DNA of 63,917 bases, the filler included, from Reclinomonas americana ATCC 50394 (Eukaryota): the NCBI GenBank assembly GCA_048213135.1. It is 5 parts of one record of this genome, joined end to end, with 100 filler letters (N's around TTAATTAATTAA, not from the genome) between each part and the next. Parts side by side here need not be neighbours in the genome. Positions count along the whole stretch, not along the records: positions 1 to 18,995 come from PS015551.1; positions 19,096 to 38,151 come from PS015551.1; positions 38,252 to 43,986 come from PS015551.1; positions 44,087 to 53,338 come from PS015551.1; positions 53,439 to 63,917 come from PS015551.1. One strand, 5' to 3'. The notes beneath the pieces are model-generated. The model searched no databases, had not been told where the DNA came from, and saw nothing but the letters and a program-made list of their open reading frames with translations. Below, one piece after another: positions 1 through 63,917 of the stretch; the first letter of the stretch is position 1, and every line of letters starts with the position of its first letter. Both the position numbers and the translations under genes were made by a program.

Positions 1-62
1 GTACGTACGTACGTACGTACGTACGTACGTACGTACGACGTACGTACGACGACGACGACGAC

Positions 63-127
<65 letters not shown>
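1..127. repeat. (GTAC)n-(GAC)n-(GA)n simple repeats at contig start
   Basis: Directly visible. Confidence 0.9.
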
Positions 128-131
<4 letters not shown>

Positions 132-331
132 GAAGCGCGACGGGGAGAGCATGTCACAAAGCAACACACACACACACACAAACCAACACAGGAATCCCTT
201 CCTCCCTCCCACGCAACGGGCACTCATTCGTGGAAGCTCTCTCTCTCACACAGATAACTCGCGGGGGTGCTTGAGAGCAAACGGGACAGATGCACCGCGC
301 GAGCACACGACTGATCGTTGAAAGACACAAA

Positions 332-3300
332 ATGGCGACTGCGCCTCCACCCGCCGACTCTGTGGGCCGCCTCGTCTCCGACGTACAACGCTCCCTGCAT
401 CGCATCCGTCAGGTGTGACACTCGCACACACATATACACACACACGCGTTGTGCCTGTAGACACACACAATACTCACAAGAGATAATGTCCGTTATGTAG
501 GCTCTGGCGCAGGAGGATCCACGCGTGGCCGCGCATGTGCAGGGTCTCATTGCCAGTGCAGAGACGGAGCTGAAGCTCAAGGTCTCACTCCTTTCACCAC
601 AGTGTGTCTCTCCCTCAGTGCTCATTGTTAATTGCGTGCAGGCCGATGAGGTGATTCATGCGAGTCTGCATGGTGCGCCGACGAGCACCACTGGCTTCCT
701 CAGTGCGACTGGTGAGTGAGTGAGTTGTGTGAGTCATTGCGCTCACTGGCGACTGATGATAGCTGGTAGCTCCGCCTTCGTTCCAAGCGGACTCGAGGCG
801 CAAGGCGTTTGAGGCCGGAGCGGCACGAGCGACCGCCAAGGAACGCATGATGCGGGAGAGGAGAGAGAAGGTGCTGCGCAGAGGAAGAACAGAACGGACT
901 CGAGAGCTGTGAACCGGACATGCCTCCTCACTCTCACCTGTTTGCGTAGGTTCTCGCCGCTCCCGATGTGTACGCTGGCAAGGCACGCACGCTGCTGCAG
1001 GACGAGTTTGGCATGCCAACACAGCGCTTCAATCGTCTGGATCGCACCGCTGGTCGTCGCACCAGCGGTCATTTGCACAGAGACAAGGTGCACGGACCGG
1101 GATTCGTGTTGCCGAAGCAGAATCGCAACGACCCGCTGGCTCCACTGCCTCCGATTTCACCAGAGGAACTCAACAAGGTGTGTGTGTGTGTGTGCAACAC
1201 CGTCAGTCGGAAGAGAGGAGTTGTGAGCTGAAACACGCTGCTGTGTGGTTCCAGGGCCTGCTCAACATGATCCAGAAGGGCATCATTCCCGCCCATGTGG
1301 ACCTGACGCCCGCCATGGGCCAGAGCAGCTTCCCGCTGCACTACGAGCCGTCGCGCTTCTACCACCCGGACGAGTATCACATGCGGAGAGAGGTGGCTTC
1401 GGTGGCCGGATTCAACGCGCAAAGCAATGTGAAGCTGGATCAGGAGGCGCTGCGTGCGCGTGTCGAGGTGCGCACTCGCCACGTCGTTGTTCTGGAGTGC
1501 TGGTGGGTGCGATCACTGACGACGGCGAATGCAGATGACCGAGGAGGCCTACGCCCGGCAAAATGATGCCACTTACCTCGTGCCACAGCCGATTCAGGCA
1601 CCGCCGCCCCCACCGCAGCAACAGCCGACACAGCCGCCGGTTTGTCAGCATGGAACCTCGTGTGCATCATCCCCGCCGATTGTCTCACTCGCTTCTGTGC
1701 AGCCGGTCGACGCAGTCCAACGCACCTACGAGCAACTGCTGGATGAATTCTCGCTCCATCACTTTGTCATTCGCAAGGGCCAGGCGTTGCGCGAATCACC
1801 CGAATTCTTCTCGTTCCAGCGCACTTTCCAGCGTGACTGGGGCAACATTTGCTCAATCATTGGCGAGCTGGAACGGCTGCTCACCGAGCTGTCCAGTTGC
1901 GCACGCGCGATCGTTTCCGCGACCGCGCCCCGCATGCCTTGTCTCATCATCTCCCTCGTGTGTGCGAATCAGTTCCACTTGCGTACATTGATGGTAAGCA
2001 GGTGGCGCGTCTCGCCGAGTCCATGCTGGATTTGCCGACAGTTGCCGAGCTGCTCTCGTGCATTGTGAATCGCGACAAGGTTTGTGTGCAAGCTGTGGAT
2101 GGGGATTCTTGCTTTGTCGTTCATTCCCCTGTTCACTTTTGCTCGCTGCGGAAGGTGTTCTTGCCTCTGCATGCCACAAGCCAGTAGAAGTCTCACTCTC
2201 ATTCTTTGTGTTCTCTCTCTCCTTCTTCAAGCAATTTCCTCTCCTTGTCCATTCTGTTTATCTTACTTTCGAATCACATACTTCGTTCTCTCTTCTTCAT
2301 GTCGCCCCTCGTTAGCTCCCCCTCCCTTTTCCTCCCCTTCCCCTTCTATCCCCTCCCTTCTCCTCCCTTCTCCTCCCTTCCCCTTCTATCCCCTCCTCCT
2401 TTCTTCCCCTCGTCTCACCTCCCTCCCTCCCCCCACACAGATCGAACCCTACGTGTACAAACCCGGCGCACGCTTCCGCGGCGAGTCGCGTCGAGAGCTG
2501 GCGGCCACCAAAATCCAGGCTGTATTCCGCGGCCACATAATTCGTCGCGGTTTCGCTGTGCTGCGCGCCGCCGTGTACGCCAGCAAGATCATTCAGCGAT
2601 TCTGGCGGCTGGTCAAACAGAAGCAGCAGACGATTGCCCGTGTGCATGTTTCGTCTTGCTACGCCACCATCCCCGTGGTTTTCCTTTGCGCTCACACAGA
2701 TTTCTCATTCTTGTCATCAACCAGGATATCTGGGATACCGAGTTCACTGCGTGGCAGCGCTTGCAGACGCAGTTCCTGAAGTCGTGGCGCGATGTGAAGA
2801 GTGGGCGACGGTGCGTTCTCAGCTTTCTCACGAGACTGTTTCCATTTCGTGCCTCACCCATTTTGTGCAGTGTGGAGTTGCATGTGCCGTCGTTGAGTAT
2901 CGACCTGCAGCAGCGCCAGAACCTCGGCGAGTTTGTCGGCTGTCTCCAGAACGCACAACTCGGCCGGTGTGTGGTCCACTCGTCACACACCGTCCCGTTC
3001 ATTTTGCCTCAACCTCTCCGTGCCTCACAGAATCACATGGACCGACGATCAGACGGATGTGCTGTTTGTCTCTTCGTTCCCGCTGGACGACGAGTGCTTG
3101 CAGTATTACCAGAAGATTCTCATGGTGCGGTCCACCGTTGCTGCCGCGTTGCAGTGGTCGTGTGCTCAGCTCATGCGCGATGTACACACAGGTCAAGGGC
3201 GGTTATGCGCAATCGCGCCGACCGCTGGAGTCTGCCATGTTTACCGTGTACCCCGACGCACACAAGTCTTTCCCCCCGTTCACCTCCCTCGACAAGCAAA

Positions 3301-4993
3301 TTATGCTTTCTCGTCGCACCGTCGACCGCATCCGCAACATGACAGCCGGTCGGCAAGCGTACCTGGTGCCGGGCTCTGTTGGCATCGACACGATCCGCCT
3401 GGCAGCGGTGAGTGGCCTTGGTACTCTCCGTGCCGACGATCTGCTTGTCTTATCCCCTCTATCCCAGAAACTGGAATTGCCGATCCTCGGCCCGATGCCC
3501 GACGTGGCCGCCGTGTACGGCTCCAAGTCGGGCGCCAAGCGCATTTTTGCGGCTGCCGATGTGCTGATCCCCACTGGTGAGTCTCCTTACAATGCGTGCA
3601 TTTGATGTGCGGCAACTTACCTCTTGGTGCGTGGGACAGGCGTGGCCGATCTGTACGACGAGGAGACCTTTGTGGAGCGCCTCGTGGGCCTGTTGATTGA
3701 GTTCCCCCGTGTGCAGCGGTGGGTGTTCAAGCTGGACAACGAGTTTGACAGCCGCGGTCTGGCGTATCTCGGTGAGTGCGCACTGCTTCCTTCGTGTTAG
3801 TTCTCCAATCTCTCACCGTGCGTCGCAGATGTTGGCCGCCTCGGTAACTTGGATCACCTTCGCGATGTGTACACTTCCATGGACACGGACGAGGAGCTGC
3901 GCAACCGCACGTATCAGACGCTGGTGCAAATGGTTGGCGAGTCGCTGCCGACCATGGTCACGATTGTGACGCGCCGTGCGTACAAGTCGTGGAAGGACTT
4001 TGCGGCGGCGATGAACGACTCGGGTGCTGTCATTGAGGCGTACCCCGCCAAGCCACTCGGTTCACCATCGGTTGGCATGCTGGTGGAGCCAGATGGCACT
4101 GTGCGCATCCATTCGGTACTTCTGCAAGTCCCCGATCCCGAGTGCCCCTTCCGTGTGCCTGCCAGCTTGATGGGCAACGGCGAGTGGCCGGTGCCGTTTT
4201 CGGCACTCAAGCAGGCTTCGCTGTCGATTGCGCAGCGCTGCTTCGAGAAGGGACTGATTGGTTACATTTCCGTCGACTTTGTGGCCTTTTCTGATCTCGT
4301 TGCGTCACATGGCCACCACCACGATTCGGCCTGTTTCCACAAGGCAACTCACTTACTCTCGCCACAGTCGGAGGTGCGTTTGTGGGCTGTGGATTTGGAC
4401 ATTGGCCTGTCGTCGCGTCATGTGTGCTTCCACGTGGTGCGGACGATGACCAAGTTGCGTTGCATTGCGTCGTATTTCTTGCGTATGTCTGTATGCTTAC
4501 CTTGTCACTGCAGTGCCACGCTTGATCTGGCCACCGGCGCCCTGATTGGCCCCGGCGGCTCGTTCACGTACCTCGACCTCGGCATGATGTTCCACCCGTA
4601 CTTGAGCAGCATTCCGCACGCGCAGTTTTTCCAGTTGTGCCGCGAGAATCGCTTCGTGTTCGACACGGAAGAGGGCACGGGTCCCATTTTCCACTTGGTC
4701 AACACACTGCTCAGGGGCTGGATTGGCATCTCGTTGCGTGCACAACCCCCCTGCATGTTTGTGTGGGAACTCGTTGAGCTCATTTTCGCATTGCATACAG
4801 TTGTGTCGGCAAGTCACTGAAGCAAGTGAGCTTGCAAGCCGCCGACCTGGTAGACTTTTTGGATGTGGAACTCGCAGGTGTGACGGGCGAGCGGAAACTC
4901 GCTGCCACGAGCACCAACGTTCCTGTCATACGGCGCATCGCCTTTGCACTGGTGGAACAAGTGGTGCCGCTGAGTGCGCCACCAGCTCCATGA
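332..4993 (+). CDS. IQCH: IQ domain-containing protein H homolog (multi-exon)
   Basis: Spliced reading starts MATAPPPADSVGRLVSDVQRSLHRIRQ. It includes RTYEQLLDEFSLHHFVIRKG..ESPEF, the IQ motif AATKIQAVFRGHIIRR, SKSGAKRIFAAADV, WVFKLDNEFDSRGLAY and IGYISVDFVAF..LWAVDLDIGLS, all typical of IQCH. Introns are GT-AG; stop TGA at 4991-4993. Confidence 0.85.
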
Positions 4994-5234
4994 ACAATGG
5001 CCGCGAGCATTTATATAGGTGGATAACAGCAGATCGAAGCTGTTTTTCCAGGCGCAGAGGCCACTCGCCATTGCAGGCCAGGGAGCGCTCCTTGCTAGCG
5101 CGCAAATGATGACTTTTCTTCAATCATCAGACGTGGCCAACCTCGCACAATGAGACTAATACAAGTGTGCCGAGGGGAGGCTGTCGTACAGTTAAACATC
5201 GATTGTTATACATTCATTATTCGTGTGTTCCTAG

Positions 5235-8200
5235 CTAATATGTGTACGAGTATTTCACCTGCGATGCGTGGCGGTGAGCGACAGAAATGCAGACCAGCGG
5301 CAATGAGGAGACGCTCACCTTGTACGGCCCACTGGCCTGCATACCGAGATGCTGGATGAGGGTGAACGCGCCAGGGAGGAGAGTGCGCGTGACCACGATT
5401 TCAGAGAGGTCACCGCCAACCACCACGTTGCTCGAGGCCTGAAAGTCCATGCAAATGTCCACCACGCGCCCTCCAACTACCTCCGCACCATAACTAAACG
5501 TGTGTCCACGCTTCGATTGGTACGTGTACAGCAGGATGCGCTGCGAGGCCTGCTGCACTCCGCGTTGGTGAATGAGAGCGGACCACGCTTGAACCATTAG
5601 CTGCGGCGCACAATAGTCAAATCACTGCCGTGCACACGCAATGACATGTCGACAACGCACAGTCGGTTCTCGCGGCATGAGTGTGCACACAAATGGATCT
5701 GTGCTGTGCACAGACACCATGTAGCATCGACTGTGGACCGAGCTGAACGAGTAGTCGTAGCCGAGGCGCGACAGGCACCACAAGACAACCGCCTGCACGT
5801 CACGCAGCTGGTGAGCAAGAGTGGCAGCAGAGGAACATGAACGGAGGGGACTGACGCACTTCGCCCTGCTGCTCCAAGATGTTGCTGATGAACTGAATGA
5901 GTCCGCGCTCCGACAATCCGCGCCGAGTGCTGCAACACCGCGGCAGTATGTGCTCCGCAAACTGCTGCTGCGAGAGAGGCTCGCCAATCATGCGCATGTA
6001 CAGGCGCGAGAACTCGGCGTAATCCAACACCTCGTCCATGTCCATGTCGTACGTGCGAAACACATCCTGCGACGCAAACTTGTGAGCGACGCAGCAGAAT
6101 GTGTGCCGCTGCTGCTGTTGCAGTCACGCAACTCGAAGTGTCGATACGAGTTCGTGGCGCAGTGTCCGATCGTCGTGCTTCAGTGTCGGTGGCACATCGA
6201 GACACGCATCGGGTATCTGTGAGCGCAACATGCATCCGGTGGTTCTGCGAGAAACAGTTCGTAAGTGAGTCGTGACTGCGGCGAGGCCGCGGTAATAATA
6301 GCAGGCACGCAACATGGGCACCACAGTGTACACGCCAGGCTCAAGGTCGCACTCCAGCTGCCACTGCCGCTCCCTGGCGGTACCGTTCTCCGCCACCACG
6401 GTCAGCGATCCGTCGGCTTCTCGTCGGAAAACCACCAGGCCACAATCGATATATGGCCGATGCACATCCACCCAAAACTCCCTCTCGTCCTCCTGATGGA
6501 TCGTCAGGTAGACTCGCGACCGCTGCAGGATCTGTGTATCGGCACGGGAAAGTGCGAATGAGTTCCCTATCTCCAACCCCAACTTTGTGATGCACGCAGT
6601 CACCTCGAGAGTGTACGACGAGCACGACACCGAGTGGTCGAGCTCGCGCTGAAACACACCCTTTAACCTGCTCTCCTGCCACTCTGGTCGCACCCTACTC
6701 GATGAATCAAATCATCAGCGCGGTGCGGACAGACAACAATCCGCAATACGTTATTAGTGACACGCAACATGCAAAACGACATTTGAGAGAATTCGACGAA
6801 GAAGTCCTCAAAGCTCATGTAGAACTCTCCATTCTCCTCCTCCACCGGCGCCAGCACCGAGCGCAATTCTGGCGTCCACAGCGGGGACGCTGATGACCAA
6901 TCGCCGTTCCTGCAAGAGAATCACAACAAATGAGGAGACAAACACCACGCGCCTCGGTCAGGTGCAAAGTGTCACAAACCACCTGTCACGACACACAATG
7001 AGTTTCGTGTCTCTGACTCGACAAGAACGCACAAGGGAGATGCGTAACTCAAAGCGACCCCACGGATTGCGCAGTCGGAGGAGACGATGACCCTCAATGT
7101 CGAACGCTGCCTGAATCGTGTACGAGTGGCCGGGGACAAGTCCACTGCCCGAGCGCGGCGTGTCGCCTTCTTCGGTAAACGTGTCCACCCCTGCCCGACA
7201 AGCAACAAGAGTGAGCCTGCATGCAAGTATTCGTGTTTCTGCGCCATCAACCACCTTTGGTCTCCGCACAACATACATCGCCGTCGCACATGCGCGTGAG
7301 AATGTGCTGCCAGAGGGCGCCACTGGCCATCATCTCTTGCGTGTGCGGATGCTCGAGCACAATGTGCTCGAACGGTGCGCCAGTGAGATCAATCAGTGCG
7401 TCACGCGAGCAACCTCGTCGTAGCTGCCATCATGCATCATCATCGATCAGACATGCGGACGACAGGGGAAAACGGAATCGGCGGGTCACTCGCGCACACC
7501 TGGTTGTAATTGCCGTGCAGTTTGGCATACGCCTTTTCCAGCAAACTTACCCACAACTGATCGTCCTGGCAGCGTGAGAAGATGAAACCACCACCTGCGC
7601 AGTCGAGCAATGAGGCGGAAAGGCCAAGTGGCGATGTGAAGAGACGAATGTAGCGTCCCGACTCACCAACGCTGCACGGAAAGTAATCGTCCACTGTCAC
7701 CGTTCGCCACTGTCCGTGTTTGGCGATTCGCATCTGCACACGCACACACACACAGATGCTCCAGTGAGCAGAACTGCAGGCGAGTGGGAGGTTGACACGC
7801 CGTCGCAAAGAGAGACCTTGTACACGCCGAGTGGATCGTACTCGTCGGTGACAAAGAGGCGTCTGATACGCTCTGGCTTTTCCGCCAGTGCGGCCACGGC
7901 GCTGAGGAACCAGCTGAATGCGATATGGTGGAAGATGGTCAGCTCCTTGAATCAACAGATGCCTGTGCAACAAAGAATGTACGTCACCAGTCGGCGAGCT
8001 TGCCCTGCATAATGGTCGACGGCTCCATGCTGGCGCCCAGAATCACCGGCTCACTGTCGCCCTTGCCCCGCGCTCGCATAATGTCCAGTGGTCTCTTCCA
8101 CTCGATAGATGAAATCTGCGTGCGTGCGACTCGACCAATGAGCAACGAGTCACATGGAAAAAAGGATGCCGGCGACCCACGCAACGCTCTTGTCACGCTC

Positions 8201-9240
8201 CGTGTCCGACTCAAAGATTGAAGTCATGAGCGGAGGAAAGTCAAGATCCACAAAACTCAGCGGCTGTGCACGCTCGCGGGCCATATCGCTGCATGCGGCC
8301 TCCTGCAGGTACGAGCGGATGCGCTCTGCCAGCATGATGTCACTCGGCAAGTCGCGCAGCAGCTGTCGCGCAGTGTCAGCGGTGAAGCAGCGCGTAGAAG
8401 GGAGGAAGAAGAGGTGTGTACCTGCTCGCCCAGCGACACATGCTCGAGGACGCGCGCCGCCGATTCAAGTGCCATCACCTCGGACTCGCGTCGTGACAGC
8501 TGTCGCGTTTGCACTCTGCACGACGAGGTGTGAGAGCGCTGTCGAGAGAGAGAGAGAGAGTGATCCAATAACAACCAGCCACACCTGTAGTGCACATGAA
8601 AGTACATGGGCTGCAGCGGATCCACACGATCCACACGCGTCACAAACTTGGTCTCCCCAGCCATCACCGACGCATTCACCACCGTGCTGTCACTGCGCAC
8701 CAGCTCTCGTCAACACACCACCACCGTCACTCGCGCCACAAAGAGAGATCCACAAACGCAACGAGCTGGCACTCTGTACGCGCACATTACTGCAGTCCTT
8801 GAACGACAGCTCAATATCCAGCGGCTGCCCCGACTCATTCTCCACATGATACGCAAAGTAGGCCGGCTGTGTCGCGCAAATCAGTCACCAATCTTCCGCA
8901 CTCTGCAACAGCAGAGTTCCCTCGTTACCTGTTCCGTGCCCACCATGAGGCTCAGCTCGCCCAACGGCTTCACCAGCACCTGCCGGATCCACACTCCCTC
9001 GCCCGCACAGATGCTCTCCACAGTGCTCGACTCCTCTTGCGCCTCCTCCTTTGCCTCTTGCGCCACTCCCTCTATCTCACCAGCGCGCTTCTTCGCACGC
9101 TGAAGTCGCCGACGAAGTATCTGATCAACATCATCGTCGTGGCCACGACTGCTCGACGCCTAATCATCATCGTCGTCACATGTCAAACTCGGGACATTCT
9201 TTGGTGATCTTCTTTCTCGCACACGCGCAACTTGTGACAT
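5235..9240 (-). CDS. Calpain-family cysteine protease (CysPc + domain III + EF-hand + C-terminal domain)
   Basis: Catalytic motifs QGKLAD-C-WFLSAVAALAE (Cys codon split by an intron), GLVPGHSYT and LRLRNPWG, plus LWVSLLEKAYAKLHGNY, GEFYMSFEDF, LEPGVYTVVP and EF-hand FRTYDMDMDEVLDYAEF. The start exon (ATG TCA CAA, 9240-9232) is inferred. Confidence 0.85.
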
Positions 9241-9391
9241 TGCTCGTGCACAGGTGGAAGAGGTGTATCACAGCAGTGTGCGCAGTGGCCAGACAGAGAG
9301 ACAGAGAGCGAAGAGACGTCGCTTTGGCGCGCGCGGAGGAACAACAACAAAGGACAAAAGCTCTGCGCGAGTTCGTTGTGTGTTGGGCGCG

Positions 9392-10471
9392 ATGACTGAG
9401 GCTGCGGAGCTGGCGTTGTTGCGTCTCTCTGCGCTGTGAGTGAGAGTGACCAGTGTGCCTCTCTCACACACTCTTGCACACAGAGGATGGCAACGCTTTG
9501 ATTTCCGTCCACTGGTGCCCGAAGACATGGACGCACTGCGCAGATTACACGAGGCGTGCTTCCCAGTGAGGTGACACGCACACACATACACACAAACACA
9601 CACACACACACACACTCTCTCTCATTCTCACTCGTGCTTAGATACGAGCAAGCATTCTTTGACGACCTCGTGCACCATCGTTACTGGAGTGTGTGTGTGG
9701 TGGATCGCTCAGAGGCACCTGGTGTTGCACCTGCGCGACTGGTGGGCGTGATCAGTGCGCGGTTTGAGTTGCTGGAGAACTGCGAGGTTTTCATTGTTTC
9801 GTCTGCTGTCTGCGTGTGAGTTGGGGCCCTTGACTGCACTGTGGAGCAGCATCACGACATGGTGAAGGAGAGCTGGTGTGCGCGCGACGAAGTCATGTAC
9901 ATATTAACGCTGGGCGTCGATGAGAGTGTGCGCGGACACGGACTTGGTGTGTACACGTGTCTTGCTTTGCTGGTTGGATGCGCTTTCGATTGATTGGTGT
10001 CGAGCCGTGCAGGATCCACGCTGGTGGAGTATGCGGTGGCCAAGGCGGAGCGCAATCGCGCCTGTCGTGCCGTGTATCTGCACACGCTGCCGAGCAATAC
10101 GACGGCGGTGCGGTTTTATCAGCGGAATCGCTTCGTGGTGAAGTCGTCGCTGGAGGTGTGCTGGATCTTCTCCCCCACACTTCCCCCCGTCGTGTTGGGC
10201 TGACGACGACAAGCTGCGCGCAGAAATTTTATACGATAGACAATGAGCAGTTTGACGCGCTTCTGGTGGTGCTGTATGTTAACGGTGGCCGCCCAGCGAG
10301 CAGGTGATGACTCCCCAACCTTACTCCTCCCTCTTTTGCACGTCATCGCACTCACCGAACTCGCAACGCAGCTGGACGTTGACGAATGTGTTGAAAGAGT
10401 GCTGTCGATCCGTGTCGCGCATGTTGTCGGCCGACGACGCACCGTCACCTCCACCGAAAAGATATGAATAA
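9392..10471 (+). CDS. NAA60: N-alpha-acetyltransferase 60 (NatF), GNAT family
   Basis: LHEACFPVRYEQAFF..MYILTLGVDESVRGHGLGSTL..CRAVYLHTLPSNTTAVRFYQRNRF..FYTIDNEQFDALLVVLYVNGGRP. The YVNGG.P ending is characteristic of NAA60. Confidence 0.85.
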
Positions 10472-10650
10472 CAATCGTTGTAACACACGAATTGAGGTGG
10501 AGTGGTTCATTGGAGAGTTGTCTTCGCGCAAAACACACACACATGTACAGGCACGCGACTGCTGGCGCCTCACAGGCACGCAGCCAGTCGCGGGGGTAGG
10601 GAAATATGGAAAGGAGGGGGGGATTGTGTGGAGTGTGGTGGCATTGCCGA

Positions 10651-11955
10651 TTACTCTTCGCGCGAGAACACAACCTTGAGGATGGAATGCAGCAGCACTG
10701 GTGCCTCCTCCACATTCAGGTACATGTCGCTCTTGAGGTATTCGGGAACGAGGACCGTGCTTGGCAGGCCAGGTGGACCGGCGTAGATGCGCAGCGGGTT
10801 GTATTCCAGGTCGCCCTCCATGGTCTCGTTCAGCTCGAACACCATTTCTGGGAGCTTAAGTGAGCACAGCTGGCAGGATATTTCGCTTCTGCCACACGCA
10901 CGCACCGCGCTTGGTCTGCGTGCTCTGGCACGTGCACACGACGCGCCCGTCGTCATTAATGTCGACCGTGCACCCGGAGAACATGGTCATAAAGCTGAGC
11001 AGCCTTTGCTCGTGTCCACGAGCGCCCGACGATGACGACGACGACGATGATGATGATCCCACCGACGCACGTGACATGCGCTCGGACGGCATGTTGGCGT
11101 GCGACTTCATAATCTCCACTGTGCACGTGATAGAGCCGTACATGAGATCGTGTGGCATGCGAAAGAGACTGCGATTCGCACGCAACTCTCCGACTGCAGC
11201 TCGAGAATGGTGTTCTTCAGCTCAATGTTCTCGCGCTCCGCATCGCGGATGCGTGCCTGCAGCGAATCCGCCTCGCGAGTGCTCTGCAGCGTTCGTGCCA
11301 GCTCCGCACGCATGCTCTCAATCAGCTTGGTCGAAGCTGCGAAGAAAGAAAATCAACAAAGGCACTGATGTCGAAGGGGGCAGGGGAGGCAAGACGCACC
11401 TGCTTCCAGCTTCTCGTACTTTTGACGCAGAGAGGCGGCCACACGCTCCGGCTCCGTCTGTCGCAGCACCATCAGCTCCTCGAGTCGCGAGCGCAGTGCC
11501 GAGTCGGGCACATTGGAGGCAGCAGCGGATTCCTGTCAACAACAACGCCGCACTCATGAGCACACGCAAGAGCACTCGTCTCTCCCCATCTCTCTCTCTC
11601 TCTCTCTCTCGCTCTGAAACACACACGCATAGTAGCAGTCAGACGTGCCTTTAGACCCTCGCCGCTTGTCCGTCGCTTGCCAGGCTTCTTGACGGGCTTG
11701 GCCGCAGCCGCCTTGTGCTCAGCCAGCACGGGCTTCTGTCGAACATGGGGCGAGTGTGTGAGGACGAGAAGAGGAGCTGAGTGAGTGAGTGAGTGTGCGT
11801 GTTCGCTCAACTTCATTCTCGGCACCGAGCGACGAGCGCCTGCGCGTCGACTGCCGCTTGAGTGGAGGCTCTGCGGGCGACTTGTTTCCCGCATCCTCCT
11901 CCTCTTCCTCGCTCATAATCTCCGCCACAGCGGTGCGCTTTCGACTGCGAGCCAT
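10651..11955 (-). CDS. Monopolin subunit Csm1/Pcs1 (TITAN9-like): coiled coil + C-terminal RWD-like domain
   Basis: LEELMVLRQTEPERVAASLRQKYE coiled coil, then LLSFMTMFSGCTVDINDDGRVVCTC..VFEL..DLEYNPL..VPEYLKSDMYLNVEEAPVLLHSILKVV, which resembles the Csm1 C-terminal pattern (Y.P...LP.YL...I.F....P). Confidence 0.65.
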
Positions 11956-12063
11956 CGTCCTCTCTCTCGAAAGAAACAACAAAAAATCCAACGAGCGTCG
12001 TAACGGTCGAATTTCAAATTGCTTTTACAGATGACGATATAGCACAAAGGCAACGTCGTGGCC

Positions 12064-13413
12064 TCAGTCGGTGCTCTTGAAGTGGTGGTCGTCGAGTGTG
12101 GAGTACACGTGGCCCTCGCTCTTCAGGAACTCAATTGCAGTTCTGAGAGAAAAGAGAAACAGAGTCAGCGATCTCTGCGAGTTTCGGCTGTATGTGCGGT
12201 GCCACAACTCACCGAATGTCACCGAGCGCCATTTGCGGCAGGTGCGTCTTGATGTCCTCCAGACTCACACCACGGTCGCCGCTGTTGCTACCCATCTTCT
12301 TGATCGTGTGCAACACAGACTCGGCGCTATTGCCACCGCTGCCGCCGCCCACCGGCATGGCTGCAAATGCCAGCAAAAAATCAGAGCTCGGAATGAAAGA
12401 GAGAGCGAGGGAGAAAGGGAGAGCGCGTGTGCGTACCTCCATAGCCGTGTGCCGCCGACGCGTGTCCGTAGCCATTGCCGGTCGCCGCGCCACCATTCGC
12501 CACCGGGGCACCAGCAGCGGCGGCCTGCGTCGCCGGCGGGCCATGCATGCGGAACATGTGTGTGTGCATCACGTCGAGGAAGTGGAAGGTCATCTCGTTC
12601 AAGTCATCCACCGTCTGCACTCGGAAGGCCACCACCGACCGTGTGCCCTCCCACGTGCGCAAGTGACCAAACACTCGGAGATACACGCCCTCACTGCGCA
12701 GCACCCCGTGAATCAACCGAGACAGAGAGGCAGAGGGAGAGACGTGGGTGGATACACACACCGCCACGTGTGCTTTTGTGCCTGCAGTCCACCAGCTCCG
12801 TCGTCGCGATCAAACCAGACGCGTACGTCGATTTGACCCGTGCCGTCCTCCAATGTGAGCGTGATGTGCGTCTGCTTCTCGTCCACCGTGCGGCAGCGGC
12901 CCATCAGCGTGATCTGTTGGAGAAAGAGAGAGAGAGAGAGGGAGGGGGGTTGAGGAACGAAGGAGAGAGAAAAGAAGACAAGAGATAAGACCAGAAATGA
13001 TGTTGAAGGATCTTTAACAATGTGGATGAGGAGACACAGAGGAGACACACATGAGGCACCAATGATCCTCTCTCTGTCTGTGAGTGTGTGTGATCAACAC
13101 TCTCTTTCTCTCACCTGCACCAACTCGACTCCATCCACTCGGAATGCCTCATCAGGGCCCTGCGACGCCGTCAACAGCTGCTTGATCGTCAGCGGTGTCA
13201 GCGGCTTGTTGGGTCCGCGTTGCGACTGTGTGTGTGTGTAAAAGAGCACAAGAGTAAGAAAAAATGATCACACACTCTCTCATTCTCCGCGCACTCTCTT
13301 CTCTCTCTCCCTCACACACGCACCTTGCCCGGCGACTCTGACGCCACACCCGCTGCTGGTTGCGACGAGAAGAAGCCGCCGCCCTCTTGACCGTGGTCCA
13401 TGCCCTCGTACAT
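12064..13413 (-). CDS. RPA2: Replication protein A 32 kDa subunit
   Basis: GGGFF N-terminus, [12 protein letters not shown] fold [56 protein letters not shown], and winged-helix end [24 protein letters not shown]. Confidence 0.95.
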
Positions 13414-13740
13414 CTCTCACACACACACTCACTCAAACACAACACACGCTTCACGCACAAACAGATGCTCACACAGCAGTAATCGCACACACAGAGAGAG
13501 ACACAAAGTGATGTGCGCTCACAAACTGTAACACAGACAGGTTCAACCCGCCGGCAAACGCAAACCCTGACAATCTGAGTGCGGGAGATGACGTCACTAC
13601 TTCAGTCTGTCCTCGCTTGCATTCCCGGTCCCTTTCCCGCAGGCGAACCAACCAGACTGACGCGTTTGTTGTTTTTTTGCTTCATACTCAATATTATACT
13701 TCTTGACCACCACTTCTGCAAGTTGGTCTCCCGATCATCT

Positions 13741-15429
13741 CTATTCTTCACCCATCACCACCGCCCGGAGCACCTCCATGCATCCGACCGCCGCCAGTCG
13801 CTGGTATTCCTCCTCTGAGATGGCGAACATGGAGCCGAGGAAGGCCATGGCGTTGCAGCCGAAACCAAAGGCCTCTTCGCGCTCACGAGGAATGACGAGA
13901 AGGTACTCTTTCGTCAGCAGAATATTGTACGACGGTGCGCCGTGATCAAAGTCCACTTCGATCGGCTCGTCTTCCTCGTCACGCGATTCGCCAGAGTCTG
14001 CGGGGCGTCTGCACATCAAAAAACAGTTGCAAGGAAACGGCTTGCTTGGCAGACACAAGACGCAACGGCGAGCGGTGGGGTACACAGCGAGGCGTTCGAC
14101 TCGCTTGTGGAAGCGCTTACCGCCCTCCTCTAGCCCCAACACATGCAACTCGGCCTTCAGCAGCTTGTGCAGCGCACCTGCATAGCGCATCGTCACCGCG
14201 GCATACTCTTCGCTGTTCGTCTCGCACGCCAGCACCTCGGCAGAGTAGGAGCCGATGAGGTCGGTGACATCCAACAGCAGGTGGCGGAACTTGAGCGCCG
14301 GGCAGTGCAACACGCGCGAGTGCGGCGGTCGCCACCGCGGCGACGCCACCAACCCATCCACCCCATCCGAATCGCCATCCGAATCCGAACCGGACCCGGA
14401 CGCACTGCCCGCTCCACGCGCCACACGATGCTGCCGCACAGCCTCGCAGATGAACACATGCAACGGGAACGTCGAGTGATCCAGCGGAACCATTTGCAAG
14501 TGTCGATGCGGTTGACTATGTGGCATTGGAAAGATTCATCGGTTCGCATATTTTCTGCATGCATCATCTCGACATCAAAAACAACAAGCGTACGAACCTC
14601 GGTCCCGCCTCCACGCCCTTGTTGTAAAAGATGAGCACATCGTTCGGCACGCCCTCATCGTACGCATATCGTGCAAGCGCGCTGGCAACAAAAACTTTCT
14701 TCAGCAAAAAAAAACAAAAGGGAATATGCAATCGCCTGCGAGTGACAGGGCACCTGATAGACGCCGCCGTGTCATTGACCGACAGTGGAGCACACTGCAA
14801 CTCAAACTGTCGCGTAGTGATCAGCACGTGATAGGGCACCACATTGAACTTGTTCAGCACAAGCGTGTGGTCCGGGAACGCCTCCTGCGCACACAAGTCA
14901 ACAGAGAGACAACCACTGAGAGAGAGGGAGGGAGAGAGAGGCACTCAACTTCCTCCACTGTGAGCTCGGGGTCTGGAGGGAGGAACGGATCATACACTGC
15001 GCGTCGCTCTTCCACGAGAAGCCCATCGGAGGCGGGAGAACTTTGTGTGTGTGTGTGTCAGACAGAGAGAGTGAGAGAGTGAGAGTAGACACTCACACAC
15101 AATGCACTCTCACCCGTGTCGCGTGACATCGTGCTGGCGATCCAAGTTGCTTGTCTTGCGTGGTCGCTGCGTGGCCACAGACACATTCCACTGTGCGCAA
15201 CAGTGTGCGTGTGTGTGAGAGAGTGTGTGTCTGTGTCTCTGTGTGTGTCTCTGCTCACCTCCACGCCATCTTGCGACAAGACGCGACGCTCACACGGAAG
15301 AGTGCACAGTGCACCAGTGCTCAACGCATGCTCTGCAACCTCACGCACTTGACACGCACAAAGGCATCAGTGAGAACATACTGTCTGAGTGAGTGAGCGT
15401 GAGTGAGCGCACGCACCTCGCTTCCACAT
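13741..15429 (-). CDS. ATP adenylyltransferase / Ap4A phosphorylase (Apa1/Apa2 family)
   Basis: MWKRVREVAEHALSTGAL, YDPFLPPDPEL, HTLVLNKFNVVPYHVLITTRQFELQ, FYNKGVEAGPSQPHRHLQ (HxHxQ), SYNILLTKEYLLVIPR and NAMAFLGSM. Confidence 0.9.
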
Positions 15430-15490
15430 GAGCGAGTAGAGTGAGACAACTTCGCACCTTGTCCTCTCATAGAGTGTTTCTCTCACAAAC

Positions 15491-15840
15491 ATGGCGACTG
15501 CATCACCTCCACCTCCGCTGTTTGTGACTGCGGGAGTGGTGTGGGGCTCGCCCACTACCCTGCACTCACAGTTTGATGTGCTCTTTGTTGGCCGCGCAGA
15601 GTTCATTGTTGCGTTTCTCACACACACACACTCTCTCTCTCTTTCTTGCATGCACTTATGCTCTCTCTCTCTCTGTGTGCAGGCATATGGTCGTGGTCGC
15701 TCTGTGCTCGTCTTCTGTGATGGCTTTCATCGGTGGACGCTGGAGGGACACGATGAACCAGTCACGTGTGTGGCCTGGTGCGGATCAGGAAAGGTGCGGA
15801 ACACACACACATACACACACACACATACACACACACACAT

Positions 15841-15877
<37 letters not shown>

Positions 15878-18800
15878 CTCACTCATTGCATGCACGCATG
15901 CGCATCAGATGATTGCATCGGGATCGCAAGGTCGCGTGGTCATTCACAAACTGGGAGCCAATGGAGCGGTGTGTGTCTCCCTCCCTCCCTCCCTCACTCT
16001 CTCATAAACACACCACTGATTCCCTGCGCATTCCACTCCTCTCCCTCAGTGGCTGGTGGATGCGGTGCTGATGCTGAACGAGGAGGAGGTGACATCGCTC
16101 TCGTGGAGTCTGGAAGGCACGAATCTGGTGGTGGGCGGCTCGGCGCTGTCGCTGTGGCGTGCCAGAGAGTCCATGCAGCAGGTAAGCACAGTGCGTGTGG
16201 AGAGAGAGAGAGCAATGCTCACTCGTTGGCGTAGGCGGAGGACGATGAAGCCGACAATGGCCTCGCGTACCGGCGAGTCTGGCGCGCCGACAGCGCATCG
16301 CGGATCCTCAAGGTCGCCTACTCGCCCGACGATCGCTACTTTGTGTCGATTGCGGAGAACTCGCGCATTGCGCGTCTGTGGTACCTCAGTCAAGACGGTA
16401 TGCGGGATGCATTCCATGCTCCTAGATTCGCCAGAAATCTCACTTTCGTTTCTCCCAGCCTTCATGTTGGACGTGTTCCTCACGCATCCGCGCGCCGTGA
16501 CAAGCGTCAGCTGGAAACTGGACGAGTTGTCGGACTCGCACAAGTTGCGCTGCATCCGTGCTTCCCCACCGCAGAGAACCTGCTCAATTCTCGTGTGATG
16601 ATGATTCCAGATGGCGACCTGCCTCACTGGTGACCGCTTGCCTCGACGGCACTGTGCGTGTGTGGTGCGAGTCTGGCAAGAGCGAAGATATGCTGTTCTT
16701 TGTCACTTGCGCCTTCCGCTCGAGTTCCGAAGTCGGTCGGCACGTGTCGTCCGTGGGCTTTTTGCACAGTCTCGAGGCATTGCGGTGCATTTGAGGAATC
16801 GCATGTCTCTCTCTTTGTTTCTAGTGGATACTCATGTGAACGAAACAGGTCTGCGCGTCGCACATCGCGACTCGATCAAGTGGACGGCGGTCATGCCACG
16901 GCCTCCACCACGTTGCTCTCCAACGTCAAGGGTTGGTAGTCATCTCATTTTTCCTTTGTGTGCTCTCCGCTCCACCCCTCATTCCTCCTCTCCGCAGTGG
17001 CCGAATCGCCGGTGTGCTGGCTGTACGCGGTGGATGACCGCGGAACCTTCTCGATCCACATTATCGATGGGCTGTCGGACCGCCCGCGTCGGACACCGAA
17101 AGAGATGCTCTGGATGCGCATGGTGCGTGTGTGTGCACACGCACTTCACGCGCTACTACTGTCCTCACCATTCTCTTTTCTTTCCTTCATAGCCGGAGGC
17201 CTTTGACCGCGGTCTGGCATGCTCCACGGGCTTTATGGCGCGCCTGTCGGCCAAGACCGCCGCCACCGAGGTCATCTTGTACGCCACAGAACCGCGCGGC
17301 TTGCTGAAACAGTATCGCTTGCTGACGGACAGCGCCAAGGATGCGCCCAACTCGTTTCGTCACTCGTCTCTCACCTCACGCCACCGCCGTCCTCGTGTAG
17401 GAGGTACTCACGATGCGTCGCAGTGGCACGTCGGAGCTGTCGACGCAGCGCATCCATGCCGGCACGGTGGCGCATCCCCGTCGCATCCACGTGCATCGAC
17501 TGGAACGCGTGTGTGCCATCATCTCGAAGCACGAGGCCATCATTGCGCACGTTCGCCAACTCAAGGTTACTCGCCACTCCTTTTTCGTCGTGACGCCCGC
17601 ACTCATCGACCTCCGTCGCGCAGTTCGGCACCGCCGGCAACCTCATCAGCATCATTCAGAGCATTGGACGACTGACCTCGTCGACATTCTGCTGGACTCC
17701 GCGCCTGGTCACCTTCCTGGCCGTCGTGCAAGATGCAATCACTCTCTTCCAGATCCACGCTCCGGAGAAAGACGGCATTGATCCCACGTCGCCGCAACAG
17801 AATGTGGTACTGCCCATCATGGCGATCCGTGAGTCGGCCGGCATGCGCATCGAGCACGTGCACTCGTTTGTGCGGTACAACGGTCTCACACTGTGTGTCT
17901 TCTCCCGAGCTCGTCTTCTTGCTGCTCATACTCTTTCCGTCTCGCAGCGCCGGATACGCAGTTGGTAGTGGTGGCCACCGGCGGCGACGACTCGTGTGAG
18001 GTGTACTGCTGGGTTCTGGACATGGAGGCTGGTGCGTTTGCTGTCGCCCTTTTCCCCCTTAATGGGAATCTCATGATGCGCGCGGCATGCAGATGGAGAC
18101 CAGCGTGTGGTGCTGGAGTCGTCAGTGTACCTCGAGTCGCCGATTCTGTCGATTGATGGCATTGGCGAGAACCGCGTGTGTGTTGGATGCAAGGACGGCA
18201 AGGTGCGCTTCCTGCAGGCGAACGGACCTGGCGATTTTGCGCAAGTGGGCGACATGCAGATTGGTCACGGCCCGGTGGTCGTCGTCAATGTTTTCGAGGC
18301 ATTCATCTGCATCGGTAGGCAGGCGGGGTGTGGTGTTGAAAGTCGATTGACATCAGTGCTCACTGCACTTGCTACACAGTGTGCGACGATCGTCACGACA
18401 CTGTGCAAGTGTGGGAGTTCGAGTCCGAATATCCCACCTTGCGCAAGTCGTGGGAGCTGTCAGTCGGGTGCGCACACCGTGGAGCCATGCGCGCTTCACT
18501 TGGGGAATTCGTGTGCTCACTCCTTTTGATGTCGCTCGTCACAGTGGGGAGATTTTCCGCAGCGAGGGTCGCATGTCGCCTGGCGGTTCGGTGCAGATTT
18601 TGGTGGCCCACTCTGGTGGAGTGACGCTCGCCGAGCTCGATCGCGGCCAGTGGCTCGTCTCGGCAACGCTACCGACGTTGAGTTTGTCTGCTGCTCCAGC
18701 ATATCATGTGGGTCTGCGTCTCACCCTCCCTGTACCTGCTCAGCGAGTACGCCGCATTGTGCGTGTCGGCGCTCCCCTCTTCGCACTTTATCATGAGTAC

Positions 18801-18995
18801 CGCAGATCGTGTGTCTGTGAAGATGTGCACTGTCGATCGAGAGTACAGTTTCGTCGCCGCAACCATGTTCTGCTGCTGTCAGGAATGACTCAACTCGGTG
18901 CCATTCACAGACGCTGGCCTTCCCACCTACCATCCTCGTCTCCTCACCGAGTACCTCATGGAGGGCGCATTTGCGCGTGTCGGCAAGGTCTCGTC
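15491..18995 (+). CDS. DmX-like / rabconnectin-3alpha / Rav1 WD40 protein, 5' part (truncated by gap)
   Basis: FIAYGRGRSVLVF, VAYSPDDRYFVS, FLTHPRAVTSVSWK and LVTACLDGTVRVW follow the order of the DMXL N-terminal propeller motifs. Confidence 0.75.
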
Positions 18996-19039
18996 NNNNN
19001 NNNNNNNNNNNNNNNNNNNNNNNNNNNNNNNNNNNNNNN

Positions 19040-19051
19040 TTAATTAATTAA
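19040..19051. other. Artificial six-frame-stop spacer TTAATTAATTAA in an N run (also at 38196, 44031, 53383)
   Basis: Identical 12-mer centred in N runs four times; marks assembly joins of unknown gap size. Confidence 0.95.
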
Positions 19052-19115
19052 NNNNNNNNNNNNNNNNNNNNNNNNNNNNNNNNNNNNNNNNNNNNGGTAC
19101 GGTACGGTCGTCGTC

Positions 19116-19173
<58 letters not shown>

Positions 19174-19209
19174 TCTGGTTGCACGACGAACTCACTTGCT
19201 GACCGGCAG

Positions 19210-20991
19210 GCCGCCGACTTCCTGCGCACGCTGCTGCAAGTGGATCCGGTATGCCGCCCAACGGCGGCCGAGGCCCTGGAGCATCCGTGGATGCGTCGCC
19301 CGAATTTGCTCATCATGTCCGGCTACTTTCGTGCCAAGGTGCGAACCGCAGGCTCTGGCTTTACCTGTTCCACTCGTCCTCATTGATTTCATGTGCCAGG
19401 AGGAGGAGGAGGACTCGATGGTCGTCGATCCATTGCACTGGGAGGGCTCGGCATCGATGAGCGCGTCGATGATGAGCAGCTACTCGATGACCATTTCACG
19501 GACGCGCGTGAATTCCGCCGACCTGCCGCCTCTGGTGCGAGAGGGAGACGACGAGGAGGCGCAGCCGTTCTTTGACGACGAAGAGCCAATGAGACCAGCC
19601 GAGGTGCGCGCACAGTGTCATGTAGTTGGCCTTGTTTTACCTCTCAATAATTTGGATTGTGGTGTGCGCAGGAGGCAGAGAGATCGCTGTTGGTGTCGGT
19701 TCGTACGCATTTGCTCACATCATGCAGCGTCTTCTGGTGACGCTAACTCACTGCGATGGCGTGTTTGCAGATCGCGGCCGTGGATGACGAGGCGTGCTTC
19801 TATTCTGCGTCGGTTGCGGATCTGCCACTGGTTTCGCTTGCCAAGGTCTGTGTGTTTGTGCGTGTCCTCCTTGTCTTCTTTCCCTCCTGAATCGCTTCAC
19901 GTTGCAGCCACCTGCGATGCGGTCACCGGCAGCCGCACAGCCTGTGCCCGTGGGAGGAGGGGCTTCCCGACCCATTCTGTCACCCACTCTCTCGGACGAA
20001 GAGGAAGTGGAGGAAAGAGCAGACAGAGTATCGCAACAACAGCAGGCGACAGCGCCAACCGCCACAGCCATCGCAGTTCCAGTGCCCGCCGCCACAGGCG
20101 CCGCTCACTCGGCCACCGACGACCGCGCTCTCACCACCACCGAGTCCTTCTTCGTGTACGACCCGACCATGATGCAGGTACCGCTGGTGCAACTAGGAGG
20201 TGCTGCTGGCGCCGGCGAGGACAGTGGTGTCGATCTGTCGTCGACAACATCACTCGTGGATGTGCCGCCGCGGACACCAAGCAAGGTGCGTGCGGTGTTG
20301 TCCGAGACAACTTGTGCCTGAAGTTGTCGTCTGAAACGGCGGAACGCGTGTTTTCTCTGATTCATCCTCGCAGGCGGGCACTGGTGGAGCGCTGAAAATG
20401 GCCTTTGTGGACGAAGATGAGTGCGACATGTCGGTAATGTCGGGTTCCCTGCAGGAGCTGTCGATGTTTGCGGCCGAGCCGGTGCCGGCCTTTTTCCCCC
20501 GCCCACCTCCGCCGCCAAGCGACAGCGAGCACGTTGTCGGCGGAGCCTCTGCGGCGGCTGCCGCAGTCCCCGACGCTCCGCGGGTGGGCATCGTGTACGC
20601 TGCGCCCTCTCCAGTCGTTGCGCGCCTCGCTGTGCTCAGACACGACGATCTCCGCTCCCCTCACTCTTGTTTCGTGTGTGTGCAGGCGAGCTCCGCCAAG
20701 TTGATCAATCTGACAGGAGACTCGAAGAAGTCACGGCGCGCGCTGGATCTGGTGGAAGACGAGCACATGGCACTGTCCATGTCGCCCGACCGACGTGCGA
20801 TGTTCGCAGACGACAGCGTCGAGGACGGCGCTTTCGCGCGCTGCAATCTCGGCTCCAGCCCGCCGACGGACGCTCGCGATCTGGGACTGGAGCCAGACGA
20901 TGCATTCGTGTTCGAGTCGGTGCTGTCGAGGAGGCAGTTGCAGCAAGACGCAACAGCCGTCGCAGCGACCGCGGTGTCCTCGGCACAATGA
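19210..20991 (+). CDS. Ser/Thr protein kinase, 3' part (subdomain XI + long low-complexity tail)
   Basis: The exon after CAG at 19209 reads AADFLRTLLQVDPVCRPTAAEALEHPWM. Further GT-AG exons run to TGA at 20989-20991. The 5' part is lost in the gap. Confidence 0.7.
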
Positions 20992-21043
20992 AAACAACGA
21001 AAAAAGAGTGTTCGATCGTCAGACAACTGTGTGTGGGAGCGTA

Positions 21044-21742
21044 ATGCTCGTCCACGCCCTCCGACGCGCTCTCCCCACACTGTGCACCACCGTTCGACGC
21101 CGATCAGCCACCGTCCTGTCATCCTCGTCATCGCCCGTCGCATCCGATCCGACAATGAACACCGCCGCTCACCTCGACCTCCTCTCACGCGCCCAGTGGC
21201 GCACCTGGCTGCAGGCCAACCACTCCACCTCCACCGGCATCTGGGCGATCTTCCCCAAGAAAACCTGCGTCCGACCCGGCGAGATCACCTACGACGATCT
21301 CATCGAGGAGGCGCTGTGCTTTGGGTGGATCGACAGTCGCCCCGGCAAGGTCGACGATCGCCGCACAAAGCTGTACCTGTGCCCGCGCAAGAGCAACGGA
21401 CGGAGCGGATGGGCGGCGACCAACAAGGCCCGCGTGGAGCGACTTCGCGCCGAGGGTCTCATGACGGATGCCGGTGAGCGCGTCATACAGCGAGCGATCG
21501 CCGATGGATCGTGGGCGCTGCTGGACAGCAGTGAAGCGGCGCAGGAGCCCGACGATCTGCGACACGCGTTGAGCGTAGAGTTCCCGGGCGCGTTGCAGCA
21601 CTGGGAGGCCTTCCCGCGCGGAGTCCGCAAAGCAATTCTGCAGTGGATTGCGTTGGCGGTGAAGGCGGAGACGAGGAGAGCACGCGTGCAGCAGACGGCG
21701 CAATTGGCGCAGCAGAACATCCGCGCCAATCAGTACCAGAAG
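21044..21742 (+). CDS. YdeI/OmpD-associated (OmdA) family domain with a mitochondrial-like presequence; intronless exon
   Basis: WRTWLQANH..GIW..KK..ITYDDLIEEALCFGWIDS..PRK..WAATNKARVERLRAEGLMTDAG..WIALAVKAETRRARV. The N-terminus MLVHALRRALPTLCTTVRRRSATVLSS is Arg/Ser-rich and lacks acidic residues. Confidence 0.85.
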
Positions 21743-21825
21743 GTGGGCGGGGGAAGTCGACATCGAGCTCGAGTGAGTCGATATCGACCTCATTTTTCTT
21801 TTTGTGTGTGTTTGAGTGAGCGCAG

Positions 21826-24065
21826 GCAAGCATGGACGTGGACGAGGTGAGCAACAGTGTGTGCGCGAGTCAGAGAGCACTGTTCTCACTCTTGTGCACA
21901 GACAAAGAAGAAGACTGGGCGCAAGCGTGTGGCCGAGCAAGACGAAGAAGAAGAGGAGGATGATTCTCCTCAACAGAAGCGCCCTCGTGCTGCGGTCAGT
22001 GTTTGTGTGTGTATGTGTATGCATAGTGTGCGTGTCATGCATCTCATCTGCTCTCCTTGTGCAGAAGCGAGGCAAGAAGGTTGCGGAGTGCAGGAGGGAG
22101 AGAGATGCGTGTGTCAAGTGACTCTCATTGTGCTGTGTGTGTGTGCGCGCACGCAGGCTGCTGCTGCGGCAGAGTCGGAGGACGACGAGGAAGAGGAGGA
22201 GGAGGAGGCAGTGAAGAAGCGCAAGGTGTTGTTGATGCGTTTCGTGTGTTGTCTCTTGTCGGAAAAATGTGACACTCTCTGCAGGCCGGCAAGCGAGCTG
22301 CAAAGCAGGGCAAGCGCGCCAAGGTACAATGTGTGCGTTTTGTAGTGCTGCTCTTGTGCTTTGCTGAGCGATTGTGTCGCAGGCGGCTGCCTCCTCGGAC
22401 GACGACGACGACGATGAAGACTATGCAGAAAAGGGCAAGCGAGGCAAGCGGGGTGCCAAGGTGCCTGTGTACGCGCATGCACTCTTCTTGCCGGCGTGAC
22501 TGACAAAGATGCAGGCCGACGGTGACGAGGTGATGGCCAAACCGGCGGGGAAGCGTGGCAAGCGTGGAGCGGCCAAAAAGAAGCAAGAGGAGGAGGAGGA
22601 TGAGAGTGGCGGTGACGACGACGACGAAGATGACGCGGGACCCAGCTCCGGTCGTGCGGTCAGCTCGTCGTGCAAGGCGGATCTGCAGTGGAAGGAGGTG
22701 GCCGACATTCCCACCAAGTGGGAGGATCTCATCCGCGCTCCGCTGTCGCCCAAGCAGATGAAGAAACTGCGGCCGACTGTGCGTTTGGCGACCCAGCCAG
22801 CTCATCTCCGCATTTGTTGTTGACGGCTGATTGTGTCTCCTGTCGGCAGATCTACACGCGACCCGCCCGCGATTTCATGCTTCCAGTGCCTTCGTTTGAC
22901 AAGTTGCGTGCGTGCTGCCGGTTGTGGTGCGTATGTTTCACTGAAAGTGGAATGTGTGCGCGTGTGTACAGGGACTCGGAACTGAAGAGTTTCGGCTTGC
23001 TGTTGCTCCCCGTCCTGCTGCATGTGCCACTCACTCACCCCTCGTCACCAACAGTCATCACCTACAATGTCAACTCGTTGCGCGGCATGATGGTGTGTGC
23101 CTCGCGGTCTCCTGTTTGTGTTTCGAGTCACTCACCTGCACCCGCAGACCAAGCGAAAGGCCGAGTTCCTGGAGCTGGTGGCGGAGGAGGATCCAGGTTG
23201 GGTGGTGGTGTGGTCGCTCGCCGCAAGTGTATGCGCGGTCGTTGTTCTCATGGTTGCTGCCACCGCAGACATTTTGTGCCTGCAAGAGACCAAGTTGAAA
23301 ACTGGCGATGTCACCCAAGAATTGCGCAACCTGCTCCCTGGTTACACGTCGTTGCGTGCTGCGCCTGCTTTCTTCAAACCAACCACACGCGATGGCGGGT
23401 CTGATCGTCGTACAGGTACTGGAGCTGCAGCACGACGACGCTCGGTTACGCGGGCACAGCGTTGCGTCTCGCACTGTCCGTGTGTTGCCTCCCGTGCTAT
23501 CGACTCATCGCCGTGCTGCCAGTGTGTTCACCCGCATCAATCCGCAGCACGTTTCGTACTCGTTCAAGTCTAAGCACGACGGGGAAGGGCGTTTCATTCA
23601 CCTCGAATTCGGCGGCTTCCATCTCATGTTGCGTCTTGTTTCTGAGCGTGACCACACCTCCCATCTGTCTCTCACTGCGTCCGCATTCGCCGACAGCAAT
23701 ACCTACGGTGCGGCGCACAGCTCCACCGCCCTCTGTTGCCTCACCACGCACTCATGTTCCCTCTCTCTCTCTCGATTGCAGTGCCGAACGCGGGTCAGGG
23801 CCTCAAACGCCTCCACTACCGCGTCAATTCGTGGGACCCAGACCTGTTTGACTTTATGAAGGAGCTCGACAAGACCAAGCCCGTCGTGTGGACCGGTGAT
23901 CTCAACGTTTCGTAATTTCTCTTCCCCACTCTTCGTCTCCTTCTCCTTCTTTCTCTCCTGTGCGGGCGCTGTAGATGTGTAGCTTCGGTCTTCCTCACAG
24001 CGTGTGGTTTGACGACGCTGCAGGTGGCTCACACAGAGATTGACATTTTCTCGCCGGAAACCAAC
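21826..24065 (+). CDS. AP endonuclease 1 / exonuclease III family with K/R- and D/E-rich N-terminal extension (3' end in gap)
   Basis: Spliced motifs [64 protein letters not shown] and [18 protein letters not shown]. Confidence 0.92.
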
Positions 24066-24740
24066 GTTTCGTGCTGTTTCTCTTTGTCAGCCAAGTTATG
24101 CGTCANNNNNNNNNNNNNNNNNNNNNNNNNNNNNNNNNNNNNNNNNNNNNNNNNNNNNNNNNNNNNNNNNNNNNNNNNNNNNNNNNNNNNNNNNNNNNNN
24201 NNNNNNNNNNNNNNNNNNNNNNNNNNNNNNNNNNNNNNNNNNNNNNNNNNNNNNNNNNNNNNNNNNNNNNNNNNNNNNNNNNNNNNNNNNNNNNNNNNNN
24301 NNNNNNNNNNNNNNNNNNNNNNNNNNNNNNNNNNNNNNNNNNNNNNNNNNNNNNNNNNNNNNNNNNNNNNNNNNNNNNNNNNNNNNNNNNNNNNNNNNNN
24401 NNNNNNNNNNNNNNNNNNNNNNNNNNNNNNNNNNNNNNNNNNNNNNNNNNNNNNNNNNNNNNNNNNNNNNNNNNNNNNNNNNNNNNNNNNNNNNNNNNNN
24501 NNNNNNNNNNNNNNNNNNNNNNNNNNNNNNNNNNNNNNNNNNNNNNNNNNNNNNNNNNNNNNNNNNNNNNNNNNNNNNNNNNNNNNNNNNNNNNNNNNNN
24601 NNNNNNNNNNNNNNNNNNNNNNNNNNNNNNNNNNNNNNNNNNNNNNNNNNNNNNNNNNNNNNNNNNNNNNNNNNNNNNNNNNNNNNNNNNNNNNNNNNNN
24701 NNNNNNNNNNNNNNNNNNNNNNNNNNNNNNNNNNNNNNNN

Positions 24741-25705
24741 CAGCAGCAGCAGCCGCCGCTGCCGCCGCCTGCTGTTCTCGCAGATACTCCTCGATTAGTG
24801 CATCCTCCTGCGCCTCCACCGCTGCCTTCTTGTCCAGGTACTCCTTCCAGATGCGCCGGCGGCGGCCAAAGATCTGTGTGTGTGCGAGAGATCCTGCTGA
24901 GGGAGAGGGAAAGAGGGAGTACGAAGGGAATATGAAGGGCAAGGACTACCTCTTCTTCCTCTCTTCACTTCTCTCGCATTCTCTTCATGCTCCTTCTGCT
25001 CCTCTCTCTTCTTCCTCTTCTCTTCTTCTTCTTCTCACTGCATTCACTCTTCTCCTCTGGCTGCATTCTTCGTGCGCTGCTTCTCTCTCCCTCTCTTCTC
25101 CTCCTTCTCCTTCTCCCCCTTTCTCTCTCTCACTGCGTGAGATGGTGAGGGAGCGAGGGAGAGAAGGAGTGAGAGGGAAAGAGCTAATGCCTTTCTCTCT
25201 CTCTCTCCCCTCTTCTTCTTCTCACCTCTCTCACCTTGTGACTGCATTCTCTTCGTGCTCTTTCTGCTTCTCCTGCATTCTCTTCATGCTCCTTCTGCCC
25301 CTCTCTCTCTCCCTCTTGCTCCTTCTCTTCTCTTCTTCTTCCTCTTTTCTCTACTCTTCTCTCCCTCTCTCTCTGCCTCTTCCCACGACCTGCATCTGCG
25401 TGGAAGATGCAATCTCCGCGGACTTGCTGATTGATTCACTCACATCAAATGCCGAGTAGAGACCATATCCAAAGCCAACGAAGCTGCCAGCGGCGATAGT
25501 GCCAACTGTGTGTGCAAGTGTGTGTGTGTGTGTGTGTGTGTGAGAATGTGTGAGAGAGAGTGTGTCAAGAGAGAGAGAGATGCGAAACTGCCGAGCTTGA
25601 ACAGAATGCCCGTCTGGACAGCTGCGTTGAGGTGAGTGAGTGAGTAAGAGAGTGAGAGAGAGAGCACAGTGTGCACACGAAACGATCGGGTCCAAAGCGG
25701 CCCAT
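24741..25705 (-). CDS. Small single-TM protein, possibly cytochrome c oxidase subunit COX6C/Cox9/plant COX5C-like
   Basis: Exons 25705-25684, 25621-25589, 25505-25444, optionally 25395-25390, and 24873 downward give MGRFGPDPVQTGILFKLGIGTIAAGSFVGFGYGLYSAFD(MQ)IFGRRRRIWKEYLDKKAAVEAQED. The family call rests on pattern resemblance only. Confidence 0.45.
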
Positions 25706-25906
25706 GGTTGTGCAAGAGAATGAGTGTCCTGCAAAGTCGCAACTTCGCAGGAGTGACAAGCGAGAAAGAGGAGGAAGAACAAGAAGAACTGCAGTTGGTG
25801 AGTGAGGCTGTATTCATGCGTGAGGCTCGACGACGATGAGTGCAAGTGGAATTCAGCGACAACGAAGCGCAGGACATCGTTCTCAACTCTCGTCCGTCAT
25901 TGCGCC

Positions 25907-38151: not shown

Positions 38152-38272
38152 NNNNNNNNNNNNNNNNNNNNNNNNNNNNNNNNNNNNNNNNNNNNTTAAT
38201 TAATTAANNNNNNNNNNNNNNNNNNNNNNNNNNNNNNNNNNNNNNNNNNNNGTTCATCCTTTCTTGACGCAG

Positions 38273-41200
38273 TGCACTTGCCGGCTGCTCCGTTGCCACC
38301 CACGGTGTCGGTTAACGAGACAACGGCCACCGTGCGCATGGCCACACTTCCACCGCTGTCCCCGCATGCCGTGGTGGAAAATGTGGCCGTCGACGTGGTG
38401 CCCGTGGACGCACCGAGCAGCAGATGGACCGTCAAGGCGAACGGTACTGAAGCGATGGTGCAGGACCTTGTGCCGGTAACGCGATATCAGTTCGCCATCC
38501 GCGGCGGCAATAGTCACGGCGTCGGCCCATTCTCGCCGCTCACAGAGGCCATCACCAGCGGAAGTGCGTGTTTATTTCCGATCGGTCCTCTGGAATTCAT
38601 GCCTTTCGCTCACCGATCTCTCCATGTACAGCCAGTAAGCCGTGGCAACCACCGGCACCAGTTACTGCTGAGGTGAAATTCAGCTCGGCCACGCTGACTG
38701 TCAGACCCCCGACGCAAACCGGCGGCCTGCCCATTCTTCGTATGCGCGCACAAGCTTTCCTTGTCGGGGCCAAGACCACCATGCCAGAGTGCCCAACATC
38801 TGTCAGTGGCAGTCCAAAAGTCGATGTGCAGCAGGCGTATCTGGGGACTGTCAACCAAGTCGCGCAGAACATGACTATCTCTATCCTGGAGCCGGAGTCG
38901 GTATGTGTGTGTTGTGTTCTCGCTTCTAATGTTCCTTGTGACTAACTCCTGAGTCGGCACAGATGTACTTTGTGCAAGTACTGGTGACAAACAGCAAGGG
39001 CGCGAGTCCATGGAGCACAGGCATGTGCTTGATGACCACAGTTTCGCAACTGACTGTCGACACTGTGGAAGGCACCGGCAACGGCATGACCGTCGCCGTA
39101 CGAGTTCCGTGGAGCAGAAATGAGTTGCCTTTTTGGTTCTGTGTTGAAAGGCGCTGACTGCACTTGCACGGCCAGGCATTCACTGACGAGANNNNNNNNN
39201 NNNNNNNNNNNNNNNNNNNNNNNNNNNNNNNNNNNNNNNNNNNNNNNNNNNNNNNNNNNNNNNNNNNNNNNNNNNNNNNNNNNNNNNNNNNNNNNNNNNN
39301 NNNNNNNNNNNNNNNNNNNNNNNNNNNNNNNNNNNNNNNNNNNNNNNNNNNNNNNNNNNNNNNNNNNNNNNNNNNNNNNNNNNNNNNNNNNNNNNNNNNN
39401 NNNNNNNNNNNNNNNNNNNNNNNNNNNNNNNNNNNNNNNNNNNNNNNNNNNNNNNNNNNNNNNNNNNNNNNNNNNNGATGGAAGTTGGGAACATCTCTTA
39501 CCGCAAAGGCCAGTGCGAGAGGCATTGACACATCCGAACTGTCATCGCTGACATATTCTTGGGTGGCGATCTACAAGGAGTTTCGAATACCCTGGGTATC
39601 TTTTATTCTTCATTCACTATTGCTCATCACGGTTCTGATGCAGGACTGGGGACGCACGAGTCAAGTACTTTGTGCTGCCAGACTCGGTGGTCACCACTCA
39701 GAGTGAGCTGGTCGTACCGGCAACCGCACTGGCTGCTGGCACAGCATTTGCGGTGGAGGTGCGGGTGTCGCACCCCACTCGAGGCACAGGTGGGGGTGGA
39801 TGAAGTCGCTAACTGTCGGTGTGTGCCTTTCCTCACGCGCACTGCTCTGTGCAGTGGCCGGCCGACGAAGCACCATCGTGAATGGCGCACCGACGGTGGA
39901 GAAGTTCACTGTCGAGCCGTCATCCGGAGTCGCTTTCAACACCACATTTGTGCTGACGGCCACCAACTGCATTGACACGGATGGCGCTGTGTCGGTCTCA
40001 TTCTACTACCTTGATCCGCTCACCTCCAACACAATTCCCTTGACTAGCGCGGATGGGCCGACGTCGTCCACCAGCACCAAGTTGCCCGTCGGTACCATTA
40101 CAGTGGGTGTGACTGTGGCCGACAAGTACGGTTATCGGTACGTGCAGGAGGATGACAGCTGGTGTGACGAGAGGAGTTGCTCACCGAGCTGCTGTGATGC
40201 ATATGCAGTGTCACGCAAAGTACCACGGTGAGCGTGGTGGCGCCCGCATCTGGTCTTGTGGATGCTGCCGCCGGAGCTGCTCTGGACGCGCTGCGTGATG
40301 CTGCCTCGCTCACGGACGTTGCGTTGGAAATCTCTCTTCCTTTCACGTGACCTGCACAGTGCTCACTATTGCTGTGCGGCTGCAGAGCTCAGCACGTGCC
40401 GCCAAGCAAGTGGGCTCGGTTCTGACTCTTGTGTCGGTGGCGTCCACCAGTGGCGGAGCAGTCATGGACACGACGCAGCGTTGCGTTTGTGTTTCCGCGT
40501 TACATGGGACGCGTTGTCGCTGCGTGCGCACTCACTGCTGCCACACAGTGGTTTCCAACATCGGCACCTTCTCGAGTGCACTGGTCAATGCTGGTGATGC
40601 GGTGTCGTCGGGCCTTCTGTCACCGGATGCTGTCTTCTCGGTGTGCGGCACACTGGCATCGGTGCTCTCCACTGGCTCGTCGTCCATCGACACGGCCACT
40701 CTCAGTTCGGCCCGCGAGAATCTCGCCACTGCCGTGCTATCGGCAGCTGCCACTGGCAAGGCCGGAGTCAGTGATCTCAAATCGCTGCTGTCGGTGGCGT
40801 CCACACTGATGGTGGGCATCACCTCAAGCACAAACTCGACATCGACGAGTGGCACGAGCACGCGAAGTGTGTCATTCGACACGCGTGCTATGCAGGCGAG
40901 CGATGACACGATTCGACAGCGCATGGTCTCAGCGCTGCAGGCCGTCGCAGCACCGGCACTTGCTGTTGCGTTATGTGTATGTGCATATTGTTGCCAGTAG
41001 TTGTACTGGTCTCATTCGTGTTCGCAGTCATCATCGACCGGCTTGATTGAGATGAGCACTTCCTCGTTTGAATATCGAGCGCACGATATGTCGTCCACGT
41101 CGACCGCCACCAACATTGCCTCGTGTGGTTTGTGACGTGATTTGTGTGGCGCGTATGGAGTTGGATGCGCTGCTAACCGGATTCATGTTGCAGCGTCTGG

Positions 41201-43578
41201 ATGCGCCGCGCAAAACACCACTGCCAGCAATAGCACGGTGGTGATGCTGCCGTCGTCTCTTGTACAGTCAATTACAGGAGCGAGCAGCGAAGTCAGCGCG
41301 TTTGTGCAGGTGCGCATTGTGATGAACGCATGCGGGAGATGTTGTCGCCTACTCACTGTGCCGTCACAAGATTGATTACAACGGATGCCCGAGTGCCAGT
41401 GGCACCAACTACACGGCACTTTCTGTCAGCACCGGTCGTTCCTGCCGCTCGTACTCGGTGCAGGTACGCTTTCTCGCCTTCTCTCTTCCCTAGCCGAGAA
41501 TGACCGTAGGGATATCTCCACGTGCAGCGTGGCACCTCGGAGGTCAGCGTCAGTCAGCTGCAGGAGCCAGTGGTGATGGATGTCAACGAGTGGCAGACGG
41601 TGGTGGCCAACTACAGTGCGGTGCTGAGCAAGGCAGCCGCATGTGCGTTCATGAACTGCAGCAGCGTTGGTGAGTGTGGTGGCAGCGTGCATTCAAGTTG
41701 TCCCCGGCTTGCACCTCCCTGACATTTGCTTGTATGGTCGCAGATGAAACGCTACTGGCAGCTTCGTTCAACCAAACCACGTCCGCGCCGTCTGTCGTGC
41801 AAGTGAACTCGACACAGCTGCCGCTGTGCGTGTACTGGGATACCGCCGCCAAGGCGTATTCGACATCTGGCGTGCAAACTCTGCTGTTTGTCAATGCGAT
41901 GAAACCGGGCGTGTTGCCGACGGTTTGTGACTCGTGTGGTGGTGTTATCGATGGTTCTTGCTTGATGGCGACTGACATACTGTGTGACACCAACGCTGCA
42001 GGTCACCCGTGTGCGCTGCGCGTCCTCGCATCTCACGCAGTTCACTGTGGACATGGCGAGCTTGCTGAAGCCTCAGTTCAACTTTGCCAATCCGGCCGAT
42101 GCCGCACTGCTTCTGAAGCAGAGCATGTTTACGAGTCCCACATTCTTCCTACTGTGCGGCATCCACGTGGCCTACATTGTGTTGTTTGTGCTGGTGTGGA
42201 AGTGGGATGCCATCCGCGACAAGAAGGTGGAGTTTGTCAATCAGTGTGACCTCTTTCACTCCCTCCATTGTCATGTCACTGTGGCTCAACCGCTTTCATC
42301 GTGGCACACAGGACGAAGAGCTGGCTGCTCGCAGAGCGGAAACCGACAAGCTGATGACACGCATCCGCGCAGAGTTGGGAAGTGTGGAGGCGCAGGCGCA
42401 GCTTGCTCGAACCAAGTCGATTCTTTCGAAGACGATGCAAGCCGTGGAACGGTCGGCGACCATGACATGGGGGGCGGTGAGTTTACTCGCTTTTGGTGCG
42501 CGACTGGAGGCGGCGCGTCTCACATGCTTTCTTCTTGTTCTGGTGGCGCAGTTGGTCGGTGAAAAACGCCAGAGCAAAGTTGAGTGCGCGTTGCGACTTT
42601 GACTCGTGGCGGCGATGGCCGATACTGACCATGATGGTATATGCAGGGCGGCGAGGACGGAGAGCTGGATCGTGCCGACCGCAAGGGGCAGTCCTTTACG
42701 CATTGGTCAGACGACTCGCAGGAGGGCGCGTCGTACTTGGCCGACATTCCCACTGTCGATGAGGAAGAGGACTACGGCTTTGACGACGACAGTGGCGTCG
42801 CATACGGCACGCGACGCCGTTCACTGAGTCTCCCGGATCTGGTGCGCTGCTTCTTGACATTTCAACCGAGCTCCTTCTACATGACCTGCTAATATGGACT
42901 TGTGCACAGCAACTGAGCGCCGTGATGCTTCGTCCGAGTGATGCACCAAAGGTATGTTGTTGGGTGAAAGACTGCTTGCGTGTGTTCAAGCGTAACTCCC
43001 TCTCTCGGTGCAGATGTCGCACAAGCAGTCTCGGCAGGAGGATCGCATGGTGCACGGTGACCGTCCAGCGCCAACGCCCGCAGCTGAGGTGCAACCCGCA
43101 GTCACGGAGCCTATTGTGCAAGCGCTTACTGCAGCTGGACTGACGGCACATCGTAATCACGGTTCAATGACACCGACTCGAGCGCAAGCGAGAGCAACTG
43201 TGCCGGTTGACGTGGTCCCCGTCGAGGCAGTAACTGATGCCGAAGCTGATGTTGAAGGAATTACGATTCCAGACATCCCTACAACGGTACTCTTTCTCGT
43301 TCTCTCTCCGTTGTTATGTGGATTACTTACTTGTCCGATGCAGGGACTCAAGTTGGAGCTTGGATCGGTCGTGGAAGATGGCCCGCAAAAGGTTCGTAGC
43401 TGCCTACGATGACTTCCATTGTGCGCTCCTTGTACTTATCGCGGCTAATCATCAGAGACACGGTCGCGACAAGTCGCACAGCAAGAAAAAGAAGAGAAGA
43501 ACAACGGCTGCAGTAGAAGCACCTGCAGAGGCTGCCAAGCCAGTGGACTTGTCGAGCCCGGTGCTGTCGTTCCACGAT
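38273..43578 (+). CDS. Giant surface protein, part 3: FN3 repeats, REJ, GAIN/GPS, first TM helix, cytoplasmic region
   Basis: FN3 LVPVTRYQFAIRGGNSHGVGPFSP; REJ VNGAPT..FTVEPSSGVAFNTTFVL..DTDGAVSVSFYY; GPS CVYWDTAAKAYSTSGV..VRCASSHLTQFTV; TM FFLLCGIHVAYIVLFVLVWKWD. Confidence 0.82.
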
Positions 43579-43598
43579 NNNNNNNNNNNNNNNNNNNN

Positions 43599-43986
43599 GC
43601 GCAAGGACGCAACATCATGTTGGCGAGTGTCGCGAACAGAACCCACGACCTCGCTGTCGGACTGGCCACGCGGTGAGTCGGGAATATCATCCCACAACGA
43701 CTTATCCGCTTTGCTGCGGCGCTTCCCCTTGCGACGTTTTCGCGGAGTGGAATCGTCCTTTTGTGCGGCAACTTCCATCCACTGACCTGCCTGGTCTTCG
43801 TCACTAGGAGCGTCGGATCCATCTTGAGCCGCCGCGGTGCAACTCAGGTCGTCGACAGCAATGACGCCAGGAATCCACTGCAATTGGAAATGAGACACAA
43901 ATGTCGGACAAACTACAACAACGGCTAGCATGAATGCTCACCGTATTCAGGGTCGCAGTGCGATTGCGTCGAAGAGCCTTGTCTTC
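43599..43986 (-). CDS. Coding fragment on an inverted contig, probably continuing the giant gene
   Basis: The reverse complement continues SFHD (ending 43578) in frame as EDKALRRNRTATLNT, then an intron, then WIPGVIAVDDLS. Confidence 0.5.
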
Positions 43987-44086
43987 NNNNNNNNNNNNNN
44001 NNNNNNNNNNNNNNNNNNNNNNNNNNNNNNTTAATTAATTAANNNNNNNNNNNNNNNNNNNNNNNNNNNNNNNNNNNNNNNNNNNN

Positions 44087-44503
44087 TCCAGCGTCAGAGC
44101 CTTGAGACGAGCCAGAGCTCATGGAGCTCATTGACGAACCAGAGGAGAACACAGAGCTGTCAAACGACGCGATCGAATCGCTGTGATGAAGCGAGGCCTC
44201 CGACGAGGTGCGAGTGAACGATGCATGAAGGTCACGCATGCTGCCACCACCACCCATCTCCAACGTCGACGACGGCAAGCTGTAGAACGCCATTGCATGC
44301 TCTTCCGACACACCAGCACCAAAGTCGTACATCTTGTGCATTTGCTGTGCCTTTTGGAACTCCATGATGGTGTCTGCAACCAACAAAGCAACTGGTTACC
44401 ATCTCTGACACAACAATATCGTGCATACACAAGCGCACCATGCATCTCCTTCCGCTGCTCCTCCACGGTCTGCGTCGATGGCTTGGGTTTCTTGCGCGGC
44501 GTC
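44087..44503 (-). CDS. Ser-rich coding fragment on an inverted contig, probably continuing the giant gene
   Basis: TPRKKPKPSTQTVEEQRKEMH|DTIMEFQ..SQGSDAG ends on a full codon that runs in frame into VPPLAAAP at 44641. Confidence 0.5.
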
Positions 44504-44640
44504 NNNNNNNNNNNNNNNNNNNNNNNNNNNNNNNNNNNNNNNNNNNNNNNNNNNNNNNNNNNNNNNNNNNNNNNNNNNNNNNNNNNNNNNNNNNNNNNNN
44601 NNNNNNNNNNNNNNNNNNNNNNNNNNNNNNNNNNNNNNNN

Positions 44641-47411
44641 GTGCCTCCATTGGCTGCCGCGCCTCTCATCATCACTGGTTTGTAGACACCTGCGCCATGA
44701 ACCGTGTGCTTGTTTGTACGCTCACTTGGAGTTGTTGCGATTGTTGTGACAGAGGATCCTCTGGTTGATCCATTTGCGCCGCCGGACTCGGCACGTACGG
44801 ACCCTGGTGCAGTGGAGCGTGAGGTGCGACATGTGAAGCACGAATCGGTGGAGTTCTGGCAGGCGACATTTGAGATCCCGGCTGCACCACTGACGAAGAA
44901 GGTTTGTATGCGTTGCTTAAACCTGCAGTCACCACTTGCACAGGCGATTGACAAGAGAGAGTGGTGCAGGAAAAGGGCAAGAAGAAAAAGAAGAAGACGA
45001 CGGAGGAGACCAATGACGAGAATCAGTCGCAGCTGTTCCGTGTGCACATGTGCGACCGGGACGATCCGGCACTCAGCGAGGCCGCCGTGTGTGGTGTGCA
45101 AGGTGTGCGAGTGCAGTACTACTGCAAATCCAAGGCGGTGCACCGCAACGTCAAGGTTCAGTAGCTGCATTCGATGTGCTACATTTACTAGCACACGCTG
45201 ACACAACATGCGTAATTGTGGGGCACAGGAGGCTCGACCGATGCGTCTTTGTGCGGTGGCAACCAATGTTCTGCTGCAACAGGCGACATTTGAGGCGGAG
45301 AGCCGAGGCAGTCCACTGTCGGCGTTCTTGCTCTACTTGCGGGCCTGCAAGGTGCGACAATGTGCTTGCTCGTTCATGACCTGTGCCTGTGCCTGATTGT
45401 TGATTGTGACAATGATGAGCAGCTGGAGCGCATCCGTCTGCGCACACTGGAGTGGATGCAGAACGATTTCCGTCGCTTCCTCAACGGCAGCGTAACTCCG
45501 ATGGCATGCCGCCGCACGCAAGACGAATTCAACAGCTGGTGGGCCAACGATGGTCTCAACAATCGAGGTGAGTGATAAAGTGAGCGTTGGCGACTGTACC
45601 GGCAATAGAAGTCTCCAGGTGGGACTCACAGAGAGCGTGTCACGAACAGAGAGCCTCATTCGCGTGATGGAGCAATTTTGGCCGGTGCGTATGGACAAGG
45701 CCGAGTTGCAGCGCATCAAGGACTCGAGCGACTTTGTGTTTGTGGATCCGCCCGGAACGAAGAACAAGGACGGGTCGACGACTACACTGGATGTTGCGTG
45801 TGCACTACTGCTATGCGCTTGTCAGCTTGTGTAGTATTCTCAACAAAGGAAGTGATACGACGCACAACACACAGGATCTCTTTGCGGAGCCCGAGTCGCT
45901 ACCGAGTTGCATCTTCCTCCGGCCGGGCGTGTATCCGCCCATCACCATTCCGGCGAATTGTCGCACTCGTAGTGGTGCGCTCATTTTGATGGCGCACGAG
46001 CCGCAGATGGCAGTGGTGCAGGTGGAGAACTCGGAGGCATTGCCGCGGCAAGATCGTGTGGCGATTCGTGTCGGTATTGCCTCGCTACCGTTGCTGGAGC
46101 CTGCTGTACCTTCCCTGGATGAGCCTTCAAGGATTTCATCCAAGTACCGCATTCACCCCGAGTCCACGGTGCAGACAAGGTCGTCGGATGACACGGAGAA
46201 CTCTCAACAGCGACTGCGGCAGCAAACTGCGACCAGTTCCTCCGGCGTGAATCACAACTCCACCGTCAACGCGAGTGATTTGAGCTTCCATCTCAGCAGC
46301 GGCCGCGGTTCTGACCGTTCGCACCATTACCTCGAATCTGCCGGATCTGTCATCGCCTGGAGCGAAGCTACTGCGTCCACCATGTCGGAATTGAGTGGCG
46401 CAATTTCATCTTATGGTGGCCTTGACCGGCTGATTGCTTGCCACGGTGACGGACATGCCGACTTTGATCTGGAACCGGAAACTCATCTATCGACTCCGCG
46501 CTCCTACTCGGAACGACACGACGGACGACATGCCGACAGCACGCAACATCTCCTGTTCCGACCCGTTTCCGAAGTGCATGTGGAGAACTTGGTTATCTCG
46601 CACGACACGCTGCTTGGTTACGGACTCGGCGCAGAACTGTGCCCCACCAGCGAGCTGGCGGACCAGTTGCAGCAGGCGGCAGGCAACAAGGACAGCGACG
46701 CGATTGGTGGACCCGATGTGCGTGCCAGTGCTCCGCATTACTTTCTTCCTTCTTTGACTGATTGCATGCTGGTGCGCGCACAGAGTCGATTGCGCGCCAC
46801 ACCCGGTCGCGTGTTCTTCAACAAGAACGTGTTCACGAATTGTGTCAAGTCCATCCGCAACCCGAACCCGTTGCGTGGCGTGACGAGCCTCGAGACCAGC
46901 GGTAATGTCGTCAAGCGACAAGTGCGACTGAAGGAGCCGGTGCCTCCGCAGTTCAAGGTATGGTGGACGCTGTCCGGGTTGGGTGCATTGCTGATTTCGA
47001 TCCTGATCCACGTGCATGACGCAGTCGTGGTGGGAGCACATGTTGTTCATGGTGCGACGACGCCAGTTGCCGTACAACTTGGTGTATGCCAACTACGTGG
47101 TGTGCACGTGTCTGGCGGCATTGGTGACTTTCTTCACGCTGCTGACTGTGGCGGCGTACAAGGAGACACACCAGGATCGCGATGTGGTGAGTGGCGGAAG
47201 TGGGCGAAGCGAATGAATGTGGTGCTGGGTCATCTCTGACACTCGCGCTGCCACACAGTTCTTGGGTGCATTGCTCGGCGATCTCGGTCACGCAGCAGTG
47301 ATCGAACCACTGCGACTGGTGGTGTGGGAGATGGCACTGTGGGCGTTGGTGCGCTGGCTTGGAGTTTACAAGGATACGTATCAGCAGCAGCCGGGTGACA
47401 CGGATGTTTGA
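44641..47411 (+). CDS. Giant surface protein, C-terminal part: long cytoplasmic region + two polycystin-1-like TM helices
   Basis: Multi-exon, ending YVVCTCLAALVTFFTLLTVAAY..FLGALLGDLGHAAVIEPLRLVVW..DTDV*, which resembles the PKD1-family TM4-TM5 pattern (D....xPL(K/R)). Confidence 0.6.
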
Positions 47412-47528
47412 GAATGTAGAGCGAGGAAGTCGCCTGTTTTGCAGTGATTCAGCGTCAAAAATGGTGTTTGTTTTCTTCATTGTAGTTACGAGTTCTAACA
47501 GGGGACTGTTGCCCGCTTGTCAAGCAGC

Positions 47529-48461
47529 TTAGTGGTGACCCGCCGGGGCCGCACGCAGCGTCGGAGTCTTCGGTGACTTGGGTGTGCGCGGGGTGCCGGC
47601 CGAGGAGCCANNNNNNNNNNNNNNNNNNNNNNNNNNNNNNNNNNNNNNNNNNNNNNNNNNNNNNNNNNNNNNNNNNNNNNNNNNNNNNNNNNNNNNNNNN
47701 NNNNNNNNNNNNNNNNNNNNNNNNNNNNNNNNNNNNNNNNNNNNNNNNNNNNNNNNNNNNNNNNNNNNNNNNNNNNNNNNNNNNNNNNNNNNNNNNNNNN
47801 NNNNNNNNNNNNNNNNNNNNNNNNNNNNNNNNNNNNNNNNNNNNNNNNNNNNNNNNNNNNNNNNNNNNNNNNNNNNNNNNNNNNNNNNNNNNNNNNNNNN
47901 NNNNNNNNNNNNNNNNNNNNNNNNNNNNNNNNNNNNNNNNNNNNNNNNNNNNNNNNNNNNNNNNNNNNNNNNNNNNNNNNNNNNNNNNNNNNNNNNNNNN
48001 NNNNNNNNNNNNNNNNNNNNNNNNNNNNNNNNNNNNNNNNNNNNNNNNNNNNNNNNNNNNNNNNNNNNNNNNNNNNNNNNNNNNNNNNNNNNNNNNNNNN
48101 NNNNNNNNNNNNNNNNNNNNNNNNNNNNNNNNNNNNNNNNNNNNNNNNNNNNNNNNNNNNNNNNNNNNNNNNNNNNNNNNNNNNNNNNNNNNNNNNNNNN
48201 NNNNNNNNNNNNNNNNNNNNNNNNNNNNNNNNNNNNNNNNNNNNNNNNNNNNNNNNNNNNNNNNNNNNNNNNNNNNNNNNNNNNNNNNNNNNNNNNNNNN
48301 NNNNNNNNNNNNNNNNNNNNNNNNNNNNNNNNNNNNNNNNNNNNNNNNNNNNNNNNNNNNNNNNNNNNNNNNNNNNNNNNNNNNNNNNNNNNNNGGGAGA
48401 GGGAGGTGGGGAGAGAGAGAGACTCACCGACATAACCAGCACCGACGCAGACGACCTTCAT
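47529..48461 (-). CDS. UDP-glucose 6-dehydrogenase-like gene (first exon and probable last codons; body in gap)
   Basis: The Rossmann start MKVVCVGAGYVG is followed by a GTGAGT donor. The gap as drawn is too short for a full enzyme, so its size is probably underestimated. Confidence 0.55.
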   Translation of the reverse strand: MKVVCVGAGYVGESLSLPTSLSXXXXXXXXXXXXXXXXXXXXXXXXXXXXXXXXXXXXXXXXXXXXXXXXXXXXXXXXXXXXXXXXXXXXXXXXXXXXXXXXXXXXXXXXXXXXXXXXXXXXXXXXXXXXXXXXXXXXXXXXXXXXXXXXXXXXXXXXXXXXXXXXXXXXXXXXXXXXXXXXXXXXXXXXXXXXXXXXXXXXXXXXXXXXXXXXXXXXXXXXXXXXXXXXXXXXXXXXXXXXXXXXXXXXXXXXXXXXXXXXXXXXXXXXXXXXXXXXXXXXXXGSSAGTPRTPKSPKTPTLRAAPAGHH

Positions 48462-49208
48462 GATGGGATGGGTTGCGGTAAAAAGAGGGAGAGGGTGTTG
48501 TTGTTGTTGGGTGAGTGGCTTTCGCTCTCTCGAAGACGTAAAGAGGCAAGTGTGAGCAAACCGATCTCCAGCCTGCGGTTTTGTCCGGGAAAAAACGGAG
48601 AAAAACCGAAATCGGCTGGCTGTAAACGCATCTGAGCGTTTTTCTTCGGTGCAATGCGTTTCGAACCGGAAGTGCTTGTGTAGGTGGTGGTGGTGATGAT
48701 CGCCGTTAGAGAAAGGCTGCCAGGCTGACGGTGGGCCGCCTGCTGCTGCACGAAAATGAGCATTCAGAAAAACCGGACAGATGGACAATATCGACAAAGG
48801 CAACGGAGACTTGCAATTCGAACCTTCGCCAGCCACATTCGTCTCGCCCTCTCCTACTAAACTGACGGCACCAGGCATTCTCGTCGCTTCGCCTCATGAT
48901 CAAAAGAGGGTGGCGATTGAAAACAGAAAAAAATACGACCTCCATTGAGAGTTGTCTCATGCAAGTACTCTCGAGTGGAGACAGTGCGTTCCGTCAATAG
49001 TATTGTGTTCTTCTAACTCACGATGGGGGCGCGGCCTGGGCGGATGGTGCAATTTCGAAATCTGACAACTTTGAAACCCGGCAGACAATTGGACGACAAC
49101 GGGGGCGGGACACTCACAACACCCTCCGTCTCTCTATCGTGAGACAAGCCCTACCTGTGTTGCTGTGTGCTTGTGTGTGTGTGCGCGTGCGTGCTGTGAG
49201 GTGCCGCA

Positions 49209-52200
49209 ATGAGTCAAGCACGAGCTCCGAGTGCTGCTGCGTCTGCACCACTCGTGTGGACAGGCAACTTGCCGGTGGAGATTATCGGCGTGGTTCGCAG
49301 CGCTCGCCGTGTGTGTCACACAGCATGTGTTCACTGCTGATACTCATCCACTCGTTTGCGCTGTGTCGCTCCTCTTGCAGATTTCCTCATTCCTTGACAT
49401 TGACGACGACTTTCCGCGCTTGTGGCGCACCTCGCAAGGCTTTTGCATGCTCATGCAACAACACGTGCTGGTGGCACGTTTGCGGTTGTGTGAGCCTTTG
49501 CGCACAGGTCAGCAGTGGATGTGTGGACGTATGCGTGGTCGAATCGTCCAGGAAGTGCGTGCTTTGGCACAATGGGTCGTTCATCTTTGCGACCTTTTCC
49601 CGGACGTTGCCACGCTCTCTGTTGTCGTCAGTCAGGCAACATGTACCCGCATTGCGCCATCAGTGCCCACTCTGGCGTGTACCCTCCAAGAAGCAGCCAA
49701 GAATGCGATTTCCCAATGCTATCAGTCGCGACTGGAAGAGCTGGTGGTGTGCGCCGACGTTGCGCTGCTGGGGAGAGACGCGGCACAGGCGGCACAAATC
49801 CTGGACACGGTGCAGCAGACGCGGCGCGTGCTTGTGTCGCCTGGCGTCACAATCCACCTCGACTGGAACGACGATCCGCGTTCGGCTGCTGCCATCTCGC
49901 ACCTATTATGCGACACGTGGATGTCGGTGGCGGCAGAGAGTTTCGTTACCTCTGCTCTGCCACCACGAGACTCTCTTTGGAGAGGCACGCGCACACACGC
50001 TCTCTCTCTCTCTCTCTGCGAAGACGCGCTGTCTGCCTTGTTGTTCACGAGCACTTGGCATTGGGTGTGACCGTGTACCTTCCGCTGCAGGTGTCGCGAA
50101 CCAAACCACGCTCGCTGTTGCGACTGCGGCGGCGGCTGGTGCTCCTCCGCCTCCTCCTGCTGGTGCAGTCGGGCTGCGGATCCTGAAATCGCGTCTGAGG
50201 GACGATTTACTTCGACAAGTCGGCACTTCCACAAGTCGCGCTGCCGTTGTCGCGCATGCACTGCAGCTCGGTGAGCGATGACTCGAAGCGACCCATCATG
50301 TGCCATTCTCGCACAAGTTTTTGTTGAATGGGATCTGATGTGACAGTGCGTGCTAATGTGGCGGTTGGCCACAACGCTGGCGCTCTGGCTTGCGCGCTGG
50401 ACGACTTGTGGATTGCCCGTGTGCCTGCTCGTTGTGATGGCGTGTGGGGCAGCCGCAGCACTGTGGAGCCTGTGAGCGTCGCATATTCAAGTGCCGACAG
50501 TGCGGTAGAGCCACTCCTCCTTGGCTGCCTCGATGAACATGTTCAGCTGCGGCTGCACGGTGACGCCGGCTTCCTCCGACTCATACACGTCGTCTCATGT
50601 TGCGGCATTGCGTGTTCGTGTGTATCCGCATGTTGGTGCGTACACTGGCTCTTACCGTGCCGCAATTGCAGGGGTGCGCGAGCTTGGTTCAAAAATTCTC
50701 GACTCTCCAGAGGGATTCACTGCGATGCGACGTGCTGTCGAAGCGGTGTGCACTGCCGACATCGACATGCGATTTTCACATGAGGATCTGCGTTTGCTCT
50801 CGCGGTTCGTGCACGACGTGGTGGACATCATTGGACAGGCCCCGCATTCGCGCGGAATAGCACAGCAACAGACGCTGTTGCTTGTTGCGCGGTCCTTTAC
50901 ATATCGATGTTCGCGAGGCTTTCACGAGCGACCAGTGCGCACCGAACAAATTGCAGAGCTGTTGCCTGTGCTACTCATGGCCAGCCTGCCGAATACTGTT
51001 TATCAGCTGGATTACGCCGAGCAACGCGATTGGGCGTTTGTGTTGCTGAGTGCCATGGAGATGGACCTGTTTGACGCCACAGGCAGCTTGTGTACGCGAG
51101 CTGAGGATGCGCTGGTGGGCTTTTGCAAGTATTACATGGACGCAGGCGGCACCAAGGCGCCTCCGAGCTGCCTGATGGTTGCTCTTCCCAGCTTGTTGGA
51201 CAAGTGCGTGCACGATGGCCAGCTGGTAATCCCTGCACTAAGAAGTGTGCACAAGCTGATCTCCAGTTGCGTTCCCCCCTTGTTCTGACGTGCATACGCG
51301 CCGTCTCACTTTATCAATTCTGTTGTCTGTGTGCGCGTTGATGCTACTCAGGCATTCCCGCACTGACGCCAGATCTCATGAGCACTCAAGGCAAACTTGT
51401 TGTGCAGCTCGCTGTTGAGCGTGGCTACTCGCTCTCGCGGCCAGATGCTGCACCAAGTGATGTTGACGTCGCACGCAAGTTTGCGCTGACTGTGGTCGGT
51501 GCTCTTGGCCAAGAAGTGTCGTCGCACGCGGCGGGTGTTCTCTGCGCAACCGTGCGCTTTCTCATTCGCGAGTGTGCACTCGGCACTCCTGCGCTTCGAC
51601 GACCCCTGCTCGACATTCTCTACCGTGCCAGTACGCCCGCTGCAGTCGCTCTGTTGACGACTGATGAGGAGGACGATCAGCAGCGGGCTTGGGTCGACCT
51701 CACACTGCGCACCATGGAAACAAGCGGATCGCACGCTGAGCTTCATCACAGCTGTGCCACGCACTGCTTATCTAACTTTGTGACACGGTTCTTCGAGCAC
51801 CACCCTGGCAGTGGCGCTCCTGCGGCAGTCACGAGCGCTCTTCGTGGCATGGTGGACGACTGCTGCAACGCCAGCCGGGAGCTTGTACCGGTAGCCTTGC
51901 GACGCCTGCGCACTTTGCTTGCTCGTTGCGTTTTGCTGTGCTGTGAGCGTGCGCTAATGCTTTTTGTGACCATCGCCTTGCTCTTTTGTTGTCGCTCGCG
52001 TCGCAGTATGCCCAGCACTCATTCCAGCAGTCTCCGTCCTCTGCGTATCCGGCTCGCCCAACATTGTGCAACTGGCTGCGGAGTGCAGCATGTCACTCGA
52101 ACATCGAGTTTCGGCATCGGCCGTGAGTGACCACAGCGAGGACGGCGATGCTGTCCAGGAATTTGCATGCCAGTTTATCAATCACGTCGGCTCGAACACA

Positions 52201-54248
52201 GCACTGCACCAATGTCCGTCTGTGATGGAGGTGATGGGCGGCCTGGCACAGTTCCTCACCCGTCAGTGTGTTACGCTTTGTGGCACCGATGATCGGCTGC
52301 TACAGTGGCGATACCACTTTCGCCTTCCGTTTGTGTTGGACCAGCTGCGGCGCGTCAGCGTTCCGGCAGTCGTGAGCTCGCTGACCGACGACGATCAACG
52401 AGCATGGGTGGAGGTCACCTTGCACTGTGTGCACACAATGGCGAATGGCGCGGGCATGTGGCCTTTGGCGCCGGCATGTCTCACCAAGTACATTCAATCG
52501 CGCGCGTCAGCGGCGCTGTCAATTCCGGCTCCTGTGCAGGAACTGCTTGTGAAACCAGTGTGGATATGCGGCTTGCTTGACCGCCTCAAGGAGAAGGAGG
52601 TGGCTCTCTGGCCATTGGTGACGCAGATCATGCGGACTCGCGATGCTCGACTGGGTTGCGTGAGCAATCTCCGTTTTGTGATCCTTTCATGTCTTCTCAC
52701 TCGCTCACTCTGCAGTGCGAGGTGACGTTCGGCAGCGCATCAGCGAATTGGTTCGCATGCAATACCAGGAACTGTGTTGCGAATGCGAGAGCCGTTCTGA
52801 CGCACTTGCGGCGGCCATGCACATCAGCAGTCATTCCATCTGCCAGCTTGCCGAGCTCCTTGTGGTTTCCAAGTACTTGTTCTCCGCTGCGCACAATCGC
52901 GAGTGGACGCAACTGATGCTGCGCACGGTGCCGCTCAATTCGCCCTCCAAAGCGAGAGCTGGCGCGGATCAGCGATGCAGTCTTGGGTTCGCCGCGCTGC
53001 ATGCCGCTCTGTCGCACAAGGATTCGATGCCGGCGTCTGATGCGGAGGCCGCCGACCAGTACCTGTTTTCTCTGGTCGGCGCACTGGTGGAGGCGCTTTC
53101 GTACACCGGGCCTGGTATGCGGGGAGGGAGAGGGAGAGAGGGAGAGGGGGAGGGAGAGGGAGAGGGAGAGGGAAGGGAGAGAGGGAGAGGGAGAGGGAGT
53201 GGGAGAGGGAGAGGGAAGGGAGAGAGGGAGAGGGAGAGGGATATAATGAGAAGGAGGGGACGAGAGAATTGAAAACGGAGAGGGAAAAGAGTGCAGGAGA
53301 CACGAACATGATACACCACTGTCAAAGGTGATAGAACGNNNNNNNNNNNNNNNNNNNNNNNNNNNNNNNNNNNNNNNNNNNNTTAATTAATTAANNNNNN
53401 NNNNNNNNNNNNNNNNNNNNNNNNNNNNNNNNNNNNNNAAAGACGGGCGTAGGCGAAAGAGAGCAAAACGTCACCAGCGTAGGTGACTGTATTCTCGATC
53501 TCTTGTTTTGCGTACTGAGTTGCGTATTCTTCGTGCAACCAGGCACGGCGCTCATTGATCTCGGCCTTGTTATCGACTACGTGGGCACACCGATGCTGGA
53601 TGTTGTGCGTGCTATGAACGAAGCAGCGAGGCTTTCTCGTCGAGGTATGTGTGCGCTCGCACGCGTGTGTGTCACGGTGTTTCACCGTTTTTTTCCACAG
53701 TGCGGTCCCGTATGTGGCTCTTGCTGCGATGTATTCTCGATCCGGCAGCCGGTCGACGGCGCCAAGTAGACGAGTACCTGAACATGAGAGTGCCCAACTC
53801 GCGGCCATTGTGCGATCACACCGAGCAGATGCATGTCTCGGAGGTGCTTGGTCGTGCCTGTGCCGATGAGCTGGAGGAAGAGGAGGCGCATCCTGGTGGC
53901 CTCGACGTGGAGGTGCTGAGTGCGATTCTGTTTCTTCATGCGCCGTCGCATGCCGATCGCGAGGAGGCTGATTTGCAGCTTGCACTGCAGCAATCGATGC
54001 TGTCATTCGACGGGTATGAGGATCAAGATGACTTGGGTCGTGTGGCCTATGGATTTGTTGACGATGTGATGATGGAGGAGGAGGAGGAGGAAGAGGAGGA
54101 GATGGAGGTTGAGTTTGAGTTTAGTGATGATGACGACGGTGGTTCAGAAGGGGAGAGAGAAGTGGAGGAGGTGGAGGTGGAGGAGGATGAGGAGGAGGAG
54201 TTCATCGCTGATAGGTCACCGGTTGCATCAGCGGAGTCAGTTCGATAG
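49209..54248 (+). CDS. F-box + helical-repeat + UIM-like + acidic tail protein, paralog A (spans a spacer inside an intron)
   Basis: Spliced F-box LPVEIIGV|ISSFLDIDDDFPRLWRTSQGF; repeated L.AS.P..V..L...QRAW motif; EEADLQLALQQSML; poly-E tail. Confidence 0.7.
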
Positions 54249-54578
54249 ATAGTAGGAATGAAAGATTGTTTTGCTTGCCTTGTTGATCGCGTCTCAGTGT
54301 GATAATGAGGTTGTATCGTGCTGTGGAGTTGGTACATCCAACGACGAGCTACATCTACAATCGCCAACTGGACTTGAACTACAGACGGATTGTCGGGCGG
54401 CTTCGAATTTGTTGTCTGCCGGGAAATGCTAACCTGGCGGGTGTATTCATTTGAATTCACGACATTGAGAGAGAGAGGAGAGAAACAGGCTGACATTGAT
54501 AGTTGTTGTCAGCTTGGTCGTGCAGGTGAGTAAGAAAGGAGTGCCAGCGTACAAAGTGGCTGCACAGCGACGTAGACC

Positions 54579-57500
54579 ATGGGCAATCTGTTCGCACGAG
54601 TCGATGACTTTGACGACTATGTCAACTGCTGCGCTCAGTGTACCTGGGCTCGCCTTCCCACTGACTTACACGGGGAGGTACGCGTTGCTTGTGTCTTCTC
54701 TGCGGTTCTTGAGTGCTCACCACCACCTGCATGACCGCTGCGACTTCGATTTCGAACTTGTATCGACGCTGTTTGGACGCAGATTTTCTCGTTTCTCGAC
54801 CTGGAGGAGGACTTTCCGCGACTGTGGCGTGTATCTCAATACTTCTACGCCGTCTTGCTGATGAAGCTGCACACTGCGCGCTTGTCTGTGGAGCGCTTGC
54901 GGAACCCGTCGAGACTGGTCGGAAGTCTGCTCCGTTGCTTCACCGGCATCCGAGAGTTGCAGATCCATGTCGGTGCTTCTGCAAATATGCGTACATTGCC
55001 GATGGAGATACGCGGGCTGGCTACTGCGTCCCGCAACGCAGCCGTTTCACCCCGTCGTCTCAAACTGGTGGTGCAAGTGGATGCGTCATTGCTGGGACCA
55101 ACTGCTCCACATGCATCGCTGCTCTTGCGTGCATTGGAGCAGCGTGATGGCCAGTCCTTGGTGGACATTCGACTCCAGTGGCCAGATGCCCGGGACCGCC
55201 AGCAGACGACTGCCCATGCCCACATCTGCTCGCTGTTGACCGAGATTCTGTCGCATGCGCCGCGATCGTCGGAGAGTTGCGTCCTTCACTGCATGTCTCT
55301 CAGAGGATCATCAATAATCGCAACTTCCCTCTCACGAGGATGCCAACACAGCAAGCGGCGCAAATGCTTCTCTGGAGCTCTCCGTGTTCGGTCCGGAATC
55401 TGGATCGGGATCGGCAAGTACAATTGCTGAAAAAGACGAAGAAAGAAACGCAGCCATGCATCGTCTGCGGACGCTAGTCATGCACCAACTGCTCCATCAC
55501 TTTGACTTGCATCCGGAGCGCGAGGCAGTTGTTCTGCACGCATTGCAGAGTGGTGCGTTATCATTTTCTACACCAGATAGTACTACGCGTTGCTTCTTAC
55601 ATTTGTTGGCGACCGCACAGTGTACGACCGCCGTGGCAGAGTCATCGATGAGACGCTGATGCGCGTGCTGTGCGACCTCGACTGCGTCAGCATCCGGACA
55701 CATCGCCGCGATATTGAGAGTGATGTCGAACTGCCGGACACGACGGCCGTTGCACCGTCAACTCTCGAACAGCTGCTCAAGCAGGCATGCACTCGTGGCG
55801 CCGGTTTTGACGGGGCGGCGTCCAACCAATCTCTCCAAATACTGATCCAAGCGCTCAAGTGTTGCGTACGCTGCACAGCGTGTAATTACACTTATCAGTC
55901 GCGTTCTTACATGTTGTCAATGCAATCAATCATCAGGGCTCCCCAGCATCGCATCGACGATGCTATCGCTTCCAGTGGGTCTGGAACTTGTGCACGGAGC
56001 CATCAACGCCGTCTGCAACACCGACACACGTCAGCTGACGATGGCGGATCAGCAGCGCGTCGATGAGTTTGTCCGTCGATGGCTGCGCGCCGTCCACCGT
56101 GAGAGTTGCTCACTCCGTGAGCTGACCCATGCGGTGTCCACGTTGACGATGGCGTGTGCAAGGAGCCTCCGTGCATCTGGTGATCGCCGTCTGCCGACGC
56201 TGCTGAGCCTGCTTCTCGACGAACTCGGCGGAGCTCCAGCGCAAGCACGCAACCTTCCGAGCCCCGAGGCCCAGTCTGCGTGGATCGACGGCATCATGCA
56301 CATTATCCTGGACACGCACAGCACGACGTCGACAATATGGAAGTCAACAGCGAAATCAGCATTGATCCATTTCTGCAGAGTTCCCGTCCCACAAGCGGCA
56401 CTGCAGGCTCACAGCAACTTGATCCGGGCGAGCTGCAACGGACAAGAGCTTGAGCTCCCCGTGCTCCGACAACTACACTTGCTGGTGTCGTGTTGCGTAC
56501 AAGCGCTGCGACAATGTGTTTCATAGTCATCGCACTTCTCATCTCGCATGCAGGCGCTCCAAGCTTGTTGGTGCCCATGTGCATTACAGCACAGGCCCAA
56601 GACAGCAGCCTCATTCCGCTCATACTTGCGCGTGGCCTGGCGCGCGAGCAGCACGCCTTCAGTGACGAGTGTGCCAGTGTTGCACAAGACTTGGCGTGCA
56701 TCACGATAGATGCCCTAACCGACGCTGGAGGCAGGCTGGCTGTGGAGAACTCAGACGTCCTGACGCAACTTCTTCGAGGAGTCGTGGAATTCCTTGTCGA
56801 GCAGTGCCATGCGCAGCATCATATCCGCCCGCCCTTGCGCGAATGCCTTTTGCGTGCCAGCGATCCAGCCATTGTCAGTGCGCTGGAGATCGACCGTCAG
56901 CTGGCATGGGTCACCATCATGCAGCGGTGCATTGTTGACACGGAAAGTTTGGCACCGAGAGCAGCGGAGCGACTTACCGAGTACATTCATCGCAATCCCC
57001 AGCCGTCTGGGCCGTTGCTGGATGCGCTCTACGAGTCCTCCTGGATTGGCAGCCTGTTCCTCGGCGAGCTGGTATGTCTGCAAAGTCTGGAGTGCCAGCG
57101 GCGGCGCTTGCACTTGTTGACGGCGCTGGTGAGGGCGCACGAATATCGACTGAGTTTCGTCAGCCTCTCCCCTGTCACACTGACATTGCAACGCGGTGTC
57201 GACGCAACCGTTCGGATGCTGTATCCACTGGCTTCGAATTCCGGCAGCGACGCCATCTGCACGCACCGTGAGCTCGTCGAGCTGCTGTTGGCGTCACAGT
57301 ATGTGTTTGCGGATACTTCCAAGTGGGCGTCGCTGCTCTTGAAGACTGTCGAGGAGAACTGTTCGAGCTTCCAATGCAGTCTTGCGTTCACCGCTCTCCA
57401 TGCTGCGCTGGCGAGCTACGACCGGGACGACTACGATGAGGACTATGTTGTACGGCTTACGTACGGACTGCAGACTGCCTGTGGTGCGTGTGAATCAGCG

Positions 57501-58142
57501 CAGCGATGGTTGCGGTAGACACGTCGAACTCACCTTCTTGTCTCTGCGGTTTCGCAGCCTCATCTCGTCTGGATCTGCAACTCGTGCTGGACTACGTCCA
57601 CGAACCGCTGAGCTCCATGTTGCGCGCCATCTGGGACACTGATCGAGTCTCGCCGCGAGGTAAGTGTCACACAAAGCATGAGCACCGAGAGAATACTCAC
57701 TCACCATTGACTATTGTACCGAGCAGTTCGATACACCCTGTGGCCACTGGTGCATCGTATCCTCAACCCTGCCGGAGGTCGACAAGACGTGGTCAGTGAC
57801 TACCTGCTGATGGATGTCGGTTTCGGGTTCGGCAACCGGAGTGCGGCAGAACTCCTCCTCGATGCTCGTCAACGTGAGCTGGAGCACCTCGATCAGCCCA
57901 TCACGGAATCGGCCGATCTGGATGTACTTGCCGCCATAGTCTCGTTGCCGCTCGAGATCCCAGATCAGCAAGACGAGGAGGCGGATGATGGCCTGCAGCT
58001 AGCGATCGCCGAATCGATAAGAGCAATGTCCACTTCTCGCGTGGCGGAGGACGAAGACGACGGCGAAGTCGAGTTTGTGCTTGACGATACCGACGATGAA
58101 GAGGAGGAGGAGGAGGAAGAAGAGGAAGAGGAGGAGGAGGAA

Positions 58143-58178
<36 letters not shown>

Positions 58179-58235
58179 GAAGAGGAGCGAGTTATCAAGT
58201 GCGCCATTAGTACCCGAAGCATATGCGTTGAATGA
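54579..58235 (+). CDS. F-box + helical-repeat + UIM-like + acidic tail protein, paralog B
   Basis: MGNLFAR..WARLPTDLHGE|IFSFLDLEEDFPRLWRVSQYF; LLRASDPAIVSALEIDRQLAW; CSLAFTALHAALA (paralog A: CSLGFAALHAALS); DDGLQLAIAESIR; poly-E tail. Confidence 0.72.
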
Positions 58236-58464
58236 CCGCCAGTTACACTGTAAACAAATAACTGTTGTTGGTACACGCGCATGTGTTTGTAGGCACCTTT
58301 CATCTCTCATGCCGATGGTGGCGACGTGGATGTCGTCGGAGGTGGTGTCGGCACAGAGGCTGCCTCTTGAGCTGGTGGACCGTCGTAAGTTTGCAGTCCA
58401 CCACGGCGCTTGCTTTGTGGTTCAATCAGCCATCTGCCGCGGTGTACAATGGATGTGAGCAACT

Positions 58465-58710
58465 GAGAGGGAGAAGGAGAGGGGAGAGGGGGAGAGGGGG
58501 AGAGGGGGAGAGGGGAGAGGGGAGACGGGAGACGGGAGACGGGAGAGGGGAGAGGGGAGAGGGGAGAGGGGAGAGGAGAGAGAAGAGAGAAGAGAGAGAA
58601 AGAGACGGCGAGGGAAGAGGGAAAGGGAGAGCGGGAGGGACGGCAAAGAGGGAAGGGAAAGAAGGAGACAGGGGAGAGAGAAAGGGGGAGAGGCAATGGA
58701 GAGAAGAAGA
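58465..58710. repeat. Intergenic polypurine GGGGAGA-type tandem tract
   Basis: Directly visible between the convergent 3' ends of F-box paralog B and the SLC25 gene. Confidence 0.8.
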
Positions 58711-58868
58711 TATGAGCATGGCATTGGATATGGAACGGAAGGAGGGCGCACGCGCGAGAGATATGAGGAAGTACGACAGAAGTAGATGCAGCATGTAAAC
58801 GCAAGGCAAGCGACAAAATCAGCGACGACGATCCATCAGAATGCTGTACCCATCTACGAGGAAGCTGT

Positions 58869-60190
58869 TCAACTGCCCGCCCTTCTGCGCAACTTGAGCG
58901 TCTCCTCCGACACCACGAGGCAGATACCGGTGCCGACCGACAATCGGAACATTTTGATTGACAGGCCGCTGAATAGTGCTCGATATCCGTCCTCTTTGAT
59001 GGTGTTTCTGAATGCCTGTGCACAAGATGCACGTCATTATCACCAACATCATCACACTAACTGCTTTTTTCTTGAGACACACAATGGAACGCACCTTGCT
59101 GAAGCTGCTGTACTGCTCCTTACCCGACTGCATGCGACTCTTGATGACATCGAATGGACTGCCCAGAATCGCCGCGGGTATGCCGGCCGCCACACCGCTC
59201 ACCAGCTTGTAGAATCCCTTCAGATTCTGCAGAAATCGAAGACACAACTCAGTGCACAATGTCGTGCGGGGCCAGCCGTGCGGAGCACGTAACATCACCG
59301 GTGCGCGACCACCTGCTCTTCAGATACTCGTATGTGGCAAACACCGTGGCGCCGTAGACAGTCNNNNNNNNNNNNNNNNNNNNNNNNNNNNNNNNNNNNN
59401 NNNNNNNNNNNNNNNNNNNNNNNNNNNNNNNNNNNNNNNNNNNNNNNNNNNNNNNNNNNNNNNNNNNNNNNNNNNNNNNNNNNNNNNNNNNNNNNNNNNN
59501 NNNNNNNNNNNNNNNNNNNNNNNNNNNNNNNNNNNNNNNNNNNNNNNNNNNNNNNNNNNNNNNNNNNNNNNNNNNNNNNNNNNNNNNNNNNNNNNNNNNN
59601 NNNNNNNNNNNNNNNNNNNNNNNNNNNNNNNNNNNNNNNNNNNNNNNNNNNNNNNNNNNNNNNNNNNNNNNNNNNNNNNNNNNNNNNNNNNNNNNNNNNN
59701 NNNNNNNNNNNNNNNNNNNNNNNNNNNNNNNNNNNNNNNNNNNNNNNNNNNNNNNNNNNNNNNNNNNNNNNNNNNNNNNNNNNNNNNNNNNNNNNNNNNN
59801 NNNNNNNNNNNNNNNNNNNNNNNNNNNNNNNNNNNNNNNNNNNNNNNNNNNNNNNNNNNNNNNNNNNNNNNNNNNNNNNNNNNNNNNNNNNNNNNNNNNN
59901 NNNNNNNNNNNNNNNNNNNNNNNNNNNNNNNNNNNNNNNNNNNNNNNNNNNNNNNNNNNNNNNNNNNNNNNNNNNNNNNNNNNNNNNNNNNNNNNNNNNN
60001 NNNNNNNNNNNNNNNNNNNNNNNNNNNNNNNNNNNNNNNNNNNNNNNNNNNNNNNNNNNNNNNNNNNNNNNNNNNNNNNNNNNNNNNNNNNNNNNNNNNN
60101 NNNNNNNNNNNNNNNNNNNNNNNNNNNNNNNNNNNNNNNNNNNNNNNNNNNNNNNNNNNNNNNNNNNNNNNNNNNNNNNNNNNNNNNNNN

Positions 60191-60286
<96 letters not shown>

Positions 60287-60561
60287 TTCGAAAATGCGCA
60301 ACAATGGTGAGTGCACGCTGTGCAGCTGCAAGCGCGTTTTGATGAGATCCAGTGGATAGACTACTGCCTTTTCCACTGCACTGGCCACTCCAGCCGCCAA
60401 CGTCACTGCGTGAGTGTGTGAGTGTGTAAAAGTGAGTGAGCCATCAGCCATCTCACTTTTCCTTTCCCCGTGCGCTTCTCACGCGCATTCTGTGATTGAT
60501 GCCTGCGACACACACCTTTCCAGTAGACATTGAGCGATTTCAGCTGATCAGCGACGCTCAT
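58869..60561 (-). CDS. Mitochondrial carrier (SLC25) family protein; middle in gap
   Basis: Signature motifs YPLDLIKTRLQ and SPFDVIKSRMQ, plus FATYEYLK and IKEDGYRALFSGL. Confidence 0.9.
60191..60283. repeat. (CT)n microsatellite in an SLC25 intron, next to a gap
   Basis: Directly visible. Confidence 0.9.
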
Positions 60562-60630
60562 GGTGACGGAAGACGAAGACGCGTGACGGACAGGGCTGTC
60601 CTGCCGGGACTGTCCACTCTTTTCTTCGCC

Positions 60631-62008
60631 ATGGATTTCGACCGCGACGCTCTCTTCGGTGCCTTCAATGAGCTGCTCGCTGTTGCGTGGTCTCATTTTT
60701 GCTGCGCAGCGGAAGTCACGCACGCGGAATTGAAGAGATGAGCGACATCGTCTGACATGTCTCTTCCTTCTCTCTCTTTGTGCACGTGCGTGTGTGTTTG
60801 TTGGTCGGCAGCACTCTGACTGGAGCGACAATGGCATGAAGGAAGGGTGAGCGCATGAGTGTGAGAGAGAAAAAGCACGATTTTCATTCTGCACTCACTT
60901 ACACACATGTACAGTGTGCACCTCCAAGAGCTGAGTGTGGCCGGCACCAGCGCCAAGGCTGTGCGCGGTGAGAGCTCTCACTCACTCTCTGTGCCTTGTC
61001 ATTTGTTGTCTGATTGATCAAAAAATTCTTCCGGTTTATGTAAAGGCGACTATGCGATGCCGCACTCGATCGAAGCCTTCCTGGCGATCCTGTCGAACAT
61101 GGACACGCGGAAGCAGTGGGACGAGCAGTTTATGGGCGGCGAGATCCTGGAGGACATTGATGCCGACACGCAGGTCGTGCATCTGAAGTTCGACTCGAAC
61201 TCAATGCTCGTCAGCAATCGCGACATGGTCGTGTGTCGCGCGGTGATTCGTGAGCCCGGAGTCACGTATGTGGTGGCCAAGTCGGTGGTGCATCCGGGCA
61301 AGCCGGAGGGTGAGGGATGATTCCGCGTGAGTGTGCGTGACGACAGGGGCACTCAATTGCGTTGCAGTCAACAAGTTTGTGCGCGCCAACTGCCTGTTCA
61401 CTGGCTACCGCCTCGTGGAGAAGGAGGTGGAGGGTGCTGCGGGCATCGAGGTGACGTACATTACGCAGGTGGACCTCATGGTGAGTTGTGCATGGGAGAG
61501 GGAGATCAGAAGTAGTTGTTTGGGGAGAATTGTGGGGGCGGATTTGTGTCTCTGCGAGCGATGGTGCGAGAGCGACCTGTCGGGGAGTCTCTTTGTGTTT
61601 GTGTGTCTCTCGCTGCTCGTGTTTCTCAGCGAGTCTGAGTGTGATGGCGCGAGGGTGGTAAGTCGAGGAGTCACTTGGTGTCTCGGTGCACGTTTTTCTG
61701 TGTTTCCACGGGGTGTATGAGTGAGTGTGTTTCTGTCTTTATCCTGGTGGTTGTCTTTCTTCTCGTGCACTTTGTACGGCACGTGACTATGGATAAACAC
61801 GATCAGCTTTCTCCTTCCTCTCCCTCCCTCCCTCTCTCCCTCCCTCCCTCCCTCCCTCCGTCCCTTCCTTCCTCACACTCACTCACCTCCTTTTCCTCTC
61901 CAGGGAAGCGTCCCGGCGTTCATCACCAACGCGGTGGCGACGAAGCAGCCGATGACCCTGTACAAGATCCGTACAATCCTCGACCGCAACGAGGGAGGCA
62001 GCCGGTAA
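60631..62008 (+). CDS. START lipid-binding domain protein
   Basis: MDFDRDALFGAFNELLA|HSDWSDNGMKEGVHL..AKAVRG..RKQWDEQF..VSNRDMVV..AKSVVHP..FVRA..VTYITQVDLMGSVPAFITNAVA. Confidence 0.88.
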
Positions 62009-62236
62009 AAAGAGCGCACACAGGTGGTTGTCGTGTGCATGGTGTCTTTGGTACGACCGCGGGGTGTGTGTGCGTGCTGCTGTCGAGTCCACGAGTGAAT
62101 GAATATCTTGTCTTATGTGATGCGACGCGTACGCAAAGACAATCTCTCAAATGACTTCATAAAAACACGCAGTGGGCACCAGCAGCCTCGCTCTCCTCTC
62201 TCTCTCTCATTCAACTCTCTCTCTCTCTCTCCCACA

Positions 62237-63917
62237 TTAGCGAACTGGATCCTTTTGCTTGACCGTCCGCTTGGCAATGTCTGGTCCGTGAACAAACAGC
62301 AGGGCCTCCTTCAACGCGTTGACCCACTTTTCGCGCACATACGCAGACGGAGCCTCAAAGTCCAGCGTGCGGTTGGCGCCCACCAACGAGAAGTACAGGT
62401 GCGCGTATTTCTCTGCACAGAGAGAGGGAGAATGAGCCACACCAAATAAAAAACACTGCAGCGAGGGAACTGCATGCTACGCTCCGCAACTCTTGCCGTT
62501 GCGCGCCAACACCTTGGTCGTGAGACCCTCGGTTACCATGTTGAAATCACGAAGCGGCACAGATCGCCTGAGAGCACGCGAAATCATTCTGCGAACAGTG
62601 AGAATCTATCACGGGGGAAAAGACCGAATTGACCCCGCAACGTTCCCTCCTCGTCGTTCTCGCCCATCCACGAAATCACGGTAATGTTTCCGTCGCACAA
62701 GACGTAGCGCGGGTGCGGCCAGCCCGATCGGCCGTGCTTGACCAGCATTGAACCGCGTCGCAGGAATGCCTTCCAGTCCTCCGAGATGGGTGGCGGCGGG
62801 CTGTTGACTGCAGGGGGAGAATGTTGAGCACATCAGAAGCGAAGTTTCGCTCGCATACGTGCAACAAACCTGCCATGGCACGATCGGCGGCCTGCTTGAA
62901 TGGATCTGCGTGTCATGCCCGTGAGATGACGAGTCGGCACTCGATACAGAGCACCAAAATGAACACGCAACGAGGAGCCTCAGCAGCTGCAGGCTGTGGT
63001 CGGCTGTGTCCGGCCTCCTCCTCCTCCTCGTCGGAGCTCAAATCAAACGGCGCAGCACCGTGTCCCTGCTGACGAGCAGCCTGCTGGCCGTGCCTTGACG
63101 GAGGAATGGGGAAGTCGTCGTCGTCAAACGCCGCAGCCGCAGTGGTCGTGGTAGTGGTGGTTGCCGCACCACCAGCAGCGGCGCCCTTGGCCGGCTTGCT
63201 GGGAACCATGAAATCGTCGTCGAAAATGGAGCCACCGACAGCGGGCGCGGGTGTGGGATGAGCCGCAGGAGGGGCGCGTTTGCCACCCGGCAGCGGGAAG
63301 TCATCATCAAAGAGTGAGTTCGCCGATGGTGGAGCCGCGGCTGACTGAGGTGTCGGACGAGGCGGCGGCACGGCGGCGTGGTGCTTGTCGTCCTCGTCGT
63401 CATCGTCGCCCAGCAGGCCACGAATCTGCAACAGAGAGGTGGTGGTGAGCGCACTCTACTTTCTCTCTGTCTCTCTCTCTCGCTCCTGCACCGTGCAGAC
63501 GCACCCGATCAGAGGCCTTGGCTGCGGGACCGGCCTTTCCTCGGCCAGCAGCGGCGGCCACAGCGGCAGGTGTGGCGACGACAGTCGGAACTGCGTGTGA
63601 CAGGCTGTGAGAACTATGCGCCTGAACGAGAATTGCACGCACCAAGAACGATACCTGGCGCAGCTGCCACTGGCGGCGGAGCCATCAGCCCCGGTCGCGT
63701 CACATCATTGTCAGCCTGCATGGCACAAATTGTGTGTGAGTCCACAACCGACTATTTTTTTTTTTGCAATAGCAGCATGCAGCCGTACCTCATCAAATGG
63801 TGTGTGGTGCGCCACTGGAGCCACCATTGTCCTCGGCGGCGACACGGTGCGCTTCGGAGCGGCGGCAGGAGCTGTCGCAAATCATCGAAAAATGTGTGAA
63901 CAGAGGTACAAGCAGAG
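62237..63917 (-). CDS. Pro/acidic low-complexity protein with C-terminal PLC/Mcp5-type PH domain (5' end outside window)
   Basis: FLRRGSMLVKHGRSGWPHPRYV..ISW..VTEGLTTKVL..YFSLVGANRTLDFEAPSAYVREKWVNALK, with repeated (L/I/A)FDDD(D)F motifs upstream. Confidence 0.75.

Follow-up and report, generated by a model that had tools for sequence, protein, structure and literature searches.

We describe a second class of 5' splice site in the intron-rich protist Reclinomonas americana ATCC 50394, which appears to serve as a mainstream donor of short introns alongside the usual GT(G/A)NGT. Its consensus can be written N↓GUU(G/U/A)CGU, where the arrow marks the predicted cut, and the introns concerned are referred to below as the GTT class. 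The analysis covered a window of 63,917 nucleotides (the whole stretch of DNA, made of five joined parts of one genome record), and every junction was placed by reading frame, GT/AG and homology. A start signal shifted in this way is a rarity in humans but would be mainstream in this genome, where the class probably accounts for about a quarter to a third of introns, or 16% in the donor-blind gene-finder set described below.

The class had been noticed in a first-pass annotation of this DNA, and that observation as a whole is confirmed, while the accompanying interpretation (an extra-U register requiring a variant U1 or U6, altered helper proteins or tolerance of a bulge) is partly supported. 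All 32 donors listed there carry exactly the motif given for them (24 GTTGCG, 8 GTTTCG), with T at +7 in 23 and, in the same tally by eye, G at -1 in just one. Use across most genes, as had been claimed, is borne out by the donor-aware run, in which 15 of 18 predicted gene models contain such donors and each of the five parts of the window has them (17/68, 17/57, 5/14, 5/15 and 8/25 predicted introns). This run recovered 26 of the 32 listed donors and added 26 more (Table 1). Among the six that it missed, +23628 is rescued by homology, +24066 is partly supported by homology and -6768 is supported by the end of a Pfam domain; the other three (+2648, +60682 and -9231) are candidate donors.

Predictions were made with a home-made, self-trained gene finder (codon log-odds with learned acceptor and intron-length models), which was trained on 59 kb, merged some gene models and recovered 12 of 16 homology-supported donors. 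In donor-blind mode, where any GT was allowed as donor and nothing else was given, 142 introns were called; donor-aware mode called 179, of which 42 have odd donor hexamers and are probably errors. Part of the donor-aware count is self-reinforced, and in the blind set the share is lower, at 16%. The commonest blind donor was GTTGCG (n=14), enriched 8.7-fold over its share among 7984 GT hexamer sites, compared with 6.4-fold for GTGCGT (10 donors), 5.6-fold for GTGAGT (8), 9.4-fold for GTTTCG (6) and 15-fold for GTTACG (3). Together, GTT(G/T/A/C)CG made up 23 of the 142 blind donors but 159 of the 7984 GT sites (p=1.4e-14). Four decoy hexamers seeded in training decayed to 0–3 uses. A position-independent donor model, named in the first-pass annotation as a test that could refute the class, does not refute it: 2.4 GTT(G/T)CG donors are predicted in the blind set and 5.0 in the donor-aware set, where 20 and 45 were observed. 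Within donor-blind gene spans, GTT(G/T/A)CG occurs 79 times on the sense and 31 times on the antisense strand (p=5e-6), the corresponding figures for the control GT(G/A)(C/A)GT being 85 and 66.

Table 1. GTT-class donors and predicted introns in the window. "Cited" refers to the first-pass annotation, "new" to donors added here.
Position	Strand	Feature	Donor	Evidence
1896..1972	+	IQCH intron, -1 A, 77 nt	GTTGCGC	gene finder; gap-free blocks vs P0125, P0131
2648..2724	+	IQCH candidate intron	GTTTCGT	cited motif; 77-nt in-frame option; gene finder took GT 2653
4299..4367	+	IQCH intron, -1 C, 69 nt	GTTGCGT	gene finder; 22-23 residue homologue gap; PF24923 match ends at donor
4454..4513	+	IQCH intron, -1 A, 60 nt	GTTGCGT	gene finder; ~20-residue homologue gap
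4733..4800	+	IQCH intron, -1 C, 68 nt	GTTGCGT	gene finder; gap-free in 4/4 homologues
6067..6132	-	calpain-gene intron	GTTGCGT	cited motif, gene finder
6245..6313	-	calpain-gene intron, new	GTTGCGT	gene finder
6695..6768	-	calpain candidate intron, 74-nt option	GTTGCGT	cited; PF00648 match ends ~6771; gene finder took 6749
6983..7048	-	calpain intron, new	GTTACGC	gene finder; flanking exons match PF00648 207-244, 248-296
8116..8185	-	calpain intron	GTTGCGT	cited motif, gene finder
8693..8762	-	calpain intron	GTTGCGT	cited motif, gene finder
9226..9231	-	candidate donor	GTTGCG	cited motif; gene finder took GT 9238
11119..11186	-	intron	GTTGCGT	cited motif, gene finder
11736..11811	-	intron, GTTGAG subtype, new	GTTGAGC	gene finder
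13998..14066	-	Ap4A-phosphorylase gene intron, in frame	GTTGCGT	gene finder; PF09830 match spans intron in read-through ORF
15608..16049	+	intron, gene earlier called DMXL; 442-nt acceptor uncertain	GTTGCGT	cited, gene finder
16544..16610	+	intron	GTTGCGC	cited motif, gene finder
17354..17423	+	intron, new	GTTTCGT	gene finder
18677..18743	+	intron, new	GTTGAGT	gene finder
18848..18910	+	intron, new	GTTTCGT	gene finder
20617..20685	+	intron, new	GTTGCGC	gene finder
22080..22156	+	intron, sole cited site with -1 G	GTTGCGG	cited motif, gene finder
22903..22971	+	APE-gene intron	GTTGCGT	cited motif, gene finder
22989..23054	+	APE intron, 66 nt	GTTTCGG	gene finder; gap-free vs P0001
23351..23415	+	APE intron, 65 nt	GTTGCGT	gene finder; gap-free vs P0001
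23461..23522	+	APE intron, 62 nt	GTTGCGT	gene finder; gap-free vs P0001
23628..23696	+	APE intron, 69 nt	GTTGCGT	hand model, gap-free vs P0001; missed by gene finder
23907..24023	+	APE intron, 117 nt	GTTTCGT	cited motif; gap-free vs P0001
24066..24071	+	APE donor	GTTTCG	P0001 homology stops at donor
25506..25588	-	intron	GTTTCGC	cited motif, gene finder
25622..25683	-	intron	GTTTCGT	cited motif, gene finder
29106..29181	-	intron	GTTTCGT	cited motif, gene finder
29372..29437	-	intron	GTTTCGT	cited motif, gene finder
30845..30904	+	intron, new	GTTTCGT	gene finder
31228..31302	+	intron, new	GTTACGT	gene finder
31706..31767	+	intron, new	GTTACGT	gene finder
32626..32693	+	cadherin-like gene intron, new	GTTTCGT	gene finder
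33693..33770	+	cadherin-like repeat-exon intron, phase 1	GTTGCGA	cited motif, gene finder
34515..34578	+	cadherin-like repeat-exon intron, phase 1	GTTGCGT	cited motif, gene finder
39580..39643	+	intron, new	GTTTCGA	gene finder
40318..40385	+	intron, new	GTTGCGT	gene finder
40480..40548	+	intron, new	GTTGCGT	gene finder
40965..41027	+	intron, new	GTTGCGT	gene finder
42579..42646	+	intron, new	GTTGAGT	gene finder
45793..45874	+	intron, new	GTTGCGT	gene finder
50599..50671	+	intron, new	GTTGCGG	gene finder
51266..51351	+	intron, new	GTTGCGT	gene finder
51925..52006	+	intron, new	GTTGCGT	gene finder
52655..52715	+	intron, new	GTTGCGT	gene finder
55276..55620	+	predicted intron, 345 nt, acceptor uncertain, new	GTTGCGT	gene finder
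55861..55975	+	intron, new	GTTGCGT	gene finder
56492..56553	+	intron, new	GTTGCGT	gene finder
57126..57208	-	predicted intron, doubtful, new	GTTGCGT	low-scoring antisense gene model
59227..59293	-	intron, new	GTTACGT	gene finder
60682..60687	+	candidate donor	GTTGCG	cited; no acceptor past simple filter; gene finder took GT 60690
62413..62490	-	intron	GTTGCGG	cited motif, gene finder
62589..62641	-	intron	GTTGCGG	cited motif, gene finder
62906..62971	-	intron	GTTGCGT	cited motif, gene finder

Homologues support the placement of the cut. The spliced APE model aligns to the homologue P0001 with a score of 385 (82 of 168 residues identical), and its five internal GTTKCG junctions all fall within gap-free blocks. 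In the IQCH models, compared with four homologues, no gap interrupts the alignment at junctions 1896 and 4733, and the in-frame introns 4299 and 4454 are spanned by gaps in the homologues. Cutting instead at a GC donor 3 nt downstream lowers the APE score to 350 and gives a lower score in all six IQCH comparisons, so that the exclusion of such donors put forward in the first-pass annotation holds in seven of seven comparisons; for GTTTCG and GTTACG a GC donor at this distance is impossible and hence excluded as well. Ten of the 16 homologue-supported introns in the hand or spliced models of APE and IQCH have GTTKCG donors. Paralogous repeat exons of the cadherin-like gene are followed by either GTGCGT or GTTGCG, with phase and split codon identical, as at the boundaries 33340 (GTGCGT) and 33693, and Pfam coordinates are contiguous from exon to exon. 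A 57% identical relative, P0185, has an intron at the place of 4299, for which the read-through translation implies a GTNTGY donor; this intron would therefore be shared, with a change of class.

In length, branch motif and acceptor the two kinds of intron are alike. The comparison of branch points and lengths proposed in the first-pass annotation gave median lengths of 70 nt (ordinary) and 69 nt (GTT class), the same C-R-C-A-G acceptor, and in both a branch-like CTCAC or CTCAT 15–25 nt upstream of the acceptor; YTNAY occurs in 69 of the 85 ordinary introns and in 45 of the 52 introns of the GTT class. By these features the GTT class consists of what we judge to be genuine short GT-AG introns of the major U2-type kind. 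Two donor classes also coexist in genomes with U12-type introns, where the second class is read by a separate snRNA. The GTT motif is, however, unlike the U12-type donor, and unlike U12-type introns the GTT class shares its branch and acceptor signals with the ordinary introns.

The composition of the donors points to a displacement by one base, as had been proposed. In the GTT class, positions +4 (G69 T22 A8%) and +7 (T75%) mirror +3 (G74 T16 A7%) and +6 (T65%) of ordinary donors, and its -1 position (A38 C34 T18 G8) is similar to the ordinary -2 (A35 C27 T23 G14). The description of upstream exon ends as diverse needs refinement, since G is strongly depleted at -1: it was found there in 4 of 49 GTT-class against 65 of 85 ordinary introns in the donor-aware set (calculated from percentages, 8% vs 77%), the blind-set counts being 3 of 23 and 47 of 61, respectively (p=1e-7). 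As these frequencies (8–13%) lie below background, base-pairing to U10 is by itself no explanation. As the extra base, U was counted 49 times, A once, C never and G twice, and in the blind set GTTNCG (23) likewise exceeds GTANCG (3), GTCNCG (2) and GTGNCG (3). The variable base must be followed by C-G-U: there are 49 GTTNCG and 3 GTTNAG, whereas ordinary donors have C, T or A before the G in 44, 28 and 23%. When aligned from the right, N↓GUUGCGU equals NG↓GUGCGU but for one change, which, on an argument purely from composition, is a true shift of register. Since -1 is depleted in G and the extra base is U only, a shift of the whole helix is a better fit than a simple +2/+3 bulge would be.

Pairing with U1 was modelled with parameters for unmodified RNA, taking AUACUUACCUG as the assumed 5' end. 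The predicted duplex energy had a median of -6.2 kcal/mol in ordinary donors, whereas GTT-class donors had -1.4 and random GT sites -2.2. The canonical end thus binds GTT sites no better than random GT, which leads to the prediction of either another variant of U1 or a U1/U6 system of unusual tolerance. Among 211 variants of the U1 5' end, a preference for the GTT class (-8.5 against a background of -3.3) is confined to those that combine G5 with A8 or G8, and these show no preference for ordinary donors. A search for snRNA genes within the 63,917-nt window found none. In the mechanism that we favour, and consider probable when taken as a whole, these are U2-type introns with a second, shifted-register donor class and shifted early recognition. 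Relative to the ordinary (A)G↓GU(G/U/A)(C/U/A)GU, the recognition sequence would lie one base farther from the cut, the first G of the intron would stand in for the G that normally ends the exon, the second U, which is obligatory, would occupy the place of the usual +1 G, and UNCGU would then repeat ordinary +2 to +6. Early recognition in this register could most simply be achieved by a second U1 snRNA variant whose position 5 is G and whose position 8 is A (or G) rather than C; once the site is handed over, the U6/active-site step would have to accommodate an additional U separating the cut from the U6 helix.

An alternative, which we regard as unlikely, accepts the donor class but has it read by the ordinary U1 and U6 through bulging of a single U at +2/+3, so that a tolerant spliceosome without a second snRNA would suffice. 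Experiments in human cells have established this register (Tan et al. 2016, PMC4856993), a U is easiest to bulge beside another U, and lineages with +4C donors (Thecamonas, Mamiellales) retain a standard U1 according to Roy and Bowser (2022 preprint, 10.1101/2022.06.08.495308). The bulge predicts, however, that the exon-end G is kept, which is contrary to its depletion; the energies given above already allow for bulges; and C is demanded before the G even though A pairs better with canonical U1. Less probable still is that the class is the legacy of a burst of intron gain by a mobile, introner-like element ending in GTTGCGT, of which only the splice signals survive. The nearly even phases of the GTT class (16/21/15, against the usual phase-0 excess of 43/30/12 in ordinary introns), the absence of an AG↓G protosplice context and the very uniform lengths would suit such an origin. 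Residual similarity between copies is absent, however, among 50 GTT-class introns (median best local score 21 vs 19 shuffled; ordinary introns, 22 vs 20), G, T and A are interchangeable at +4 just as in the mirrored position of the ordinary class, and the intron shared with P0185 has changed class; moreover, an origin does not account for how the sites are spliced. An artefact, with true donors elsewhere (at other GTs, or at a GC 3 nt further on) or with a hexamer that is simply frequent in a GC-rich genome, seems very improbable and is largely refuted. GTTGCG is indeed common, with 91 copies or 1.22 times the number expected from a Markov model, three of the 32 cited sites are candidates, and all junctions depend on frame, GT/AG and homology; against this stand the blind-set enrichment, decoy controls and strand bias, the failure of GC donors, and the gap-free junctions and contiguous Pfam coordinates.

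According to Tan et al. (2016, PMC4856993), Roca and Krainer (2009) described a shifted +1 U1 register in humans, of which the register that we prefer is reminiscent: there too the cut precedes a GU whose G pairs in the exon-end G place, and the rest of the consensus lies one base further into the intron; the test oligo has exon ACA, then GUCAAGUAUA (Tan et al. 2016). There it is a rare exception, all noncanonical registers combined making up 2.1% of 201,541 sites (Tan et al. 2016), whereas the GTT class comprises about 16–29% of predicted introns and 10 of the 16 homology-supported ones. The motif also differs, being GUU-N-CGU with a U at +3 able to pair. Human bulge +2/+3 sites (Roca et al. 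2012, as given in Table 3 of Tan et al. 2016, PMC4856993) number 68 predicted and 54 after curation, of 201,541; they resemble the GTT class in that the extra nucleotide adjoins the GU and displaces the downstream consensus by one, but not in the exon-end G, which is absent here and kept under the bulge model.

Roy and Bowser (2022, bioRxiv 10.1101/2022.06.08.495308) describe co-evolution of U1 5' ends with donors in two lineages: in Entamoeba, U1 has AACAAAC, and in Mastigamoeba balamuthi it has ACGUAC, with donors GUGCGC. As in these atypical consensuses, a G at U1 position 5 could pair with +4C, and by analogy the C requirement suggests such a G in R. americana, where the U1 change is predicted; unlike their single transformed consensus in normal register, two classes in two registers occur here in the same genes. 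The ordinary class, with GTGCGT as commonest donor, resembles the +4C-preferring donors read by standard U1 in Thecamonas trahens and Mamiellales (GYGCGY), for which the pertinent text of the same preprint has no mention of a GTT-shifted second class.

Some details of motif use and of the APE locus may be added. About 30 of the 79 sense-strand copies of the motif are not predicted donors. The hand model of APE contains an 11-nt micro-exon (23697–23707) directly after intron 23628..23696. For intron 23907, the acceptor chosen by the gene finder (24000) was rejected as wrong, as it yields a stop, and the exon downstream of donor 24066 is lost in the gap 24106–24740. At least one GTTTCGT preceded by a base other than G, inside an APE exon (23551–23557), is apparently no donor, and the motif alone would therefore be insufficient for splicing.

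Introns that begin with GTT(G/T/A)CGT (the GTT class, comprising GTTNCG donors and a GTTGAG subtype) are GT-AG introns of the major (U2) type; their 3' signals are those of ordinary introns, and they are cut before the GUU. They run from GT to AG, and once they are taken out, the models of the APE and IQCH genes have an open frame that aligns to homologues. A branch-like YTNAY motif is found in 45 of 52 GTT-class introns and in 69 of 85 ordinary introns (those with G at +5); it is mostly CTCAC or CTCAT, lies 15–25 nt before the AG in both classes, and the acceptor C-R-C-A-G is likewise common to the two. It is at the 5' end that the class departs from the canonical donor: +5 is C, +6 is G, and the last exon base is G in no more than 8–13%.

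The most detailed junction evidence comes from APE, whose exons were derived by hand from the sequence, with coordinates fixed by script. The spliced model comprises 171 residues, open in a single frame. Its alignment with P0001, which is a SAP+ExoIII protein of 392 residues encoded by a different organism, has a score of 385 and 82 of 168 residues identical. Four small indels occur in this alignment (model residues 18–20, 27, 70–71 and 93), and the five internal junctions with GTTGCG or GTTTCG donors (jointly GTTKCG; residues 5.3, 61.7, 76.7, 111.7 and 157.0) are indel-free. The gap-free match also requires a micro-exon of 11 nt, which is preceded by a GTTGCG intron and followed by one with a GTGCGG donor. 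Homology supports the last donor on its 5' side only, as the following exon is lost in a gap.

In the IQCH gene several introns are in frame and stop-free, so that tblastn reads through them; in this comparison the gaps of the homologues lie exactly over three GTGAGT introns and two GTTGCG introns. Spliced models score 633–687 against four homologues. The junction at 4733 falls within gap-free blocks in all four, and that at 1896 is gap-free in both homologues compared. The junction at 4299 can be placed only to within a few residues because it adjoins a length-variable segment, and the domain match stops at residue 155 of the 156 in the preceding exon. P0185, the predicted protein of a relative, reads through an intron whose position matches this one, its translation implying a GTNTGY donor and a CAG end; judged from these sequences, the intron is common to the window and P0185, with donors of differing class. 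In APE and IQCH together, GTTKCG accounts for 10 of 16 homology-supported introns, a share biased upward since these genes were picked from the list of the first-pass annotation. At least five introns of the window have a length that is a multiple of three and contain no in-frame stop, so that prokaryote-style gene callers, as well as tblastn, read through them.

Further junctions agree in other genes. Calpain core exons are contiguous in Pfam positions (25–57, 59–92, 95–116, 118–146, 207–244, 248–296), positions 147–206 being uncovered because the predicted core exon 7256–7423 is without a match, and the domain ends at about nt 6771, adjoining the donor at 6768. In the cadherin-like gene at 32.3–34.9 kb, every repeat exon ends in phase 1 with an identical split codon. 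Paralogous boundaries carry GTGCGT at 33340 and GTTGCG at 33693 and 34515, and the shared phase and split codon imply that the cut precedes GTT. Such repeat exons are a useful internal paralogue control for splice sites.

Several other readings of these introns were rejected. A GC donor 3 nt downstream (GTT|GCG), which the first-pass annotation had already discounted, is indeed excluded: when every GTTGCG donor was moved in this way the APE score fell from 385 to 350 and the alignment became fragmented, IQCH scores were 12–19 units lower in six of six comparisons, and at GTTTCG and GTTACG sites such a donor is impossible. A cut one base later, giving introns that start with UU, would leave acceptors not ending in AG, since AG is not regularly followed by G (the next base is A28 C11 G23 T36%); reasoned from the sequence, it would also alter an APE junction codon from Ile to Ser. 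U12-type introns have highly conserved, long donor and branch motifs. The GTT class, with its GTT(G/T/A)CGT donor, shares its branch motif with ordinary introns, and a U12-type identity was rejected. An origin from introners was also rejected, as copies do not resemble one another outside the splice signals (median best local score of 21 for the GTT class vs 19 after shuffling; ordinary introns, 22 vs 20). So was a pairing of the intron 5' GCG with a 3' CGC, because +4 of the donor and -4 of the acceptor do not covary.

The first-pass annotation had cited 32 GTTKCG donors as a class of 5' splice site shifted by one base. All 32 coordinates bear the motif (GTTGCG 24, GTTTCG 8); counted from the extracted sequence, 23 have T at +7 and one has G as the last exon base. 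An unbiased catalogue was obtained with a purpose-written gene finder, which applies dynamic programming to codon log-odds and also uses an intron-length prior and an acceptor matrix learned in training; iterative training started from 1095 codons of Pfam-matched ORF parts (an earlier, codon-only gene finder gave noisy donors and was dropped). In its donor-blind mode every GT is scored equally as a donor, GT..AG being built into all predicted introns. This run returned 142 introns, with enrichments, computed over the share of 7984 GT hexamer sites, of 8.7x for GTTGCG (count 14), 6.4x for GTGCGT (10), 5.6x for GTGAGT (8), 2.2x for GTGTGT (8), 9.4x for GTTTCG (6) and 15x for GTTACG (3). GTT[GTAC]CG makes up 23 of the 142 donors vs 159 of the 7984 GT sites (p=1.4e-14). 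Four frequent decoy hexamers that were seeded as donors dropped to 0–3 uses after training, so self-reinforcement is not the cause of the enrichment. The refuting condition named in the first-pass annotation, no excess over a position-independent donor model, did not hold: against a model built from the same donors, 20 GTT[GT]CG donors were seen vs 2.4 expected in the donor-blind run and 45 vs 5.0 in the donor-aware run. Of the 39 donors with T at +3, 25 have C at +5, vs 19 of the 103 remaining donors. Within donor-blind gene spans the motif occurs 79 times in sense vs 31 times in antisense orientation (p=5e-6); for the control GT[GA][CA]GT the figures are 85 and 66.

The donor-aware run predicted 179 introns (GTTGCG 34, GTGCGT 21, GTGAGT 15, GTTTCG 11). 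It recovered 26 of the 32 cited donors and added 26 GTT-class donors absent from the earlier list, and both 15 of 18 gene models and all five scaffolds contain the class. The gene finder makes mistakes: of the 16 homology-supported donors it recovered 12, 42 odd donors are probably errors, and in APE it chose the acceptor 24000 instead of 24023 and missed the 11-nt exon. At four predicted GTGGTT donors, at 33012 and 41125 (+) and at 7254 and 6982 (-), GTTGAGT or GTTTGTG lies three bases downstream and may be the true donor. About 30 of the 79 sense motif copies were not predicted as donors, and a GTTTCGT preceded by C inside a conserved APE exon is apparently unused; the motif alone is therefore insufficient.

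Ordinary donors (n=85, with G at +5) compared with donors of the GTT class (49 GTTNCG and 3 GTTGAG)
Property	Ordinary	GTT class
G at -1	77%	8% (A38 C34 T18)
Variable base	+3, after GU: G74 T16 A7	+4, after GUU: G69 T22 A8
Next position	+4: C44 T28 A23	+5: C by definition
U after conserved G	+6: T65	+7: T75
Median intron length	70 nt	69 nt
Phases 0/1/2	43/30/12	16/21/15

The base composition shows a consensus displaced by one, in which +3 to +7 match the ordinary +2 to +6 and the first G takes the place of the exon-end G. When right-aligned, N-A|G-U-U-G-C-G-U and N-A-G|G-U-G-C-G-U show one difference, the ordinary +1 G, and the composition at -1 of the GTT class is similar to that at -2 of ordinary donors (A35 C27 T23 G14). 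Depletion of G at -1 is also seen in the donor-blind set (3 of 23 vs 47 of 61 for ordinary donors, p=1e-7). The extra base is U: GTTNCG occurs 23 times vs 3, 2 and 3 for GTANCG, GTCNCG and GTGNCG in the donor-blind set, and 49 times vs 1, 0 and 2 in the donor-aware set. The C before the conserved G is near-absolute (49 GTTNCG vs 3 GTTNAG), which suggests, on sequence grounds, a G in the pairing partner. The mirrored preferences at +4 and +7 and the depletion of G at -1 back the shifted-donor reading. The observation is real and stronger than first claimed: the exon-end G is lost, there are further sites, and GTTACG joins as a third variant beside an infrequent GTTGAG form.

Duplex energies were predicted for the canonical U1 5' end as quoted in Tan et al. 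2016 (PMC4856993). The medians were -6.2 kcal/mol for ordinary donors, -1.4 for the GTT class and -2.2 for random GT sites; the GTT class is thus no better than random GT sites, and canonical U1 fails to explain its sharp conservation in any register permitted by the folding model. A scan of 211 variants of the U1 5' end, each carrying at most two substitutions, favoured canonical-like ends, or those with G5 and/or C6, for ordinary donors (about 4 kcal/mol better than background). The GTT class was favoured only by ends with G5 plus A8 or G8 (-8.5 vs -3.3 kcal/mol for background), and none of the variants served both classes.

Of the possible explanations, we favour one in which the GTT class consists of shifted-register donors: on these models the recognition helix would be offset by one base with respect to the cut, the first intron G would pair where the exon-end G normally would, and the U6/active-site step would accommodate one extra U. 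A shifted register would account for the loss of the exon-end G, for the restriction of the extra base to U, and for the mirrored downstream preferences. A plain bulge model counts as less attractive, as it would retain the exon-end G, which the GTT class has lost. In its simplest form this reading would have a predicted second variant of U1 recognise the shifted-register donors. The main rival is a tolerant single-U1 system. A stronger version holds that two co-equal major-type systems exist, in which the ordinary U1 serves (A)G|GUNNGU while a predicted second U1 (...ACGUAAC...) reads N|GUUNCGU out of register. We put this forward tentatively and consider it rather unlikely to hold in full. 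It would mean that the catalytic core, as a matter of course, cleaves one nucleotide upstream of where the U1 and U6 helices would place the cut, and that the recognition register is naturally uncoupled from the cleavage position in about a third of introns.

Outside the GU, no donor positions are more conserved than the +5 G and the G that ends the exon, and donors without both are considered non-functional in model organisms. If a quarter or more of a genome's introns lack both and yet share a sharply conserved alternative motif, this would show that shifted recognition can become mainstream. To splicing specialists it would offer a natural system in which to study what sets the cleavage site once U1 has handed over to U6, and it makes a concrete prediction on snRNA genes. 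Gene finders trained on position-independent donor models would mis-annotate many genes of this organism.

The class touches known kinds of variation, namely noncanonical U1/U6 registers and lineage-specific donor evolution. In human, a shifted register and a +2/+3 bulge register have been described, the latter predicted at 68 of 201,541 donors (54 after curation), with all noncanonical registers together amounting to 2.1% of donors (Tan et al. 2016, PMC4856993). Lineage-wide donor changes were reported by Roy and Bowser (bioRxiv 10.1101/2022.06.08.495308): in Entamoeba and Mastigamoeba U1 has co-evolved with the donors, while Thecamonas and Mamiellales prefer +4C without a co-evolved U1. Each of these lineages has a single consensus in the normal register, in contrast to the two classes of the window; the U1 reported for Mastigamoeba balamuthi (ACGUAC) carries a G like that expected of the GTT-class partner. 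Parker et al. 2023 (eLife) are reported to connect donor preferences with factors that modify U6 or act at hand-over. We found no description of a GTT(G/T)CG donor class in the full-text literature, figure logos and most subscription journals being beyond the search; a genome paper may already contain one.

The window, 63,917 bases long with a G+C content of ~57%, has abundant (GA)n and (CA)n tracts as well as gaps within scaffolds. Its four spacers are identical (44 N, TTAATTAATTAA, 44 N) and constitute a six-frame stop linker joining five scaffolds; neighbourhood across them is non-biological. Pfam searches on long ORFs revealed eukaryotic genes split into many small exons.

Coordinates of genes, exons, introns and other features of the window
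Feature	Position	Strand	Remarks
IQCH-like ATP-grasp protein	about 1.2–5.0 kb	+	Pfam
IQCH intron	3408–3467	+	GTGAGT; multiple of three, stop-free
IQCH intron	3577–3639	+	GTGAGT
IQCH intron	3772–3828	+	GTGAGT
IQCH intron	4299–4367	+	GTTGCG; multiple of three, stop-free
IQCH intron	4454–4513	+	GTTGCG; multiple of three, stop-free
Calpain	5.2–9.7 kb	-	Pfam
miRNA-type Rfam match	9426–9486		weak, single (E<=1)
OB-fold protein	about 12–13 kb	-	Pfam; read as RPA2-like
Ap4A phosphorylase	13.7–15.0 kb	-	Pfam
Ap4A phosphorylase intron	13998–14066	-	GTTGCG; multiple of three, stop-free
Spacers	18996–19095, 38152–38251, 43987–44086, 53339–53438		
Exon with YdeI/OmdA domain	21197–21754		bacterial domain
APE/ExoIII-type endonuclease	22.5–24.1 kb	+	Pfam
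APE exon 1	22972–22988	+	donor GTTTCG
APE exon 2	23055–23092	+	donor GTGTGT
APE exon 3	23148–23196	+	donor GTTGGG
APE intron	23197–23268	+	multiple of three, stop-free
APE exon 4	23269–23350	+	donor GTTGCG
APE exon 5	23416–23460	+	donor GTTGCG
APE exon 6	23523–23627	+	donor GTTGCG
GTTTCGT in APE exon	23551–23557	+	apparently unused
APE exon 7	23697–23707	+	donor GTGCGG; micro-exon
APE exon 8	23782–23906	+	donor GTTTCG
APE exon 9	24024–24065	+	donor GTTTCG
Microsatellite hairpins	24890–25240		(GA)n/(TC)n
WD40 gene	25907–27034	+	long, probably single exon
Cadherin-like repeat gene	32308–34868	+	one repeat per exon; phase 1, split codon; named without Pfam
Cadherin-like repeat gene	36551–38080	-	one repeat per exon; phase 1, split codon; named without Pfam
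NHL, REJ, cadherin-like repeat proteins	window		Pfam

The read-through ORF of the Ap4A phosphorylase had no match in PDB. No Rfam family reached its gathering score in the window, and at E<=1 no snRNA was detected there, U11 and U12 included, a result whose scope is the window and not the rest of the genome. The microsatellite hairpins attracted many sub-threshold matches to miRNA families, which we read as noise.

Among the relatives listed, those nearest to IQCH are environmental and transcriptome proteins of 54–58% identity. Named ones, from the clusters of 20 relatives, are 35–42% identical (Naegleria fowleri, Heterolobosea sp. BB2, Cyanophora, Rhodelphis, Diacronema). For the relatives' DNA in metagenome contigs, none of 480 pattern matches was confirmed (alignment A2). 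For the WD40 gene the top listed relatives are metagenome proteins, the named ones being mostly bacterial, chiefly cyanobacterial, with about 28–53% identity. This gene and the neighbouring exon with the YdeI/OmdA domain are possible gene transfers.

Follow-up and report, generated by a model that had tools for sequence, protein, structure and literature searches.

A bacterial-type YdeI/OmdA reading frame that may serve as the 5' exon of an AP endonuclease gene in Reclinomonas americana

In Reclinomonas americana ATCC 50394 a complete, bacterial-type YdeI ORF lies 89 nt 5' of an AP endonuclease (APE) gene with many introns, on the same (+) strand. Is this ORF a gene of its own, or is it the first coding exon of its neighbor? 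We examined the question in a stretch of 63,917 nt (the window), which is five joined parts of one genomic record. The scaffold is a draft, interrupted by 17 runs of N in 64 kb. Positions 19096-24105 hold no gap, and the YdeI ORF is contiguous with eukaryotic, intron-rich genes. An earlier note had proposed an in-frame splice between the two, and its positions for the start (ATG 21044), the exon end (AAG/GTGGGC, 21742/21743), the unspliced stop (TGA 21848-21850) and the phase 0 acceptor (CAG 21825) all proved correct. The features are as follows.

20989..20991, + strand: stop codon TGA of the upstream gene (kinase-like C-terminal tail), 52 nt 5' of ATG 21044
21044..21154, + strand: N-terminal extension of 37 codons, MLVHALRRALPTLCTTVRRRSATVLSSSSSPVASDPT, presequence-like and missing from bacterial homologues
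21155..21742, + strand: YdeI/OmdA domain (DUF8412 + OmdA), intronless, M38 to K233, collinear with bacterial proteins of ~197 aa
21743..21825, + strand: candidate intron i1, 83 nt, GT..CAG, phase 0, AAG/gtgggc...cctcat...tttttcttttt...gcgcag/GCA
21773..21778, + strand: alternative in-frame donor GTGAGT, giving a 53-nt intron and 10 extra residues; -1.6 bits with the local matrix
21826..21846, + strand: exon 2, 21 nt, GCA AGC ATG GAC GTG GAC GAG (ASMDVDE), phase 0 after CAG 21825
21848..21850, + strand: first stop (TGA) of the unspliced YdeI frame, after a 35-residue read-through tail of GC3 0.40 (non-coding-like)
21902..22778, + strand: exons 3-8 (93, 15, 69, 39, 78 and 264 nt), ~190 residues rich in Lys/Arg and Asp/Glu with NLS-like clusters, defined by the exon model without homology backing
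22850..24063, + strand: exons 9-17, ExoIII/APE1 catalytic domain, identified by homology and motifs, with an 11-nt microexon at 23697-23707
24106..24740, no strand: assembly gap of 635 N, which removes the C-terminal third of the APE domain

Upstream, the frame of the kinase-like gene has a GC3 of 0.73-0.77 up to about 20920, and the true intergenic spacer at 20992-21043 has an A-content of 0.37. The window carries a long run of plus-strand ORFs with very short same-strand spacers, and a tRNA scan of it gave no hit.

The two reading frames

The YdeI ORF is intronless and specifies the 37-residue extension followed by a full YdeI/OmdA protein. Pfam OmdA (PF13376) matched residues 167-224 (E 1e-12, 48.2 bits, cut-off 25.6), the Atlas assigned the domain to the same YdeI/OmdA family with a score of 0.94, and bacterial homologues of ~197 aa were 55-62% identical over 80-90% of the query. 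The domain keeps 26 of 26 invariant family columns and 29 near-invariant ones, its structure is predicted with an AF2 pLDDT of 96, and the original methionine of the protein (M38) is still present. It is basic (pI 9.6), with a GC3 of 0.83. No orthologue above 62% identity was present in the searched protein collections, no near-identical bacterial sequence was found, exact matches to three ORF variants were absent from the protein collection and NCBIfam gave no match for the ORF. From these comparisons the bacterial type and horizontal origin of the ORF, as the earlier note had it, are evident.

The window copy has the length of the bacterial YdeI/OmpD-associated proteins (PF13376 + DUF8412; COG4430-type, YjbR/CyaY-like superfamily), is collinear with them and shares their invariant residues. 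It differs from them in its place on a eukaryotic scaffold, in the 37-residue extension, in the loss of the stop codon and, probably, in being spliced to another gene. Relatives of YdeI are overwhelmingly stand-alone: 2039 matches measure 128-408 aa and only 3 measure 409-2000 aa. The three longer forms combine the domain with metallo-beta-lactamase, HAD or membrane segments and with no nuclease; Exo_endo_phos was found in 0 of these 3.

The extension contains five Arg residues, and its earliest acidic residue is at position 35. By a crude criterion for a presequence, the first 25 residues after ATG 21044 have no acidic and five basic residues. Its GC3 is 0.68 and that of the other frames is similar, a weak codon-position signal. 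The earlier note called the presequence mitochondrial; a transit peptide for a plastid, or a leader that happens to be translated, would explain the segment just as well.

Downstream, the 17-exon chain at 21044..24063 is open for 1833 nt (611 aa) without a stop and continues into the gap at 24106. The spliced model contains the motifs YNVN, LQETK, NTYVPNAG and GDLNVAH, which would carry the catalytic residues expected in the N-terminal two thirds of the domain (Asn/Glu/Tyr/Asp-Asn); the Asp and His expected near the C-terminus fall in the N gap. Residues 446-611 were 49-53% identical to APE homologues by BLASTP (E about 1e-54), and an HMM built from 54 APE homologues matched the spliced model with E 2e-74. 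Single exons scored 19.6 and 15.9 bits against Pfam Exo_endo_phos (PF03372), under the cut-off of 24.5, and the best PDB match of a single exon was the Arabidopsis chloroplastic ARP (8ka3, E 4.6e-12). No homologue scored when the APE ORF was used as a query with its intron-derived residues included. Introns occur at about one per 90 nt in this gene, and i2-i7 are 54-77 nt long. An exon 2 of 21 nt is unremarkable in a gene that also has microexons of 11 and 15 nt. Like the plant and protist ARP-type enzymes, to which its catalytic exons are 49-53% identical, the gene has a long basic/acidic N-terminal region; many of those homologues have an N-terminal targeting peptide. A plant-type SAP motif was seen by eye in P0142, P0143 and P0178 and not in the window gene, and the C-terminus that the homologues possess is here lost in the gap.

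The junction between YdeI and the AP endonuclease gene

The YdeI frame reads NIRANQYQK and then AAG/GTGGGC, and homology ends at QYQK (21742). Bacterial homologues stop 0-10 residues past this position. Here the ancestral stop is gone: the frame stays open for 35 codons past the homology, in place of a stand-alone form of ~200 aa with its own stop, and its first stop lies 3' of ATG 21832. At 21743 the GC3 drops from 0.83 in the domain to 0.40 in the 35-codon tail, and coding therefore appears to end at the donor.

Splice sites were scored with a matrix built from the other 15 introns of this one gene. At 7.1 bits, donor 21743 ranks first among the 42 GTs of 21044-21850 and belongs to the highest-scoring 1.6% of all GTs in the window. 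Among 53 AGs, acceptor 21825 ranks second with 6.5 bits, a score within the top 4.4%. The highest-scoring acceptor of the region, at 21214 with 11.2 bits, sits within conserved YdeI coding sequence, so the matrix yields false positives. Candidate intron i1 falls within the length range of the gene's introns (all 16 are GT..CAG, 54-147 nt) and has the same pattern as i4-i7, AAG/GT...CAG/GCN in phase 0. By eye, a CTCAT branch-like motif lies at about -34; the other 15 introns all have CT[CG]A[CTG] at about -11 to -33. The A-content of i1 is 0.17, compared with 0.08-0.22 for the other introns and 0.37 for spacer 20992-21043. No copy similar to i1, as expected of an introner-like repeat, was found within the window. 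An exact 23-nt scan of metagenome contigs with the end of exon 1 gave 0 stretches. The corresponding 21-nt scan with exon 2 gave two loci (L081 and L082) in which only 22 nt match; these are unrelated and were set aside as chance.

Frame agreement carries less weight than site quality. Of the GT-AG pairs at the junction, 4 of 18 preserve the frame without a stop; at a control junction upstream the figure is 45 of 130, and one in-frame pair there also has fair scores (donor 4.1, acceptor 5.9). An in-frame join alone is thus at chance level. The in-frame union of YdeI and APE that had been proposed therefore draws on the above-chance quality of its splice sites and not on the match of frames. 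On these sequence features, i1 probably joins YdeI in frame to the APE gene.

The main alternative, though a somewhat doubtful one, is two separate, tightly packed genes. YdeI, with or without its presequence, would then run through the 35-residue junk tail to TGA 21850, or its stop would be hidden by an assembly indel; a single-base error in the G5 run at 21749-21753 would make a stop at 21772-21774. The APE gene would have its own transcription start in 21743-21831 and begin at ATG 21832, and the GT..CAG pair would be coincidental or serve a minor read-through splice. Because the upstream stop is only 52 nt from ATG 21044, separate same-strand genes can evidently be this tightly packed here, and the earlier argument that two separate genes fit poorly is weakened to that extent. 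ATG 21832 (21832-21834, in exon 2) has A at -3 and G at +4, and its frame is closed 12 nt upstream by TGA 21817-21819, as for an independent start; no ATG lies upstream of it in 21743-21831. The chance rate of in-frame pairs, the stand-alone habit of YdeI relatives and the lack of YdeI in the 150 nearest APE homologues are likewise what two genes would give. Two genes would, however, have to fit a terminator or poly(A) site together with a promoter into 89 nt, unless their same-strand transcripts overlap, and the YdeI stop would fall inside an APE coding exon or intron. The non-coding GC3 of the read-through tail and the rank of donor and acceptor at or near the top locally also argue against them. 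Finally, the YdeI presequence would have evolved de novo, while APE would be without the presequence that many of its homologues have.

A possible gene with two starts

On balance, and with little more than even confidence, we lean towards the YdeI ORF having been acquired horizontally and then recruited as the 5'-most coding exon of an APE gene with two starts. The acquired bacterial gene would now lie between the organelle-type presequence (21044-21154) and a second start at ATG 21832. In favor of this, no in-frame ATG apart from 21832 is seen by eye in the K/E-rich exons, so that the beginning of the APE ORF can be no more than 89 nt away from the YdeI domain. From transcripts starting 5' of 21044, removal of 21743-21825 would give a presequence-YdeI-(K/E-rich linker)-APE protein of at least 611 aa, ending in the gap. 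A short product from ATG 21832, arising from a downstream transcription start or internal initiation, would be without presequence and YdeI, would have NLS-like basic clusters first and would be nuclear. Retention of i1 would yield stand-alone YdeI ending at TGA 21850. By the same crude criterion, a presequence-like segment follows ATG 21044 and KKKTGRKR-type clusters follow ATG 21832 (TKKKTGRKR from 21902, with similar basic clusters after it).

The homologues offer a parallel. Among APE homologues that look full-length (starting with Met1 and having 60 aa or more ahead of the core motif), 10 of 23 have no acidic and at least two basic residues in the first 25 aa. The order presequence, internal Met, basic stretch was recognized by eye in at least seven (P0137, P0187, P0201, P0203, P0244, P0261 and P0263), and the window shows the same N-terminal order with YdeI between presequence and Met. 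The two isoforms foreseen by the earlier note, one mitochondrial and one nuclear, fit this order, the first as an organellar form in general. Among nucleic-acid enzymes, UNG1/UNG2 are targeted to nucleus and organelle from one gene by alternative starts. The same is described for human ELAC2/RNase Z (PMC3084753), and dual targeting by alternative starts is the subject of a genome-wide survey (PMC3575844). What the locus would share with these systems is a long form that carries a presequence and a short form that starts at an internal Met, with basic clusters first. Here, in contrast, a folded domain of foreign, bacterial origin (~196 residues) plus an intron lie between presequence and second Met, and the isoforms are predicted. 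A more specific history is possible and is put forward tentatively: YdeI may have inserted in the first exon or intron of an APE gene that was already dual-targeted, between presequence and second Met, giving an organellar APE with the basic YdeI domain and a nuclear one without it.

The remaining explanations fare worse. It is improbable that YdeI is a recent, functionless insertion in the APE 5' leader or promoter, perhaps transcribed, unused as protein and intact only through youth. Its lack of introns in a gene with about one per 90 nt, the lack of an orthologue above 62% identity and the persistence of M38 would fit such an insertion. However, the 26 invariant and 29 near-invariant columns are kept, at a pLDDT of 96, and the lost stop, the strong donor exactly at the domain end and the in-frame presequence-like extension suggest adaptation after transfer. 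A 233-codon upstream ORF would, moreover, cripple APE translation unless fused or bypassed.

We consider it very unlikely that the locus is a polycistron of three genes, resolved by spliced-leader trans-splicing at acceptors 21022 and 21825 into separate YdeI and APE mRNAs. Both positions are acceptor-like (5.9 bits, 22 nt before ATG 21044; 6.5 bits, 6 nt before ATG 21832), and the very short same-strand spacers and long plus-strand ORF run would suit it. The upstream cistron does not end first, however: the YdeI frame continues past acceptor 21825 as far as 21850, and since no YdeI stop precedes the downstream acceptor, a separately polyadenylated YdeI mRNA would be without a stop codon. As a weaker point, a scan of the 64-kb window gave no SL RNA or other Rfam family at threshold.

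Least credible is an assembly artefact, with contaminating bacterial sequence (a read or a contig) fused to a eukaryotic scaffold: the 17 N runs of the draft and an intronless YdeI 55-62% identical to bacterial proteins would allow it, but 19096-24105 is free of gaps, both flanks are eukaryote-like (a coding end upstream; intron-like sequence and then spliced exons downstream), no gene beside the ORF is bacterial, its stop codon is missing and no bacterial sequence is nearly identical to it.

YdeI and base-excision repair

The earlier note saw in the fusion a hint that YdeI acts in DNA repair. Bacterial gene neighborhoods did not bear this out. As to the fusion itself, the YdeI domain occurred in 0 of the 150 APE representatives closest to the gene, of which 54 reach 250 aa or more; with the 0 of 3 among long YdeI proteins, the OmdA + Exo_endo_phos architecture that had been suggested as a check was not seen conserved anywhere, which counts against the fusion. 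From 80 bacterial YdeI loci, 151 nearest-neighbor ORFs were collected and 150 were scanned; Exo_endo_phos occurred in 0/150. DNA-related neighbors occurred once each: UDG (L014), 3-methyladenine glycosylase (L043), RecA (L075), a RecF/SMC-like protein (L030) and HerA (L034). The remaining neighbors were heterogeneous with no conserved link, and bacterial neighborhoods thus give no support for a repair role.

Structure comparisons gave no further lead. A PDB sequence search with YdeI returned no match below E 0.37, and Foldseek of the YdeI model against the PDB returned none at E <= 0.001. A wide VIA-align search with the whole model gave matches of Z <= 7.0 that were confined to residues 1-84. 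These were alpha/beta sandwiches of the Alba, IF3-C, Smr, SepF and TusA type, a common arrangement, and were rejected. A literature search gave, among the matches listed, nothing on a eukaryotic YdeI or a YdeI-nuclease fusion. The listed papers for YdeI/OmdA concerned a Salmonella/Vibrio periplasmic protein or were unrelated.

The earlier interpretation is in part upheld: the bacterial origin of YdeI, its contiguity with the host genes and the likeness of i1 to other introns stand, while the case against separate genes and the link to repair have lost ground. If the genes are separate, the locus would simply be a gene of horizontal origin lodged between two host genes, of modest interest. If YdeI did insert into a dual-targeted APE gene, this would be the first architectural hint of the YdeI/COG4430 fold acting on DNA or in base-excision repair, and would illustrate cleanly how exon capture can provide a horizontally acquired gene with a promoter, a targeting signal and a poly(A) site all at once. 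If the fusion is real, it would show how a foreign bacterial gene can be expressed and targeted in an intron-dense eukaryote through the exon of a resident gene, and its link between the functionally unknown YdeI/OmdA family and an AP endonuclease would provide a testable lead.

The YdeI reading frame and its setting

The DNA of the window is eukaryotic, with a GC content of about 0.58 and dense short GT-AG introns, and belongs to a draft scaffold (17 N runs in the window). Genes recognized outside the locus are:

3801-4817, plus strand, IQCH-like ATP-grasp gene (E 1.5e-22)
7443-8042, minus strand, calpain
13744-14535, minus strand, Apa2-type ATP adenylyltransferase
25802-27034, plus strand, WD40 protein

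The IQCH-like gene points to a life stage with flagella or cilia. Four 100-base joins (18996-19095, 38152-38251, 43987-44086 and 53339-53438) each consist of 44 N, TTAATTAATTAA and 44 N. These look like the assembler's all-frame stop linker, so the sequences flanking them are not necessarily adjacent. Microsatellites of (CT)n and (GT)n are common throughout.

An intronless ORF opens at ATG 21044. Its residues 38-233 are a full-length YdeI/OmdA protein, which matches Pfam OmdA with E 1e-12 and 48.2 bits (cut-off 25.6). Relatives of 128-408 aa numbered 2039 in a word-indexed search; the best matches are 55-62% identical and ~197 aa long and, where named, all bacterial or metagenomic. In alignment, the bacterial proteins begin level with M38 and stop 0-10 residues past QYQK. 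The window's YdeI keeps every invariant (26) and near-invariant (29) column of a 60-sequence alignment, and the AlphaFold2 model from this alignment has a pLDDT of 96. The domain is basic (pI 9.6; family median 9.1). The 529 YdeI loci confirmed in species genomes (top identity 56%) are spread across many bacterial phyla and therefore point to no single donor lineage.

The sequence had also been read as hinting at a DNA-repair role for YdeI, a hint that bacterial gene neighbourhoods do not support. Searches with YdeI gave no match to PDB sequences and none by Foldseek at E ≤ 0.001, and a wide structural search gave only matches of Z ≤ 7, between residues 1-84 and common alpha/beta sandwiches. 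Exo_endo_phos was found in 0 of 150 nearest-neighbour ORFs scanned (151 extracted, 80 bacterial loci), among which repair genes were scattered, one each (UDG, Tag, RecA, a RecF-like protein and HerA). The proposed role therefore depends solely on the possible fusion at this locus.

The junction and the rebuilt AP-endonuclease gene

The YdeI frame reads QYQK (AAG ending at 21742), continues into GTGGGC and stays open until TGA 21848-21850. A CAG ends at 21825, followed by GCAAGC ATG GAC GTG GAC GAG, and joining 21742 to 21826 across the candidate intron i1 keeps phase 0. The internal ATG at 21832 is flanked by A at -3 and G at +4, with TGA 21817-21819 closing its frame on the upstream side. Beyond the YdeI exon the ExoIII/APE1 (APE) gene was rebuilt as 16 exons; the full 17-exon chain (1833 nt, 611 aa) has 0 stops and meets an assembly gap at 24106. 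All 16 modelled introns are GT..CAG, A-poor and 54-147 nt long. The exons include ones of 11, 15 and 21 nt, among them:

22065-22079, 15-nt exon of the APE gene model
23697-23707, 11-nt microexon CAATACCTACG, needed for reading NTYVPNAG, a conserved APE-domain motif

Model residues 446-611 are 49-53% identical to AP-endonuclease homologues (E about 1e-54), an HMM from 54 APE homologues matches the spliced model with E 2e-74, and among solved structures the largest APE exon matches Arabidopsis chloroplastic ARP best (E 4.6e-12). Every coordinate in the earlier note proved correct.

The unusual 5' splice site GTTGCG(T) recurs in 4/16 modelled introns (22080, 23351, 23461 and 23628), GTTTCG is the donor of i16 (23907) and also follows exon 17 (24064), and classical GTRAGT donors are rare in this gene. 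The open frame straight after the gap is on the minus strand (24741-24945; ...EYLDKKAAVEAQEDALIEEYLREQQ, poly-Ala), and therefore the APE 3' end must fall inside the 635-N gap. A long CT-rich low-complexity tract follows at 24950-25400.

Splicing or separate genes

Judged from its sequence, the locus is, by a small margin, more probably than not a dual-start APE gene that has captured a horizontally acquired YdeI ORF as an exon. In the simplest history, a bacterial ORF would have inserted within the 5' part of an APE gene that was already dual-start. The frame match across the YdeI/APE junction is at chance level: of the GT-AG pairs spaced 45 nt or more, 4/18 keep an open frame there, and so do 45/130 at the control junction, where the upstream same-strand gene meets YdeI (best pair, donor 4.1 and acceptor 5.9 bits). 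The 35 stop-free codons past the YdeI domain are also unremarkable.

Splice-site quality at i1 does exceed chance. Scored with position matrices from the APE gene's other 15 introns, a limited, single-gene set, donor 21743 reaches 7.1 bits, ranking first of 42 GTs in 21044-21850 and in the top 1.6% of GTs window-wide, within the upper range of the real introns' leave-one-out scores (-1.5 to 8.3). Acceptor 21825 (6.5 bits) ranks second of 53 AGs (top 4.4%); the region's highest acceptor score, 11.2 bits at 21214, lies within conserved coding sequence, so the matrix yields false positives. The phase-0 pattern AAG/GT...CAG/GCN of i1 is that of i4-i7. By eye, i1 has a CTCAT motif ~34 nt upstream of its CAG, and CT[CG]A[CTG] occurs ~11-33 nt before the CAG in 15/15 other introns. 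The A content of i1 is 0.17 (other introns 0.08-0.22; true spacer 20992-21043, 0.37), and along the YdeI frame GC3 drops from 0.83 across the domain to 0.40 in the read-through tail. Two perfect palindromes lie within i1, at 21763-21772 (TCGAGCTCGA) and 21777-21788 (GTCGATATCGAC).

Two separate, tightly packed genes are the main rival reading, at lower probability. Just 52 nt separate the upstream gene's stop (20989-20991) from ATG 21044; same-strand genes here thus lie very close, which weakens the earlier argument that two fully separate genes fit poorly. ATG 21832 resembles a competent independent start, and were the G5 run at 21749-21753 wrong by one base, a stop would appear at 21772-21774. 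It is improbable that YdeI is a functionless recent insert. A trans-spliced polycistron, slightly less probable still, could draw on an acceptor-like site (5.9 bits) 22 nt before ATG 21044 along with 21825, but fails because YdeI has no stop ahead of 21825. That site, 21022 (ttcgatcgtcag/ACA), is in frame with an upstream-gene donor at 20920 (103 nt); we treated the pair as a chance control, but it may instead mark an intron in the 5'-UTR or a fusion of greater length. An assembly chimera is very improbable.

N-terminal layout of the homologues

The exon-capture reading also draws on APE homologues (150 APE-like proteins from HMMER against 1.84 billion representatives). The YdeI domain was found in 0/150 (hmmsearch, E ≤ 10; 54 of at least 250 aa, 20 of at least 400 aa), so the combined OmdA and Exo_endo_phos architecture is not conserved among them. 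Of the 23 homologues that begin with Met1 and have 60 or more residues ahead of the core motif, 10 lack acidic residues in the first 25 aa and have two or more basic ones there, a crude presequence criterion, and at least 7 (P0137, P0187, P0201, P0203, P0244, P0261 and P0263) show by eye a presequence, an internal Met and a basic stretch. The window has its presequence-like peptide, Met and basic clusters in the same order, with YdeI and the candidate intron between the peptide and the internal Met. This 37-aa peptide has 5 Arg, no acidic residue before position 35 (the first) and an N-terminal hydrophobic moment of about 0.6; its codon-position signal is weak (GC3 0.68). A donor GTCCTG at 21113 (presequence codon 24; 3.6 bits) is in frame with acceptor 21825, and this splice would give presequence-APE without YdeI through a 713-nt intron, far above the 54-147 nt of the others.

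The earlier interpretation thus holds in part: splice-site quality and homologue N-termini favour exon capture of a horizontally derived YdeI, and its frame argument does not rise above chance. So read, the locus would vary two established themes: gene fusion following transfer, and alternative starts that give dual targeting.
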